From: Schmidtea polychroa
Lineage: Eukaryota
Length of the DNA stretch: 64,000 nt
Direction of reading: 5' to 3'
Assembly (NCBI GenBank): GCA_044892525.1
Contig: CM097887.1
Location: forward strand, 87,708,397 to 87,772,396
Shown here: one piece after another, positions 1-64,000 of the stretch
Layout: the number at the start of each line of letters is the position of its first letter
Position numbering within the stretch: position 1 is the stretch's first letter
The notes under the pieces: generated by a model
Told to the model about the DNA's origin: nothing
Seen by the model: the letters and a program-made list of their open reading frames with translations, nothing else
Database searches by the model: none
Made by a program: the position numbers and the translations under genes

Positions 1-6
1 ATAAGA

Positions 7-777
7 ATGGGAACCGGGAGATTACCCGTACCAAATATTTACCCAACGGCGTATGAACCAAATTGGGCAGCAATGGACCCAACAATGATCAAGCCAATTA
101 AAAATGTGGGGCAAGAGGTGGAGACACGAACGATTGCGGTATTGCAGACACCAGCAGGACCATCGTTAACTATCACGGTCGAAGTAAACGGAATAGAGAT
201 GGATGCAATGATTGATACCGGAGCAAATATCTCAGCAATAAATATGAATATGCTACCAGGAAGACTATGGCCATGCATTGAGGAAACAACCATGGATGTA
301 ATAACATGCAGCAAACAATCCATAGCGGTAGTAGGAAGAGTATGGTCAACGATCGAATACGAAGGGGTTAAAGTTACAACGTACCTCGCAGTCATTAGAC
401 AGCTAAGCGTATCATGTATAATTGGAACAGATGTAATGCCGGAATTATTGAAAGAAATTGTGATTGATTTGAGTTCCATGAAATTCAAAGATAAAACTGG
501 ACAGATATGCACAATGAGAACAGAAGTGAGATGCTCCGAAAAAATGATAATACCAGCACGTACCCAGACAATATGTTATGTCAAGGTCGATAACGAAGCC
601 AAAGGAGATATGATATTTGAACCAAGTCAAAAATTCGAGAAGAGAAGGGAGCTGCCATTGGCAAGAGAAATTGTCAGTATAAATGAGGATAACGAGATAC
701 CCATCAACATCACCAATTTTGATGAGGAAGATAAAGTAATCTACGAAAACAGAGACTTGGAAAACTCACACCAATGA
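7..777 (+). pseudogene. Aspartic protease plus following spacer (dUTPase-like beta) region of the element A polyprotein, cut off from RT by a 1-bp deletion
   Basis: AMIDTGANISAI motif (D at 214-216). Restoring one base after 750 gives YENERLGKLTPMMNIEL, matching element B YENERLGRLTPMIDIEL. Confidence 0.9.
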
Positions 778-3700
778 TGAACATTGAGCTGCCGGAGATA
801 AAAAGCGAGGGAGCAGACGAAAAGGAATTATGGACCATCGATAGCGAACTCCTAAATGAAGATGAAAAGGAACAACTCAGACAACTACTGATTGAGTTTA
901 AAGATATTTTTGCGGCTTCAGATTTGGATCTGGGTACTAGCGATGTAACTCAACACATTATACCATTAACGGATGAGACACCCATAACTTTGAGACCATA
1001 TCGATTAGCCGAAGCACAGAAAACGGTAGCAGAGGAGGAAGTACAAAAGATGTTAGATGCCGGAGTGATAGAACCTAGCTGTTCACCATGGCAATTTCCA
1101 GTGGTAATGGTCAAAAAGAAAGATGGCACACAGAGATTTTGTATCGATTATCGGAGGTTGAATGCAGTAACAAAAAGGGATACATACCCACTGCCAGATA
1201 TTAACGAAATGTTACAGATGTTACATGGAGCAGCATACTTTACATCTTTAGATCTAAAGAGCGGATACTGGCAAATTAAAGTTAAAGAGGAAGATAGAGA
1301 AAAGACAGCCTTTACCATCGGAAAAGATTTATATCAGTTTAAAAAGATGCCATTCGGATTAACAAACGCACCTGCTTCGTTTCAAAGATGTATGAACTTT
1401 GTGACACACGGAATTAAACAATGTATGGTGTATATTGATGATCTGTTAATTTATTCAGGTACTTTCGAGCAACACTTAATCGACATCAGAAACGTATTCA
1501 TAAGACTGAAACAATGGAAGCTGAAATTGAAACCGTCAAAATGCGATTGGGCAAAGGAGAGAGTCACATTTTTAGGACACATTGTGTCGGCAAAAGGAAA
1601 AGAACCAGATCCGAGAAACGTTGAGAAAATAAAGAATTGTCCGATACCAAAAACCGTGACTCAGGTACAAGAATTTCTGGGTTTATGCGGATACTACCGC
1701 AAGTTCATCAAAAATTATGCAACTATCGCAAAACCAATTCAGGAACTAACAAAAAAAGATACTCCATTTCTGTGGGAAAGGGAACAGCAAATAGCTTTCG
1801 AATCGCTAAGAGATAAACTAATAGCCTCGCCTATCTTAATCCACCCAGATTTCAAAAAGCCTTTTTTATTAGCAACTGATGCAAGTGGATACGCATCAGG
1901 AGCTGTGCTAGGACAATGGGATGAGGAGAAAAGAGAAAGAGTCATCGGATATTATAGCAAGACGTTCAAAAAGCACGAAAAGAATTACTCAGTCACAGAA
2001 AGAGAAGCTTTAGCAATAATTCAGGCGATAAAACATTTCAAATATTTATTATGGGGGCACGAGATAATTATTACTACGGATCACCAACCTCTAGTTTGGT
2101 TGGGCCAACATAAAGAAGCATCTAGCCGATTAATGAGATGGGCAATGCAATTACAGGAATATTCCCCATATATCAAGTTCAAGTCAGGAAAAGCAAACGC
2201 AAATGCAGATTGCATGTCGAGATTCGTATTTGAAGAACTCATGGATCATGACGTCAGGCGAATATGCATGATAATCGCGGAAGACATCGATTTTACCAAT
2301 CTAAAGAACGAACAAAAGGAAGACAGCGAATTGAAACTAATAATCGAATTCCTGGATAAAAACGATATGAAAATATTCAACAACGATGATCGACTAAAAG
2401 AACACATGGAGAAAAATCGTCACAGATATACGATCGAGAAAGGATGGCTATTGGTAATGGATGGCGACAAACGATTGATGTGCTTACCAGAAAGCAGGCG
2501 GAAAGAAATTATGATTCAATACCATGACGGTAAATTAGGCGGACATATGTCAGCCAAGAAAACAGAAGCCAGGCTTAAACAGAAATATTACTGGCCAAAT
2601 ATGAGCGATGACGTGAAAGAATGGATAAAGAACTGTTTGATATGCGCGACTAGGAGAACAACGGGCAGCAAATTAAAACCGCCCTTGAAACCAATGCCGA
2701 TACCGCCAGAACCAATGACAATGATTGCAATGGACGTGGTTGGACCACTACCAGAAACCAACAGCGGAAATGTGTATATATTGGTAATAACTGATTATCT
2801 GACTAAGTTCCCTGAAGCATTTGCGATGCCAGACCAAAAAGCACGAACGGTTGCAAGGATATTAGTGGAAGAGATCTGCTGCAGATATGGAACACCAAAA
2901 CAAATCTTAACTGACCAAGGAACTAATTTCATGAGCGAGATAATAAATGAAGTGACAAATTATTTCAGAATTGCCAAATTGAGAACCTCGCCGTACCACC
3001 CGCAAACGAATGGTCAGACAGAAAGATTTAACGGCATACTAATAGACATGATGTCAAATTATGTAAGTAAACATCAAAAGGATTGGGATGAATATATTAA
3101 GTTGTGTCTAATGGCTTACCGAATGTCAATACACTCAGCAACGAAAATGAGTCCGTTTAAACTCATGTACGGAAGAGAATGCAACACGCCGATGGATCTC
3201 GAATACCAACCGCCAATCTCACAGTATATGGAGATAGATGATTATGTGACAAAGTTCAAAGAGAGAATGCAGGAAATATGGAAAACCGCAGGAATGAACA
3301 TCCGATTCAACCAGGAAAGTTATAAAGAATTACATGATAAAAAGAAGAACGTGCAAAACCATCAATTTAAAGTCGGAGATTGGGTTATTATAGAAACACC
3401 CGAGTTAATCCCAGGAACAGCAAAGAAATTACAACGTAATGGCAGAGGACCATATGAAATCATCTATGTAAACGAGAACAACGCTCGAGTAAAGTTGGTT
3501 AACAATCCACTAATTAGACCCATATACGTGAATACATGTCGATGTAAAGCAGTAGCTAAAACTGCCACTAAAGACCCAGAAACAAGGAAGATAATCACGA
3601 GATCACAAACAAATGCCACAACAGAACCAGAGGTAAGCGGTAGATTAACTAGATCACAGACAAGACGGATATTCATGTTGAGGGGAGAAACAAGCAGCAG

Positions 3701-6431
3701 CGCCAATAAAGAAACCGAAGCAGAAAGCGAAGCTGACGCAATGGCAAGGAGCCAAGCGACATGGAATATGACAGTAAAAATAGCACGAGAAATTGTACCA
3801 GAATGGGCTGATATAACCAATAAATACCAAGTATTAGGCAAACTAATGATAGTAGCAGAAAGATATGCAAAAGGACGAAGGTATGCTGAGGGATTACAAG
3901 TACCAGTCCAAATATATGAACTAATCCGGAGATTACCAATCATGTTCCTCACAAGTGATTTGAGTAATAACTGGCCAATCCATCATGCAGTCAAAGCAGG
4001 ACAGGAAAAACGAGCATTAGAGATTATACGAATAATGGAAAGTTGCAAGCAATCGACAAACGTTAAAAATAGTAAAGGGAAAACTCCACTGATGAAAGCC
4101 ATAGCAATAGGCGCGTCAAGAGAAGTACTCAGAGAATTATTGAGAACGGGATCTACGTTGAAAGAAAAAGACAATAAACAACGAACCATTTTACGTTACG
4201 CCGTCAAGTCAAAAAGACCTAGCATACTAAACTTTATCACGGGAAATGCAACAACCGAAGAAGCCGAGGTGCTGGGACAGAGCATTGAACCAATTCTGGA
4301 AGCCATCAGAGGAAACTTAGACAGAACAGCAGCAATGTTAATCAAATGGAAACAAAACGAATTAAGAGCGGAAGTAATTGACATAAATCAATTCCAAAAC
4401 AACGAAAACATCGTACTAAGAAGCGCCATATACTCAAGACCGCCAATGCCAAAAACCATTAAAGCAATATTACAAAGAAATAGAGCAGAATTGACAGGTA
4501 ATTGGTGGAAATGCACAAAAACACATGCGATGAAAAAGCAACTAGAAATACTAGTGTGGGAATGGCACCGGAAACAACGGAAATATCAAGGAACCAAAGA
4601 AGAACGAGAAAGTATCCACAACGACAAGAAAGAGATAATTAAAATATACGAGGAGATGATCAAAGCAGCAAATGTCGAGGACGACATTTTCGGGAAAACC
4701 CCGGGTGAGAGGAATGACGATGACGACGACGACGAAAGGATGGGGGATAACGATAACAACCCAGAGGAAAACGACAGAGAACAGAATCCGGAGGGCGGAG
4801 AAACAACGGATGATGATGAGGAATTGGAAGAAGACGAAGAAGACCAATGTCGAGGTGAAGATCAAGGATTCGACAAAACGAAGAACAAAAAACGAAAGTC
4901 CCCACTACATAGCATAGTGTGTCGAAATCAAATCCAGCCAATCCTACTACAAAGAATATTTATAATATTAACATCCATCTGTTTAACGGAAACAAAAAAT
5001 ATGAGAATCGTAAGAGAAGCTTTCCAAGAAGGCGAAGTATTTATGATAAAAGTCAGCGATTACGACGGAAACGCCGTCGGAATATGTGTTCAACTAATGG
5101 AAGGAACAGGAGTAAGTTGTGATTTCAGATCGATAACAAAAGGAAAGATTTTTAACAGCCAAAAAAGAGACCCCAGGCTATGTGGAGATTATGACATTTG
5201 TAAAGACATAACAACAGAGGAAATGGAACTAGAAAGAGCTAATGAAACCGGAGTACATTTTCAACTCAACATTTTGGAAGAAGGTATCGAAATAGAAGAT
5301 AAAGGGAGTCGATCAATTACACATGTATGCATCAGAGAAGACAGAGACATATGCATAATAACTGATATGACACAAGACCACAAATTCTTCTGGGGAGAGG
5401 TCAAACCAAATACCCCTACTGTGGTATGCGCAGGAACACAAGGGATAGTAGTATGTAAAGGAACAAGAACTGCACCAAGAAAAGACAAGCCGAAGAGTAT
5501 GGCAATGAAACAAGATCCATTGAGGGGGATAACAACCAAGAAGCCAAACAAAACAGTTAGTACAAAAACAACAACAGAGCAGAATCAAACCGAATTAATA
5601 ATAACAACAACATGGATCAACGAAGTAATTAAAGACGAAAGACGGGAAGTGCAGATAACTATTAACCTCAACAAGAAAGGTGAAGAGGTAATTACAGTCA
5701 AAAACCAAGAAGGAGAACCAATCATAAGGATATGTGTAATGGATAAGACGGGAATAATCGACTGTACAACAACACCGATAGACAAAGGTGCAGACGTCAA
5801 AATGGAGACAGGAAAACGAAAAGAGCGATACCAAGTATGCATCCTCAAGAAAGGAAGAGGAACCAGCGTATGTCAGCCAATAACTCGACAAAAATCCCAA
5901 TTAATAAACATGCCATGGACACCCCGAGACCGAGAAGGGGGAGAGAAACGGGAAAATCACAGTCACCTAACAGAGAAGGAGAAGGAACGATTACATCAAG
6001 CATTCAAGAAAATTAAAACACCAGAAACGAATATCACAAGCAGTACAATATTAACGACAGAAAAAACAAACAAGGGAACAACGATAATCACAAAGATGAT
6101 ATGGATAACTAGCGCGATAGTAAGCACGGTAATAGCGTTAGTAGTGATTCAATGGATAAGAACCACCAAAAGATGTAAACAAAAACCGAGAAACCGAAGA
6201 AAATGGCCCAAGGTAGAAAAATTTGAATACGGTATTCCAACAGAAAATCTGAATCTAGAAGAATACGAGGTGGTAGAGGATCCCGGATCCAGCGGATTGT
6301 GGATGTCGGAACTACCAAGAATACCCACACCTAACGAATGGACACACGAAGTCGATATATACCGAATAACGGACGAAAGATATGGGGGAATGCGCACGCT
6401 GCATTCCGGCCCCATGGCGACACTGGTATAA
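774..6431 (+). CDS. pol: RT-RNaseH-integrase, then one ankyrin module, an acidic stretch and a C-terminal membrane protein (rest of the element A polyprotein)
   Basis: YIDD at 1431-1442, LATDAS, HHCC and D-D-E integrase motifs, GPY; ankyrin-like WPIHHAV, KGKTPLMKA, KQRTILRYA; hydrophobic segments near 4953-4995 and 6098-6157. Confidence 0.95.
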   Translation: MMNIELPEIKSEGADEKELWTIDSELLNEDEKEQLRQLLIEFKDIFAASDLDLGTSDVTQHIIPLTDETPITLRPYRLAEAQKTVAEEEVQKMLDAGVIEPSCSPWQFPVVMVKKKDGTQRFCIDYRRLNAVTKRDTYPLPDINEMLQMLHGAAYFTSLDLKSGYWQIKVKEEDREKTAFTIGKDLYQFKKMPFGLTNAPASFQRCMNFVTHGIKQCMVYIDDLLIYSGTFEQHLIDIRNVFIRLKQWKLKLKPSKCDWAKERVTFLGHIVSAKGKEPDPRNVEKIKNCPIPKTVTQVQEFLGLCGYYRKFIKNYATIAKPIQELTKKDTPFLWEREQQIAFESLRDKLIASPILIHPDFKKPFLLATDASGYASGAVLGQWDEEKRERVIGYYSKTFKKHEKNYSVTEREALAIIQAIKHFKYLLWGHEIIITTDHQPLVWLGQHKEASSRLMRWAMQLQEYSPYIKFKSGKANANADCMSRFVFEELMDHDVRRICMIIAEDIDFTNLKNEQKEDSELKLIIEFLDKNDMKIFNNDDRLKEHMEKNRHRYTIEKGWLLVMDGDKRLMCLPESRRKEIMIQYHDGKLGGHMSAKKTEARLKQKYYWPNMSDDVKEWIKNCLICATRRTTGSKLKPPLKPMPIPPEPMTMIAMDVVGPLPETNSGNVYILVITDYLTKFPEAFAMPDQKARTVARILVEEICCRYGTPKQILTDQGTNFMSEIINEVTNYFRIAKLRTSPYHPQTNGQTERFNGILIDMMSNYVSKHQKDWDEYIKLCLMAYRMSIHSATKMSPFKLMYGRECNTPMDLEYQPPISQYMEIDDYVTKFKERMQEIWKTAGMNIRFNQESYKELHDKKKNVQNHQFKVGDWVIIETPELIPGTAKKLQRNGRGPYEIIYVNENNARVKLVNNPLIRPIYVNTCRCKAVAKTATKDPETRKIITRSQTNATTEPEVSGRLTRSQTRRIFMLRGETSSSANKETEAESEADAMARSQATWNMTVKIAREIVPEWADITNKYQVLGKLMIVAERYAKGRRYAEGLQVPVQIYELIRRLPIMFLTSDLSNNWPIHHAVKAGQEKRALEIIRIMESCKQSTNVKNSKGKTPLMKAIAIGASREVLRELLRTGSTLKEKDNKQRTILRYAVKSKRPSILNFITGNATTEEAEVLGQSIEPILEAIRGNLDRTAAMLIKWKQNELRAEVIDINQFQNNENIVLRSAIYSRPPMPKTIKAILQRNRAELTGNWWKCTKTHAMKKQLEILVWEWHRKQRKYQGTKEERESIHNDKKEIIKIYEEMIKAANVEDDIFGKTPGERNDDDDDDERMGDNDNNPEENDREQNPEGGETTDDDEELEEDEEDQCRGEDQGFDKTKNKKRKSPLHSIVCRNQIQPILLQRIFIILTSICLTETKNMRIVREAFQEGEVFMIKVSDYDGNAVGICVQLMEGTGVSCDFRSITKGKIFNSQKRDPRLCGDYDICKDITTEEMELERANETGVHFQLNILEEGIEIEDKGSRSITHVCIREDRDICIITDMTQDHKFFWGEVKPNTPTVVCAGTQGIVVCKGTRTAPRKDKPKSMAMKQDPLRGITTKKPNKTVSTKTTTEQNQTELIITTTWINEVIKDERREVQITINLNKKGEEVITVKNQEGEPIIRICVMDKTGIIDCTTTPIDKGADVKMETGKRKERYQVCILKKGRGTSVCQPITRQKSQLINMPWTPRDREGGEKRENHSHLTEKEKERLHQAFKKIKTPETNITSSTILTTEKTNKGTTIITKMIWITSAIVSTVIALVVIQWIRTTKRCKQKPRNRRKWPKVEKFEYGIPTENLNLEEYEVVEDPGSSGLWMSELPRIPTPNEWTHEVDIYRITDERYGGMRTLHSGPMATLV

Positions 6432-6580
6432 CAAGAGGAGGAGTTGTTGTAAATAATGTATAAATGAAACGATAAAAGTAGTAATAATAATAGTAGTATG
6501 TACAAAATAAAAGTAGTAAATTAAAACAATATGTAGAAAATCTCTAAAACAAGTATGATGACCATGTATTGTAAATAGGA

Positions 6581-7036
6581 ATGAACCAGAGAAACGAAGA
6601 ACAGGAACACCCAAATGGGATACCACATGTTGTTGAAGTAAGAGAACAGCCACTAATGAATGTGCATCCAGTGGACATGATAGAAATGAACGTGCCAAAC
6701 CAGCCGAGTCAGCCAACAGGATCCATGTGGAGGGCACAGTGTGAATTAATGACCCAATTGACAAATCAGACTCAAGAGCATTGGGTACGAAATCAAACGG
6801 CGTTGATAGAGAGTATTAATAGAAATGCAATATATATTACAAAAATAGAGGAACAACACCAAATAATCGCGCAACTAGAGTATAATAACAATCAGTTAAT
6901 AAGCCAAATCAGATGGCAAGCGGAAGAAATTAGAAGGTTGCATGAAAATCGACAACATGATGATATTACCAGTTTAGTCGAGTGGATGACCGGGTTACCA
7001 GGAACAGGGGAACCGGACTCGACGGTTGATGTATAG
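6581..7036 (+). CDS. Accessory ORF-a (151 aa, coiled coil), homolog of 27045-27404
   Basis: MWRAQCELMTQL..LIESIN aligns with MWKQQCAMLTQV..LVESLN, in the same position after the polyprotein. Confidence 0.8.
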   Translation: MNQRNEEQEHPNGIPHVVEVREQPLMNVHPVDMIEMNVPNQPSQPTGSMWRAQCELMTQLTNQTQEHWVRNQTALIESINRNAIYITKIEEQHQIIAQLEYNNNQLISQIRWQAEEIRRLHENRQHDDITSLVEWMTGLPGTGEPDSTVDV

Positions 7037-7124
7037 AAGGGAGAGGAGTAAAATGTAAATAATCTTGTAAATAAATAAAGTATAACCAAGCAGAATCCCA
7101 AGATTTAAAAGTTATCATTGTAGA

Positions 7125-8549
7125 ATGCAAAACAAATCAGAAGAAAACCGAAGAGAAGTAGAGGAACAAAAGATTAACTATGAGTTGATGAGAAAATACC
7201 AAGCCAAGCCGGACGAGTTCGAAGAGAGACTATTATGTGCCGATGCAGCCTGTAGAAAACTATTAATTGGAGCAAGCCAAACTCGATGCGGTTGTAGACT
7301 GTGCCGAGGGTGTGATATAAGATTGGCCAAACTAAAGCGAGAAACTTGTCCAGGATGTGGAGAAGCATTTAAGTTGGTTCCCACTGGCACGATACCGGAT
7401 AGAGCAATGAACCGAGAAATCAGAGAAGTGAAAATAAGATGCACCCAAAGGTCATGCGAATGGACAGGTCGAGTAAAGGAGTTGAGAGCCCATACCGACG
7501 TATGCGAATATTTAGAATTAGAATGCGAAGCATGTAAGGTAAAGTTCTTTCGAAAAGAGAAAACCAAACATAAAGGAGAATGCGAAGCACGAACGGAAAA
7601 ATGCGAATTTTGCGGAGAAACCGCTAATTGGAGAGAGATCGAAATGGAACACCGAAACGCAGCAGAAAGACGGATTTGCGACGAATACACAGGGAGATGC
7701 CCAAACGAGTGTGGAGAAATTAACAACGTCAGATTAAATGAACATTGGGAGATATGCACGAGAAAAGCGATAAAATGCCCAATGGTGACATTCGATTGTA
7801 GAGCACAATTACCAGCAGAAGAAATGAAGAAGCATGTGGAGGAGAATACATTCGAGCACATGCAAAAGATGATGAGAGCAATAGAGTTAACAGCAAGGGC
7901 AATCGAAGACGTTAAAGACTAACTCAAATCACATAAAATCATGATAAAAGAAATGCTGAGCTCACAGGAAAGTTTCGAAAATACGAGAGAAGCCGTAATA
8001 CAAAGAATGTTGAAGTTAGACGACAAATTAGTCGAAGTAAATAAACTACAAACCAAATGGATGGCAAAGGAACTGCCAACAGAGGAACTACCAATATTAC
8101 CATACATGTGGAAAGTCCAAGGAATAACAGAAATAATGGAGCAAGCAAAGCAAGGAATCCAGACAACGATAGTGAGCAAACCATTCTACGCCAAGAAACA
8201 TGGATGCAAGATGAAATTAAGATGGTTTCCAAATGGTGATGGAAAGTTTAAAGATCGATGCATGTCCTTTTATATGCAAATCTGTAAAGGAGAGTTTGAC
8301 GACCTAATAGTATGGCCATTCCGACATAAATTAAAAATATCTCTCTTAGGATCAAAAAAGACACATATAATGTGCTGTCGAGCATCAAGTCCAGCATGGA
8401 ATAAACCGATTACAGAGGTTAATCCTGCGGTAGGAGTAGCAGAGTTTATGCAGCTATACCAGTTCAATGACGGTTCCTACATAGAAAAGGACACCATATT
8501 CTTCCTAATTGAACTAGACGAGGTAGGACCAACAATAGAAATACGATAG
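7125..8549 (+). pseudogene. TRAF-like gene (RING, TRAF zinc fingers, coiled coil, MATH) with one in-frame TAA at 7920-7922
   Basis: ORFs 7125-7922 and 7941-8549 share a frame. MATH signature YMWKVQG..SKPFY..GCKMKLRWFPNGDG..WPF. Colinear with the intact 25573-26961. Confidence 0.9.
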
Positions 8550-8705
8550 ACGGATAGAAGGAAACTGTAAATATTTTGTAAAAACAATGTAAAGTAATTA
8601 GATAAAGTAATTATAAAGCTACTGTATAAAGTAAAATAACTCACCAAAACCATAAAAAATTAGAAAAAGGAAAAATACAAAAAGAAATGATGAAATTTAT
8701 TATAG

Positions 8706-9887
8706 ATGAGTAATCAAGAGAAATCGAATATCCGAAAGAAAACGATCACAATGAGAGAAGGAGAGGACGATACGTCATCCGGAGAAAAGGTAGGAAGTTC
8801 GGAAGTCAGCAGAACAAAACCCAGTGGTTTCACGTACTATCGAAGAATTGTGGGAAATGGTTATAGCTTAGTGCAGGGAGATTTGAGGCAGGGGAGTGAT
8901 GAGCAATTCAGATGTGAGAACCAGAGATACCTGTCGTTTAAACACCAGACCGTTTTCACAAAGGAACAGAGCCGAGCACTGGCACTCAACGGATTTTTCT
9001 TCTCCGGAAAACCAGAGATACCCGATCAAGTAACGTGTCGTTTCTGTAAAGGAAAATTAGCAGAATGGAAAAAAGGAGAACACCCAAAGGAGGAACATCG
9101 TAAACGATTTCCAACTTGTCCGTTCGTACTGGGATTTGATGTACACAACAAACCGGAAATCAAATACGAAGCCTTGGAGAAATTGAAAACCGAAGACGAA
9201 AAAGGAGGGAAAATGAGCATCGCGATAACCAGAATCGTTGATGAATATGTTCCAACTTGTGAAGGGGAATTCCTCACGCAAATAGCGGATAATAGAATGA
9301 AAACGTTCGGAGATGATACGAGAGGACCTGAACTAGCGATAAGAGGATTCTATCTAACAGAAAAGCAAATACTCAAGTGTGAGAGATGCGAAAGCCAACA
9401 GAGATTACCGGAAGAAGGCATACCAGAAATTAGACATCAAGCATGGTGCCTATATCACAACGAACAAGAAACCGAATATCCGGAAGTACTAGTAACAGAG
9501 GAAGAGGTTGACGAAGTTGTAGACAAGCCTAACATGTGCAGAGCGTTGAAAGCAGCCGGAATAGGCACGACAAGGGCAAAGAACATGATTAGGGAGAGAC
9601 TACAGAAAAACGTACATATACCAACAACAACGTACGACATGATCAGGGCGATAACCCAGTATAGAGAAAAACCTGAAACAAAAATAAAAGAAGAATCAAT
9701 GGTCAAAACAGCTATCTTACGAGATATCAAATGTACTATGTGTTGGGAGAGGAGTGTAGAAGTTATTCATATGCCATGCGGACATTTGATCGCATGTGCC
9801 ACGTGTAGTAGGAAAATAAAAGAATGTCCAATGTGTAGACAGAGGATTGCGCAGCGAATCAAAGGATTTCGCTACGCCGATCAATAA
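8706..9887 (+). CDS. IAP-like protein: canonical BIR, degenerate second BIR, C-terminal IAP-type RING
   Basis: LALNGFFF..VTCRFC..LAEW..HPKEEHRKRFPTCPFV; second CERC..H..C; CTMCWERSVEVIHMPCGHLIACATCSRKIKECPMCR. Confidence 0.93.
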   Translation: MSNQEKSNIRKKTITMREGEDDTSSGEKVGSSEVSRTKPSGFTYYRRIVGNGYSLVQGDLRQGSDEQFRCENQRYLSFKHQTVFTKEQSRALALNGFFFSGKPEIPDQVTCRFCKGKLAEWKKGEHPKEEHRKRFPTCPFVLGFDVHNKPEIKYEALEKLKTEDEKGGKMSIAITRIVDEYVPTCEGEFLTQIADNRMKTFGDDTRGPELAIRGFYLTEKQILKCERCESQQRLPEEGIPEIRHQAWCLYHNEQETEYPEVLVTEEEVDEVVDKPNMCRALKAAGIGTTRAKNMIRERLQKNVHIPTTTYDMIRAITQYREKPETKIKEESMVKTAILRDIKCTMCWERSVEVIHMPCGHLIACATCSRKIKECPMCRQRIAQRIKGFRYADQ

Positions 9888-9969
9888 CGAAAATTAAAAT
9901 TTCGTGTATAAAGTGTAGATAATAAATGTATGAAATAATAGTAGTAGTAATAGTGTAATTATTTAGACA

Positions 9970-11549
9970 ATGAATAAAGAATCACAAACCTATGTGGAAA
10001 CCGAGATGCAACAACTCGAACAGTACAAATCCATCATACAAACATACGAAGCAGAAAGAGTAAAGAGAGAAATAGAAATGTACAAAACCATGTATGAGAA
10101 AAAGCAACAAGAGTTAGAAGTGGAGAAGGCGGAAGCACTAGCAGCAAAAGAGAAGTGGATGAAACAGGTAGAGGAATTAACCGAAGATGTGAGAAATACA
10201 TCAACATACCAAGAATTGGAGGAGGAGCTCTCGAACTTACGAACTCAGCGGATTATGGAGATAGTTGGGTTATGCGGAGAGATAATAATGCAGAAGACAC
10301 AAATTACGAGGAAGAACAGCGTAAAACGGAACGAATAAAACTGCAAGCGCAACAATGGAAACGAAAATACGAAACCCTCCAAACGAGACAGAATGATAGT
10401 CACGAACATCAAATACGAGGGTATAAAGTAGAACTAGAAGAAGCAAAGAACCAATGTGCAATGATGAAAGAAAAATGGGAAAGATGCAAAAGGACCCTAA
10501 GCGAAGTCAGGGGACAAGGGAGGAGAACACCACGTAAAGAACCAATCGTTAAAGATAACGTATTAGAGCGAATTAACACACAAATAAAGATACAAGCTCA
10601 GAAATGGAAGTATAAATACCTAGGAAGTCAAACCCAAGTGCTCTATTGGAAAATCAGTAGCAAGGAACAACTGCGATTACGAAAAGCAGACCAAGAATTT
10701 TACGAAATAAGGGCTACACAGCGAGAAGAAGAGGAAGTAGAGTGGAGAAAACGACAGCAGAAATTTGAGGAAACCGAAGAGTGTCTCAAGCATCAAGCCC
10801 GAAAATGGAAAAAGAATTGGAAAGAGACCAAAGAGGAGTTAAGACAGTTACCAATGAAACTGATGGAAAGAGACGAATTTAAAATGTGGGAAACGATAGA
10901 AAACCAAAAAGATGAGATCAGCCGATTGAGTAGAGAACATAGAATCAAGACGCGGACCAGCGACGGTAGACGGAGAGTCATAAAGAAACAGACTCGAGAG
11001 ATAAGAAGGTATGAATACCAGGAAAAGAGATGGGAACAACAATTGACAGACCAAGATCGACAAATCCGACAATTACAAACAGAGGTAGAGGAAGCTAATC
11101 AAGAGATGAACGGATATAAAGGTATGTACACCCAAAGGGATGTGAATTGGAAGCATCAGACTGCGCTTAATGCGAAATGTAGAGAGGAGTGCGATAAGGC
11201 AATTCAACAAGCCAAACAGGAAACCGAGATAATAAAACGATGCTTCGAAGAAAATGAAGCGAATCTGAGAGCAGAAATCGAGAAGTTGAAAATGCTTGAA
11301 AAAACCCAACGATTGGAAGAGGAATTGGATGAGATGATAGAAAACGAAAGTAGATTAACGTTTCTGTTGGATGAAGAAATAAACATCTCAACGGAATTGC
11401 GGGAGGAAGTAGAGCGGTTAAGAAGACAACCACCAATACTATTAATGCCACTCTACCCGTTCCCATTACAAGTGCCACAGCCTGCCGAAGTCACAACAGA
11501 TGAAGGCTTCGAAGAAAATAACGAACAAAATAACGCAACATGGATTTAG
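9970..11549 (+). pseudogene. Long coiled-coil accessory gene split by a frameshift (9970-10338 and 10155-11549); homolog of 24315-25352
   Basis: Shared ARKWK..LPMKL / ARNWK..LPMRL and LTFLLDEEIN..DEGF / LTYLLDEELN..DEGY. Confidence 0.8.
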
Positions 11550-11704
11550 TCGGAGAGAGGTTGCCTGTAAATAAGAATGACAAAAAAAAAAAAAAAAAAA
11601 AAAAATCATAAAGCCAAAACCAAATAAAAATTACAAATTACAAAACCAAAAATTCAAAATAAAAGGGAGACGAAAGGAAAAATGATGTGTATATTTTTGT
11701 AGAT

Positions 11705-12418
11705 ATGAATTATTTAAAAGACAGAGAATCAACGAGTAACGCAAGAAAATCAATTGACCAACCCGAACAAAGCCAGAATACGATACCAATCAAACAAGAA
11801 CCGATGAAATATTATAGTAATAAATGGAGAGTCAGCAAGAAGTTGTTCAAAACAAAAATCGCAAATCAAAATGTAGAGATTACGAGATTGAGACAGCATA
11901 TTGTTCAATCAAGACGATTAATAAACACTGTCAAGCAGGAAATTTTGAGGGAAATAAATGAATCGAAACTAAAAGAGACGGAAAATAAAAACCTGAGACA
12001 AGAGATAGTAGAGTTGAGAGCTCAGGCAGTAATCGAAGACTATTGGAAATCAGAAACAAGGAAGTTGAAAAAGATTGTGAATATCGACCAAGTTTATATC
12101 GAACAATTGGAAGCACAATACGCTTATGCAAAAACGAGAATGCGGGAAAGTAAAAAGGTCGACAAGAGAAACGCAAGACTCAAGGAGGAGATCAAGGAAC
12201 AAAGAGAGGAAACAGAAAAACAATGGAAGTTGAAAGAAAATTATCGGAGAATTTTAAATCAAAAACGACGAAGCATGCAAGCACTGCAGACGACAATGAC
12301 CATCAGACAGAGAAAATGGAAAAGTGAAGAGAAGCGATTACAAGAAATACCAGAATTAAAGAGACAGTTGATGGCAACGCAACTCGAAGTAATAAGGATG
12401 AACGAGTTGAGCACCTGA
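11705..12418 (+). CDS. Short coiled-coil accessory ORF, homolog of 23439-24140
   Basis: VIEDYWKSETRK vs VISDYWKTEARK; IPELKRQL vs LPELRKRV. Start placed at the ATG following TTTTTGTAG. Confidence 0.8.
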   Translation: MNYLKDRESTSNARKSIDQPEQSQNTIPIKQEPMKYYSNKWRVSKKLFKTKIANQNVEITRLRQHIVQSRRLINTVKQEILREINESKLKETENKNLRQEIVELRAQAVIEDYWKSETRKLKKIVNIDQVYIEQLEAQYAYAKTRMRESKKVDKRNARLKEEIKEQREETEKQWKLKENYRRILNQKRRSMQALQTTMTIRQRKWKSEEKRLQEIPELKRQLMATQLEVIRMNELST

Positions 12419-12537
12419 ACCTCCCGTAAAATTAAGGGATGAGGTCGGTGGCTCCCAATAAATGAGATAAAATAACGGTGTAAATAAATTGTAAATAAAG
12501 CCAAGTAATTATTATTGACGTATATGTATATGTAAAG

Positions 12538-13524
12538 ATGAGAAGCCTAACCGTGGTGATAATTATAATGACAATGCCCAGAATCCTGCAAGCTGAAGAA
12601 TCAATGATCAGATGCCAGAAAGAATACCCATATCGCAGAGAAGATAGCACCTGTAGTAGCTTTAAATCAATCTGTGAAAAACCCAATGAAGAATGCGAAC
12701 AAATCAAGTTGCAATGTTCGCAATGTCCACAAACAACTGGAAGTTCGACGGAAATGCAAATGGCTCAGACAATGAAAACAATATTAGAACAAGAAATGAA
12801 AGTTATCAGAACCCAGATAGCAACATTAGCCAAACAATTCCAAAGCCAGAAATCAAAGAAAGAAACCCAAACGGATCCGGCCGCAATGAGAATGATGGTA
12901 ATAATATTAGAGGAAATAAAACAACAGGTAACAGCAACCGCCAATGGACGTTCAAGCAATTGCGAAATAGTAGTAAAATCTTTAGAGGAAATGAAAGGAA
13001 AAATAACTTCCATCATCAAAGAGGAACCCAGCATTAAAAATGAGGTAACGAAAACCTTGAAAGAAATGACAAAAGAAGTCCTAACTACCATAAACAAAAA
13101 CCCAATGAACTCCGAGAAGATGATTAAAACCCTGGAGGAAATAAAGAAAGTTGTCACCTCGGAAGAAAACAAATTCAACAAACCCGAAAAATCAGAAATT
13201 ACAGATACAACCCAATTGGGAGAAATGATAAACAAACCCAGAGTAGTAGAACTAAGAGAATCTGAACCCCTCACAATATTGATCCTATTAACGGCAAGCC
13301 TAATGATAAACATTACCGTACTGAGCCTGATTGCACTCAAACCCAATTCCAGTAAAGCAAGAAACAAAACCCTCAAACTAAAAGAACAATCAAAGAGTAT
13401 TCGTATCCCAATGGAAGAACAGCTAATCCAAACAACGAACCAACCAAGATACTTCAAATCTTCCCCAAACATCGAAACCAGAGCCGTCATCGAGACGAGA
13501 TCCCGAACAACAGAATTCTATTAG
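12538..13524 (+). CDS. Predicted type I membrane protein (signal peptide, Cys-rich N-terminus, coiled coil, TM); positional counterpart of 22712-23383
   Basis: Hydrophobic N-terminus MRSLTVVIIIMTM and TM-like LTILILLTASLMINITVLSLIAL; last ORF before the LTR in both elements. Confidence 0.75.
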   Translation: MRSLTVVIIIMTMPRILQAEESMIRCQKEYPYRREDSTCSSFKSICEKPNEECEQIKLQCSQCPQTTGSSTEMQMAQTMKTILEQEMKVIRTQIATLAKQFQSQKSKKETQTDPAAMRMMVIILEEIKQQVTATANGRSSNCEIVVKSLEEMKGKITSIIKEEPSIKNEVTKTLKEMTKEVLTTINKNPMNSEKMIKTLEEIKKVVTSEENKFNKPEKSEITDTTQLGEMINKPRVVELRESEPLTILILLTASLMINITVLSLIALKPNSSKARNKTLKLKEQSKSIRIPMEEQLIQTTNQPRYFKSSPNIETRAVIETRSRTTEFY

Positions 13525-13843
13525 TGTGACATCATGACAGTAAAAACATTTCACGACATTATAAACGATAAATCATCCTGATCGAACAATTGATTTCAAA
13601 GACTGAGACTACGATTAATGACACTGATTCTTGAGCATGATAATTTTATTTTTATGTGGACCGACCTCGGTCGTTCTTTTTCTTCATCTTTCAACCCATC
13701 TGTAAAATGTAGTGTAATAGTAGCATTTTTATGTATGTGGGTATTGAGGTCACGACCCTGTAGCTCGTGGACCCAATTTGCATGTAGGCACTTGTAATAT
13801 AGTGCAAGTATTCTGAAAATTAATCTTATTCATCTTTGGATTT

Positions 13844-13862
13844 AAATTGCGGGTCGCAATTT
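13844..13862 (+). other. Pre-LTR hairpin AAATTGCG-ggt-CGCAATTT
   Basis: Perfect 8-bp stem about 22 nt before the LTR; counterpart at 22547-22563. Confidence 0.75.
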
Positions 13863-13883
13863 TATGGGCCCCCGAGTGTTTTA

Positions 13884-16511
13884 TGTTGGGCTAGAACTGA
13901 TTTCTAGACCCAAACTACTAATTGTGACTGAAACGTGCAGGTACACAACATGTAAAAAGCAAAAAGTATAGTTAAATATTAAAACCTACACCAAATAAAC
14001 AATATTAACTAAAGGAGAAAGCAACAAAAACATAAACAAAGAAATTAAATAAAATTATACAGAAGCAAGAAGTGATGCAAAAATCTAACTCAAAAATAAC
14101 CAAACAAACATAGAATTACCAAAAGCAAACTCGAATAACTTAAAAGACGATAAAAATAGTAAAACATTCCAGAAAAACCCAGAACATTCTATAAAATGGC
14201 GATGACCATCACAAAAGTCATCTAGAACAACAAAAGTTAAGGAAAATAAATAAATTAGTATTAAAAATAAAAAATCTCAAAAAGAAATTCATAAAAACAT
14301 CAGTTAAAATAAAAATTAAATTAAAAGTAAAATAGAATGTTCTGGAACCGTTCCAAATCCATCATGGACGTAAATTAATGAAAAAATAATTAAAAAATAA
14401 AAATTTAAAAATAAAAACAAAAATTATAGCACTAAAATTTCCACAAAAAATATAAAAATCATGAAATAGAAAATTCTGGAATAAAAAGAATTCGAGTTTG
14501 TTTTAATGCATCAATACATACACGTGTACAAAATAGGTATATATACTGACACGTTTCAGTCACAAGAATCACTTTTTATGCCAAATTCTTTTTTGCGAAA
14601 ACCTGAAGATAGTGAGTATTTGTTATTGGAATTTTGATGTATAATGATATTATTTATTTTTTTTTTTAACTTAACTTTGATCGTTATTGTTAATATTAAT
14701 TATGCTTAGATCAAACCATGCTTATCATTTTTATCTCATGTAAGAAGGATCGGCGGCGTATTGATACATATGCGTCTCTGATCAGTCCTACATTCGATCA
14801 ATTTGTAAAATCTATAGCACATGCAGACACGCAATATACCTTATATATTTTTTTTTGTTTGGTCATCGGAGGTCGGCCACTTCATGGTTCTACCATGGAG
14901 TTGTGTCGATAAAACCCCTCCGCTATGGCTCCATATACTTTATTTATCGGTCGACAGTGATGTTTCGACTCAACACAACAGTAGGGCTTGTCGTAGCGGT
15001 CACAGTGGGGCCGTGTAAGCAAGCATTCTTCCCGACTATGAATGCATTACACAATTAAAATCACCACTAAAAATTCTATACACTAAATTACACTAGAATT
15101 CTAATCGAGTAGATCTCAGACCCAAATTGAACACAGCAATTACAATTCGGTTAATGTAGTCGGTTAAGACCTCTCCACTTACACGTTTGTCGAACCTCAT
15201 TGAGAAATAATTTTTCGTATCAGTGTAAATGTCTTTCTCGAAATTAACCGTAATAATGCTCACAAAGAAGTTCGACAAGCGTGAATCGTAAAATGAACTA
15301 TATACTCTCCTGTTACACTTAAATATCAGTCTATAAATATATGATATTCCTAAACTATAGAATTTATGTTAGAATCGCTAAATACTTAGAATTCCTAAAT
15401 GGTAAACTATAACTTACTACTGTACTTAGAATTATATTTGATAAATATGTAATACCTCTAAATTATCAATATAAGTTTATATCGTATAATTGATGAATGT
15501 GTAAAATCCTAATTTATAACATTTTACTTCATATTGTTTTTAAAAAAATATAATTCATAAATATGTACTATCTCTAAAATTATAAAATAATTTGATATTG
15601 TAATTTGTAAATATGTAATACTCCTACAGAATAGAAAATAATTTTATATCAAACTTAAAAATATAATGTATAACTATGTAATACTCCTAAAGTATAAAAA
15701 GTAATTTGATATCGCACTTAAAAATATAATTTATAAATATTAAATGACGAAATCTAACTTTATATTGTTCTCGAAAACATAACTTGTAAGTATTTCATAA
15801 TAAAACTGAACTTTAGGTCTTATTGAATGTATAATATATAAAGATATAATAATCCCAAAGGGTAAATATACCGTTATATTATACCTAAAGCGTAAGCTAT
15901 GAGCATTGAATTATAATATATACCTTTGTATTAGCCTTAAAAATGCAATGTATTATTACGTAATGATAAAAAATATCCTTATTTACAATCCATAAACGTT
16001 AAAGTACAAGATGCATCTCCAAGTGCATAATGTGTGAATGTATAATAGTTCTGAATTATGAGCTAGAATTTTATAATCCACTTAAATACACACATATCTA
16101 AACCAGAAACTAAAATTTTATATAAAGAATATAACTTATAAATGTCGGAGTTATAAATTATAATTCCATAATACCTCAATGTATCATTTATAAAAACCTA
16201 GATTATAAGTAGAATTATGCCCTTTCATTTAAATATATAATTTATTATAAACTATACTTTGATTAAATGTGTAAGTTATAAATACCTGAAGTGTAACTTT
16301 AATAGATTATGGAATCTAGTTTAAAATATAAGGTAAATCATTTATATATTTAGTTATTTGAATTAGAAATTAGGATTTTCATATAACCATATGCTTGGAT
16401 AGCAATGAGAAAGAGGCTATAAAAGGAGTTAAGTAGAACAGATCCTCCTAACGGTAGTCGTTAACTGACAGCCACCCGCTCATGTCACATTACCAACGTT
16501 ACTCCCCAACA
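13884..16511 (+). repeat. 3' LTR of element A (start well supported, end tentative)
   Basis: Starts TGTTGGGCTA like the B LTR, A-rich first 600 bp, TATAAAAG at 16418-16425, CCAACA ending at 16511. Confidence 0.6.
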
Positions 16512-17099
16512 GCTGCCAAGAGCTCAAATAACATTATGATTTACCCAATTACAATACCGTTACATAACAATGATATCGTAGCACAAAACGACATGTTATT
16601 ATTTCTTATTCGTACAAATCAAACTGACAGAGTGTAAATTAATTCAGCATTCTTGTCAATGAAATACCTAAGTAAAAGTACGATAAATAAATCCTGATTG
16701 AAATTTGCTACCCTAACATTAATGTTTCAATCAAAACACCCATTACTCGTCGTTTTATAGATTATTACTCAAAAATTTAATACGACTGTACGTCCATTTT
16801 ATGGAATAGTTATAACAAGACAAATTTTGTTTTACTCTTGAACAAAAGGCCCGTATAGATTATCAGTAAGACATTCTTGACGCTGCAGATGGGAATTGGC
16901 ATACATTCATGATTCGTCCCACATGTGTTATTTCCTGGACGGCTAAATTCATCTGGATCCGAAAATTGAGACAAACACCTTTTATTCGATTTAGTTAAAT
17001 CTGGACCTTTGGTCTAACGATAAATTTTCTTGAACGACAAGGACAAAATATTATTTTAATTTCGACATGTTGAAAAGGATAAGGATAAACATAATCAAC

Positions 17100-17451
17100 T
17101 CAATAGGTTGTTTCCATTTGTTGTCTATCAAATCCAAAGCGATGTCTTGGAAATCCATCATCATTATAATTGGCATCAAGAAGAGGACTATCAATAGCTT
17201 CAACAGAAAACCTCGGCATTCCGTTGTCAAGTTCCAAATGATTAATTTTCTTTTGCTAACAAAATTCTGGATAAGTACTTAATGATGTTTTCTAAAATTC
17301 ATAGTTTAATATTTAAAAATAATAATAAATTTACATCAGGCGATCCTCCTAAATATTTATATGTTGATGAGTGAAGTGATCTCTGTTCGGCAATATTAAA
17401 ATCAAAGTCTTTAGGTTCTGATTCTCTAGCTTGATGCCTGTATTTGAAAAA
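17100..17451 (-). pseudogene. Possible relic of a spliced gene: two in-phase exons (17451-17335, 17291-17100) around a 43-nt GT-AG intron, one internal stop
   Basis: Manual translation FFKYRHQ...GGSPD|KTSLSTYPEFC*QKKINHLELDNGMPRF...TTY*; no family recognised. Confidence 0.3.
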
Positions 17452-17949
17452 CTTTAAAAGAAAAACTAAAAATTATGCAAAGAATTACCAGTTGCCTGTT
17501 TCTACAACCCTGCTGTAATGACTTGCATCACCTTTAAAAGATCCGGGGGAACAATTCATTTAAATTCTCATAAAACGGCCATGATTTTCGCTAATTAAAC
17601 AACGATTACTGTGATAAAACAAAAGGCCTTAAGTCAGGGTGACGATAATAATTGTAAATGATTAAATTTGGATAAAAGTTATTTAATTTTAAGTAGTTAA
17701 AAATTAAATTGGTAAAACCTATACACCAACTTTAAATTTTCTTTCATTAAAGTTATTTAATTTTAAGTAGTTAAAAATTAAATTGGGAAAACCTATAAAC
17801 AAAACTTTTTTTTTTTTCTTTAATAAAAGTAGTTATAACAATCGTAATAAACTTAGTCATTGATATGTGAGTTAATTCGATGTATTTTATTATGACGACC
17901 ATTAATAATTGCCGCGAGTTAAACGGGTATTAACGTTTACATTCCAGGC

Positions 17950-18288
17950 ATGGCACCACCAAACGATAACCTCAGCAGCGAAGAGGACGAACAATGGATA
18001 ATCACCCGCCTTCGCACGCGGTACATCTGGCACCATATTCATCGATGGTGTCAGGGGCGGGACCTGGACTGTTCCAATCGGATTATCCGGACCGGCCCAG
18101 AGCCCGATGCCCAGGCATGGGTGAAGGTAGAACCGGACAATGACTTGTTGCAGGAGGCCCGCGATCGGGCATCGATCGAGTTGGAAGCGGCCCAGATGCG
18201 GCTGAGGAGGATAGAACTCCAGATCAGAGCCGAAGCAGAAGGGAAAACCCTAGAGGAGCTGGAGGGGGTGGTTGCCCCTCCACGAAAA
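17950..18288 (+). pseudogene. 5' part (113 codons) of a small AT-hook ORF interrupted by element B
   Basis: The ORF track protein runs into the LTR after VAPPRK; removing B and one AAAA restores PPRKRGRPRKNPV*. Confidence 0.85.
18285..18288. other. Left copy of the 4-bp target-site duplication AAAA (right copy 48950-48953)
   Basis: Directly abuts TGTTGG at 18289 and CCAACA at 48949. Confidence 0.85.
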
Positions 18289-21200
18289 TGTTGGCGTATG
18301 TGGAGAAGAAAAAAAAATTATACATGCCTTTCCATCACACCTATCAAGCATCATGGCTCCGTTATACATTTTCTACACATACTCCAAATGATTGATTGCA
18401 TATTCCCACATATGAGCCCATGGTGATGTTCCATGTTGGTGCTGCTCACACGGGTCGGAAAAGGTTAGCAGGTGAGCCCCTGCCTTAGGACTACTCCTAA
18501 CCCTTTCTCAGTTCGGGTCCCACGGTGCCTTAGAAGGACTTACCCATATACATGCGTGTCACTCGGTCTGATCCTGGTCCAAAGGAACAACCTTCAACCT
18601 TAATTATCTTCATTCCGCAGCATTATCTCATCTACTCTAATTGCACAAACAAATATATGAAAGCTCGACAAAACTAAAATCAAACAGAAAATTTTATTGG
18701 CACTGAAACGATAAAAATATCATTACTACTAACAGATCAACAACAGTCAAAAAGATATAACATTAGCAACATTCACGAGATAATTTACAACTCAATGAAG
18801 AGGAAATCAAGCTCAATTTTACATCACATTAAACAAAGTTATCCCCATCGGCCAGTATCTCATCTATGTCGACCGGTAATCGGCTATCTACAATGTGTTT
18901 GATGCCCTCAGCTGGAACAATGCGGAAGACTTCCTTTGAGGGGATTGAATGGGAGGACGTTATCTCTTGGATTTTTGATTTCGCCGCCGATAAGGACGTC
19001 TCGAGTGCTGTCATCGCATCTCGGCGTTTTTGGTTCTTCTCGGCTCGAGTTGGCCGTTTCCGTTTGCGGGTAGTCGGGGGTTTTTCGGTGTTCGTGGTAC
19101 CGATTGGTGCTACCAAGATGGGAGCTACGATGGGATCAGTAGGTCCACCTATCTTTGGCTGGTGACATGACAACACCGGGGGTGGAATGGGCGGCAGTTG
19201 TGAGCCGTGCCCCTGGCAGTGCGAGCCGGAAGATGTAGGAGACGGGTGGTGACGAGGAAAAACATTCGTCCCATCCAGAACGGGGAATTCTCGCACCCGC
19301 TTAGCCAATTCTGCCTCCGTATATACCTTATGGAGGGCTTCTGACTGTGCTTTGATGGTGAGCCGCTGACAACGGCTTTCCTCTAGCAGGCTGTCCCTGC
19401 AATGCTCTAATCGGAGAATTTTCTTGCGTTCCTCTTTCATTTGTGGCGGGGAGAACCACGTTCCTTCATAGAGATCAATTCTCTTTTTGAGAGCCCCGAT
19501 ATATAAGTGGAGTTGGGCGATATCCGCGTTCTTGTCCGCACAAGAAAAACACGGGCGAAGTTCTTTGGCGTTGTTGGACGATGTAGCCATCTAGAAAATC
19601 AATCATTGTTTATATTTACTCGAAGAAACCTCTATCAGTGTGAAGAAAAATCAAATTTTTGGGCATGGTTTTGGAGTTTGATCAAACATACCACCCAACG
19701 ATGACCCACACACTTCTTCATCCATCTCTATACGCAGTCATTCAGTTGCAAACATTCAAATCTCTTCACCTGATTCGTGTAATTTAAGAAAAGGAAACGG
19801 GGATTCGTATACCAAAAATTCTTTCTACACAAACCTCGCCCTTTGAGTTTAATTTCGGATGGGCCATTCCCAGGTAAAACCCGTCTTTTACTTTATCCCC
19901 TTCAACCTTGTTCCCATTAGTATATTTTAATTAAGAATTTTTGCCGATATCATTATGGCAATTCGTCGAGGTAGGCCTGCCTAACATTACAGAGAAATAA
20001 TTCACGGCGACGGAATAGATTATTTATGTTTTTATCTCGTTCAAAATTATGGAATTGATTGTGTAATCAGTTGAAAATTCAGCTCTAATCTACATCTAAT
20101 TAATTCCAATAACGCGTCGAAAATCGTCGTCATGGAAAACGTTTACTTGTGATTATGCATTATGATTGACGGTGTAGGTGTGTCATTACTCCTGGTGGTA
20201 TCTGTAACTGTATGTTGGCTATCTCCGCGAATGATGGTTTATGCTGTTATAATAAATTATTGTATATCGAGTTGTGTAGGGGAAATCCATCCCCTTACTT
20301 CATCCTATTATCTCGCTATTCTAGAGAAATTTATACCATCATGCCGCTATTACATCACCAAAATCGTTGATTTCCTTTTACACTGCCCTATGCATATTTG
20401 ACTGTGGTGCGTGTGTATGTGCATGCTCAAGTCGGAATATTAGCGGTTGCGTAATAGATTCCTCAAATAAGCAGCCGTAGATGAATCGAAAAATCAGATT
20501 AATCAATCTGAGTGGGCGACAACTTCATAGATTATTGGGTAAGCTCAACAATATCATCTAATTTCCTTTTACGATATTAATTCAGATCAATGACTATCAG
20601 CTTATTCATTTGACATTTTCCCAGAAAAGTTAACATGTTATCTCCTTCTCCAGGACGTTATCAGATATCTCCTGTCGACTAACTCTACGCAGGCCAATGC
20701 AAATCAACTGATTTCGTTATCGTTGACAACTACTGTCTGCGGGCTCGAAGTAAGAATTTTGATAATTTCACTACAAGATGGTTACTTCCCTGTCAGCGAG
20801 AGATTCTTTATCACTGGCATTGGTGACTCAAGGACGACAATCAAATCGTAAGAGTACATCGACAATGGATGTAGCCGCTAACATCATGACGGCACAAATC
20901 AGACAGAACCTTGCAAACGCAGAGCGTCACCGAAAAATCGTTGGATTTACTTGCAATCTATGGTCGACACCGTTCTTTCCTAACTACGTCGATTGACCGG
21001 CTGAATATCACGAAAAGAATTTTCCTCCTATCTATGTGGATTATCATCGAATCTGTACGAACGTCACTGCCTATCTCGCTCTGAATTGTCTGCATTCGGA
21101 ATTCAAATCATCTCTACATCTACTGGAAATCTCGATTTAACTAAATGAACCGATGGTACGCTCTACAGACGATCGCGCTTGATGAAGGAACGGTCATTTA

Positions 21201-22525
21201 TTAACTGGATGTTCCACCTACTGAGTTTCTTCACCCCTCACGACACACCCAAGAAGGCATTCATTGCTGCCACCTCCTTGCACCGTCATGAGGGACCAAT
21301 CAACTCTTTTCCATTCAATCAAATCAACAATATAATAATCAAACTGAATGATAGAAAATGCATAAATAAAATTTACCCGGCGACCATATCATTTGGATCT
21401 CCGAGTATGATGTTGCTCCTCCTACATGATCGAAACCTCATCGTCTCCTTGGTGGATCTCTAATATGACAAATATCACTCTCTACAAATATCACATTCCC
21501 TTTTCAGCATGTTCGTGATTTCTTATGCATACCAACCTTTCCACGGTGGTGTCCTCTACTGCAGTGCAATTCCAACTCGTCCACATCATACTGGGAGCTC
21601 TCAGATGGTACAGTCGTCGGTACCATGAAGAAAGGCAACTTTTCATTTAAATAAATTTATTATAAGAAATTGTTTTATTATATTTATTATGATTAACTAA
21701 ATTAAACTAATAACCATAAATAAAACAACTGTCGAGGCATACCTTGAGTTTCGAAAACTGAAGTTAAATCGGTTGAATTTAAAATTTTTCCCGAATGGAT
21801 TTGTAGTTTGGCCTCTATATATTTCTTCCTCGGTTTGGTTTGGTAATCTCTGAACTAGTTCGCTGTAGGATAATTAAAGGTTCCGAAATCTGTCAAGTCT
21901 GTAGAAAAAATTTTTTAAAAGTGGTAGTATATAACGAACCGAAGTTTACCTGTAGAAAAAATTTTTTAAAAGTGGTAATCTACAGATATTTTCCGTTCCT
22001 TATATATTATTTTTCGTCCAATCAGGACACGACTTGTTTGTATTTTTACTATTTATTATTATTTTTATGTTTTTTATTATAATATATTAGATTTTAATGA
22101 CTTAACTTATTTCCTATTATTATTTTATTTATTTTCTTATTTTTATTATTTTCCTCCTATTTTTCCTGTGGATTTATTGCTACTTTATTGTAATATAATT
22201 TTTTGTTTTAATTAGACTTAAAGATAGTTTTATTTTTTATTTATTTCTTAAATTTCTCTTTTATTTGTTGTCACTTTTTTACTTATTTTATTCTATTTCA
22301 TCTGCTGGGTCCTAAATCGCTTTATTTCTAAATCTCAAGGGGTTTATTGGGTTTTATTTAGTTTGTTTTACTTATTCTTATTCTCTTATTGATATTTTAT
22401 TGTTCCTTTTTGATTTATTAGCGAGAATTTGATGGTACTTTATATTTTTATTTTATTTCGTTTATTTTTCAAGGATTACCTTTCTATTCGCTCCAGTTTT
22501 CGAAACTCCACGTTTTAGCCCAACA
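18289..22525 (-). repeat. 3' LTR of element B
   Basis: Direct repeat of 44713-48949; TGTTGG...CCAACA termini; flanks diverge immediately before 18289/44713 and 2 nt after 22525/48949. Confidence 0.97.
18829..19590 (-). CDS. LTR-encoded sense ORF (253 aa): coiled coil, Pro-rich region, basic NLS-like RKRKRPTR
   Basis: Identical translation in both LTRs; a diverged homolog at 49268-49742 supports real coding. Confidence 0.75.
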   Translation of the reverse strand: MATSSNNAKELRPCFSCADKNADIAQLHLYIGALKKRIDLYEGTWFSPPQMKEERKKILRLEHCRDSLLEESRCQRLTIKAQSEALHKVYTEAELAKRVREFPVLDGTNVFPRHHPSPTSSGSHCQGHGSQLPPIPPPVLSCHQPKIGGPTDPIVAPILVAPIGTTNTEKPPTTRKRKRPTRAEKNQKRRDAMTALETSLSAAKSKIQEITSSHSIPSKEVFRIVPAEGIKHIVDSRLPVDIDEILADGDNFV

Positions 22526-22546
22526 AATCACTCCGGGGCCCGTTAA

Positions 22547-22563
22547 AATTGCGCCCCGCAATT
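22547..22563 (-). other. Pre-LTR hairpin AATTGCG-ggg-CGCAATT of element B
   Basis: 7-bp stem about 21 nt before the 3' LTR; conserved with element A. Confidence 0.75.
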
Positions 22564-22711
22564 CACATAATATCATACGTTTAACTCATACCTTTTTTCG
22601 GCATAACAACTAATTTCACGGTCAACATTCACACAAACATAAAATTAAAATAACTAAATAATACTTTAATTAAACAGATAAAAGGACAAATATAAGCAAG
22701 CAGTGGCCACT

Positions 22712-23383
22712 TTAGGTGACCGGATTTATACACACAAAGTTTATGAATGGTCGATGTCCCATGATCTCAAGGTTCGGAATGTCTTGGTTGGTTGAATTCT
22801 GGGTCGGATGGCTGGTTGAAGTTGTTATCGTGGGGAGCTGGATTGTAACAGGCATTTGGTCAGGAGATAGATTTTGTTGCATTTGGTCGGGTGGGTTTGG
22901 TTGTTGAAAATGTACTGCTCGTTTATGTTTATTTTTCGATCGTGGGTTCTTTCTTTCGTGTTTCTCGGATAGTGACTGGTTTCTTCTCCATGTTCGATGA
23001 ATATCATACGCTTTCCAGATGACTAGTGCGCAGATGATAAGGGTTTCACTGATGGTAGTATAGAGTAAGACTTGGCTTTCTTTTACTTCCTTCTTCATGA
23101 TGATTTCCTTCAAGGGTTGTTGGGTGGTTTGTTCTTGTAAGAGAATTTCGAGTTGTTCGATTTTTTGGGTTTGTAGGTGGAGTTGCATTTGAAGTTTTTG
23201 CCAGACGGCTTTGTTCCAGCATTGTTTCGGGATGTTGTTGGAGAGCTTTCTTTCGCTTTTCAGTTTGGTTAACGGGTTTTGCTGTTTCTCGGGATTCTCC
23301 CAGAATGTTGGGATTGGCTGCCACATGGGTATTCCGTTTATCGCTATCATCATTATTGTCACCAGGGTTGCTCCGAACCACAT
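22712..23383 (-). CDS. Predicted type I membrane accessory protein (223 aa)
   Basis: Signal-like MWFGATLVTIMMIAING, coiled coil, TM VLLYTTISETLIICALVIW, basic tail. Confidence 0.75.
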   Translation of the reverse strand: MWFGATLVTIMMIAINGIPMWQPIPTFWENPEKQQNPLTKLKSERKLSNNIPKQCWNKAVWQKLQMQLHLQTQKIEQLEILLQEQTTQQPLKEIIMKKEVKESQVLLYTTISETLIICALVIWKAYDIHRTWRRNQSLSEKHERKNPRSKNKHKRAVHFQQPNPPDQMQQNLSPDQMPVTIQLPTITTSTSHPTQNSTNQDIPNLEIMGHRPFINFVCINPVT

Positions 23384-23438
23384 ACTACTATACGAAAATT
23401 TTTATTTACAATTATTTACATTGATCATTCATCTTTAA

Positions 23439-24140
23439 TTATTGCCGGGTTTTCTTTTTACGGGTTTTCTCGGATGTTCTCATCACTCTCGTTTCTGCTT
23501 TTATTACTCGTTTTCTCAATTCGGGTAGTACTTTTAATTGTTTGTCTCTTTCGTCTAACTGTTGCCTTAGGGTTATTATTTTTTCTTTTAGTGCTTTTAT
23601 TTCTTGTGTTGCTCTTTCGAGGTTTTTATGGTTCATTATCTGTAGAAAATCATTTTCCCTTTCCCCGTCTTCTTCGTTGTCTATTTCCTGGTATTTGTTG
23701 TTCATTCGTCTCATTATCTCACATTCTTTCTGTTTTTGGTGTAGTTGGAGTTGTAACTCTTTCAGGCTTTCTTGGTGTTTCCGTGCCTCGGTTTTCCAAT
23801 AGTCACTAATCACTTCGTCGGCCTTTCGACTGGCCCTCTCCTGCCATAATTCTTCCGCGATCTTTTCCCAATTTCTCCCTCGCTTTCTTTGCTCGTGAAG
23901 CCATTCGTTTTCTTCCTCTACTTCTTTCTTTACTCCTTCTAACAAGATATATTCTCTTTTCAATACTTTAATCATTTTTCGATTATCTCTCCACCTTTCA
24001 ACTAATCTTTCGTTTTCCTGTCTCTCTTCTTGTAATTCTTCCTTGATAGTTTTCTTCCTCTCCACTTCATCAACTTCAATTTCTCCCTCTTCTAACTCGA
24101 TTATAGATGTTATGCTGGGTTGTCCGTTTTCAGTGTTCAT
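23439..24140 (-). CDS. Short coiled-coil accessory ORF (233 aa)
   Basis: Homologous to 11705-12418. Confidence 0.8.
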   Translation of the reverse strand: MNTENGQPSITSIIELEEGEIEVDEVERKKTIKEELQEERQENERLVERWRDNRKMIKVLKREYILLEGVKKEVEEENEWLHEQRKRGRNWEKIAEELWQERASRKADEVISDYWKTEARKHQESLKELQLQLHQKQKECEIMRRMNNKYQEIDNEEDGERENDFLQIMNHKNLERATQEIKALKEKIITLRQQLDERDKQLKVLPELRKRVIKAETRVMRTSEKTRKKKTRQ

Positions 24141-24314
24141 TTTCTATAATATATACATAATTAATAATTGCGCTACAGTGCGGCTTATACTTATACATTT
24201 ATATGTTATTTTATAATCAGGGTTACAGTCCCTTTCATACTTTTACTGTACCATTAATTTTTTTGGTTGGGATACAGGTCCCGATTTTTATATTTTTTAT
24301 CTTTCCTTTTATCT

Positions 24315-25352
24315 TTATACAAAGGTCTCTTCCTGGCCTACATATCCCTCATCGCTTTCTACTGACGTTTGTAATTGGAGTGCGATGGGATCAAATGGGA
24401 TGTAGTACCGGGGAATCTGCGCTCTAAGTTCTTGCACTTCGTCTCTTAGTGCTCTTGACACGTTAAGTTCCTCGTCCAACAGGTATGTTAGATACCTGGT
24501 TTCATCGTCTCTTACCTCTATCTGTTTTTCTAGCTCTTCCGCTTTTTCGCCGTTTTCCCATTTCTTGATCTCTATCTCCAGATTTTTAAGATTTTCGTTA
24601 TACATTTTCCTTTCGTTTTCTAACTTTTTGTTTTTCCCCGCCAGTACCATATTTCTCTGCTCCAGAGCTCCTTGGTATCCGTTGACATCTCGTTCTAGTT
24701 CTGCGACCTTATTCACCAGTTCCACGAGTCGTCCTGACTGTTGAAGTATCAGTTCTTCCATTGCGGCATTCTCGTGCTCCCTTATGGAGATTTTCATGGC
24801 TAGATGTCTTTCAAATTCCATGGCTTTGGTCTGCCATGTTTGGCTTCGGGCCGCAATCTTTCTGAGCCGTTTCAGTTCTTCTCTTATGACCAGATTTTCC
24901 TCCCATTTGCCTTGTTCGCTTTCGTATTCTAATCTCATAGGCAATTCTTTCATTTCTTTTTTCATCTCTTTGTTCTGCCGCTTCCAGTTTCGGGCTTCTG
25001 CCAATAGGTGATTCATTTTCCTTCCTTCCTTTTGTTTTTCTGCTTCTCGTTTTGTGTTTTCGTCCGTCAATCGTTTCCGTGCTTCCTGCACTAACTGTTT
25101 TAAATAGTGGCTGTGCGCTTCTTGGCGAGTGTTTTCCAATGATGCCCACTTAGAGGCTCTTTTGCATGCTTCTGCTTCGGCTCTTAAATTGTTTACTAAC
25201 CACTGATATTTGTTATTCTCGTATTCCCTGGCCTCTTCGAGATGGTTGTGGGTCTGGTTCGTCAATTGTAACATTACTTTGACCCATTTTCCCTTATGGA
25301 TTTTATTGACTTTGGTTTCGTGGTTTGGGGCTTCAGTTCCTTCTTGTGTCAT
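24315..25352 (-). CDS. Long coiled-coil accessory ORF (345 aa)
   Basis: Homologous to the C-terminal part of 9970-11549. Confidence 0.8.
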   Translation of the reverse strand: MTQEGTEAPNHETKVNKIHKGKWVKVMLQLTNQTHNHLEEAREYENNKYQWLVNNLRAEAEACKRASKWASLENTRQEAHSHYLKQLVQEARKRLTDENTKREAEKQKEGRKMNHLLAEARNWKRQNKEMKKEMKELPMRLEYESEQGKWEENLVIREELKRLRKIAARSQTWQTKAMEFERHLAMKISIREHENAAMEELILQQSGRLVELVNKVAELERDVNGYQGALEQRNMVLAGKNKKLENERKMYNENLKNLEIEIKKWENGEKAEELEKQIEVRDDETRYLTYLLDEELNVSRALRDEVQELRAQIPRYYIPFDPIALQLQTSVESDEGYVGQEETFV

Positions 25353-25572
25353 CTTTGTCTAAATAACGATATCATTAACTTAACGTTGTACGCTTATATC
25401 TGGTTTATTATTTATTTATTTTTATAATTCGTTATAGGAGTTGTTTTAGGAGTTTTTCGCTTAAGTTTACCTTTGGTAGATTTGGGGGGAATTTTTCTAC
25501 ACTACTATATAATATTTTACTGGATATATACGCCGATATTTACAATTAGTATATACAAAATTATTCGTCTCT

Positions 25573-26961
25573 CTACTCAGTCCTACTCTTCCCGTCTCGC
25601 CTCACCGCTATTTTCATGTATATAGTGTCGTTTCTCGTCATGTCTTCTACTTTCCGCTGTAGGATGAAATTTGGTGCTCCAGTTGCTGGTCCTTCTTCTT
25701 CCAAGGGCCTTTGGTAACATACGAGGTTTCCCGCTGTATGGAAACTCTGTTCGTGTATACTTTGATAGTTCATCATTGCGAGGTCTATTTTTGCTTTGAA
25801 TGGCCATTCTATTAACTCGTCGTATGGCCCTTTGCACATCAAGAAGAATACTGAGAAATGCGTTCCGTATGCACTTCCATCCCCATTGGGGTATGCTTTC
25901 ATTTTCATTTTATACCCGTTTTTCCATGAGTAGAATGCTGGACTTAGTAATGTTGTATCCTTTCCATTTCTCGCTCTCTGCATCTTCTCTTTTACTCCCG
26001 TTATTTTCCATATGTACGGAGCCGTAGGTATTAATTCGTTGAGGTTTAATTCGCTTACTTTTTGATGTAGTTCTTTCACCATAATGTTGCTAGTTTCTAC
26101 TAGATCTGTCTGTATCTTTGTACTTGTTCTCGCCTCTTCAAATGCTTCCTTTTCTTCCAATAGTTCTTTTACCAACGCTTTTAGCGAGACTATTTCTCTT
26201 TCTAAGTTTTCGGTTTTCCTTTCGTTTTCCTGTAATACCGTTGACCATATTTCCGCGTGTGTTGATACGTTTTCTGCTAGATGTTGGGGTAATTCCCCTC
26301 GGTGTAATTGTTTCGGACATCCCCATTTTCCTAGCACACACGTTATCTTTTTTCTTTCACACTCTTTTAGATGTTGAGCGAGTTTTATTACTCCGGGTTT
26401 ATCGCATTTGTTGGGGCATTCTCCTCTGAATTCTGCGCACACTTTCTCCTCTTGTATGTTGTGATGTTGACTGATTAGTTTCTTCCAGGTGTCGTTTTCT
26501 CCGCAATACTCGCATTTCTCTAGTCTTTCTTCGCATCGTCTTTGATGTTCTGCTTCTTCATTGACTTTAATCTCTTCTTGGCAACGTTTGCATTGACTGA
26601 TTTTATACTCACATTGCTCCATATGTTGCCTCACTTCCCATATCACTCCTCGCCAATTACATGGGGTGTTTTTACATCCTAGGTTTGCATTCAACATATC
26701 TTTTACAGCTGCTTTATCTTCGTTTGTATCTCCCAAACTTGTTATCATTGTTTCTTTGCATACTGGGCACCATTGTGGTCCCTTCTTTATTATCTCCTCT
26801 ACACATTCTCTGCACATTCTGCATCCACATCTGGTTTGGTGAGGTTCTCTTAATAAGCTCTTGCATATTCCACACGTTACATGGTTGTGTATTCGAATTG
26901 TGGTGGACTTTCTGATTTGTTCAACAATTTCTCTGAATTCTTCTCGTTGTCGCTTATCCAT
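25573..26961 (-). CDS. Full-length TRAF-like protein (RING, zinc fingers, coiled coil, MATH; 462 aa)
   Basis: CGICKSLLREPHQTRCGCRMCREC..CPVC; HMEQCEY..C.RC; YIWKITG..SPAFYSWKNGYKMKMKAYPNGDG..THFSVFF..WPF. Confidence 0.95.
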   Translation of the reverse strand: MDKRQREEFREIVEQIRKSTTIRIHNHVTCGICKSLLREPHQTRCGCRMCRECVEEIIKKGPQWCPVCKETMITSLGDTNEDKAAVKDMLNANLGCKNTPCNWRGVIWEVRQHMEQCEYKISQCKRCQEEIKVNEEAEHQRRCEERLEKCEYCGENDTWKKLISQHHNIQEEKVCAEFRGECPNKCDKPGVIKLAQHLKECERKKITCVLGKWGCPKQLHRGELPQHLAENVSTHAEIWSTVLQENERKTENLEREIVSLKALVKELLEEKEAFEEARTSTKIQTDLVETSNIMVKELHQKVSELNLNELIPTAPYIWKITGVKEKMQRARNGKDTTLLSPAFYSWKNGYKMKMKAYPNGDGSAYGTHFSVFFLMCKGPYDELIEWPFKAKIDLAMMNYQSIHEQSFHTAGNLVCYQRPLEEEGPATGAPNFILQRKVEDMTRNDTIYMKIAVRRDGKSRTE

Positions 26962-27044
26962 TTCTATAATTATACATATATTCGTTACTGGTACAGTTTC
27001 GTATTTTTATTTACATTTATTTACATTGCTATTTTAGGTTATAT

Positions 27045-27404
27045 TTATTGGCTGGAAGAGTCGGCCTCTTGTCCGCCCTCTTCCCTGTTGGTTAACCATT
27101 CTGACCAGTCTTCTATCTCCTCTCGCTCCATCTCTTCCGCGATTCTTATTAGCTCCTCTTCTTGCACCTGGCTGTATCGTGATATTCGGTCTATCTCTCG
27201 CTGCATTTGTTCTATTTTCATTCGTTGGTCTTCGATTATTCTTACATAATTGAAGCCTTTATTTAAACTTTCGACTAAGCTTCTTTGTACAGCGAGTCCT
27301 TGTTCCTGTAAATTCGAAATCACTTGAGTTAACATTGCACATTGTTGTTTCCACATCTCCTCGGTTGTTGTACTGTGGTTTACTTCCTCGCCTATTCGCT
27401 CCAT
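27045..27404 (-). CDS. Accessory ORF-a of element B (ATG at 27404; the ORF track starts at an upstream TTG)
   Basis: Homologous to 6581-7036. Confidence 0.75.
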   Translation of the reverse strand: MERIGEEVNHSTTTEEMWKQQCAMLTQVISNLQEQGLAVQRSLVESLNKGFNYVRIIEDQRMKIEQMQREIDRISRYSQVQEEELIRIAEEMEREEIEDWSEWLTNREEGGQEADSSSQ

Positions 27405-27572
27405 TCTTAATTTATATATACTTTTCAATCCTTATCTAATTTTATTTTCATATTAATTATCCCCATCATTATATACTATTGATACCGCGCTTATATAAAA
27501 ATATAGAATACTGTTATATAAATAAATATTTCCTACTTACTTTTTACAATCTATATACAGTCATAATCCTTT

Positions 27573-30500
27573 CTATATACGTGAGCTTGGAGGGCGCTGA
27601 GCATTCCAGGCCTCCACCCACTGTTCCTGCTTGATATTACATGGTCGTTTTACACGATGTTGAAAATTTCTTATTCTGGCCATTTCTAGTTCTCCGTGAT
27701 GCCGTCTATCTTTGATTATTTTTATTGTCCCCCCCGTTATGATTAAAAAGGCCCCTGTTATTATTATGCCGCTGATCCACATCATCTGTTTTATGCTTAT
27801 AATTTCCGCTTTTTCCTTGCTCGTTATTGTTGATATTGCTTCTGTGCTTTTTAGATTACCGTCTTTGCCATTTCCTTTCATCATTCCTCGTATTCTTGCT
27901 ATTTCCTCGTTCATACCTTCCTTTGCCATTTTTTGTATTTTCTCCATCTCCTCCTCGGATACATAATTGTCTTGATGTTTCTCACTGTTTTTCTTGCGTT
28001 TTCCTTGCTCATCTTTTTCATCATCGATTTTTCTTTTCTTCCCCCTTTTCCCAGGGTATCGTCGACATTCTCTCGCTGTATCTTTTCTCCAGATGCATAT
28101 TGTGTATTCTTTTGGAGGTTGTTGCTGTATTACATATTGTAGACAGTCTTCACCTGGTCTTAATCTTGCGATGCAGACTTTGTGTTCTTTTCTTGGCTGG
28201 AGTTGCGTTATCACTACCTCACCTCCTTTTCCCAGGTGTACCTCCTTCCCTTTGACTTTCGTTATTCTCTTTCCTTCTCGATTTCGGTATGCTTCTTGTA
28301 TTCTTACTTCCGTTATTGGTTCTGCATCTTCATTTTTTAACACTAGTCTCTGATAAGCTCTAGACATACATCTTCCTAATATACACCTTTCTTTTAAATC
28401 CCATTCTTCTTTTAGATCCCATTGCTGCTCTTGTACTTGTTTTTTCTTTTCTTGTTTTAGTTCTTCCTCTTTGTTGTCCTTATTTTCCGTTTCTTTGGCT
28501 TCTTTTATCGTTCTCATTCCTCCCTGGGCTGTTATCATTTCCACCATTGTTAGTACGAGTATCATTATCATCATATTTGTCTCCATTTCTTTGTTGGTAA
28601 AAAGTAGGCATACCCTCTGTTTTCCACTATTCGTCTTTTCTTCTTGCTTCATTCGGTTTCTCGGGTTATTTTCCTCTTTTTTCCTACTCGCGTCGTTATT
28701 TTCTTGATTATTCTCCTCTGATTTCTCTTTCTCTTTATTCCCGTTTCGACCTTTTTCATTATTATCGTCGTCTTTATCGTCTTTATCGTCTTTATCTCCC
28801 CCGCTATCGTTTAAAATGTCGTCCTCGACATTTATATCATTCAACAATCTGCGGTATGCCGTTAGCACTCTGTTTCTTGCTAATTTTGCTTCGAGTTCGA
28901 ACTCCTTTCTGCCTGTTGCTACATGTCTCTTTCTATTCCATTCTTTCACTAATTCTCTTAATTGTATCCGACGATGTTTCCCGATTCGCTTTTGTTCGTT
29001 TAGATTCTGCGTGAATTTGAGATCTTCCCTGTTTAATACGATCATTATGATTTTCGGAGTTCCTCCTTTTGTTAGTGTATTTTTAACCATAGCATTTTCT
29101 CCGTTTTCGTAGAACTCATTTATATTTATTGCATATTTATTGCTTTGTGGTATTCTCCATGTTAGCAGCAACTTCATGGCTTCTAAGTTCATCCGTATCG
29201 TGTTCCATTGGAACTGTGACGTGTTTTTACAGATATTTTCTACCTCAGTTCTTGTAGCATTTTTACAAATGAATCTAATCATTTCCAAGTTTGGTTGTAT
29301 TGTTGCCCAATCCATGGCAGAATTTCCTTCGTTTGATATTTCGTCAAGTCTTGATCCCGATCGATGTAGTATATGTAATGTTTTCGGGTGTATATTTGTT
29401 ATGGCTGCATACATCATTGCTGTTTCTCCTTGTTCATTTTTTGCATTAGATTCTTCTCCGAAGTCTCTAAGGATTCTTATGATGGTTATTGCTCTGTTTT
29501 CTTTTGCTGCTAAAATGGCTTGTTGTAATGGTGTTCTTGAGTCTTTTGTTGGTAAGGTGAATGCTAGTGGTATAAATGTTTTTATTTTTCCTATGTCTAG
29601 ATTTGTGGTCTGATCTCTTGCGTAGGTGTGTACTGTTTTGGTTATTTTTGCTAGTATCGCTTCATCGGATAGATCTTGCATTTCTTCAAAGAATACTTCT
29701 TTAGCCTTACGTACTACTATCTCTTGGTCGGAGTTTATTGTCTTTGGTTTACTTGTTGTTGCTATATCGGTTATTGGTTGATCGACTTGTTCCTCAGACT
29801 CTCTTGCTTTTACTTTCTTCCTTTTTATCTTTTTCTTGTTCGAATTGCTAATGCGTTCCTCTGCCGTTAGAACTTGAATAATGCTTAGGTAAGTTTCTCG
29901 AATGTTGTTCATATTTTCCATCATATATAATACACTCACGGTTTCCCAAAATTTTACTTGTACTTTATCGGTAAATTGAGATATAGCTTTTTCGAAGTTG
30001 ATAATTCGTTTTCTGATTAGTTGTTCGTCTTTGTGATTTGAGAACTTTATGCCACGTTGTAGTAGTTGATTTGGAATTTCGAATAGGTGATGTCCTCTCA
30101 TCGCTTCTCTCATCAAGGTATTTTCTCCTTTGGTAAATGTTTCGTTTATATCTACCATATAATCGTTTTTGATCGGGTTCCTCCATGCAATTAGTATTCC
30201 AGTAATTGTTATTAATTTCTCTTTGATTGCAGTTAATAGCCCGTCATACATGTTTCCTATCTCTCTATTATCCTCATATGATAATAGATCTACTAAGATT
30301 ATGAAGGCTTCCGTACTTTTCCCTTCGATTGCATGATGTAGTGCATTTTTCTGGTTGTGGTCTTGTGTGGTTATCTTTGACCCAGTTTCAAGTAATGCGA
30401 TGATAATATCTTTAGCTTTATCCCGATTGGCTGCTATCATTAGTGGAGTGTAACCTTGGTTGTTTTCTTGATCTGTCGAAATGTTACAATCGCGAAATGC

Positions 30501-33500
30501 TTCAATTGTTTCTAATATCTGTTCGTTACTACCCACCTTTAAAAGCTTGTGCAGGGGTGTGTCTCCGTAATGGTCTGTGATCGTGAATAATATAGGCCAT
30601 TGACTTTTAACTACCCTGAGCAATGGGTGTGTTCTTTCTCGGTTTGCATAATTTTCGATCATTGTTAGCAGACCTCCCAATATCTCAAAATCTAATCTGT
30701 CTTCTGCCCATCCGGGCATTTTAACTTTTACTTCCTTTATGATTTTCTCGGCTTCTGATGGTTGTAACCCTAATCGATTACCTGTTGGTTCGTTTATTTG
30801 CTGTAACATGTTTATTCTATACGTTTGTGATCTTGTCGTTAGTGTACGTCCTTCTGGCTGACTGGTGGCGGTTTTCGGAATTGGCTTACATCGTGCAACA
30901 TTTACGTATATTGGTCTTGTAAAAGGGTTGTTCACTAATCGTACTCTTACATTAGTTTCTCCGACGAATAGAATCTCATACGGCCCTTTACCGTTTCGTT
31001 GTAATTTTTTGGTGGTTCCTGGAATTAATTCTGGTGTTTCAATCATCACCCAATCGCCTGTTTGAAACGTATGCTGTTTGACGTTTTTCTTTCTATCATG
31101 TAACTCTTTGTAACTTTCTTGATAAAATTTTATATTCAATCCTGCGGTTTCCCAGATTTCCTGCATTCTTTCCTTGAACTTGGTTACATAATCGTCTATT
31201 TCCATGTATTGTGATATCGGTGGCTGATATTCTAAATCCATTGGCATATTGCATTCTCTGCCGTACATCAACTTGAACGGACTCATCTTTGTGGACGCGT
31301 GAATCGACATTCTGTAAGCCATTAGACATAATTTTATATATTCATCCCAGTCTCGTTGATGACGATCGACATAATTTGATAACATTTGAATCAGTGTTCC
31401 ATTGAATCTTTCTGTCATACCATTAGTTTGTGGATGGTACGGTGATGTTCTTAATTTTGCGATCTTGAAGTAGTTGGTGACTTCGCTCATTATTTCGCTC
31501 ATGAAATTCGTTCCTTGATCCGTCAGTATTTGTTTCGGCGTTCCATATCGACAACATATTTCCTCTACTAATATTTTTGCGATTGTTCTTGCTTTCTGAT
31601 CTGCCATTGCGAATGCTTCGGGGAATTTTGTCAAATAATCTGTGATTACCAATATATATATATTTCCTCTATCTGATTCTGGTAGTGGACCGACTACGTC
31701 CATTGATATCATTGTCATTGGTTCTGCTGGTACTGGCATTGGCTTTAATGGTGCCTTCCATTTTGTTCCCGTGTTTTTTCTGGTTGCGCAAGTTATGCAA
31801 TTTTTCACCCATTCCGTTACATCCTCGGTCAATGTAGGCCAAAAATATTTTTGTTTCATTCGTGCCAACGTCTTTTTAGATGACATATGTCCTCCGAGTC
31901 TTCCGTCATGGTATTGTGTTAGTAGATCTTTACGTCTATTCTCGGGAATGCACATCAGTCTTTTCTCGCCATCCATTATCAATAACCAATCTTTCTCGAT
32001 AATATATCGATGTCGATGTTTATCCATATGCTCCTTCAATTTTTGATCTTTCTCATATACCTCTGCTTTCCCTGTTTTCACATATTCAATGATTTGCTTC
32101 AACTCTGTATCCTCTTGTTGGTCTTTCCGTAATTGGCAAAAATCTAAATCTTCTGCTACCATCAGACATATTCGTTGCATTTCGTGATCTACTAAATCTG
32201 GAAAGATAAATCTGGACATACAATCCGCATTGGCATTCGCTCTTCCCGCTTTGAATTTTATGAACGGTGAATATTCTTGTAACTGCATTGCCCATCGCAT
32301 CAATCTACTTGAAGCTTCTTTGTGTTGACCAAGCCATACTAATGGTTGATGATCCGTGGTGATACATATTTCGTGTCCCCATAACAAATATCGAAAATGT
32401 TTAATTGCTTGTATGATTGCTAACGCTTCTCTCTCGGTTACGGAATAGTTTTTCTCGTGCTTTTTAAACGTTCTACTGTAGTATCCAATCACTCTTTCTT
32501 TTCCTTCTTCATCCAGTTGTCCTAATATTGCTCCGGCTGCATATCCACTTGCATCTGTTGCTAATAGGAACGGTTTCTTGAAATCAGGATGTACTAGTAT
32601 TGGGGCTTCAATTAATTTATCTCGCAATGTCTCAAACGCTTTTTGTTGTTCTGCACCCCAAATAAATGAAATATCCTTTTTCACTAATTCCTGTATTGGT
32701 TTCGCAATACCTGCATAGTTTTTGATGAATTTTCGATAATATCCGCATAATCCGAGAAATTCTTGAACTTGGGTGACAGTTTTTGGTGCTGGACATGTTT
32801 TTATTTTTTCTATGTTTCTTGGATCTGGTTCTTTGCCTTTTGCTGACACTATGTGTCCTAAGAACGTAACCTTTTCTTTTGCCCAATCACATTTGGATGG
32901 TTTAAGTTTCAGTTTCCATTGTCGTAATCGAACGAACACGTTTCTGATATCTTCCAAATGTTGTTCGAAAGTTGCTGAATATATTAATAAATCATCAATA
33001 TATACCATACACTGCTTGATCCCGTGTGTGACAAAATTCATACATCTCTGGAATGATGCTGGGGCATTGGTCAGTCCGAACGGCATTTTCCTGAATTGGT
33101 ATAGATCTCGGCCCAATGTGAATGCTGTTTTCTCTTTGTCTTCCTCCTTGACTTTGATCTGCCAATATCCACTTTTCAGATCTAAAGATGTAAAATATGC
33201 GGCCCCCTGTAACATAAGTAACATCTCATTGATGTCTGGTAAAGGGTATGTGTCTCTTTTTGTTACTGCATTTAATTTCCGATAATCGATACAGAATCTC
33301 TGAGTACCGTCTTTTTTCTTCACCATGACTACTGGAAATTGCCATGGCGAACAACTTGGTTCGATCACTTGTGCATCTAGCATTTTTTGTACTTCTGCTT
33401 CGGCTATCTCTTTTTGCTTCTCTGCTAGTTTGTATGGACGTAGTGCGATTGGAGTTTCGTCTATTAATGGTATTGCGTGTAGTGTAACATCGCATGCTCC

Positions 33501-36500
33501 CAAATCTAAATCCGAAATTGCGAATATATCTTTATATTCTATCAATAATTGTTGAAGTCTCTCCTTTTCTTTTTCCGTTAGCAAGGTGCTATCAATTATC
33601 CATAATTCGTCCGCTTTCGTTGTTTCGTTGGTGATTTTTGGTAATTCGATGTCTATCATGGGTGTCAATCTACCCAATCTTTCATTTTCATATATGATCT
33701 TGTCTTCTTCCTCGAAATTTGTGATGTTAATTGGTATTTCCCCGTCTTCATTTATTGTTATTATTTCTCTTGCTAATGGTAATTCTCGTCGTTTTTCGAA
33801 TGATTTGCTTGGCTCAAAAATGACTTCTCCTTCCATTCCTGCATCCACTTTTATTTGACATATCATCTGTGATTTTGCGGGTACAATTATTTTCTCCGGA
33901 CATCTAATTATTGCGTTCATCTTGCATATTCTACCCATTTTGTCTTTTAGACACATTGTTGTTAAATCGATTACTACTTCCTTAAACAATTCCGGCATTA
34001 AATCCGTTCCGATTATACATGGTTCACTCAGTTTGGGTATCACCGCTAGATACGTTTCAATTTCGTTATCCTGATATCGTAACGTAGTCCACCATCTTCC
34101 TACTACGTCTACGGTTTCTTTACTGCATGCAATAATATGGATAGTTGTTTGTTCGATATCTTTCCAACATTTACTGGGTATTTGGTTTATTGCTATTGCT
34201 GATACGTTTGCTCCGGTATCTATCATTGCGCTTGTCTCTTTCCCGTTGATTTGGATCATGACTGTTACTGCCGCACCTCCTGGTGAACTCATCACTGCTA
34301 TCGTTCTTACGTCGTCCGCTTGGTCTACACTTTTCGTTCTTCGGGTCGGCATATAGTTCATCCCTGGTTGACTTGGTAACTGTGGATACATATTTTGTGT
34401 CATGGTCAAAGCTGTTTGTTGTCCAACGATATCTGGTGGTATATAACTTCCGTTGGCTATCCAGGTATTTGTTTTTTCTTTCTCCCAATATGGTGCTGTT
34501 TCTATTGGCTTTTCATTCGGGTTTCTACTTGGATATGGGTATTTGTCATTCCCGTTGTCGTCATCATCACTATCGCTGCTGTTTGATCGATTCCTAAATC
34601 TGTCTAAGAATTTTGGTTTGTTCTTTTTCAGTTGCGTCCTTGTTGCTTCATCATACATTGTTTTCCGAAATCGTCTACCGACTTCCTCGTCAGTTCCTTT
34701 TATTTTTGTCAGTATTTTGATCAATCGTTTTATTCTATGTATGTCTTTAGAATGACCGTGCAACACCATTGTTTTTGCCAAAAATGGTAGAAAGCCTACT
34801 ATCAATTTCCAATTTACCTTCTTTTCTCTCTTATAGATATCAAAACACGCTAACATTTGAGTCAATATTACTCTAACTATCTGGATAATAAGAATGATTC
34901 CCAATATTCCTGCCATCATTTGACCGAACACTAGAAATCTTCCCCACATTGCTTTCATCATGTTTGACGTGGCTTGTTGAAAATGATCAGGTGACAATAA
35001 TAGTTCGTAATTGGGGCCTGACTGGAAATTCGTTCCCCCAGTTATGGTAACCATATTCGATAGAATGGATTCCCGTCTTGCTGGGAATAATACGTTTAAT
35101 CGTGCCGTTTCTAAATCCTCTGGTGAGTACATACCTGCTTTTGACACATCAATTGGTTTGAAATCTTGTTCTGTTGCGAGTTCTATTAGTCCAAACTTTT
35201 TAGGCTCTTGTACTTCGGTTTTTACTGGTAACATTATCCATTTCCCATCGGGTTTTTCATATAACGGTCCGTATGCATTTGAACAGTTAAAGGTGTTCGG
35301 ATAAAATCCAATTGGGTTCATGATTCGAGTGACGGGTTGAACGAATCTGTTTCGCCCTTTGTAACTAATTTCCAACTCGTTTGCGCATTTCCCTGGTGGA
35401 ATTGTGGGCTTTCTTGGCAGTCGCGCAAATGTCTTGGTACATGCATATGTATACATTACCTCTCCCACCATTCTACCAAAATGTCCATCCGGTAACGGGA
35501 GTGATGGCATTGTGTTATCTGGGTGTGTTATTGCGATGGCTAATTTTGTTTTTAGTATCTCTTTATTCAATGAACAGTCATTTTGTATAAGATCGTAATA
35601 CACTTTTTGCATTGTCGTTTGTCCTCGGTGGAACAAGAAGTCCATCTTATTATTGGCATACAGGTACAATTTTACGTCCTCCGTTGCTACCTTTCCCACT
35701 GCTCGGTCTATTACTTGCCTTGACATGTAGATACCTGCGTAGTTCGTCCGGTATACTATACTGTCACATTTGGTGGTCTCTTTTTCTCTAATGAATCTCA
35801 TGCCGATGTCTGGATCATCGGTAATTAATGCCGTTGGTGTTTTTTGGGTTGTGAGTCTCTTTTCTTTGGGGGATGGCGGAACTGGTTTCCCATTTCGCAT
35901 CCTTACGTTTCCATTCTCTTCATCGTCATCCTCGTTTTCGTAAATTTCTCCTTTTACTTCATTGAATAGAGCACTTTTTAACAATTGGAGTCGGCATTTT
36001 TGGGTGTTAGCTTCATATATTATAGTCGAAATCCCCGTTCTACACACGTTTTCCGTAGCTCTGCATGCTGGGTTGGTTTTCATTTGATAGTTGTTTGCGT
36101 CGAATTGTGCTTCGTATTCCTTCAACTCCACTGTGTAGGACTCAATTACTACTACTCCTGATATCACCTCTCCTCTGATCGTATATGTGCCTCCGTTACA
36201 TGATCCATCCGTTGATTTTACTCGTCCGGCTACATAGATACTTTCCGTCTTGATCATTCCGCTTTGTCCGTGTATTGTTACTCCATCCCTGATTCTCATC
36301 GCTCCGGTTCTAAAAAGCTCTTTACAGTCTTCCCGTTGTATAGGTACTATTTCTTTATCTAATCCAGGTAATATGAGGGTTGAATATGAGTATTGTCCAC
36401 AGTAATATGCCAACACTTTCTTCGATACTACGCATTCTCTAGCTTGCGTTCTAATGAAATCTGATTCTTGGTATACGTGATAGGAGACTTTCTTCTTTAC

Positions 36501-39500
36501 TATATCTAATTTATTCGGAGATGCCTGTCTACATTCCTCTATATCTCTCAGGGAGTATCTTTCTCCTATTATCGAATTGTCACAGTCGTAAATTGTAAAT
36601 CCAGCTGCTCCACTGGTGCAGAGCATCCATATCATCATGGTCATCATTAGTGAATTAATCGACGCTTTTCTGCTGGCTGGGTCTTTCAATGGCAATTCCC
36701 ATTCCAGCTCGTTTAGTAATTTCTTCAACCGAATTTGCATTGATCTCTCTTGCTCGTTTTTTCGTGGCGCTTGTATGAGTCTTTTCCACCCACCGGCGCG
36801 GATAATATGTGGTTCGATTGTATTTTCGATGATTGTAACGGTCATTTCTACATGATTTGCGAATTGTTTGTTAGGTATTTTCCTTGCTGCTAATCCCATC
36901 AAATTGTACATTAGATACGTTAATACTACTAAATGATGTTCGTCGTCGTTTGCGTTTAAAGTTAATTGTTCAATTACTCTTCTTGTCTCTTCCCAATCGG
37001 TTTTAGTGGTTTTTGTCTTCTCTTTGATTAATTTCGGAATTATTCCGGATATTGTATTCCATAGTTGTCTGGCGTCTACGCTTGCTACTTTTCGTTGCCA
37101 TAACCGTCGCAATTGTGGGTTCGTTATTATTAGCATATCTTTTACTAGCTCTCGTATCCATTTTTCGCCTCTTTCGATAGTTGGCTGGGCCTCTTTTAGA
37201 TCCCACACTATTTTATCCAGTTTCTCTAATCTGACTTGTCCTTGTTCTTGTTTCAGTTGTTCTCTAGTTTTAAATTCCGGTTTTTCTCCTTGCTTCTTGG
37301 GTCTCCCTTTTGCCCGTTTTTCCATCATTGTTCCGGCTTCCCTTGTATTTTCATAATTCGGGTTTCTCTCGTTATCCGTTCTTGGCAATGAGCTATCGTT
37401 GTTTCTCAGCCATTCGTTCCATTCGTCTATTATTTTGTCCGTTTGACCTTCTGGTGTTGCTTTCGTTGGTCCTTTCTGTCGTTGGAATTGTTCGTCGGTT
37501 TCGGTTTCTGTTGTATTATCGATAATCTCCTCGATACTCAGCTTATTTGGCTGCTGATAGCTAGTTGACGGTTGGCTTGTTGTCCATATTTCGGCTCCTG
37601 TCGGCCATCTTACCAGAATTGGTGATCTTTCTCCAGCTCCTTCATCGCTGTCTTCCAATATAATTTCCTCGATTTCCTCGGTTTCATTCGTTTTACTTGC
37701 CACTTTGTTAGGGCTTGGTGTACTCAAGCTACCTTTCGTAGGTTTACTGGATTTGCTCTTCCTTTTAATCGGTTTTCCCAATGTTTCTGCCATTGTCAAT
37801 ACATTGATCTCCCCCAATCTCATGGGTGTTATTCCGACATCTGCATTATCATCCAACGATTTTCCGAATAGTTGTAGGTGAAATGGAGTTTCGTATGCTA
37901 ATTTCTTTTTTAACTCTCTGATCTTTGTTGTTGGATGTACTTCTGTATCCTCAATGCTTTTGTCGGGATACTTGACTCGGATACGATACCTTTCCTGGGT
38001 ATCTTGTGCCCATTCTTGGTTTCTCCATTTCCTAATAATTTGTTCTAGCTGTTCTGGGTACCATTCGTTATATTGTCTGTATTCCTCAATCGCTTTCGCC
38101 ATTTCTCTTAGATTGTGGATATTCTCTGATGTCTTTAGGATGATGTTAGCCAATGCTATTACTTGACGTTTTTGATTTTTTGTTCCCGTTGCTAAGATAT
38201 CACCTAATTGTTTATATCTTTCCTTCTCTTCTCGTTCTCGAGCTTCCATCGCTTCTTCGCTGTCCATATCGGCATATTCGCGTTCTTTCTTTCTCATCGC
38301 ATGAATATGTCTGGTTTCCGTTTCACTTTCTGATGTAACATCCGTTTCGCTTTCGTCGTCCGATGTCGATTCTATTTCGTCCTCTTCGTATTTTGGAGGT
38401 TCATCTTCCTCTTCTTCTGATTCGCTTTCTATCTCACCAATGTCTGTTTCCACGAAAATCCCTTTCCTGATTTCCCATTCTTTGTTTTCCGCATTCCACG
38501 TCCTTTCCCATGGGGTTCGTCTGCAGGATCTAACACTTAGTTTCTTTATTTTTCCTTGAAGCTCTTTTTCTTTTAGCCACTGTTGATGAATTTCAATTAT
38601 CTCTACTGATTTTTGATATAGCGTTTTCATCCTGTCTCGTATTTCTTTCTGGTATGTTATATCTCTTGTTCGGAATTCGTCCATGGGCAATATTCTGATG
38701 ATTTGATGATTATCCCACATTCCCATTTCGCTTAGCGAGGTGTCGTCTTCGGCCCGTAATATTATTTTATCGTACATCATGACTACGTCATCTATCATCC
38801 CGTCGCTACTCTCGCTTCGTACTTTTTCCGTTATCTCTTGGTTTATCTTGGTTACTAAGTCATCCACCGTACTCTGATTACTCATCTTTATTCGTCGTTT
38901 CTCCTCGTTTGGTAACCATATGGTTATTTCTAATTTCTGCGGTTGCGTTTCTTTCAACCTTCCATATTTGTGGATCAAATTTATGGTTCTCCAATCGCTC
39001 ATCCTGAGCAATTCTGTATCTCGTAATCGGCTCATTAGTTCATGCATGTCTGGAGTTCGTCTTGCTATGAGTAAATCCCAGTTATCTTCGACTTGTTCTT
39101 GAATTTGTTTGATTAATTTATCTAGATTTCGTCGCAAGGTGCATTGTTTTATTTGTTCCAGCTTCAGCTTGATGTTAAAATCATACTCGGCCTTGGCGTC
39201 TTTAGCCCATTCGTGAATATTTGCTGGTTGCTTCTCTTTATACAATTTCAATATTTGAGTTTCTCCTGGCCAGATCAATGCATCTATTAGGTGCATGTCT
39301 GGCTTAATTTGTTCTCCTTGATATTGATATAAATACTCTTTCTTTCTCGAGCTGCCCAAATGTTCTCTTATCCAATCAAAAAGCTCGTCTGTGACTGCAT
39401 TTTTTATCCATATTCTCTCGAGTCCTTTACTCGTTCCGATTTTTATTACATAGCGTGTTGTCTCCGCTTGTTTCATTTTTTCCATATACTTCTTTATTAT

Positions 39501-42008
39501 CGCTTTTTCCTCGTTTGGTATTAGATCTTTTTCGTTTCTTTCTAGTTTCATTATCTTTTGTAAGAAGCGTTTATATGGTATAAGGTCGATGAACTCCTGG
39601 TTTCTTACTACCACTGGAAGTATTTCCTTTACTTGTTTTATCGCTTCTTCTCTTTCTTTTCTCAATTTCATTTCGATATTCTCGTCTTCGCTTTCGCTTG
39701 TCACGTCGCTTTCTCTTTCATCCTCATCTGCTCCGATCTTTTCTCTTAGTTGGTCGATATTTTCATTTAACTGTAACATTTCTCCACCAAGGCTACTCAC
39801 ATAATCCTCATCGTCATCTGTTGACAACACCTTCTTTGTTGTCCTCATCATATTAATTCGTAAATTTTTCATTCTTGGTACTTTCTTTAACTTTTTGTTC
39901 TCGCGTATCGTTAGCTCCTCTGAGTCTAATTCTCGTATCATATTATGCTTTAGATGATTAATCTGTTTTCCATTTTCGTTATTTTCTGCTTCTGCTTCTG
40001 TTTTTGTTTGCTCATTTTCTCTTTCGATTTTATCTTTTATCTTTTTCCAAAATATTTTCTGAATTCTCTGATTTCCTTTTAGCGGTGTTGTTGAATTTTC
40101 CTTTTTTGCTGCTGGAATTGTTTCTTTCGGTTTCTCTGGTTCGCTCATAGGTACAACTCTTGGATTTTTACCGTAATTGTAACAATATTGCTCCTTTATC
40201 TCCTTTACCATCCTCATCATATTTATTCGTAGTGGTTGTTCTTGTCGCTGCTGAATTCGCTCTCTTTTTATCCTTTCTTCTTCAGCTTGTAGTCTTTGCC
40301 ATTCTTGTGCATGTTGTTGCACTTCATAATTGTTAAGATTCTCGGTGCTTCTCATCATGCGTATATTCTGGGTTTGTTGTGGTACTTGCTCTTGTCTCGG
40401 TCTCATCATTTGTTGCATCATCTGCTTCATTTGTGAAATTTCTTGCATCACATTCATTTGCTTTCCCTCACTAGGATTACTTTGTCGTTGCGGATTTGGT
40501 GCATAGTTATTATTTCGCTGTGGTGGTCGTTGCTGTTGGCTCCTTTCTCGACAGTCTCTTGAGATATGACCTGGTTGCCCGCAGTTAAAACATCCTCTCG
40601 ATTGGCATATATTTTCCGTGTGTCCTCGTCGTCCACACCTATTGCAATTTGCGTTTCGGTAACAATCTCTATCCCAATGTCCTGGTTTACCGCATGTTCG
40701 GCATTGTTTGTTATCGTTCATATTTCGTCGATTATTAAAGTTGTTCCCATTGTTCGAGTTGTTGCGTTCACTGTTATTCCCGTTTGATCGTCCTTGTGGT
40801 GGTTTGAAAATTTGATGCGCACCTGGTATAAACTGATTCATCTTTGGTTCATGATTATTGTTATCTCCATTTTCCGTTTTCACCGCTGCTGTTGCGATTC
40901 TTCCTTCCTCTTGCATGACATTCATTTGTGCCGGGAGGTGTAGTTCGCATCTTGTGGCCCAATCTATAGCTTCCTCTAGTGTTTTACACATTTGACATCC
41001 CACCGAGGCCCTTACCTCTTCTCGGCGTAGTCCTTCTATGAAGTACCCAATTAAGTTTTCCTCCGGCAAGTTTCCGTTCATGGCCTTCTTTGCCAATCTT
41101 CGCAATTCACTTGCGTATAACGTAATTGACTCGTTTGCTCTTTGTTTTCTACTTGCCAGTTCACCTAACGCTTGATTTATCGGTTTGCTGGCTCCGAATG
41201 TTTTTCTCAAAAATGTTTTGATGTTTTCCCAATTGTCTAATTTCGTATTTCTTTCTTTTGCTTCCAGATACACTTCGAGTGCGCTATCGCACAAAAACAG
41301 AGGCATTCGTTTACTAATTGCTTCGGATGTCCATCCACACACATCGATATAGACTTCAAAATTGGTTATGAACGTTGCCAACTTGTTCGCATTCCCGTTG
41401 AACGGTTCGCCTCTAAATTTTTCTTTATATTCGTCGGTTTTTGCTACATTCATCTTGATTGGTTCTTGAAATGCTAAAATTTCTTTTAAATTTTCTAATG
41501 ATGTAGCTAAATTATGGACGGATAATTCTTCTGTTGACCCGGTTAGGTTGTTTGTTATATCGGATAGACTTTCTCTACTTCTAGATCGACTGGGCGTATG
41601 TCCGGCTGTGGGGTTTTCTTGATCGTATATCGGTGTTTTGTGGGGTCTTTTTGCTCCTTGTGATATTCCTCTCTGCTGCCTAAATGATCGTCCTCTTTTG
41701 AGTTGATCTAATTCGTCTCCTGAAAATAATACGTCTCCTGGCTTACTTGAAGATCTAAGGTTGGGTTTATCCGTGATTTTCCTTTTACTCTTTTCTGTCT
41801 TTTCACGTGGATTTTCTACGGTTAGCGTCTGCTGAATTGGTCGAGTTCGGTTTTGATATTGTCTTCCTTTGTGCGGGTTCTGAATTGCTTTTCCTGGGTT
41901 GTTTGTATATTCTCTGGATTCCTCTTGAGCTGGTTCTGAATTGACTTGGTTGGATTGATGTCTACAATGAAAATATGATATCGTGTTGCCTTTGCTTACA
42001 CGAATCAA
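27573..42008 (-). CDS. Single 4,811-codon polyprotein: Gag - UBL x3 - Bcl-2-like - Env glycoprotein - PR - RT - RH - IN - ANK x2 - second membrane protein
   Basis: Uninterrupted frame carrying all the motifs listed below. The annotated start is TTG and the first ATG is codon 186 (41453), so the true start is uncertain. Confidence 0.95.
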   Translation of the reverse strand: MIRVSKGNTISYFHCRHQSNQVNSEPAQEESREYTNNPGKAIQNPHKGRQYQNRTRPIQQTLTVENPREKTEKSKRKITDKPNLRSSSKPGDVLFSGDELDQLKRGRSFRQQRGISQGAKRPHKTPIYDQENPTAGHTPSRSRSRESLSDITNNLTGSTEELSVHNLATSLENLKEILAFQEPIKMNVAKTDEYKEKFRGEPFNGNANKLATFITNFEVYIDVCGWTSEAISKRMPLFLCDSALEVYLEAKERNTKLDNWENIKTFLRKTFGASKPINQALGELASRKQRANESITLYASELRRLAKKAMNGNLPEENLIGYFIEGLRREEVRASVGCQMCKTLEEAIDWATRCELHLPAQMNVMQEEGRIATAAVKTENGDNNNHEPKMNQFIPGAHQIFKPPQGRSNGNNSERNNSNNGNNFNNRRNMNDNKQCRTCGKPGHWDRDCYRNANCNRCGRRGHTENICQSRGCFNCGQPGHISRDCRERSQQQRPPQRNNNYAPNPQRQSNPSEGKQMNVMQEISQMKQMMQQMMRPRQEQVPQQTQNIRMMRSTENLNNYEVQQHAQEWQRLQAEEERIKRERIQQRQEQPLRINMMRMVKEIKEQYCYNYGKNPRVVPMSEPEKPKETIPAAKKENSTTPLKGNQRIQKIFWKKIKDKIERENEQTKTEAEAENNENGKQINHLKHNMIRELDSEELTIRENKKLKKVPRMKNLRINMMRTTKKVLSTDDDEDYVSSLGGEMLQLNENIDQLREKIGADEDERESDVTSESEDENIEMKLRKEREEAIKQVKEILPVVVRNQEFIDLIPYKRFLQKIMKLERNEKDLIPNEEKAIIKKYMEKMKQAETTRYVIKIGTSKGLERIWIKNAVTDELFDWIREHLGSSRKKEYLYQYQGEQIKPDMHLIDALIWPGETQILKLYKEKQPANIHEWAKDAKAEYDFNIKLKLEQIKQCTLRRNLDKLIKQIQEQVEDNWDLLIARRTPDMHELMSRLRDTELLRMSDWRTINLIHKYGRLKETQPQKLEITIWLPNEEKRRIKMSNQSTVDDLVTKINQEITEKVRSESSDGMIDDVVMMYDKIILRAEDDTSLSEMGMWDNHQIIRILPMDEFRTRDITYQKEIRDRMKTLYQKSVEIIEIHQQWLKEKELQGKIKKLSVRSCRRTPWERTWNAENKEWEIRKGIFVETDIGEIESESEEEEDEPPKYEEDEIESTSDDESETDVTSESETETRHIHAMRKKEREYADMDSEEAMEAREREEKERYKQLGDILATGTKNQKRQVIALANIILKTSENIHNLREMAKAIEEYRQYNEWYPEQLEQIIRKWRNQEWAQDTQERYRIRVKYPDKSIEDTEVHPTTKIRELKKKLAYETPFHLQLFGKSLDDNADVGITPMRLGEINVLTMAETLGKPIKRKSKSSKPTKGSLSTPSPNKVASKTNETEEIEEIILEDSDEGAGERSPILVRWPTGAEIWTTSQPSTSYQQPNKLSIEEIIDNTTETETDEQFQRQKGPTKATPEGQTDKIIDEWNEWLRNNDSSLPRTDNERNPNYENTREAGTMMEKRAKGRPKKQGEKPEFKTREQLKQEQGQVRLEKLDKIVWDLKEAQPTIERGEKWIRELVKDMLIITNPQLRRLWQRKVASVDARQLWNTISGIIPKLIKEKTKTTKTDWEETRRVIEQLTLNANDDEHHLVVLTYLMYNLMGLAARKIPNKQFANHVEMTVTIIENTIEPHIIRAGGWKRLIQAPRKNEQERSMQIRLKKLLNELEWELPLKDPASRKASINSLMMTMMIWMLCTSGAAGFTIYDCDNSIIGERYSLRDIEECRQASPNKLDIVKKKVSYHVYQESDFIRTQARECVVSKKVLAYYCGQYSYSTLILPGLDKEIVPIQREDCKELFRTGAMRIRDGVTIHGQSGMIKTESIYVAGRVKSTDGSCNGGTYTIRGEVISGVVVIESYTVELKEYEAQFDANNYQMKTNPACRATENVCRTGISTIIYEANTQKCRLQLLKSALFNEVKGEIYENEDDDEENGNVRMRNGKPVPPSPKEKRLTTQKTPTALITDDPDIGMRFIREKETTKCDSIVYRTNYAGIYMSRQVIDRAVGKVATEDVKLYLYANNKMDFLFHRGQTTMQKVYYDLIQNDCSLNKEILKTKLAIAITHPDNTMPSLPLPDGHFGRMVGEVMYTYACTKTFARLPRKPTIPPGKCANELEISYKGRNRFVQPVTRIMNPIGFYPNTFNCSNAYGPLYEKPDGKWIMLPVKTEVQEPKKFGLIELATEQDFKPIDVSKAGMYSPEDLETARLNVLFPARRESILSNMVTITGGTNFQSGPNYELLLSPDHFQQATSNMMKAMWGRFLVFGQMMAGILGIILIIQIVRVILTQMLACFDIYKREKKVNWKLIVGFLPFLAKTMVLHGHSKDIHRIKRLIKILTKIKGTDEEVGRRFRKTMYDEATRTQLKKNKPKFLDRFRNRSNSSDSDDDDNGNDKYPYPSRNPNEKPIETAPYWEKEKTNTWIANGSYIPPDIVGQQTALTMTQNMYPQLPSQPGMNYMPTRRTKSVDQADDVRTIAVMSSPGGAAVTVMIQINGKETSAMIDTGANVSAIAINQIPSKCWKDIEQTTIHIIACSKETVDVVGRWWTTLRYQDNEIETYLAVIPKLSEPCIIGTDLMPELFKEVVIDLTTMCLKDKMGRICKMNAIIRCPEKIIVPAKSQMICQIKVDAGMEGEVIFEPSKSFEKRRELPLAREIITINEDGEIPINITNFEEEDKIIYENERLGRLTPMIDIELPKITNETTKADELWIIDSTLLTEKEKERLQQLLIEYKDIFAISDLDLGACDVTLHAIPLIDETPIALRPYKLAEKQKEIAEAEVQKMLDAQVIEPSCSPWQFPVVMVKKKDGTQRFCIDYRKLNAVTKRDTYPLPDINEMLLMLQGAAYFTSLDLKSGYWQIKVKEEDKEKTAFTLGRDLYQFRKMPFGLTNAPASFQRCMNFVTHGIKQCMVYIDDLLIYSATFEQHLEDIRNVFVRLRQWKLKLKPSKCDWAKEKVTFLGHIVSAKGKEPDPRNIEKIKTCPAPKTVTQVQEFLGLCGYYRKFIKNYAGIAKPIQELVKKDISFIWGAEQQKAFETLRDKLIEAPILVHPDFKKPFLLATDASGYAAGAILGQLDEEGKERVIGYYSRTFKKHEKNYSVTEREALAIIQAIKHFRYLLWGHEICITTDHQPLVWLGQHKEASSRLMRWAMQLQEYSPFIKFKAGRANANADCMSRFIFPDLVDHEMQRICLMVAEDLDFCQLRKDQQEDTELKQIIEYVKTGKAEVYEKDQKLKEHMDKHRHRYIIEKDWLLIMDGEKRLMCIPENRRKDLLTQYHDGRLGGHMSSKKTLARMKQKYFWPTLTEDVTEWVKNCITCATRKNTGTKWKAPLKPMPVPAEPMTMISMDVVGPLPESDRGNIYILVITDYLTKFPEAFAMADQKARTIAKILVEEICCRYGTPKQILTDQGTNFMSEIMSEVTNYFKIAKLRTSPYHPQTNGMTERFNGTLIQMLSNYVDRHQRDWDEYIKLCLMAYRMSIHASTKMSPFKLMYGRECNMPMDLEYQPPISQYMEIDDYVTKFKERMQEIWETAGLNIKFYQESYKELHDRKKNVKQHTFQTGDWVMIETPELIPGTTKKLQRNGKGPYEILFVGETNVRVRLVNNPFTRPIYVNVARCKPIPKTATSQPEGRTLTTRSQTYRINMLQQINEPTGNRLGLQPSEAEKIIKEVKVKMPGWAEDRLDFEILGGLLTMIENYANRERTHPLLRVVKSQWPILFTITDHYGDTPLHKLLKVGSNEQILETIEAFRDCNISTDQENNQGYTPLMIAANRDKAKDIIIALLETGSKITTQDHNQKNALHHAIEGKSTEAFIILVDLLSYEDNREIGNMYDGLLTAIKEKLITITGILIAWRNPIKNDYMVDINETFTKGENTLMREAMRGHHLFEIPNQLLQRGIKFSNHKDEQLIRKRIINFEKAISQFTDKVQVKFWETVSVLYMMENMNNIRETYLSIIQVLTAEERISNSNKKKIKRKKVKARESEEQVDQPITDIATTSKPKTINSDQEIVVRKAKEVFFEEMQDLSDEAILAKITKTVHTYARDQTTNLDIGKIKTFIPLAFTLPTKDSRTPLQQAILAAKENRAITIIRILRDFGEESNAKNEQGETAMMYAAITNIHPKTLHILHRSGSRLDEISNEGNSAMDWATIQPNLEMIRFICKNATRTEVENICKNTSQFQWNTIRMNLEAMKLLLTWRIPQSNKYAININEFYENGENAMVKNTLTKGGTPKIIMIVLNREDLKFTQNLNEQKRIGKHRRIQLRELVKEWNRKRHVATGRKEFELEAKLARNRVLTAYRRLLNDINVEDDILNDSGGDKDDKDDKDDDNNEKGRNGNKEKEKSEENNQENNDASRKKEENNPRNRMKQEEKTNSGKQRVCLLFTNKEMETNMMIMILVLTMVEMITAQGGMRTIKEAKETENKDNKEEELKQEKKKQVQEQQWDLKEEWDLKERCILGRCMSRAYQRLVLKNEDAEPITEVRIQEAYRNREGKRITKVKGKEVHLGKGGEVVITQLQPRKEHKVCIARLRPGEDCLQYVIQQQPPKEYTICIWRKDTARECRRYPGKRGKKRKIDDEKDEQGKRKKNSEKHQDNYVSEEEMEKIQKMAKEGMNEEIARIRGMMKGNGKDGNLKSTEAISTITSKEKAEIISIKQMMWISGIIITGAFLIITGGTIKIIKDRRHHGELEMARIRNFQHRVKRPCNIKQEQWVEAWNAQRPPSSRI
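30940..34300 (-). other. pol: Pol core of element B: protease, RT, RNase H, integrase
   Basis: DTG at 34212-34220, YIDD at 32991-33002, LATDAS, HHCC, D-D-E, GPY; Ty3/Gypsy domain order. Confidence 0.97.
34760..36660 (-). other. Envelope glycoprotein domain resembling chuvirus-type (class III) fusion proteins
   Basis: Signal peptide then GFTIYDC..YSL.D..EC, C..KKVLAYYCG, DC..LFRTG, DGSCNGGTY, Cys-rich ectodomain, and C-terminal MWGRFLVFG..AGILGIILII TM. Family recognised from memory, not by search. Confidence 0.75.
40551..41420 (-). other. Gag domain: retrotransposon capsid region and three CCHC zinc knuckles (40551-40703)
   Basis: FNGNANKLATFITNFE..YASELRRLA..FIEGL; CRTCGKPGHWDRDC, CNRCGRRGHTENIC, CFNCGQPGHISRDC. 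Confidence 0.93.
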
Positions 42009-42674
42009 TCATTCCTTTTTGCCACATTCAAGCACAGACACCGTTTTAGGGCCTCTGTTATACTTCTCTTCATTTCCCCTCATACACTTCTTCGCGGAAT
42101 ATAATTACCCATCAACCCATATTTTTCGTCGATTTTAAATTATCTATTTGGGGTAGTAACAATTATCTATATAGTCGTATAAATTATCTATAGTTAGCAT
42201 TTATAATATCGATAGGTCGTTGTCGGTTACTGCTTATTACCTCCCATATTTTCTTAATCCTTTTACGCGGTTCCGCTATTTTACTTAATCTTTCATCTCT
42301 GTTTCCCCTTATTTGGTTCTACTCTGTAACCAAAACAAAATTCGTTTAACCGGTTTAAACCAAAAAAATTCTGTAGAACTTTGTCTACTTATCTGGGATC
42401 CCTTTTAATTAATTAATCACCTTCCTCTTTTACTCATCACTTATTCTTTATTTTCATTATCTCTTTAATTCATTTTCCTTTTCAGTTTCTCTTTCTCACT
42501 GAAAAAAAAATTTCATTATTACCTCCCACGAGCTCGTTTAATCCTTTCTAAATTCAAATACCATATTTCAAACTCACTTTGCTTCTAGCTAGCTTTAATA
42601 TTCCATCTCACTAGTAATTTAAATGTTATCAACTTGTAGCTTGAATGCTATCTCACTATTACTTTAGGCCTTTA

Positions 42675-43189
42675 CGACTGGCTGGCACTTTTCAACAGCT
42701 CAATCTTCTTCTCCTGACCGGTTGGACTATTCAACAACTCGATCTTACGACTGGCTGGCACTATTCAACAGCTCAATCTTCTTCATCTCCGAACTGGCTG
42801 GACTTTTCACAGCTCAGTTTTAATTTTTCCTGACCGGCTGGACTTTTCAACAGCTCGGCCTTAATATCTCCGACTGGCTGGACTTTTCACAGCTCAGTTT
42901 TAATTTTTCCTGACCGGCTGGACTTTTCAACAGCTCGGCCTTAATATCTCCGACTGGCTGGGCTTTTCACAGCTCAGTTTTAATTTTTCCTGACCGGCTG
43001 GACTTTTCAACAGCTCGGCCTTAATATCTCCGACTGGCTGGACTTTTCACAGCTCAGTTTTAATTTTTCCTGACCGGCTGGACTTTTCAACAGCTCGGCC
43101 TTAATATCTCCGACTGGCTGGACTTTTCACAGCTCAGTTTCAATTTCCCTGACCGGCTGGACTTTTCAACAGCTCGGCCTTAATGTCTC
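42675..43189. repeat. Tandem array of about 13 x 40-bp subunits in an 80-bp A/B dimer
   Basis: CGACTGGCTG recurs at 42871, 42951, 43031, 43111; core GGCTGGACTTTTCA(A)CAGCTC; older degenerate units at the left end. Confidence 0.93.
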
Positions 43190-43773
43190 TAAACTCTGCA
43201 TGCTTCCGTTCCTTTTCTGTCTTTATTCTATACTGTCATCTTCCTATTTTTACTTTTATTTGTCGACTTAATCTGTACCGCTTTGGAAGGTTTCCCCTTT
43301 CCCCCCTTGCTCAAAACGCAAAACGATCGCATTGATCCATTTCTACATTGGTATGGTGATCAGCCATACCGCAGAAACTTTTCAATATTCGCGATGGTAC
43401 CTCGCCTTACATCTCTTACTCGGGGTGATCGGTTGTCCCTTCCCAAATGGTTCCAATATCGTACCTCCCGAAGGTGGCTCGGTTTATTCCCCCTTTAACA
43501 CTATGATGGGACTAGTTCCACTTTAAAAAATCAATTTAAATTTTTAAAACGCCCTTTCTTCATGGTGAAAATTATAACAACACAAATCAATTTATAACTT
43601 CGTATAATGAAATGAATACACAAAAAGGATTTATTAGTTATTTACTCCACATTACAGATAATATATGCTATCATTATAAAACATTACCGAATTAATTCAG
43701 AACAAAAATAAAAAAAAATGTTTAATCTAATTGTTAATCATCCAATTTCCTTCACCGAGCGACGATCGCGTAC

Positions 43774-44253
43774 CTAACTGAAGTAGATTGTGTGCTTCTC
43801 TTTTATTACACATGTGCACATAGAACAAAGGATTAAACTGGCGGCGCATTCGTCACAATGGCTAAGGTGCCCACAAGGTAGAATCAGAATTTTGACAGGT
43901 CGCATCTTGCAAATGTTACAAGTTCTCAAGGCCGCTGCTTTCTCTACTATTGATGTTCGTATCCGCTGAGACAGAGTTTTGACTCGTTCGCGTATCCTCA
44001 CATATTCGATGTTCAGAGCGGGGTCGTCGAGACGTTGCTGAAACCATTGGTAATGAATAGACAAGTCGATATCGGTATTTGTTGATCCTAATCTGTCGGT
44101 TAGAAAGTTTTGTTTGGATATCAGCAGTGCGTTGTGGCTTTGTTGTTCTAGCAGTTCTATTTGTTTCAGTTTTTCTCTTAATGTTTTTATTGAATCATTT
44201 TCTATTTCGACGAACCGGCTTAGCTGTTGTAGATGTTGTCTAGCTTCTGACAT
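43774..44253 (-). CDS. Upstream ORF: coiled coil plus C-terminal IAP-type RING (159 aa)
   Basis: CNICKMRPVKILILPCGHLSHCDECAASLILCSMC; lies between PBS and gag. Confidence 0.85.
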   Translation of the reverse strand: MSEARQHLQQLSRFVEIENDSIKTLREKLKQIELLEQQSHNALLISKQNFLTDRLGSTNTDIDLSIHYQWFQQRLDDPALNIEYVRIRERVKTLSQRIRTSIVEKAAALRTCNICKMRPVKILILPCGHLSHCDECAASLILCSMCTCVIKEKHTIYFS

Positions 44254-44687
44254 ATCTAAATGAATGTGTTGTTATTATTTTGTTCCTGCTGGTATTAAAA
44301 ATAATATTATTATATTTGTATTTAGTATTCGTTGACTTCTGTGCGTTAGTGTTTTAACTTTTGTATTTTATTCGATCTTTGAAGTTCCCCTTTCATCTTT
44401 TCGCTTTAATCACTTACTTTCTCCGCCCCCCCTTTTATTTTAACCAGTTAAAATTAACCACAATAACCAATTCCCGTTTTCTTTTCTCATCATACTTCAT
44501 CACATTCATTCCAACTCATTTAGGTTCGTTTCATTCACCACATGCTCTATTTCAAACTCAGACAGTTCGTATCATTTTATTGCACTATAATTCATTTCAG
44601 CCCCGATTCCGTTTTTATCATAATTAATTAAATTGTTAATCTAACACATCATAACACAAAAATAGACAATCAAACAAATCAATATAG

Positions 44688-44705
44688 ATCCCGGCTGAGC
44701 CCCCA
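44688..44705 (-). promoter_or_regulatory. Primer-binding site, tRNA-Pro-like, 7 nt from the LTR end
   Basis: TGGGGGCTCAGCCGGGAT, 16/18 to the classical Pro PBS TGGGGGCTCGTCCGGGAT. Confidence 0.8.
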
Positions 44706-44712
44706 AAAATCA

Positions 44713-47700
44713 TGTTGGCGTATGTGGAGAAGAAAAAAAAATTATACATGCCTTTCCATCACACCTATCAAGCATCATGGCTCCGTTATACATTTTCTAC
44801 ACATACTCCAAATGATTGATTGCATATTCCCACATATGAGCCCATGGTGATGTTCCATGTTGGTGCTGCTCACACGGGTCGGAAAAGGTTAGCAGGTGAG
44901 CCCCTGCCTTAGGACTACTCCTAACCCTTTCTCAGTTCGGGTCCCACGGTGCCTTAGAAGGACTTACCCATATACATGCGTGTCACTCGGTCTGATCCTG
45001 GTCCAAAGGAACAACCTTCAACCTTAATTATCTTCATTCCGCAGCATTATCTCATCTACTCTAATTGCACAAACAAATATATGAAAGCTCGACAAAACTA
45101 AAATCAAACAGAAAATTTTATTGGCACTGAAACGATAAAAATATCATTACTACTAACAGATCAACAACAGTCAAAAAGATATAACATTAGCAACATTCAC
45201 GAGATAATTTACAACTCAATGAAGAGGAAATCAAGCTCAATTTTACATCACATTAAACAAAGTTATCCCCATCGGCCAGTATCTCATCTATGTCGACCGG
45301 TAATCGGCTATCTACAATGTGTTTGATGCCCTCAGCTGGAACAATGCGGAAGACTTCCTTTGAGGGGATTGAATGGGAGGACGTTATCTCTTGGATTTTT
45401 GATTTCGCCGCCGATAAGGACGTCTCGAGTGCTGTCATCGCATCTCGGCGTTTTTGGTTCTTCTCGGCTCGAGTTGGCCGTTTCCGTTTGCGGGTAGTCG
45501 GGGGTTTTTCGGTGTTCGTGGTACCGATTGGTGCTACCAAGATGGGAGCTACGATGGGATCAGTAGGTCCACCTATCTTTGGCTGGTGACATGACAACAC
45601 CGGGGGTGGAATGGGCGGCAGTTGTGAGCCGTGCCCCTGGCAGTGCGAGCCGGAAGATGTAGGAGACGGGTGGTGACGAGGAAAAACATTCGTCCCATCC
45701 AGAACGGGGAATTCTCGCACCCGCTTAGCCAATTCTGCCTCCGTATATACCTTATGGAGGGCTTCTGACTGTGCTTTGATGGTGAGCCGCTGACAACGGC
45801 TTTCCTCTAGCAGGCTGTCCCTGCAATGCTCTAATCGGAGAATTTTCTTGCGTTCCTCTTTCATTTGTGGCGGGGAGAACCACGTTCCTTCATAGAGATC
45901 AATTCTCTTTTTGAGAGCCCCGATATATAAGTGGAGTTGGGCGATATCCGCGTTCTTGTCCGCACAAGAAAAACACGGGCGAAGTTCTTTGGCGTTGTTG
46001 GACGATGTAGCCATCTAGAAAATCAATCATTGTTTATATTTACTCGAAGAAACCTCTATCAGTGTGAAGAAAAATCAAATTTTTGGGCATGGTTTTGGAG
46101 TTTGATCAAACATACCACCCAACGATGACCCACACACTTCTTCATCCATCTCTATACGCAGTCATTCAGTTGCAAACATTCAAATCTCTTCACCTGATTC
46201 GTGTAATTTAAGAAAAGGAAACGGGGATTCGTATACCAAAAATTCTTTCTACACAAACCTCGCCCTTTGAGTTTAATTTCGGATGGGCCATTCCCAGGTA
46301 AAACCCGTCTTTTACTTTATCCCCTTCAACCTTGTTCCCATTAGTATATTTTAATTAAGAATTTTTGCCGATATCATTATGGCAATTCGTCGAGGTAGGC
46401 CTGCCTAACATTACAGAGAAATAATTCACGGCGACGGAATAGATTATTTATGTTTTTATCTCGTTCAAAATTATGGAATTGATTGTGTAATCAGTTGAAA
46501 ATTCAGCTCTAATCTACATCTAATTAATTCCAATAACGCGTCGAAAATCGTCGTCATGGAAAACGTTTACTTGTGATTATGCATTATGATTGACGGTGTA
46601 GGTGTGTCATTACTCCTGGTGGTATCTGTAACTGTATGTTGGCTATCTCCGCGAATGATGGTTTATGCTGTTATAATAAATTATTGTATATCGAGTTGTG
46701 TAGGGGAAATCCATCCCCTTACTTCATCCTATTATCTCGCTATTCTAGAGAAATTTATACCATCATGCCGCTATTACATCACCAAAATCGTTGATTTCCT
46801 TTTACACTGCCCTATGCATATTTGACTGTGGTGCGTGTGTATGTGCATGCTCAAGTCGGAATATTAGCGGTTGCGTAATAGATTCCTCAAATAAGCAGCC
46901 GTAGATGAATCGAAAAATCAGATTAATCAATCTGAGTGGGCGACAACTTCATAGATTATTGGGTAAGCTCAACAATATCATCTAATTTCCTTTTACGATA
47001 TTAATTCAGATCAATGACTATCAGCTTATTCATTTGACATTTTCCCAGAAAAGTTAACATGTTATCTCCTTCTCCAGGACGTTATCAGATATCTCCTGTC
47101 GACTAACTCTACGCAGGCCAATGCAAATCAACTGATTTCGTTATCGTTGACAACTACTGTCTGCGGGCTCGAAGTAAGAATTTTGATAATTTCACTACAA
47201 GATGGTTACTTCCCTGTCAGCGAGAGATTCTTTATCACTGGCATTGGTGACTCAAGGACGACAATCAAATCGTAAGAGTACATCGACAATGGATGTAGCC
47301 GCTAACATCATGACGGCACAAATCAGACAGAACCTTGCAAACGCAGAGCGTCACCGAAAAATCGTTGGATTTACTTGCAATCTATGGTCGACACCGTTCT
47401 TTCCTAACTACGTCGATTGACCGGCTGAATATCACGAAAAGAATTTTCCTCCTATCTATGTGGATTATCATCGAATCTGTACGAACGTCACTGCCTATCT
47501 CGCTCTGAATTGTCTGCATTCGGAATTCAAATCATCTCTACATCTACTGGAAATCTCGATTTAACTAAATGAACCGATGGTACGCTCTACAGACGATCGC
47601 GCTTGATGAAGGAACGGTCATTTATTAACTGGATGTTCCACCTACTGAGTTTCTTCACCCCTCACGACACACCCAAGAAGGCATTCATTGCTGCCACCTC

Positions 47701-48949
47701 CTTGCACCGTCATGAGGGACCAATCAACTCTTTTCCATTCAATCAAATCAACAATATAATAATCAAACTGAATGATAGAAAATGCATAAATAAAATTTAC
47801 CCGGCGACCATATCATTTGGATCTCCGAGTATGATGTTGCTCCTCCTACATGATCGAAACCTCATCGTCTCCTTGGTGGATCTCTAATATGACAAATATC
47901 ACTCTCTACAAATATCACATTCCCTTTTCAGCATGTTCGTGATTTCTTATGCATACCAACCTTTCCACGGTGGTGTCCTCTACTGCAGTGCAATTCCAAC
48001 TCGTCCACATCATACTGGGAGCTCTCAGATGGTACAGTCGTCGGTACCATGAAGAAAGGCAACTTTTCATTTAAATAAATTTATTATAAGAAATTGTTTT
48101 ATTATATTTATTATGATTAACTAAATTAAACTAATAACCATAAATAAAACAACTGTCGAGGCATACCTTGAGTTTCGAAAACTGAAGTTAAATCGGTTGA
48201 ATTTAAAATTTTTCCCGAATGGATTTGTAGTTTGGCCTCTATATATTTCTTCCTCGGTTTGGTTTGGTAATCTCTGAACTAGTTCGCTGTAGGATAATTA
48301 AAGGTTCCGAAATCTGTCAAGTCTGTAGAAAAAATTTTTTAAAAGTGGTAGTATATAACGAACCGAAGTTTACCTGTAGAAAAAATTTTTTAAAAGTGGT
48401 AATCTACAGATATTTTCCGTTCCTTATATATTATTTTTCGTCCAATCAGGACACGACTTGTTTGTATTTTTACTATTTATTATTATTTTTATGTTTTTTA
48501 TTATAATATATTAGATTTTAATGACTTAACTTATTTCCTATTATTATTTTATTTATTTTCTTATTTTTATTATTTTCCTCCTATTTTTCCTGTGGATTTA
48601 TTGCTACTTTATTGTAATATAATTTTTTGTTTTAATTAGACTTAAAGATAGTTTTATTTTTTATTTATTTCTTAAATTTCTCTTTTATTTGTTGTCACTT
48701 TTTTACTTATTTTATTCTATTTCATCTGCTGGGTCCTAAATCGCTTTATTTCTAAATCTCAAGGGGTTTATTGGGTTTTATTTAGTTTGTTTTACTTATT
48801 CTTATTCTCTTATTGATATTTTATTGTTCCTTTTTGATTTATTAGCGAGAATTTGATGGTACTTTATATTTTTATTTTATTTCGTTTATTTTTCAAGGAT
48901 TACCTTTCTATTCGCTCCAGTTTTCGAAACTCCACGTTTTAGCCCAACA
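44713..48949 (-). repeat. 5' LTR of element B
   Basis: Copy of 18289-22525, adjacent to the PBS. Confidence 0.97.
45253..46014 (-). CDS. LTR-encoded ORF, 5' LTR copy
   Basis: Same 253-aa translation as 18829-19590. Confidence 0.75.
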   Translation of the reverse strand: MATSSNNAKELRPCFSCADKNADIAQLHLYIGALKKRIDLYEGTWFSPPQMKEERKKILRLEHCRDSLLEESRCQRLTIKAQSEALHKVYTEAELAKRVREFPVLDGTNVFPRHHPSPTSSGSHCQGHGSQLPPIPPPVLSCHQPKIGGPTDPIVAPILVAPIGTTNTEKPPTTRKRKRPTRAEKNQKRRDAMTALETSLSAAKSKIQEITSSHSIPSKEVFRIVPAEGIKHIVDSRLPVDIDEILADGDNFV

Positions 48950-48953
48950 AAAA

Positions 48954-48983
48954 CGAGGGAGGCCCCGCAAGAACCCGGTCTAG
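48954..48983 (+). pseudogene. 3' end of the interrupted AT-hook ORF (RGRPRKNPV*)
   Basis: In frame with 17950-18288 after removing element B. Confidence 0.85.
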
Positions 48984-49267
48984 CTCACCGGGAGTGACAA
49001 TGCGGAATGATATAATTAGTGATATTATGAGGTGCCGGATATTTTTTTTTGTTTTGTTCTTGTAGTAATTAGGACAATTTGTAAAATTTGTTTTATTATT
49101 AAAACATTTATGTGATTGTTCGGCGTGCACATTTGTCGTACTATAGATCAGCTTTTGGACACTACATATAAGTCTCATTTCGTATGGGGTGTCTCCAGGG
49201 ACGGGATGACCCCCCCCCCCCTTTTACTCTTCAGTCCTAATTTTATAATCAAATTGCCTTTATGCAC

Positions 49268-49742
49268 ATGGCTACGAGCGACGAAATTTTATTATTGTTC
49301 CCTTTTAGTGTACAAACTATTCGAGAGTCTGCGCAGGGACCGCGAACAGGCCCAACAACAAGCTGAGGACCTCCGAGGCCGGGTCGAAAAACTCAAGACG
49401 AAGTACCGGGAACTCCAAGGTACTTGGTTCTGCCCGGCCGAGATGAAGAAACGCACGGCACACATTCTGCAGCTCCAGGCCCAGGCGGAGCGGGACCAAC
49501 TCGAAATCCGAGCGTTGAAATTGCAGGTACGCTCGCTCGAAGCCAAGCTGAATGAAGGGTTCATCCAGAGCACCCTCCAAACACAAATTCGCCCGTTTCC
49601 CGTAGAACTGGCCCAGATATCCCCACCGGCCCAGACGAACAAGCCGAAACGCAAACGGTTAGGGCGGAACACCCGAGAGAAATTGAAAAGGGCCTGGCTG
49701 GCCGAGCAGGAGAAAGTGAAAGAGCCTGAAGTCAATCCATGA
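49268..49742 (+). CDS. Diverged homolog of the LTR-encoded ORF; 5' end frameshifted or spliced
   Basis: LQGTWFCPAEMKK vs YEGTWFSPPQMKE; KPKRKRLGR vs TRKRKRPTR; out-of-frame ATG GCT ACG AGC (MATS) at 49268 matches the MATS start of the LTR ORF. Confidence 0.65.
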
Positions 49743-50169
49743 TCTTGGGAGGCGTTCGAGAGTGCGTGAACAATCTGTGTAATATGGTGGTGGCTTAATA
49801 AATGATTCTTGTTATTTAATGAGTATGAGAGTGAACTTTGCCGTTGTCTAAAACAGGATGGTTGGCGGGAAGGCGCTTGGAAAAACAATCTCGATGAGGG
49901 ACCGAAATAAATCGGACACGTGCCTTCTATCGGCGTCCGTGAACCCATAGAGTGCTCGACAATTACAGTGCTTGACGCGCTCACTTTTTGCGAGTACTCA
50001 ACCCCTTGGTACAGTACCAACGTTGATTGCTCAACGGGTACCAAGAGGAAAACAATGTTGTATTCTGGGTTACGCTGGTAACAGCACTTAAACATTCAAC
50101 CACCAGTAACCCACCAATAATATATAATATATATATAATATATAATATATAATATATAATATTATAATG

Positions 50170-52809
50170 CATCTAGTCGCGCGGGGTCGGGTATTGGACA
50201 AGGGAAGAAGACAAAAAACGAGTAGTTGAGTAGATTTCCCCTTCCCGAGGAGGTACAATTATGGCTTAGATCTACCCGGTTACCGATGACGAACGATATT
50301 GACGGATGCGAATAGGTTGCCCTCTTCAGCCCTTAGAGGTTTTACTAATCATAAAAAAAATTTATCCCAATTTGTTTGCTCTCGAAACCCGCTTAATATT
50401 TGCCTCCACGCTTAAGTATGGTTTAAATTGCTTTTGGCAACTAAATAAGTTTATCATTATTAATTACCCTTAAATATCAATTTGGCCGATACCGATGATT
50501 AAAAATTTAATTTAATTATTATTGAAAATGTCTTACATCATTATCCACTTTTTTAATAAGATTGTTTAAGAGAAATAATTCGTTATAAAATTCCATTAAC
50601 AATTCTAATTATTAGTAGATTATTCAATTAATATTTCTCTAAGAGACGCTCGTTGTGGTTAATCATCTGTTAGTCGATAATTATGAAGTGTTCAGTTTAT
50701 GTCATTTGTGGTATGTGGAACTTAGCGCTAATAAAACTACTGTGAGCTAACACCGGGACTATCGCCACATGCCGGTCATTATCTGTATGATTACTGGCGA
50801 CCATGTACTCAGGTAAAATATTATCTGTTGTCATACGATGGAATTCCCTGAGACCACTCGTAAATTGTGCACTCTCCTAATCTTATCCACATGCGGTATC
50901 CAGTTGGTTTTATCATGACGCAAATATGCTATACATACATTGTGATTCAACTGCTGGTTGCAGTGGTGAGTGAAATAGACTCTCTGTCGTTATCTATCCC
51001 GATGCAAAATTAACTCAATATCTCATGCGGTGGATGCTAACGCTATGTATGATGGTATCTTAGGGGTGTCGTTTCTCGTGCATGTGCATCGTTTACTTAC
51101 TATCGGCTATAGTACTTATCTGTACACGTTATCTAGTGGAATTTTGATTTGTGTGCATGTAGTAGCAGATAATCTTAACCATTATATCGACCTCATGGTT
51201 GTTCCTGCTCAAGCTATGGAAATGAGATACTTGACTACGAGTCGCGACTGTATCAACGCTGGATATTTATGTGGTGAGAAAGATCTTTCTATACTGGTCA
51301 TAAATCTCTGCAATTCTTATCTTGTAAGTGGATATTTCGGACGGCTCGTGGAAAATTCATCTATGTCAGGTAACACGAATTGTCTTGGTATCTGTTTTAA
51401 AATAAATTTTCGTTGTAACCTTAGTGTTATGATTTAATTCGTTCCTTTAACTACCATTCAACTATTACCTCGTAGTCACATTGTACGAATTAGGACTCAA
51501 CTTCTCAATTCAAGTTTATTGACGAAAAACGAAGTTTACACTCAGGTGCTCAACATGACACTGGAATTTGTCGGTGATGAAAGTCAATCGACGGTTTAAA
51601 ATAACATTGTGACTTTGGAGTTAGCGACATGAATATCCTAGAAGATGACGATTTATCATTATAGAAATCTCATGGTAACCACCTCAACCACTGTGAAGCA
51701 TAAATCCTAATTTTTCTACAATTTTGAAGAATTATCGCTACCACTTCTTTCTTGGCATTTCTATAGATTTTGAGTTACCCTCAGCGATAGGGCCCGTGAG
51801 GAAGCCCCTACATTTCGGCCCAATACAGATGCGTGATTGAAGAACCTCATGTCCACCGGCTGAGCTCCCGAAGGCACCTCACACCATGACATGAAGTTCC
51901 TCAACTCCACGTTACTCGAGACAATAAGTTTTATTCATAAAATTCTAAACTCATAACATAAATCATAAAAATTGCTGAAAATAAAATCATTTATTGTTCT
52001 CCATTACATTTACATATTCAATCATTATCATGGTTAAAACTTTAAAGGGAACCAAATGAAGAGAATTAAAAAAAGTTTTTTAATTTCCAATATTTAACAT
52101 TACTTTTAACTTTTGAAAAAGAATAAGTAAATGAATAAAATGAAGTACTTCTTACTATCGTATCGAGTTGGTTAGGCTGAATCGAAAAATCTCGCTGTGT
52201 CCGTTAAATGAATTGTCTAATTCGGAATTAGTCGTCCTGTGTGCTTGTTGATGAGTACGCTGTAGTCGGTTTTGCTCTCCGGTAAGTTGTTGTTGTCCAC
52301 TAGTGTATTTCCTGATTGAATATCTTGATTTATCGTGTTGGATCTATAGCAGGTTGAAATCAACATTTTAACAATTTTGAACTCGGCTTACCTATAGCAG
52401 GTTGAAATTAACATTAACTTAAGTGAGTTTTAGATTTCCTTATATAGTAATTCGGCGTTTATGCGGACCAATCAAAATTGAGTACCGCTTATTTTAATTA
52501 ATTTAATTTCTTTTTCCTGTTTTTGATTATGTCTTCTTGCTTTTCTTATTTTTCTTATATTTTTTATTTATTCTTTTAATTTTCTTCAATATTTATTACA
52601 TTTTTCATCATTTTGTCTGTTAATCTATTTCCTATTTTTAATTTTCTTATTTTCTTATTTTGTTTTAATTCTTATTTTTTAATTATTGTTTTTCTTATTT
52701 CTTATTCTGTTTTATTCTTAAATTGTTTATTTTATTCTTATTTTCTTTACTATCTTATTTGTCTTATTTTCCTTATTTTCTAAGTTTACGTTTTCGACTC
52801 AGCCCAACA
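50170..52809 (-). repeat. Third, diverged LTR of the same group (5' terminus at 52809; left extent uncertain)
   Basis: Ends AGCCCAACA like the B LTR, preceded by a T-rich block, a short direct duplication, CCAATCA and an internal inverted arm in the same order as in B. Confidence 0.6.
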
Positions 52810-52927
52810 CTACACATGATAAGGAAATTACGGGAACCCTCTTATAGCACGCGATTTACAACATTATTTTATTCTAACAGGTTAATGAATATACGGGAAT
52901 TCTCGTAAAACAATGTTCGACTATTAC

Positions 52928-53088
52928 TGTTGGGCTAAAGCCGAAAATTTGAGCGCCTCTTTAAATATGTCATAAATACATAGCATGGAAATCCCACAAA
53001 GTCGAATCAAAATATATGATTATGTAACAAATAATACACGCAACACATTGAAAATAAATAAAACATGCATAGTAAAAATGATAAACGC
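52928..53088 (+). repeat. Another LTR-like 5' terminus, TGTTGGGCTAAAGCCGAAAA, followed by A-rich sequence
   Basis: Matches the TGTTGGGCT start of the other three LTRs; extent unknown. Confidence 0.45.
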
Positions 53089-53208
53089 AAGTTACAATCA
53101 CCAACATACTTAAGAGAGAAACAACACATTCAAAAAATCTGGCAACTCGAGTTTACAGATTTTTTGAATGTGTTGTTTCTCTCTTAAGTATGTTGGTGAT
53201 TGTAACTT
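53089..53208. repeat. 120-bp near-perfect palindrome
   Basis: 53-bp arms (53089-53141, 53156-53208) around a centre containing the palindrome AACTCGAGTT. Confidence 0.95.
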
Positions 53209-54225
53209 CTTGCGTAAATAACATTAATAACTAATAATATCAAAAATTATGAATGATTAATGGTGGTATTTACATACGAAGGACTATGGATGTTATGGCT
53301 AATATTAATTTGGAAGGAGCTATGTCTAAAGTGCAGATTAAAAAGTAAAAATTAATTTTTAAAAAAATTCTCACGAAAATCGCTATAAAAGAGCGAAATA
53401 AAATAAAATAATTAAATAATTCTCATTTCACAGAGTAGCATAAAATGTTTAGACAACAATACAAAAATCATTATAAATACCGACTGAAAATTCAACTTTT
53501 TCAACTAGTTTCGCTAACCAAAATTTTGCTCTCTGTTTATTTAGTGTATTCTGAATTTTATGTATGTGTTTGTGGGAGACTACGATTGTGGTAACACTTT
53601 ATCCCTGCGTTTGTCCTAGCCTGTCGACACTTTCAACTTTACTTTTATACCTTCGTAACTGAGGACAATTATTTAGTTAATAGCTTAATGCCGATTTTAT
53701 AATGGTATTTCAATGCTTTCTATTGTTCGCATATTCTCTTTTATTAAACTAGTTATTATTAACCAAATGATTATTACGTCTCGATGTACCAGAAAAAAAT
53801 TGAGATTTAAATTTATATGGTCATACTACTTCCCATGTAGACAGTTTATGTTTATAAGAAAACAAAGGGTACATAACCCACCAATAGTCAAATTTATAAA
53901 TTAAATCACCATTTTATTAATCGGTCAATTTCTTTTACACGAAGGTCATTTATATACCAAGACCTACGGTACTTTTTGGATTTAAAATCAGCTATACAAT
54001 TGCGACTTATACACGAGGATTTACGTTAGCAATGTAAAAAAAATTTAATAAATTTATCGATATGAATTTGACATTAATAAATTAAATAGATAAAATGTAC
54101 TAATTGATAAGTTAAAATTCAAAGAAGCAGACATAATTGCAAACATTCTCTGTAATGACCTGTACCAATAGATTATTTTAAATTACGTGTTTCAAAAAAT
54201 TAGAAATAATTTTAATAACTATATA

Positions 54226-55194
54226 TTATCCAAAATCCTTTCTCCAAATAACATTATCCGGCCAAGACCTAGAGTGAGATATTTCAAGAATTGTTTCTGA
54301 AAATATACTGGCAAAAGGTTTATATTTCCTACTAATAAAAAATGAAATCACAATATAATTTTCTGTTGAAGTTCTAATTCCATCCCATTCAATTAAAACT
54401 AATTTTATATTTCTTTTGTCAAATAAATTACCGGCAGCTTTAAATGCATTAATTTCAGAATGTTCAATATCAATCTTCATTATAACATCAACTTTATCGT
54501 CTACCAGGAATAATAAATCATCCAAAAGAATACTATTCACTTGATATGTATCAGCTGAATTTTCGATAATTGGCTGGCCCCCAATATTGTTCCAGACTCT
54601 TTTCATCGAAAAACTTTTTTTTTCATTTGAAATAGCATTTGAGATAATGATAACTTTTTTCTGTAAATTGTTACTTATTACAGATTGTATTAATCGATCG
54701 GTATTGTTGCGATTAGCATCAATAGCAATTACATTGATTCCCAGAGATGCTACACTAAGAGAATAAACTCCAACATTACAGCCAACATCAATAAACTGTA
54801 TTTTGGGATGTTGTTTAATGTAAGTTACAATTTGATGAATCCAATTTCCTTCCCACATTCCATAAAGTAGGATGTGATTAGAAATATAATCATAATTCCC
54901 GTAAATAAATATCACAATTCTTATGTCACCAAAACTTAAAAAACCTTTAATGAAATTATGCTTCTTTTTAATAAGTTCAACAATCTGTAAATTATGAGAA
55001 GTATTCTGATGTTTAAAGAATAAAGTTTCATCGGTATTGGAATTTAAATGCAAAAAAGTAGAACCATTATTCAAAATTATATAATTTTCAAATTTCTCAT
55101 TAGGTTTTTGCAAAAATGGACTATAAAAAATTAAAATAAAAACATTTAAAATCATAATCGTGACTGTCGCTGAAATAAGCAATCGATTATTCAT
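54226..55194 (-). CDS. Intronless FkbM-family SAM-dependent methyltransferase with N-terminal membrane anchor (322 aa)
   Basis: FIDVGCNVGVYSL motif I, ISNAIS, ILLDDL, IMKIDIEHSE, LIEW; hydrophobic residues 5-25. Confidence 0.88.
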   Translation of the reverse strand: MNNRLLISATVTIMILNVFILIFYSPFLQKPNEKFENYIILNNGSTFLHLNSNTDETLFFKHQNTSHNLQIVELIKKKHNFIKGFLSFGDIRIVIFIYGNYDYISNHILLYGMWEGNWIHQIVTYIKQHPKIQFIDVGCNVGVYSLSVASLGINVIAIDANRNNTDRLIQSVISNNLQKKVIIISNAISNEKKSFSMKRVWNNIGGQPIIENSADTYQVNSILLDDLLFLVDDKVDVIMKIDIEHSEINAFKAAGNLFDKRNIKLVLIEWDGIRTSTENYIVISFFISRKYKPFASIFSETILEISHSRSWPDNVIWRKDFG

Positions 55195-57383
55195 TAAATT
55201 TTATTTTAGTTAATAATTTACAAAAAATAAAGTTACTTTAATATTACAAAATTACAAAGTACAATTTCAAAAAGAATGTAGGTTAAAAATAGAAATATAT
55301 AGAGAATGCTAAAAAGTAGGTTATTTATAGATTATTTAATTATTTTACTTTTATAATTAAAATTAATGGAAATTATAATATAAAAAACGAGTTAAATGAA
55401 ACTTAATGATTAATGAGATTACGAAGTCTATGAAAAATTTTAATTTCGAGGACATTTATAAATTTTATTGAACTCAATACACGAATTCTAATATAAATGT
55501 AATGTTCATTAAAATTTTAATATTCATTTCTTATTTAACATAAGTTTTACATATATTTAATTATTGGTGTGATAAAGAGAGTAGATTCTAAGCGCTAGAA
55601 TCTAAGGAAATAGAAATCATTTCTTCGTTTTTTCAATCTAGGAAAGTAACAACATCAAAATGTCCTTAAAACACCCGGTAAAAAAAATATCTATAAATAT
55701 TTATAAATATCGCTAAAAATCTATAAAAAATCTATATAGCTAATTAGGTTTTTCATATCTGAGCGTGGCTTCATATAGAATATTCTAAATCTGTTACACT
55801 AGACCTACATTTGTACGATTTGAGCTGTGACACTGCGATTGTGTAGTCTAGAGAATAGATGTTCATGCAATTATCATATAAAATAGCTCACTCTCGGTTG
55901 TCTGCTACTCATATCATTTTGTATTGGGTATTGTGATGGTAACCGTGACTTTAGATTATTTTAATCATTGTGTTTACAAATTAACAATCCAGTACAAGAT
56001 AAACCTTTATTAATATTCACAGTAGATCGTACAAGTTGTAATTACAACCAATTAAATCCAAATTAATTAATTACACAGAGCTTATTACGACACTACGTGA
56101 AGAATGGGCCTTCTCGTATAATTTTCTGTGACAGTAACGATAACCACTATCCGTCAACCAACTCATCGATTGTTCTATTTGATTTGACCACAACTTTATT
56201 CACTCCACTTCCGCTTTTAATTCAATTTTACAAAAAGTTCTCGTCACTCCCAATTAATTATTTATTATCAACCAGTTCTCTTCTGTCACTCTGTTATGAG
56301 TTCTGTTTTGATTCTCCTTTTAATTCTCTCTTACTCTCCTTTCACTTCTCTCTTCTGACTGTTGTGTCTTCCCTTTTATAGCTTGCCACATTTGCGGTAC
56401 TTGCGATAATTTTGTTCTTCCATTTTTTCTTCTGTATTCCCCGCTGTTGGGTTATTGGGTTGGTGACACTATTTGTAAGTTAAAATTCTTATTCTGACTC
56501 CAAATGTGTCTTTGACAAACCCACAAACAACAATTAACGCTGGAAACTTTATTTAATATCAAAAATATTTTCACAATGATACAATTGGCTCAACAAGCTG
56601 ACTATCGATTATACAGTGCTATTACAACACTATGATGAAGATTAGCACACGCGTATAACCTTGATTTGACAAATCTCACAACTGAGAAGTGTAATAATTG
56701 GTAAATTAACTGGTTGTTTTCTGATTTGACTTGGATTTACTTGCCTAACTTTACTCTGTTATCAACTGAATAAGCTCTTGCTGCTTCGCTTTATTTCTTT
56801 TTCTGATAAATTTTCTCTGCTTCAATTCTCCAACTAAATTAAATATTATATCTCAAATCTTCTGTCGCAACTTTGTTTCACAATATTCCACAATATTCTG
56901 ACTCAAATGTTTCCTCGAAAATATTCTCCTTTAATTGCTTTTCTCGTAATCGTTCCTTTAATTATTCTCCAAATTGTTCTGTAAATCGTTCTCTAACTTG
57001 TTCTGCCTGCTTCTGCTGTGCTACCTTTTTTTATACCTCGTCACTTTGTGGCCCTTCAGTTTATCTTTAATTTTCCATTTTTTTTCTCTCCAACATAAGT
57101 TCCCAACAATTCCTGCATAATTCCTCGTAATCTTTGACAGCTGTCAAGATATTTTCTAATTTAGTTAGGGCTAGTTTGCCCTAGAAAATTTATTACCGAA
57201 CAGACCCCAATCGATAGCTGAAAAAATCAGAGAAAATTTGATTAAGTCTCAATCATCATACGTTATTATAAAGGTACTCCTTATTTTATCCTGTAAATTG
57301 TCCTTTCTGTTATATATTTTTAATCAGACAATATTTTATTCATATGGTTGACAATTATCATGTCAATTATCAATTATCAGAAT

Positions 57384-57823
57384 CACGGGCATCCACAGGA
57401 ATTTTTTCAAGAGGGGAATGGGATGCAAAAATATTTTTTTACCAAGTAGACAATTTTTCTAGGAGAGAAGAGAGTTGAAAAAAAATGCATGTGTATAATA
57501 AATATTTGGGGCATTATACAAAATAGAAATTTTTTTCGTTTATTTACAAAATAGAACACTTTTTTTAAAACCAGAACGTCAGTTAATATTGAAAGTTTTT
57601 ATACAAATAAGATAATTTGAAATCATTGATTTCCAGATATTATTAATAACATTAAAAAAAACAGGAAGCCTCTTTAAATTAAATTATTAATTTTTTCTGT
57701 CTTGGGTTTTTACAACATTGTTTGGGCGTATCTATTAAAATATGTTTAAAATAATCGAAAAATAGAATGGTTTTGGAAATTCGAGGGGGAGGGGGCAAGC
57801 GTCCCCACTTGCGGACGCCCATG
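57384..57823. mobile_element. 440-bp MITE with 8-bp TSD (hAT-like)
   Basis: TIRs CACGGGCATCCAC / GCGGACGCCCATG (10/13); ATCAGAAT at 57376-57383 and 57824-57831. Confidence 0.88.
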
Positions 57824-58273
57824 ATCAGAATCTTACATATAATATATTGTGATAAATAATCACAGGGATGAAAAAAATATCAAACAATCAATTAAAACAA
57901 AATATCAAATCTAGAACAATTTCATGATTTAGTCAAAACGCTTATAACACTTGAAAACAATAAAATTCCATAATATTATAAATATTTAACATTTCATAAA
58001 GCATAAGTAAAAGATATGAAAGATTATGGTCACATGCATAATATATAACCACCAATAAAAATTATTATATAATATATAGTAATATTAAATAATAGAAAAA
58101 TTATAGAGATCATTATCAACAGCAACACATTTTCATCACATTGCACAAGTCCTAACGAATATCATGAATAATGACAACCGAAAGTCAATTTGATGAATAT
58201 TGAATAGGACTTCATAAAATAAAGGCAATAAATTCATTGACTATAACACGGCTAATAATAATAATAATAATAA

Positions 58274-58522
58274 TTAGGTCTCCTTATACGTAGAGAAAAG
58301 AATATAAAGAACTCTTAAAATAGACTTTAGGTCTCCATTGACGACATCTTCTGCTCGAGTTGTAAATGAAGGAACACCGGCATCTTTCATAAGACTAAAA
58401 GCTAATTGAACATTGTTAATTCGTTGATCCATTGTTGTAGGTGTTGGATTAAAGCTGTAGAGAGGAACAAAATATCCTTCTAGTAAACCCATGAGAAGAA
58501 TCAGAAAGACACCATCACAAAA
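58274..58522 (-). CDS. parvin: Parvin, last coding exon (C-terminal CH domain)
   Basis: FCDGVFLILLMGLLEGYFVPL..NVQLAFSLMKDAG..EDVVNGDLKSILRVLYILFSTYK; acceptor TTCTTATAG at 58523. Confidence 0.93.
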   Translation of the reverse strand, partial: FCDGVFLILLMGLLEGYFVPLYSFNPTPTTMDQRINNVQLAFSLMKDAGVPSFTTRAEDVVNGDLKSILRVLYILFSTYKET

Positions 58523-60182
58523 CTATAAGAAATATTTTATATTATTAATAATTTATACGGAATGTAAAACGATGCCATCAAAAGTTAAAATTAGTAATAG
58601 AAAGTTTAAACATGCCTTTCATTCTATTCCATTAAATGGAAAAAATATTTTGTAAATTAACTCAATTTTGTTTTAATATGAGTAACTTTTACGAAGTTTA
58701 ATTTTAGTCTAAATCATGTTTTCACCTGTTTTCAAACGATTATGCCTAATTACATAATTATAAGCCTGGAATCCAATAACATTCATTCGTAATAAAATTA
58801 ATTTGACACTTTTTGATATATGTATATAATAGATTCCAAGTGTTATAGTTTTTACTTTAAGTACCAATTTTTAAGTAAGAATGTTTAATGAAATAAAAGG
58901 AAATATACATCAAATTCTAATAAATTATTAAATAACAATAGTTTTTTATATAATTAAAAGAGCATCTTTTTCTAAAATATACTTTTGCAATATATTTTGA
59001 TGACTCGGTTGTTATTATCAGGTACTAAACAACTTATTAAAGACGATTATGCTTCAATGTCTATTAGTAATTACATAATTATAAGTCTGGAATATAATAA
59101 TATTTATTCCTAATAAAATTAATTTGACACTTTGATACATGTATTTAAATATATTTTACTTAATACATGTGGGAAATTATTGTAGGGTTTGTAAATTGTT
59201 TTATATCCATGGTTTTCTATTCGTAGAACACACCAGAACAATGTAACGATGCTCTTTCAAACAGCCGGTTCTTTTTAAAAAGTTAGTGTTCAAATTTTTA
59301 TAACAAGAATTGTAAAAAATGGATCACTTGAAAATTCAATACAATATTATTGCAGTGCAATTTGTAAAAAGGGGATCATAAAGTACTTTGTTTATTTGAC
59401 TATGTTCACATTTATAAAGCGGATCTAAATCTAAAGCTTAGGAAATGTGTCTTAAGCATGTGTGTTCGGCATGACGGACATTACCGTAGATTTAAAATTA
59501 AATTATTATAAAAAACGAACAATATGTTAAGAAGTGGTTGATGGTCAATGACATCATATCTGTAAGTGAGAGATCTTGGTTGACATAGTTCTAAATTCCA
59601 TGACACTGAGAGAAAACATTTAAAAACATGGATCATTTATTTTAACAAACAACATTTCGGTGTGGTATTAAAAAATTAAAAAATATTATGCCTGACACTG
59701 AATTCGTTTTTGATTTCTTAATTCTAACATATGTCAATAATTTAAATAGGACACTTAGATACAGAATATAGAAAGATGAAAAATAATTTTTAAATTTATT
59801 AATTGCAATCTCTGAGAAAATGTTTTATAATTTTAATCTTTTTAAATGATGAGAACTAATTAAACAAATATGATTATGACTAAGTTATAAACTCAAAAAA
59901 TTCAACATTAATAGTTTAATTAAATTGTTTTTTCATCTTGTGAGGTAAATTATTATTTTTTTTGACTTTTTGATCAAATTTTTAACCTTATAAATTTTGA
60001 AATAACATATTTTAATTTAGTTAAACATGTTTTTACATATTATAAATAAATTTTAAGTTATTTAAAATGTAATTGGTTTTATTGAAAAAAATGCCTTGGC
60101 TATTTGTAACTCACACGGCGCCTTAACTCACTGTATATGCGAGTTATATTTATCTCGCGTGACAGTCAACGTGTTCATAATA

Positions 60183-60867
60183 CACTCAATTCTCTTTTTA
60201 TGCGATAGATACGATACGTTCCATTGAAATTCGCACAAAAACATATTTATATGCCAAATGATAGATACGTTAAATTTACTCCAAAAATCGCATAAAACCT
60301 AAATAATTCCTTAAAATGAAAAAGTAAGTAAATATCCTGAAAAATCATGGAAAATTGCTGAAAATATTGGACAACATGAATATAAGTAAATATATCTAAA
60401 TAGGACTATGAAATACTAAACTTATATTTGTGAAAAATTGAAAATAAATCTCACTAAATTATATTATCATTATCTCTACAACTCGAAGTTAAGTTTTCGG
60501 AATTTTCGTAGAAAAATATTTCACTTAATTTTATATACAAATTATTGTAAATGATTTATTATAGCGCGTTACAACGATTACAGCGATTCTACATGTCGAA
60601 ATTTCGCGTGCATTTTTTATTATGTGTTGTATTTGTGTGTGTCAATACATTTTTTCTACCACTTTCTCATTTTTTATATTAAATGCGTTTATTCATTCCA
60701 ACGCTAAAAATCAGCACACATGTATGTTTGTGTGTTTATATAATATAAACTTATTGAAACTTTTGAAACATGATAGATGTGCCTATCCATTGCAAACGGT
60801 ATATTAGAAAAAAATATTTTTTATCGCACCGCATTATTTCAAAATCGCATAAAAAAAGATCTGAGTG
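60183..60867. mobile_element. 685-bp MITE with TA TSD (Tc1/mariner-like), inside the parvin intron
   Basis: TA|CACTCAattctcTTTTTATGCGA ... TCGCATAAAAAaagatcTGAGTG|TA. Confidence 0.8.
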
Positions 60868-61139
60868 TATTGCCAAAATTTAATTTAGTCATGATAATGT
60901 TCAATTACATTATGAATTTAACAGTTAGTGTCTTAATAATATATCAATAATAATTCTAAATAAGTAAAAAGTTTATCAAAGTACACTTTAAACGAATTTC
61001 AGGCACAATATTTAAGTATATTTAATTTTCAACATTTACAATTTTAAAATTATTTAGATATTTTTTATTGTTTTTAAAATTTTCATAAAATTTGGTTTAA
61101 CTTAGTTTTTACAATTACAATAATTTTTTTACATTATTA

Positions 61140-61680
61140 TCTAATATATAAAGATGAAAGTTTGTTTGTTTGTTACCCATAGAATTCCCCATCGTTGGAC
61201 CTAGGGTACTGAAATTTTGTATGTGACCCTATTTGACTCTGGACAGGTCATAGGCTAGGTTTTAACCCCAGGTAACCACCCCTTGGGTACTCTAAGTCGG
61301 TTTGTTTGTCTCTCCGGTCAGCAATTTACCATATAAATAATAATTTATTATATGCTTGCTACTTGCAGTTGAAAGTAATATAATTTAGTCAAGTTTTCAA
61401 AGCAGAATTCAAACATGGAGAATTTGAATTTTATTTGATTAGTGAACCAGTTTGCAATTGGAAAAATATTGCCAGTTATTTTTTGATTTAAATTGAAGCG
61501 CGTTTTCGATTTTACAAATTGAAATTTATTTTGAAAGCTTTTCTTATTGTAAATTAAACATGGAATTGAAGCTGTTATAAAATTAATATTGAAATGTAAT
61601 AACATCATTAAACAAAAAATTAATTTAAATGAATTATTATAATAAATGTAAACTCGGGCGAAGCCGGGTACAACAGCTAG
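61140..61680 (+). mobile_element. Non-autonomous Helitron (541 bp), inside the parvin intron
   Basis: A|TCTAATATATAAAGATGAAAG(TTTG)n start; subterminal GGCGAAGCC hairpin; CTAG|T end. Confidence 0.82.
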
Positions 61681-62007
61681 TTTGTAATAAATTTTACTTA
61701 GATGTTTCATTTTTAAAATTCTAGGTCTTCAGAAATTATAAAAATTCAGTGAGAATTCAGTAAACAAAGGAATAGAAATAAAATCATTAAAGAGCTATGT
61801 CGACAATATTTACCATGACCAAAATCAACAAAATGTGGGGATAATGGAAATATGACATTGGGGAAATTCTCATGAATCACTTATTTGTTGAAAATTCCTG
61901 CCTGTGTGATTTAGGTATTAACATTACTCAACACGAATGAGCAATCTACGGAGTGCACTTTTAGAAATAAATTATAATATTTAAGAGTTTATAAAATAAT
62001 GAAATAC

Positions 62008-62150
62008 CTGATTATCGAGATCGGTGACTGATAAATTAATTTTTTGCAAGTTCGAGTTGGTAAAAGTTATTAGAGTTTCTCGGACAAGCTGCAATTTATC
62101 TGGAGCGAAATCCACTAATACACTAAATGCGTCTTGTTCATCGGTAGCTT
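62008..62150 (-). CDS. parvin: Parvin, penultimate coding exon
   Basis: Missed by the ORF track. Translates ATDEQDAFSVLVDFAPDKLQLVRETLITFTNSNLQKINLSVTDLDNQ, with donor GT at 62007 in phase 0 with the last exon. Confidence 0.9.
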
Positions 62151-62639
62151 CTGTCAAAATTTGAAAATTGTTGATAAATTAACGCATAAAATTAAAAGTA
62201 GACAGTGATTTAACAATAGTAGAATGTTTGCAAAATTTATAGCTAATAATTAGATATATTGAAATTAAATCCTTTTCCTCGCCATAAAGTTTCCCCCCAC
62301 ACCATTCATCCATTCTCATATAAGTCTAATTCATTTGCGAATAGCGCTCAAATATCAGTTTTATTTTGTGTAATTCACATAAATGTAATTCATCTGTGAA
62401 CCCCTCAAACCACTATAAAAGGCGCTAAAATTTGTACTAGATGTTATTCATCATTATGAGTTATCTTCTGCTAATTTCTGTGGTAAATAACAAACATCCT
62501 AGAAACTTTATAACAAAACCAACTCAAAAGCGATACAAATCTGGAAGGAACTCATCTCAACTATCAAACTATTGTTTATTTCATATACTGTTTTATTAGA
62601 CAATTGATTTTGATCATATTTTGTCAACATGAAATCAAC

Positions 62640-63140
62640 ATGTCATCAATTGAGACAATAACAGACTGGAAAAACTATCCAAGAGAAGTATGTGTATCTT
62701 CAATTCTACGCCAACCGATGTCAAGTGAAGGTGCCGGGCTCACAATGGAGGTGGATGAACCTTTGTTTGTGAAATATAAATATAACAAAGAAAGAGAACG
62801 GGAACAACAATGGGTAGTTGGTGGAATATGCAGAGAAATCAAGGCATGTTTCTTATATTATATTGATAACCGTAACCATGAAACTTTGACTCAGGTGATA
62901 GTCTCAAGTGTTGAAAGTGATTCTAGATTGTGACAAATTGCTGGAGAGGATACGCAAATATTGAGAACATATCTAACTACGATCTTTAGCATTTAACCGT
63001 TAACCACGAAGAGAATATTGTAGAATCAATTACATAAAGGCTCATATGGAGCAATGCAAAAAATCAAATGAGGAAACGGCATAGAATTCATAGATATTTA
63101 CTAGATTCATAACTTTACAAATTTATGTGTCGTCATAGGC
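62640..63140 (+). pseudogene. Degenerate Merlin / IS1595 (ISXO2-like) transposase fragment
   Basis: WKNYPREVC, EVDEPLFVKYKYN, WVVGGICRE..CF..RNHETL, then in broken frames CWRGY, HLTVNHEEN, LDS*L.KFMCR. Confidence 0.8.
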
Positions 63141-64000
63141 ACGTCTCCGATGAGATTTTCACTTGTATATTACATGATATTAGTATTTTGAATCTTATTT
63201 GATTGATATTCATATTTCATTAAAAAATAGTTTGGATAAATGACTAAATGGGGGAAAGGAATAAGGAATAAAGGAATACATGTGAGAGCCAAGTACACAA
63301 TAAAAAAGCGTAGAGACCGTATGAAAGGAGGTTTGACCAAAGGATTTAGAATTTAATTTATTTAAAATTTCTTAACTAATTAAATTAAAAATTTGACTGG
63401 TGGAATTTATAAAGAAATTATTGGCACTGTAATAGCAAATTATAAACTTTTACTGCAATATTGAATAAATTCAAAGTTTCATTTATTAACGCATTTGCAA
63501 ACCTCCAGACTTACTTCACATAAAATTTCATAAACACCCTAAAAACTTAATATTTGCGTATTTTGGGAAAAAATTCAAAAACAGGTAAGTTTTGAAAAAT
63601 AACACCTTTAGGAGTTAGTGACTAAGTACCTATAGTAATCCAACGGTTTAGTAGACACAGAAGTCAAACATTCACGTAATTTAAGTTTATAAAAGTGCAC
63701 TATACAGAGTGCAGAAACAGACTACTCGAATTCAATCAAGACTGAGACTAAAACTCTAGAAAGCGTAGAACTGATTTTGACTCAAGTAATTCAAAGCTAA
63801 AGAACTCAGGAATTCAACTAACGGATGACTAAAGACATGAAAAATTATACGAACCCAACAACAAAGGCGTTTAAGTTGGGACCGATATTTTATTAATTAA
63901 GACAACCAGAATCATTTGAATTTGAAAAAATTTACAAAAGTAAAATTAGTTTTTTTAAATTTTATCTAAGAGACATTACTATTATTATTGTTTAACTTTT

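Follow-up and report, generated by a model that had tools for sequence, protein, structure and literature searches.

The window (the whole stretch of DNA analyzed, 64,000 nucleotides of a Schmidtea polychroa contig) contains two Burro-type giant gypsy LTR retrotransposons, A and B, which were assigned to this type by size, polyprotein domain order and cargo. Element B sits inside the 3′ LTR of A, where its insertion made a 4-nt AAAA duplication. The internal features are as follows; a slash marks a predicted splice point.

1..50118, plus strand: element A, 3′ part (pol-ankyrin end, cassette, 3′ LTR)
6432..13524, plus strand: cassette of A, with ORF1 (6581), TRAF (7125), BIR-RING IAP (8706), coiled-coil-like ORFs (9970 and 11705) and last ORF (12538)
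18289..48949, minus strand: element B, a Burro-type gypsy LTR retrotransposon of 30,661 bp (30.7 kb)
22712..27572, minus strand: cassette of B, with ORF1 (27404), TRAF (26961), coiled-coil-like ORFs (25352 and 24140) and last ORF (23383), a putative acceptor ahead of each
27573..41453, minus strand: polyprotein of B, gag-env-PR-RT-RH-IN-ankyrin in Pfam order, 4626 aa
41454..41977, minus strand: putative gag acceptor of B, TTTTCATTGTAG, ending at 41962; the next 508 nt lack ATG
43774..44253, minus strand: RING ORF between PBS and gag of B, putative acceptor TTTAG/AT before the ATG

The two LTRs of B (48949-44713 and 22525-18289) are identical, at 4.2 kb each. The 3′ LTR of A runs from 13884, is split by B and ends near 50118, and the 5′ LTR of A lies upstream of the window (locus L032). 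As in Burro elements, the single polyprotein of B carries ankyrin repeats and has env between gag and pol, and TRAF-MATH and BIR cargo is present; in the A′ subfamily, MATH lies within a 4791-codon frame. Burro elements are abundant in the genome (1058 PBS-motif and 1167 PPT-motif matches), and 4 of the 20 stretches fetched by PF24664 (L095, L108, L109 and L112) had a cassette in the expected direction. Exact look-ups of ten element proteins in the protein collection found none.

The preliminary description of this DNA had claimed that a splice-acceptor-like AG lies 0-6 nt before the ATG of all accessory ORFs. All 14 of the contexts that it listed were present at their positions. Two other ATG ORFs, at 7941 and 10272, have no such AG; they are fragments of two genes that are intact in another copy of A (L095) and disrupted here, namely TRAF (premature stop at 7920-7922) and the first coiled-coil gene (frame break in the ORF at 9970). 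The start at 44253 had been counted in the accessory set of B, but it is that of the RING ORF, outside the 3′ cassette. The AT-hook ORF at 17950 has the AG context, and proved to be A's own LTR ORF, cut by the B insertion.

The spacers, described as short and AT-rich (about 60-220 nt), measured 55-220 nt and are A-rich. In dinucleotide shuffles of the 11 cassette spacers, a null comparison that had been proposed along with the 0-6 nt distance, 4.4 spacers were expected to have an AG this close to the ATG, whereas 11/11 had one (P = 3e-5). Under tighter criteria, chosen post hoc with the data already seen, an AG was found 0-3 nt before the ATG in 11/11 spacers (2.8 expected in the shuffles), and a TAG 0-6 nt before it in 9/11 (1.6 expected). 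The background for TAG at 0-6 nt was 74/889 sense ATGs of both elements, and 3 of the 32 ATGs that lie within the 11 spacers, upstream of the acceptors. In addition, T occupies 52 of the 99 positions in the 9 nt upstream of the acceptors, compared with 25.7 expected. Among 15 homologous starts in other subfamilies, outside the original sample, YAG lies within 0-6 nt in 13 (with the last ORF of B′ taken from its second ATG; its first ATG gives 12) and within 10 nt in all 15, although these starts are related by descent and not fully independent. The offsets between acceptor and ATG vary between orthologues (2 for B TRAF, 1 for B′ TRAF). Chance in A-rich DNA together with common descent might have been expected to produce this pattern, given that an AG lies within 6 nt upstream of 424/889 ATGs and that the A and B cassettes are collinear orthologues. 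However, these orthologues share only 24-33% protein identity, and the TAG and T-tract enrichment and the out-of-sample result further reduce this explanation to a negligible probability. These results indicate that the cassette AGs behave as predicted 3′ splice sites.

The stretch between the putative gag acceptor and gag (499-508 nt) contains no ATG in three elements, compared with 16-30 per kb upstream, and a non-autonomous family likewise has none in 463 nt.

The LTRs contain a candidate promoter and donor, as follows.

48423..48430, minus strand: TATA box of the B 5′ LTR, putative promoter (copy at 22006 in the 3′ LTR)
48323..48373, minus strand: predicted leader intron of B, 51 nt, CAG/GTAAAC ... 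CTACAG, with a direct repeat on its flanks
48063..48166, minus strand: predicted major donor of B, AAG/GTATGC at 48166, and 104-nt GT-AG segment
14538..14617, plus strand: A-type leader in the A 3′ LTR, with TATA at 14538, predicted exon-final A at 14611 and donor GTGAGT at 14612

In 18/18 subfamily representatives, a TATA box is followed at fixed spacing by a short leader and a donor; these representatives are kin, and their TATA positions were placed by hand. The first donor after TATA lies at +55 to +57 in 7/7 B-type LTR representatives and at +74 to +109 in 11/11 of the A/C/D type, against a donor background of 0.16 per 40 nt, and the conserved 5′ donor lies 410-830 nt into the LTR. The A-type leader also has an initiator-like TCAGT near 14556. 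The donor G is retained in 216/216 A′ matches and 65/68 B matches; the three exceptions represent a single event, the loss of the 104-nt GT-AG segment starting at the donor. In another copy in the genome (L114/L115), both LTRs lack precisely this segment. The B donor and the leader-final A had both been fixed before the searches that bore on them. The loss carries a 3-nt AAG microhomology and may therefore be one of the microhomology deletions that these elements often show, rather than a splice. The leader ends in A in 6/7 A-type representatives, the seventh ending in G at the called site. The A/C/D leaders contain a conserved ATG in weak context and variable phase, which would be out of frame before some ORFs. 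Overall, a predicted major donor lies just downstream of the putative LTR promoter, as in the arrangement of complex retroviruses.

The ORFs within the LTRs bear directly on the identity of the leader.

17950..18288, plus strand: A LTR ORF1, putative acceptor TTCCAG/GC before the ATG, cut by B
49300..49742, plus strand: A LTR ORF2 (ltr2), putative acceptor CCCTTTTAG/TG at 49308/49309; the conserved frame begins at TG
45253..46014, minus strand: B LTR ORF, ltr2 homologue, with its own ATG after TTTTCTAG; second copy at 19590-18829

The C-terminal RGRP of A LTR ORF1, in the intact 5′ LTR, is presumably AT-hook-like. The ltr2 frame starts as YAG/TG in 10/10 loci of 7 subfamilies, 8 of them with no in-frame ATG upstream; for the L103 family, no leader could be assigned. 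Because ltr2 starts at AG/TG and the leader ends in A, splicing would create an ATG at the joint. Splicing of LTR ORF1 to ltr2 was considered and rejected, because LTR ORF1 lacks a shared phase-1 donor from which ltr2 might be reached. No ltr2 protein with a leader-derived extension turned up in protein searches, and one distant match (P0001) reads through the unspliced acceptor.

The preliminary description had offered either spliced-leader (SL) trans-splicing or alternative splicing from one leader. If the LTR leader served only the 5′ ORFs, and the 3′ cassette were cut by spacer polyadenylation and host SL trans-splicing, introns of 20 kb would not be needed. SL trans-splicing is reported in S. 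mediterranea, the same-strand spacers of 55-220 nt fall within the 300-bp criterion for flatworm operons, many acceptors are reported to be used by both cis- and trans-splicing, and fragments of SLs are known from LTR and LINE copies of flatworms (PMC12582326, as far as its available text goes). In the same source, flatworm SLs end in ATG, and an SL thus cannot make the ltr2 start codon; its ATG misses the ltr2 frame in 10/10 loci. The acceptor-ATG offsets are in frame with an SL ATG in only 6/14 cases (4.7 by chance), whereas 143/187 SL clusters are reported in frame in Echinococcus (PMC3510090, in the text available); the binomial P of 0.007 for this difference compares different species and non-independent sites. 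An operon would also require internal poly(A) sites, yet AATAAA by itself shows no enrichment in the spacers, which are A-rich and not T-rich. No SL-joined IAP copy was present in the genome search. These results favor cis-splicing over SL trans-splicing, which would be an unlikely source of the cassette mRNAs. Of the two options first offered, the single leader is strengthened by the LTR donor, the GT-AG loss and the ltr2 start, and the SL operon is weakened.

Spliced DNA copies were sought in the genome. Leader-to-cassette junctions, searched as the A and A′ leader end followed by a non-G base, gave 0 matches; this search would miss joints to acceptors beginning with G, and has no denominator for A. 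The IAP start with a non-T base at −3 gave 4 matches (two CAG, one GAG and one cut by an AT repeat), none of them joined to the leader or an SL. Of the large internal deletions examined, 0/8 fall on splice sites. Among eight shortened elements, seven have a large deletion, all with microhomology or filler and none GT-AG, and the eighth (B4) gave no clear deletion. An env-TRAF fusion (L112), considered as a splice, is a microhomology deletion.

Separate small promoters for each ORF, or reinitiation on unspliced RNA, would make the AGs a by-product. Some spacers contain TATA-like strings, but TATAAA is not enriched (9 vs 8.6), 32 ATGs lie inside the 11 spacers, and both proposals leave the T-rich AGs, the conserved donor, the AG/TG start and the ATG-free gag leader unexplained, which makes them improbable.

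The reading that we prefer, with a probability of about 0.6, is that, in both elements, a single LTR promoter serves all ORFs through alternative cis-splicing. The leader, which would comprise one exon in A-type and two exons in B-type elements, would be joined to one acceptor per RNA (a T-rich AG precedes every accessory ATG by 0-10 nt and gag by about 500 nt), and each ORF would thereby come first in a separate capped mRNA. At ltr2, the joint itself (A/UG) would form the start codon, and RNA escaping these splices would serve as the genome. Acceptors more than 20 kb away, past many others, are mechanistically demanding for cis-splicing.

A further motif, TGTAHATA, lies 14-20 nt after the stop codon in 9/11 spacers, and 14-23 nt after most internal stops. 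Its cassette positions are as follows.

6448, 7054, 8566, 9905, 11566 and 12479, plus strand: TGTAHATA in the A cassette
27559, 27025, 25557 and 23420, minus strand: TGTAHATA in the B cassette

The spacers contain 16 copies, compared with 1.3 in shuffles, and the 16 sense copies contrast with 1 antisense. One copy was found in 19.5 kb of polyprotein ORFs, and one among 30 host TRAF loci; the motif also follows the sole ORF of non-autonomous family D. This motif after stops is a new observation. On the sense strand of the 3′ untranslated region it matches the Pumilio consensus, UGUANAUA (PMC6357968, in the part available), and binding by a PUF protein is a prediction. A forkhead-type DNA site was also considered, and the strand bias and stop linkage of the motif speak against it. 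PUF proteins are known mainly as repressors.

The motif also bears on the 3′ ends. The leader could be cis-spliced as in the preferred reading and each spacer polyadenylated, giving alternative last exons like those of the adenovirus major late unit, with TGTAAATA(AA) as part of the 3′-end signal. AATAAA is present in 9/11 spacers, without enrichment (16 vs 12.6 shuffled), and is often fused to the motif: TGTAAATAAA, in which the motif runs into AATAAA, occurs 6 times against 0.1 expected, a continuation that would also suit an SL operon. The presence of the motif after the only ORF of family D agrees with a 3′-end signal. Downstream of the LTR ORFs, AATAAA or ATTAAA with T-rich flanks suggests that some ORFs may have their own 3′ ends, and splicing is coupled to early termination in the Ty1/copia element EVD (PMC5580714, available text). 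In contrast, the 150 nt that follow the stops of A TRAF, B TRAF and the first coiled-coil gene of B contain neither AATAAA nor ATTAAA, and the motif is linked in position to stop codons, a signal that nuclear 3′-end factors do not read. Planarian poly(A) sites are reported without upstream UGUA, and CFIm59/68 were not detected (PMC5068929, in its available part), which also disfavors a CFIm/UGUA reading of the motif. Polyadenylation in every spacer is thus a possible but lesser variant, and its likelihood overlaps that of the preferred reading, from which it differs only at the 3′ ends. In the preferred reading, the A-rich cassette spacers may lack strong poly(A) sites, so that the cassette mRNAs would be nested and carry long 3′ tails, and their stability or translation might be controlled by a PUF-type protein bound just past each stop. 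It is rather unlikely that two systems act on one transcript, with the LTR leader serving the 5′ genes and even contributing the A to a split start codon, the host SL serving a six-gene anti-apoptotic 3′ operon, and the Pumilio-type site after each stop subjecting the entire cassette to a regulator of stem-cell RNA.

The elements resemble the planarian Burro/GYPSM1 giant gypsy-like elements in their size of about 30 kb and multi-kb LTRs, as well as in env between gag and pol, ankyrin repeats, TRAF-MATH and BIR cargo and accessory ORFs; the available text of that account (PMC6431247) has no "trans-splic" and gives no mode of accessory ORF expression. The Burro1 B-IAP is reported to protect planarian stem cells (Lee et al., 2026, as cited in the accessible part of PMC13465017), and Burro RNA is reported to rise on knock-down of the piRNA pathway (PMC8532177). 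No account of Burro splicing, or of the means by which one LTR element could express as many as ten separate ORFs, was found in the literature searched. Exact junctions to seek in existing RNA data follow from the predicted donor and acceptors: in B, the LTR exon ending at 48167 would be joined to 27405, 26963, 25358, 24143 or 41961, and in A the exon ending at 14611 would be joined to the A acceptors. If the preferred reading is true, host-useful cargo could be tuned independently of the genes for transposition, and PUF sites immediately after the stop codons would represent a novel means of handling nested mRNAs.

Short same-strand spacers and an acceptor just before the next ATG are shared with C. 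elegans SL2-type and flatworm operons (PMC12582326, as available), whereas the elements carry their own leader and donor, and their offsets do not favor an SL ATG. As in the Rous sarcoma virus stability element bound by PTBP1 (PMC4764554, available part), a protein-binding site would lie beside the stop with a long 3′ tail after it; unlike that element and Pumilio elements, the motif here is short and repeated past nearly every internal stop. EVD likewise makes a subgenomic gag mRNA by splicing of an LTR retrotransposon (PMC5580714, available text), but with one splice and one subgenomic RNA, compared with many accessory acceptors here.

If the preferred reading holds, a gypsy element would have independently become as elaborate in its splicing as the complex retroviruses. 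In HIV-1, foamy viruses and WDSV, as in the adenovirus major late unit, one promoter and a short 5′ leader with a major donor serve many acceptors. The elements resemble complex retroviruses and adenovirus in the acceptor just ahead of each accessory ORF, the LTR-encoded ORFs and the predicted two-exon leader of the B type. In contrast to complex retroviruses, they are of the Ty3/gypsy type and no Rev-like export factor was identified in them, an acceptor seems to be required even for gag-pol, 9-10 acceptors are spread over more than 20 kb, and a start codon would be made at the joint.

Window positions 1-50118 are occupied by two giant gypsy LTR elements, A and B, with B inserted within the 3' LTR of A and a 4-nt AAAA duplication at the insertion.

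48949-18289, minus strand: element B, with identical LTRs of 4.2 kb each

The 4626-aa ORF of B encodes, in order, gag, a mononegavirus-like fusion protein, protease, RT, RNase H, integrase and ankyrin repeats, the layout reported for planarian Burro elements (PMC6431247), a family that is itself already known. A collinear cassette lies 3' of each polyprotein (ORF1, TRAF, a pair of coiled-coil-like ORFs and a last ORF that contains hydrophobic stretches), and A alone carries an IAP (BIR-RING) ORF, between TRAF and the coiled-coil-like ORFs. The A and B cassette proteins are 24–33% identical (five alignments), and the B TRAF has at least 92 genome matches at 91–100% identity.

A PBS motif (44704-44688, minus strand), which we take to be similar to the tRNA-Pro 3' end, is common to A, B, the related subfamily A' and locus L098, with 1058 exact genome matches. 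The interval 42672-43189, between the RING ORF and gag, is repetitive: an 80-nt unit occurs there 5.5 times in tandem, alongside a 34-nt repeat. Upstream of A, L031-L032 contains part of an A LTR together with a duplicated unit of 7.6 kb, which carries two further ORFs in addition to a third LTR ORF. At L112:20-4135, an env region is joined in frame to TRAF by a microhomology deletion, a route by which accessory ORFs can enter the polyprotein. Non-autonomous relatives (L197-L198, L199-L200) are abundant; they measure 11–13 kb between PBS and PPT and have a single gag-like ORF. Outside both elements lie an ORF without introns (55194-54226, minus strand) for an FkbM-type methyltransferase that has a hydrophobic stretch at its N terminus, a near-perfect 120-nt palindrome (53089-53208) and, near it at 52803-52934, two more LTR-end-like sequences (CCCAACA, TGTTGGG).

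The preliminary description had placed an AG 0–6 nt before the ATG of all accessory ORFs and called for a null test. Every AG-ATG context that it named was found at its place, and such an AG occurs in 11/11 spacers against 4.4 expected (P = 3e-5); "all" was too broad, because ORFs 7941 and 10272, fragments of genes broken in this copy, lack it. A TAG lies within 6 nt of the ATG in 9/11 spacers (1.6 expected), and the 9 nt preceding the acceptors contain T at 52 of 99 positions, against 25.7, twice the content of the remaining spacer. In other subfamilies, 13/15 starts have a YAG within 6 nt (background, 177/889). The AG was unchanged at four B acceptors in 30/30 near-identical copies, a comparison of low power, and at the IAP acceptor in 29/29 readable loci (of 30). 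Host TRAF genes have putative acceptors at their last exons that appear similar by eye; the host TRAF-MATH paralogues form a large cluster (L034-L063, mostly contig C2), some being intronless. We judge the acceptors to be real.

A T-rich TAG also lies 508 nt (B), 503 nt (A) and 499 nt (A') upstream of the gag ATG, with no ATG between TAG and gag and 16–30 ATGs in the kilobase upstream of it. A non-autonomous family keeps the same site, followed by 463 nt without ATG. Judged from this conservation, gag too has an acceptor, which extends the AG pattern beyond the cassette. In B (41961-41454, minus strand), 169 codons can be read in the gag frame from the acceptor without a stop, and the 508 nt contain no ATG and a single TG dinucleotide. 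Translation begun further upstream, or at a codon other than ATG, may make this stretch an N-terminal extension. The corresponding open frame in A and A' spans only 103 codons.

In A-type elements, the second LTR ORF (ltr2) is a homologue of the B LTR ORF but lacks a conserved ATG. In 10/10 loci, drawn from 7 subfamilies, its conserved frame opens at AG|TG preceded by a pyrimidine tract, and 8 of these loci have no in-frame ATG upstream. The upstream exon must therefore end one base into the codon, where an A would make ATG; an A-ending leader was predicted before the LTR was inspected. Flatworm spliced leaders (SLs) terminate in ATG (PMC12582326), which would open the wrong frame at ltr2. LTR ORF1, a candidate upstream exon, ends in a stop of its own, and a shared donor was not found.

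In A-type LTRs, a TATA box at about nt 650 is accompanied by an initiator-like site, TCAGT. The donor, GT(A/G)AG, lies at nt 728-745, at the point where the conserved 5' block stops and the sequence becomes T-rich. The leader exon ends in A in 6/7 A-type subfamily representatives; for the seventh, A|GTAGGT, four bases further upstream, is an alternative. In B-type LTRs, the donor lies 55–57 nt past TATA in 7/7 representatives, with a second at +226 to +278. The first donor falls inside these narrow ranges in 18/18 representatives against a background of 0.16 per 40 nt, with TATA positions assigned by hand, a broad donor pattern and representatives related by descent; L192 and L193, which are not LTR starts, and the L103 family leader are outside this count.

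In B and the related B', the first donor begins a predicted 50–51-nt intron bordered by a direct repeat of differing sequence in each, which looks like intron birth via tandem duplication. Such predicted introns occur at 48373-48323 (minus strand) and in the L108/L168 and L173 LTRs, the repeat varying by subfamily; in L173, two donors of this kind are separated by 50 nt. A TTATGCC-like motif (about 14573-14583; L169, L182, L190), its ATG in variable phase, is conserved in leaders of autonomous and non-autonomous A, C and D families.

As to mechanism, the preliminary description had proposed SL trans-splicing or alternative splicing from one leader. Given the donor in every representative and the ltr2 AG|TG, alternative cis-splicing from one LTR leader is the likeliest (probability about 0.6). 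Resolution of the 3' cassette by host SL trans-splicing appears less likely: the AG-ATG offset is in frame with the SL ATG at 6/14 sites, as by chance (143/187 for Echinococcus SL clusters; PMC3510090), and shifts between orthologues. Such offsets favour a leader that does not provide the start codon, an argument that is not decisive, since the A/C/D leaders themselves hold a weak ATG of variable phase. In addition, flatworm acceptors are common to cis and trans splicing (PMC12582326), and the cassette spacers are short enough for the operon distance rule. Our literature search returned no account of this expression scheme for Burro elements; Lee 2026, outside that search like Grohme 2018, may already show an IAP transcript.

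As a trace of spliced RNA, the genome was searched for leader ends at which the next base is not G. There were no matches for A or for A' (216 with G), and three for B (65 with G), representing both LTRs of one element and a probable duplicate contig. In all three, a segment of exactly 104 nt is missing that runs from the predicted donor, GTATGC, through GAAAAG; the mini-intron is retained. Reverse transcription of spliced RNA would be expected to give this outcome, a possible fossil of splicing; however, AAG is common to both ends, and microhomology deletions are common. Splice-type ends were seen at 0/8 large deletions, and the searches yielded no DNA copy of a leader-to-cassette joint or of an SL-to-IAP joint.

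The spacers also share TGTA[ACT]ATA, with 16 copies in 10/11 spacers (shuffle mean 1.3, maximum 5), one antisense copy, and one copy in 19.5 kb of polyprotein ORFs. The first copy lies 14–20 nt past the stop in 9/11 spacers, counting the variant TGTATAAA, or in 10/11 if A cc2 (the second coiled-coil-like ORF) is extended to the stop that full-length copies use, and at 14–23 nt in 4/5 cases in B'; the distance to the next AG is highly variable. Within 60 nt past the stop, the motif was absent from 3 last ORFs, 8 LTR ORFs and 4 RING ORFs, and it occurs in 1/30 host TRAF loci, many being close paralogues. Non-autonomous family D, in which gag is fused to the C-terminal part of the polyprotein, keeps both the acceptor and the post-stop motif. 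The motif fits the Pumilio consensus (PMC6357968), and one account of planarian poly(A) sites reports them without UGUA (PMC5068929). The motif's link with the stop codon suggests a site for a protein binding translated mRNA, for which the closest precedent is the RSV element bound by PTBP1 (PMC4764554).

Follow-up and report, generated by a model that had tools for sequence, protein, structure and literature searches.

TRAF and IAP accessory genes of a Burro1/GYPSM1-type retrotransposon are under selection and group with planarian host genes

A TRAF gene and an IAP gene lie side by side on a retroelement in the genome of the planarian Schmidtea polychroa, which raises the question of what the pair does for the element that carries it. 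The locus was analysed in a stretch of 64,000 nucleotides (GenBank assembly GCA_044892525.1, contig CM097887.1, positions 87,708,397 to 87,772,396 of the forward strand), referred to here as the window, and the genome searched for further copies comprises 781 Mb in four large contigs. A preliminary description of the window had proposed that the two genes form one mobile cell-death and immune signalling module. The reading that we consider probable is that they are two host-derived accessory genes of an env-bearing Burro1/GYPSM1-type LTR retrotransposon, kept by selection, with an IAP of a predicted XIAP-BIR2/DIAP1-like type, a TRAF that would act separately, and ORFs that are probably spliced out.

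The carrier element and its nested relative

Element A, which carries both genes, is a Ty3/gypsy retrotransposon of the Burro1/GYPSM1 type with a total length of approximately 36.6 kb, comprising LTRs of approximately 5.57 kb, which are 99.96% identical to each other, and an internal region of approximately 25.5 kb. Pfam matches place protease, reverse transcriptase (RT), RNase H and integrase in the Ty3/gypsy order PR-RT-RH-IN between long LTRs, within a total of more than 30 kb. ORF1 encodes gag with CCHC knuckles, MATH, an env-like fusion protein, protease, RT, RNase H, integrase and ankyrin repeats. It is spread over three frames in this copy, and open ORF1 frames in this genome are 4791 aa long. 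The env-like fusion protein (PF24664) lies between gag and protease, with an E-value of 2e-70 in A and 6e-72 in the second element, B. The gag, MATH and env parts and the 5' LTR of element A lie upstream of the window. Six accessory ORFs follow ORF1 on its 3' side, arranged head to tail.

1..6431, forward strand: 3' part of the element A polyprotein gene (protease 1-777, a frame break, RT-RNaseH-integrase-ankyrin 774-6431)
6581..7036, forward strand: 151-aa accessory ORF, homologous to a 119-aa ORF of B (dN/dS 0.07-0.10)
7125..8549, forward strand: accessory TRAF gene with RING (Cys for His), TRAF zinc fingers, coiled coil and MATH (zf-TRAF and MATH by Pfam)
8706..9887, forward strand: accessory IAP gene, 393 aa, open (BIR and C3HC4 RING by Pfam)
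9970-11549, forward strand: coiled-coil accessory ORF, in two frames in this copy
11705-12418, forward strand: coiled-coil accessory ORF
12538-13524, forward strand: accessory ORF with hydrophobic ends
13883..18287, forward strand: first part of the 3' LTR of A, which element B interrupts
18288..48951, reverse strand: element B (second Burro-type family), inserted into the LTR of A, with no IAP
48952..50116, forward strand: 3' LTR of A, second part

Compared by published description, element A matches Burro1/GYPSM1 of Schmidtea mediterranea in size, ORF1 domain set, BIR, MATH_TRAF_C and coiled coils. That element has an internal region of approximately 25 kb, a total of more than 30 kb and an ORF1 of 4873 aa with gag (three CCHC knuckles), MATH, ubiquitin-like, env, PR, RT-RH-IN and ankyrin parts, so that ORF1 is shorter here (Arkhipova and Yushenova 2019, PMC6431247, citing Jurka 2007 and Grohme 2018; excerpt). 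Among the other modules that the preliminary description had listed, the ankyrin repeats are borne out by Pfam, as are the MATH inside ORF1 and the BIR; the ubiquitin-like part corresponds to a weak match in ORF1 (OTU1_UBXL, E 0.0018), and no Pfam match to the Bcl-2 family is present in element A or B.

Element B has LTRs of 4240 bases that are 100% identical and an open polyprotein of 4626 aa. The intact TRAF previously noted in B is confirmed as an open reading frame of 462 aa (26961-25573 on the reverse strand).

25573..26961, reverse strand: open TRAF gene of B, 462 aa, approximately 30% identical to the TRAF of A (Pfam, RING alignment)
43774..44253, reverse strand: ORF with coiled coil and IAP-type RING, without BIR, upstream of B gag

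The counterpart of the latter ORF in element A lies upstream of the window. A genome search scored 92 copies of the TRAF of B, 84 of them without a stop, among best-scoring candidates, a choice that favours intact copies. The array in B and in four B-like copies consists of the short ORF, the TRAF, the coiled-coil ORFs and the last ORF, which is the array of A minus the IAP; the TRAF is thus kept without an IAP in all five B-type copies examined. Neither gene is present in env-bearing relatives at three other places in the genome, where 20-40 kb were read at each, so the genes are dispensable for spread in general. A TRAF found near one env-bearing relative (C2:120.39 Mb) was rejected as an element gene, being a host gene in pieces.

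The TRAF and IAP genes

In this copy, an in-frame TAA at 7920-7922 separates the RING-zinc finger part of the TRAF (265 aa) from the coiled-coil-MATH part. The same codon is a stop in 3 of the 30 loci examined, namely this copy, its near-identical duplicate L002 and L018. The frame is open to its normal end over the covered part in 19 of these loci, and broken or shortened in 11. Other A copies have the TRAF open as 474 aa, and there, as in B, the full chain of RING, zinc fingers, coiled coil and MATH is present. In the RING, Cys replaces the usual His, so the His ligand of C3HC4 is lacking.

The IAP starts 156 bases after the end of the TRAF, on the same strand, and has Pfam matches to BIR (aa 77-141, E 6e-16) and C3HC4 RING (aa 341-383).

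8898..9128, forward strand: canonical BIR, CX2CX16HX6C, with type II groove residues K117, L118, W121, E125, E130 and F135
9282..9449, forward strand: degenerate second BIR, CX2CX15HX3C, with the lowest dN/dS in the gene (0.03-0.05)
9498..9659, forward strand: helical bundle where IAPs have their UBA domain (predicted structure, pLDDT about 76-85)
9732..9839, forward strand: IAP-type C3HC4 RING, in which all 21 of 21 copies retain R378 and the full set of eight zinc ligands

The zinc ligands of the first BIR are likewise kept in all 21 copies. A second canonical BIR is absent, Pfam and a PDB sequence search each giving one. The second unit scores 16.2 bits against a hidden Markov model built from 250 of 420 canonical BIRs, with 300 shuffles at or below 6.2 bits, and is, judged by its sequence, a shortened BIR-derived domain. 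A UBA sequence test of the helical bundle gave no score above shuffles. The fold of the IAP was predicted with a pLDDT of 33 from the single sequence and of 58 with eight sequences, for which the domains reach 66-85. The earlier account of a TRAF directly followed by BIR-BIR-RING in A therefore stands as to adjacency and domains, and needs correction on the TRAF, which is cut at 7920-7922, and on the second BIR, which is degenerate.

A genome search with the IAP scored 105 copies with identities of 90-100%, of which 93 lack a stop, among the best of 3344 candidates, a list biased toward intact copies. A gene present in 105 copies is not a chance reading frame.

Selection on the accessory genes

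The window copy and 20 others were aligned, and four (L066, L070, L073 and L075) were dropped for low or uneven identity, leaving 17 copies. Pairwise dN/dS is 0.16-0.22 for the TRAF, 0.18-0.25 for the IAP and 0.02-0.03 for RT and integrase, the ends of each range being the unweighted value and the value with transitions weighted by 4; the measured transition ratio is approximately 6, so the true values may be slightly higher. Changes shared between these copies are silent or replacing in ratios of 84:50 (TRAF) and 78:58 (IAP), which departs from neutrality at p < 1e-12. Within the IAP, the N-terminal 62 residues are the least constrained (dN/dS 0.44-0.64) and the second BIR is the most. In B and the four B-like copies, which share approximately 70% protein identity, TRAF dN/dS is 0.07-0.21 over ten pairs, the four widest of which have silent sites near saturation.

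Values so far below one mean that both genes are functional for the element. The TRAF and the IAP are under purifying selection, and neutral decay is rejected; the preliminary description had suggested comparing dN/dS across copies, and this comparison turned out in favour of function. Purifying selection implies use by the element and leaves the kind of use unspecified. The stop codon in the TRAF of this copy, the 11 of 30 loci with a broken or shortened frame and the loosely constrained IAP N terminus would fit captured host sequence that is carried as a passenger in neutral decay. Against dN/dS of 0.07-0.25 in both families, however, that explanation is very improbable, and in the TRAF, replacing changes make up more of those found in a single copy than of those shared by several (Fisher p 0.009), an excess expected from decay after insertion.

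The intact BIR and the question of a TRAF-IAP pair

Whether the two proteins work as a pair depends on the type of the intact BIR. In a gap-free alignment with XIAP BIR2, this domain keeps K206, L207, W210, E219 and F224 and has an acidic residue at D214 (groove residue numbering from PMC3760131, excerpt). Each of these groove residues is retained by 20 or 21 of the 21 copies, and E130, at the place of E219, by all 21. Type I BIRs, which bind TRAF2, have Lys or Arg at this place, and their TRAF2-binding face lies opposite the groove (PMC6360406, excerpt). The type I BIR1 signature, with Lys or Arg at the E219 place and no groove, is not found in the intact BIR of the element. The residues through which cIAP2 BIR1 binds TRAF are L30, M33, E47 and R48. 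Matches of the element BIR include both XIAP BIR2 (E 3.1e-11) and the cIAP2 BIR1 of the TRAF2 complex (PDB entry 3m0a, E 1.4e-9). The intact BIR looks built for IBM peptides, as predicted from its groove.

At one groove position, that of XIAP H223 (H223/W323), the element BIR has R134 in place of the groove residue, which counts against the reading as an IBM groove.

The preliminary description had the TRAF and the IAP acting as a single TNF-receptor/NF-kB module. In its molecular form, this would mean that the two proteins bind each other and form a single ubiquitin ligase of the TRAF2-cIAP kind, acting on a host receptor pathway. The genes adjoin and both are selected, the BIR also resembles the cIAP2 BIR1, and the position of the TRAF2 face opposite the groove would in principle allow one BIR to hold both partners; moreover, the second BIR, as the most conserved part of the gene, must bind something. 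Yet the type II groove residues of the intact BIR, together with the TRAF that B and the four B-like copies keep under equal selection without an IAP, make a TRAF2-cIAP-like pair unlikely on sequence grounds. Adjacency is expected in any case, because the accessory ORFs all lie in one head-to-tail array, in which any such gene has another next to it. The single-module claim is therefore not upheld, and two separate host-modulating proteins of the ubiquitin pathway appear to fit better.

A genome search for the Rel-homology domain returned 0 candidates, as did its control, and so counts neither for nor against NF-kB in this genome.

A possible role in host cell survival

As two separate proteins, the IAP and the TRAF are probably used by the element to keep its host cell alive, by analogy with established IAP and TRAF biochemistry. 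The IAP would act like XIAP BIR2, DIAP1 and the baculovirus IAPs: its type II BIR would bind the N-terminal IBM of caspases or IAP antagonists, its RING would ubiquitinate the bound caspases or antagonists, and the death threshold would be raised in a cell with a de-repressed element. The TRAF would separately serve as an adaptor/E3 or as a decoy in host TRAF stress and immune signalling. Such a survival mechanism fits the increase in cell death after host TRAF knock-down in planarians (PMC7586133, excerpt) and the rise of BURRO1 RNA in live differentiated cells after smedwi-2 RNAi (PMC8532177, excerpt). Knock-down of BURRO1 by RNAi brought no improvement of the smedwi-2 phenotype (same excerpt), which speaks against a large effect on the animal.

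The proteins might instead serve the cycle of the element rather than cell survival, through ubiquitin-dependent assembly, trafficking or release of Gag/Env particles, or through removal of silencing factors. The env-like fusion protein in the polyprotein would suit such a role, as would the many ubiquitin-related parts (three RINGs, a second MATH inside ORF1 and the weak ubiquitin-like match), and MATH and RING parts are common to A and B whereas the BIR is not. We nevertheless regard this role as quite unlikely, since the retained IBM groove points to caspases or IAP antagonists, and both genes are absent from the env-bearing relatives in the stretches read.

Spacers and the route of expression

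ORFs lying 3' of a 14-kb polyprotein gene have to reach the ribosome by some route of their own. The inter-ORF spacers in A and B are 55-220 bases long, and those flanking the TRAF are as follows.

7037..7124, forward strand: spacer before the TRAF, with two TGTAAATA, AATAAA, a T-rich tract and TAG one base 5' of the ATG (candidate 3'-end signal and splice acceptor)
8550..8705, forward strand: TRAF-IAP spacer, with TGTAAATA, a T-rich tract and TAG abutting the ATG

An AG lies 0-3 bases before the ATG in all 11 spacers of A and B, against a background of 0.216 per position, although A and B spacers may share ancestry and are then not fully independent; for the six spacers of A alone, P = 1e-4. 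The AG of the TRAF-IAP spacer is kept in 21 of 21 copies, and in the four B-like copies an AG is found within 6 bases of the ORF start at 18 of 19 starts, which were set by homology. The motif TGTANATA occurs in 11 of 11 spacers (shuffles: mean 1.3, maximum 5 in 2000) and once in the 27.9 kb of both polyprotein regions. We take TGTANATA to be a Pumilio element, which also contains a UGUA cleavage-factor site. Enrichment of AATAAA in the spacers was rejected, 471 of 2000 shuffles being as high, and a simple pattern search found no conserved splice donor in the leaders.

These signals suggest that each accessory gene is released by splicing, in cis or with a spliced leader. The ORFs would be spliced from a long transcript at the AG before the ATG, with TGTANATA as a 3'-end or stability signal. 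Flatworm spliced leaders end in AUG. A leader AUG would be in frame in only three of the six downstream spacers of A, which leaves cis-splicing from an LTR leader equally open. Another flatworm has trans-spliced operons in which spacers typically measure approximately 100 bases (PMC8629364, excerpt). Contigs from four sequencing runs (X1, X2, X3 and X5) cover the TRAF and IAP of family members, some of them across spacers; among the matches listed, none has a joint at a candidate acceptor, which counts neither way since their status as RNA is a guess. If the spacer signals are splice acceptors, they would explain how the downstream ORFs are translated. A more tentative extension is that the array is operon-like, with trans-splicing or alternative cis-splicing from an LTR leader yielding single mRNAs for a caspase-binding IAP, the TRAF and the coiled-coil proteins, which would jointly keep de-repressed cells alive. 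No description of such spacer signals in Burro was found in the literature searched.

Host origin of the two genes

A full-library search with the IAP returned three proteins of note (P0024, P0150 and P0152), and a word-indexed homologue search found none among 3200 candidates; the same kind of search with the TRAF of B gave 21 distant proteins, which were taken as outgroup. The element IAP forms one group with P0024, P0150 and P0152 in a 26-row mixture-model tree (96*) and in a 110-row fast tree (99*), on long branches in both. P0150 has a counterpart in the genome at C2:155.10-155.11 Mb, in at least four intron-separated pieces with 58-84% identity over the stretch read, which excludes the RING end. 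P0150 and P0152 have, like the element IAP, a shortened second BIR, here CX2CX18HX3C, and no relatives of P0152 were found in viral contigs. P0024 is related to the element IAP at 40% identity; its best match in this genome, at 40%, is not a close one, and the protein may come from a related element elsewhere.

The TRAFs of A and B form one group (94) that is sister to nine host single-frame TRAFs and L162 (90; joint 92), in a tree made by a quick method in which no deep branch reaches 95, none is starred and a long-branch warning applies. The Cys-for-His RING is common to the element TRAFs and three host single-frame rows and is not present in two outgroup rows. A tree of the MATH domain alone did not hold the TRAFs of A and B together (72), and did not resolve the placement of the MATH inside ORF1 of A, which is closest to host L114 (47%).

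Phylogeny against host genes, another comparison suggested earlier, thus places both genes with planarian host genes, as far as these sequences allow. We infer that the TRAF was captured from the host early, before the A and B families split, and that the IAP came as an intron-less copy from a planarian host IAP lineage, seen only in the A family. The direction of capture from host to element is firm for the IAP because the host gene has introns, and less firm for the TRAF.

Relation to known systems

Element and host-meddling idea are already known, and the details are new. The Burro/GYPSM1 domains in print comprise MATH_TRAF_C, BIR, ankyrin, BCL2-like, ubiquitin-like, env and Smc-like coiled coils, with MATH on an accessory ORF in a related species, and interference of Burro with host apoptosis and ubiquitination has been proposed there (PMC6431247, excerpt); the suspicion that such domains were partly known from planarian Burro elements was thus correct. 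The excerpted text lists domains only; a full RING-ZnF-CC-MATH TRAF or a full IAP 3' of pol is absent from it, as are statements on descent from the host, on selection, on the type of BIR and on signals in the spacers. The TRAF and IAP ORFs may already appear in the extended figures or supplement of Grohme 2018. In a search of mostly open-access literature, no paper turned up that treats the Burro TRAF and IAP with regard to selection, descent from the host, type of BIR or signals in the spacers. The present analysis sharpens the published idea: both genes are under selection and appear to come from the host, IBM peptides rather than TRAF are the predicted ligands of the IAP, and the TRAF would be older than the IAP in the lineage.

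Baculoviruses and other large DNA viruses also carry host-derived IAPs (BIR-BIR-RING) on a mobile genome, and the best fold matches of the element IAP in a viral library are baculovirus IAP-3 proteins (E 1e-11; identity 11-29% among the top 50). Here, in contrast, an LTR retroelement carries an IAP that has a degenerate second BIR and groups with planarian-type IAPs. The mammalian TRAF2-cIAP1/2 complex (PDB entry 3M0A) likewise combines a RING-ZnF-CC-MATH TRAF with a BIR-RING IAP; it uses a type I BIR1, whereas the sole intact BIR of the element is type II-like and its IAP has no third BIR or CARD. A retrotransposon with working cell-death and signalling genes would resemble a complex virus inside the host genome. 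Gene-specific RNAi in planarians, with or without loss of PIWI, makes the claim testable, and element-borne TRAF and IAP copies may pass for host genes in planarian transcriptomes.

The planarian host TRAF family is expanded (PMC6109357 and PMC7586133, excerpts). Its single-frame members are the closest relatives of the element TRAFs (29-35% identity), and the three of them that were aligned share the Cys-for-His RING; the expansion of the family appears to be independent of Burro. A Burro origin of that expansion was considered and is unsupported, the 30 best MATH loci all lying outside Burro elements in a survey that scored 150 of 1551 candidates and read 30. Clustered MATH exons on chromosome 2 form a separate group (92) in the MATH-only tree.

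Relatives of the TRAF and IAP genes, and a host BIR exon

The nearest host kin of the element TRAFs are TRAF genes contained in a single open frame. At least nine of these lie outside Burro elements (loci L114–L117, L119, L121, L125 and L160), some as near neighbours of one another, and no introns were seen in them. On the IAP side, the library search yielded P0152, an unnamed 403-amino-acid IAP on a 16-kb contig, with a shortened second BIR as in the IAP of element A. A host BIR exon, putatively BIRC6-like, was also recorded.

G000:C1:86057244–86057414 (L099): BIR exon of the host, not related to the element

Element A carries a second MATH domain, located within ORF1, its gag-to-ankyrin polyprotein (L031:2425–6564, upstream of the window). 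This domain is 47% identical to the host TRAF at L114, and is nearer to it than to the TRAF of element A itself; it is absent from ORF1 of element B, and possibly represents a separate capture.

Architecture of the Burro elements and simpler gypsy families

Both elements possess a RING ORF 5′ of gag, preceded in each by TAG as well. In element A, a shorter repeat occupies the position equivalent to that of the array of 80-base units in element B.

Window 43774–44253 (−): element B, coiled-coil and IAP-type RING ORF of approximately 160 amino acids, without BIR, 5′ of gag
L032:9131–9613: element A, coiled-coil and IAP-type RING ORF of approximately 160 amino acids, without BIR, 5′ of gag
Window 42672–43192: tandem repeat array, 80-base unit, between the RING ORF and gag of element B

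Every inter-ORF spacer of elements A and B (window 6432–12537 and 23384–27572) contains TGTANATA and is closed by an AG just 5′ of the ATG. Judged from sequence, these signals are candidate splice acceptors and 3′-end or repressor sites.

Shorter env-bearing gypsy families with a 3,334-amino-acid ORF, in which env is placed between gag and protease, occur at L145–L146, L148 and L151–L152. No TRAF or IAP was found in the stretches of them that were read, and they are possible simpler relatives of Burro.

Duplications and features outside the elements

A small contig (G000:C467, L002) holds a copy identical to element A of the window over the IAP and the TRAF stop, and is probably the same locus assembled twice. 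Part of the 5′ LTR of element A falls inside a 7.66-kb tandem duplication of 99.96% identity (L033–L032, window-relative −29730 to −14412), which is either recent or an assembly artefact.

Two further features lie in the window outside both elements.

Window 53089–53208: near-perfect palindrome (97%), 120 bases
Window 54226–55194 (−): single-frame FkbM-family methyltransferase ORF, 322 amino acids, with a hydrophobic stretch at the N terminus

Follow-up and report, generated by a model that had tools for sequence, protein, structure and literature searches.

Planarian Burro LTR retrotransposons have a BCL2-like motif with an env directly after it in the same frame, as described in section 7 of Arkhipova and Yushenova (PMC6431247), where the finding of the motif in Burro-2, -3 and -4 is credited to Grohme et al. 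2018. According to the same section, the region between BCL2 and protease is env, placed in frame between gag and pol; the article further gives the Burro elements a size of >30 kb and equates Burro1 with GYPSM1 (Grohme 2018, Jurka 2007). In the available portions of PMC8532177 and PMC11410931, Burro is mentioned without the domain. Burro elements have also been linked to cell death, as Burro1 B-IAP protects planarian stem cells from caspase-mediated apoptosis according to PMC13465017, which cites Lee et al. 2026. A Bcl-2-like domain before env in Burro elements is thus already known and has been in print since 2018-2019, and the first-pass annotation of the present DNA, which knew of none in an LTR retroelement, was mistaken on this point. 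In the literature we found no study that tested what this Burro domain does, although Grohme 2018, Lee 2026 and their supplements may say more.

The window, the stretch of 64,000 nt of Schmidtea polychroa DNA that we analysed, contains a giant LTR element at 18289-48950 (30,662 bp, delimited by LTR comparison; Table 1). With its LTRs of 4.24 kb, it shares the size of >30 kb, long LTRs included, of the Burro elements, which are giant Ty3/gypsy elements of Schmidtea mediterranea. Because the two LTRs are identical over 4,240 bp, the element must have been inserted very recently. AAAA is found at either end and is a possible 4-bp target-site duplication, and the primer-binding site presumably resembles the 3′ end of tRNA-Pro. 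By Pfam, the 4,811-codon frame encodes, in this order, Gag, CCHC knuckles, a weak Bcl-2 match, a Monjiviricetes-type fusion glycoprotein, protease, RT, RNase H, integrase and ankyrin repeats; a strong transmembrane helix (34863-34919, hydropathy 2.53) ends Env and precedes the protease. The Burro elements likewise have a single ORF with Gag, a BCL2-like motif, env, PR, RT, RH, IN and ankyrin repeats, MATH/TRAF and RING accessories, and a mononegavirus-glycoprotein-like env in frame between gag and pol. By this described architecture, the window element is a Burro-type retrotransposon. It is not Burro1, since MATH occurs solely in its downstream accessory ORF and the ORFs scanned gave no BIR match.

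Table 1. Features of the giant element, in window coordinates.
Feature	Position	Strand	Basis or remark
5′ LTR, TG...CA	44713..48950	-	100% identity to second LTR across 4,240 bp
3′ LTR	18289..22526	-	
Probable primer-binding site, begins TGGGGGCTC, 7 nt inside from 5′ LTR	44688..44705	-	
Accessory ORF with terminal C3HC4 RING	43774..44271	-	PF13920 E=7e-8
Uninterrupted frame, 4,811 codons stop to stop; first Met 41453	27573..42008	-	ORF listing
Gag capsid region; CCHC knuckles then downstream	41022..41303	-	PF03732 (aa 236-329) + PF00098
Predicted Bcl-2-fold domain, all-helical, ORF aa 1611-1752	36753..37178	-	AF2 model, structural match range, profile match to Bcl-xL
BH1-equivalent, DDEH replacing NWGR	36936..36947	-	HMMER alignments to Bcl-xL, columns of 18 rows
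BH2-like motif IEPHIIRAGGW	36786..36818	-	GGW in 14/16 rows covering motif
Internal Env signal sequence; possible membrane anchor for upstream fragment	36591..36662	-	Hydropathy scan
Env: Monjiviricetes-type fusion glycoprotein ectodomain + transmembrane helix	34863..36599	-	PF24664 E=6.8e-72
Protease, reverse transcriptase, RNase H, integrase (Ty3/gypsy order); ankyrin repeats downstream	31431..34262	-	Pfam
Accessory TRAF-like ORF: RING, TRAF zinc fingers, MATH	25573..27006	-	Pfam

A second, divergent giant element (window 1-13524, +, and locus L061) lies in the opposite orientation, with MATH inside its polyprotein and a Bcl-2-like domain of its own. Its TRAF ORF is interrupted by a stop, its long frame is broken at two places, and it carries a BIR-RING gene recognised by Pfam (8706-9887). 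This neighbour fits Burro1/GYPSM1 better than the window element does. Several further features were recorded in the window. An 80-bp tandem repeat occupies 42713-43192 in the 5′ leader of the window element, upstream of the long ORF. Each LTR contains a 253-codon ORF (45253-46014 and 18829-19590, -), and an ORF similar to these lies just beyond the element (49116-49742, +). Near the C-terminus of the polyprotein, two further hydrophobic stretches (28518-28574 and 27714-27770, -) have the look of another signal sequence and a last membrane helix, so the ankyrin region may be followed by a second membrane protein. Elsewhere, a 324-codon ORF (54226-55200, -) resembles an FkbM-type methyltransferase by eye and is probably a host gene.

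The first-pass annotation had proposed a Bcl-2-like domain hidden in the polyprotein just before the Env signal peptide. The residues it quoted are indeed present, in frame and on the minus strand, within the long frame (27573..42008): TRRVIEQL at 36986-36963, DDEHHLVVL at 36947-36921 and IEPHIIRAGGW at 36818-36786, within ORF aa 1675-1741. Its segment, 36770-37215, lies close to the range of the structural match (37178-36753, model residues 22-163). Next come a hydrophobic stretch at 36662-36591 and the start of Env, FTIYDC, at 36599. It had also remarked that NWGR is not kept, and DDEH does align to NWGR, both in HMMER alignments to Bcl-xL and in the columns of 18 element-type rows. The Trp and Gly of BH1 are missing in every one of these rows (18/18), so that the canonical NWGR is absent. 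Asp or Glu stands at the position of the NWGR Gly in 13/18 rows. A Gly-to-Glu change at this position in Bcl-2 abolishes Bax binding. The position of the NWGR Arg holds Arg or Lys in 13/18 rows and His in the window element. The BH2 pattern W-I-x-x-x-GGW is found in the window element as HIIRAGGW, with His in place of the first Trp.

Downstream of BH2, a signal-like hydrophobic stretch precedes the YDC/FDC start of Env in 11 of the 11 proteins examined (Kyte-Doolittle 1.03-2.14), and the distance from the BH2 Trp to YDC/FDC is 45-73 residues in all 11. In the window element, the stretch begins ~46 residues past BH2 and is weakly hydrophobic, with a best 19-residue Kyte-Doolittle mean of 1.40. 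Its Env signal has a basic n-region, a short hydrophobic core and small residues preceding FTIYDC, the cleavage site being judged by eye.

Profile searches gave a weak Bcl-2 signal from the single sequence and a clear one from the family. PF00452 was the sole Pfam family matched by the 167-aa piece (E=0.022, 15.7 bits), below the gathering cut-off of 31.4; relatives scored 16.4-28.8 bits and only the fragment P0004 reached 31.4. With a single sequence, phmmer against PDB sequences returned 0 matches. A profile built from 7 host and Maverick Bcl-2 proteins located the domain in the whole ORF (7.9 bits, aa 1693-1743), a score reached by 0/200 block-shuffled ORFs (best 3.3), the reversed ORF scoring -3.3. 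With the same profile, scores of 12-45 bits were obtained for 16 of the 18 forward element rows, and no reversed row exceeded 7.5. Alignment A3 comprised these 18 element-type rows without any cellular Bcl-2, 15 of which matched PF00452 at E<=0.1. One of its lineages, L062, was found with the Bcl-2 HMM itself, and because PF00452 recruited it, the early alignment was biased. The A3 profile gave 92 matches at E<=0.001 among PDB sequences, the best 60 of which were all Bcl-xL or Bcl-2, with E=5.6e-7 for Bcl-xL. By hhalign, the element alignment matched the 7 host/Maverick Bcl-2 proteins with a probability of 96.7.

The predicted structure agreed with the profiles. An AlphaFold (AF2) model was built from A3, with cellular Bcl-2 excluded (pLDDT 74.9, pTM 0.71), and in VIA-align the top 35 rows were all Bcl-2-fold proteins, the first clearly unrelated row having a Z of 6.0. 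The best match was ASFV A179L (Z 13.6, rmsd 2.6 over 136 residues, model residues 22-163). Among the PDB matches listed by Foldseek, 33/33 belonged to the Bcl-2 family; no match in the PDB or viral library had E<=0.001, and the viral library was led weakly by viral Bcl-2 proteins. The single-sequence AlphaFold model (pLDDT 51) was uninformative, with no Bcl-2 among the 50 rows listed by VIA, and a search of the ESM Atlas yielded nothing but phage clusters, scoring 0.80 or below with low recognition, and no lead to Bcl-2. The claim of Bcl-2 homology is therefore supported by both profile (Bcl-xL E=5.6e-7) and structure (Z 13.6). As modelled, the domain is a helical bundle round a central hydrophobic helix that can be superimposed on Bcl-2 proteins, which places it in the Bcl-2 fold superfamily, and the segment is predicted to be a whole Bcl-2-fold domain of ~140 residues. 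As it falls below the Pfam cut-off and lacks the BH1 motif, we do not class it as a canonical Bcl-2.

Six LTR lineages in the host genome carry the domain before Env: the window element, the Burro1-like neighbour L061, L062/L086, L073/L082/L094, L083/L084 and L087. This position was verified by Pfam in the window element, L062 and L094, is indicated by a homologous domain before Env in L061, and was read directly in L083 and L087. Identity between lineages is only 15-30%. The L062 domain matches PF00452 at E=1.8e-6; that of the Burro1-like L061, 34% identical to the window domain, gave no Pfam match on its own. Shorter lineages with frames of 3.05-3.3 k codons also carry the domain, and no ankyrin or MATH was found by Pfam in the stretches scanned. 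A search of 1.84 billion representatives returned 12 matches, 8 of them relatives, and no cellular Bcl-2 at E<=0.001; the other 4, ankyrin-repeat proteins, were dropped as false. In four of the relatives the sequence runs on into Env, and in a fifth the domain is preceded by a zinc knuckle and a ubiquitin-like domain; the remaining three are fragments (P0004, P0005 and P0011, which are short, have no gene context and were placed by similarity alone). P0005 had no match in the host genome at 1e-8. Word-index protein searches yielded 0/417 candidates among long proteins, 1/376 (P0002) in the 'longer' set and, with alignment A2, 2/3,575, both of which had been found before. A metagenome search left 1 locus out of 46 candidates, and this was rejected because it lay on a bacterial contig and matched off frame.

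The tree comprised 23 rows, among them 13 element domains, every one of which fell to one side of a 99/99 branch; 5 of the 18 element rows had been omitted (3 partial, 2 near-duplicates). The element profile scored the host gene L042 and the Maverick Bcl-2 genes at 24-39 bits, versus 8-15 for NWGR-type and Bak/Bok-like host genes, so that the scores lean to a divergent gene of the host and to the Bcl-2 genes of the Mavericks as putative kin. Since the tree leaves the sister group open, we claim no donor despite this lean. The Maverick/Polinton-like elements are multi-copy and carry small Bcl-2 genes of their own (L067:5789-6139 with L092; L068:4775-5233 with L091), one type apparently intron-bearing and the other intronless, which adjoin a TBP-like ORF. 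At these loci, Bcl-2, TBP and an A32-type ATPase were confirmed by Pfam, and polymerase, integrase and capsid-like ORFs were recognised by eye. Seven near-identical NWGR-type Bcl-2 coding stretches are clustered at G000:C4:89.95-90.83 Mb (L031-L037).

The 781-Mb genome contains 874 candidate copies of the domain, mostly on four large contigs. The 150 copies that were scored are all 93-100% identical, and 4/150 contain a stop. Two abundant subfamilies, with frames of 4,811 (window) and 4,732 codons (L072), share ~95% protein identity at a dS of 1.1-2.8; such identity with near-saturated synonymous sites indicates that they have long coexisted under strong purifying selection. Between them, the dN/dS of the domain is 0.02 (dN 0.047 at dS ~2.2, synonymous sites being nearly saturated), and its flanks are alike, with 0.02 for the linker, 0.05 for the upstream region and 0.03 for Env. 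Other within-lineage pairs gave a dN/dS of 0.23-0.42 from few changes. The domain is under purifying selection.

We favour the reading, to which we give a probability of about 0.5, that a Bcl-2-family domain, now highly diverged, was captured into the Gag-Env-Pol polyprotein of a Burro-type LTR retrotransposon, and that it acts as a membrane-tethered cell-death inhibitor, held by the Env signal, alongside the Burro IAP and TRAF-like genes. Standard membrane-protein topology would put the Gag...Bcl-2 part and Pol in the cytosol and the Env ectodomain in the lumen, and the Env signal peptide could plausibly double as a tail anchor. The polypeptide upstream of the internal signal would remain cytosolic, the signal would thread Env into the ER, and signal peptidase would cleave ahead of the Env ectodomain. 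The leftover signal helix would then retain the Gag...Bcl-2 fragment on the cytosolic membrane face, and the element protease may subsequently release the Bcl-2-fold fragment from Gag. This fragment might counteract the death of cells that express the element, for instance through a non-canonical groove that binds Bak/Bax/Bok-like or BH3-only proteins of the host, and would complement the IAP and TRAF-like genes of such elements.

Several observations favour such a survival factor. The proteins that match the fold best promote survival and bind BH3 helices, and the fixed place before Env, the 99/99 branch and the low dN/dS point in the same direction. There are also precedents: deerpox DPV022, which has no recognisable BH motifs, binds Bak, Bax and Bim (PMC11209288), and stem-cell protection has been reported for Burro1 B-IAP. 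The basic residue kept at the NWGR Arg position in 13/18 rows adds to this. On the other side, the flanks have a dN/dS as low as that of the domain, the hydrophobicity of the anchor helix is low (1.40), no Foldseek match reached E<=0.001 and the Burro1-like domain alone has no Pfam match. Control of Bak and Bax is usually mitochondrial, not at the ER, which also counts against a survival factor held there. Finally, the loss of the BH1 Trp and Gly in 18/18 rows weighs against it. PMC9027176 ascribes importance in Bcl-2-family interactions to the NWGR Gly and Arg, which matter for BH3 contacts and are altered here, the Gly position being acidic in 13/18 rows and the Arg position His in the window element.

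The loss of the canonical groove motif across the family would also fit a fold repurposed structurally, as the cytosolic head of an Env leader that couples Gag/capsid to the Env-bearing membrane, an alternative that we consider unlikely yet worth serious attention. The model for it is the Env leader peptide of foamy viruses, which couples Gag/capsid to the Env-bearing membrane. It agrees with the spacing of 45-73 residues ahead of Env in 11/11 proteins examined and with the retention of the domain in the shorter lineages that lack ankyrin and MATH by Pfam in the stretches scanned. However, a contact with Gag or Env is putative, adjacency to the signal helix is equally explained by use as a tail anchor, and such elements repeatedly carry other death or ubiquitin regulators (Pfam; PMC6431247).

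Rather improbable, too, is an inhibitor of signalling that does not bind BH3 helices and perhaps works with the TRAF-like protein of the element. Poxviral A52, B14 and A46 inhibit innate-immune signalling in this manner rather than bind BH3 helices. These three and N1L are among the fold matches, NWGR is lost and the element also encodes a TRAF-like protein, but the structural scores of A52-type proteins are well under those of the Bcl-2 proteins that bind BH3 (Z 6.5-8.8 vs 12-13.6) and the GGW of BH2 is kept in 14/16 rows. That the domain is a non-functional relic, carried merely as part of an essential reading frame, is very unlikely: its dN/dS is no lower than that of the flanks and identity between lineages is only 15-30%, but helical fold, BH2 and position are preserved across that very divergence, and a dN of 0.047 at a dS of ~2.2 is not needed by a spacer. 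Least credible, and largely refuted, is a coincidental likeness of amphipathic helices with GGW at their end and no Bcl-2 ancestry, which could appeal to the single sequence lying far under the Pfam cut-off with 0 phmmer matches, to the uninformative single-sequence model and ESM Atlas search and to the recruitment of L062 by a Bcl-2 HMM, but which is contradicted by an alignment-based model that matches over 130-137 residues, including helices beyond the BH1-BH2 sequence match, and by the shuffled (0/200) and reversed controls (best 7.5 against 12-45 bits for 16/18 forward rows).

Within the preferred reading of a captured domain acting against cell death, it is possible, if doubtful, that the env-bearing Burro-like elements go back to one ancient Bcl-2 capture, perhaps from a divergent planarian/Maverick group, with the Env signal serving as both translocation signal and tail anchor and with a groove that lacks NWGR. 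If true, a reverse-transcribing element would possess a functional viral-type Bcl-2, and transposons would supply planarian stem cells with survival signals by a second route besides B-IAP. An anti-apoptotic activity would mean that viral Bcl-2 mimicry, a trait of large DNA viruses, also occurs in reverse-transcribing elements, and it would bear on the reported mutualism between Burro1 and stem cells. To the published description the present data make modest additions, namely a predicted fold of ~140 residues, its occurrence in at least six LTR lineages and in relatives elsewhere, a single branch and the family-wide loss of BH1; with the domain boundaries given, function is directly testable.

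By predicted fold and context, the domain appears viral-Bcl-2-like. The modelled helical bundle is the same as that of ASFV A179L, Hydra Bcl-2-4, Bfl-1, Bcl-xL and EBV BHRF1 (Z 12.3-13.6, rmsd 2.6-3.1, ~130 residues). With cellular and DNA-virus Bcl-2 proteins it also shares the BH2 motif and a hydrophobic helix downstream, whereas identity is 9-15%, NWGR is lacking, the domain sits in a retroelement polyprotein and the helix is an Env signal. The poxviral proteins M11L, DPV022, F1L, A52, N1L, B14 and A46 resemble it in combining a Bcl-2 fold with eroded BH motifs, but match with a lower Z (6.5-9.5) and are encoded by stand-alone genes of large DNA viruses. Burro1 B-IAP is likewise a Burro-borne apoptosis regulator, but as a BIR-RING caspase inhibitor it is encoded by a separate ORF and has no Bcl-2 fold.
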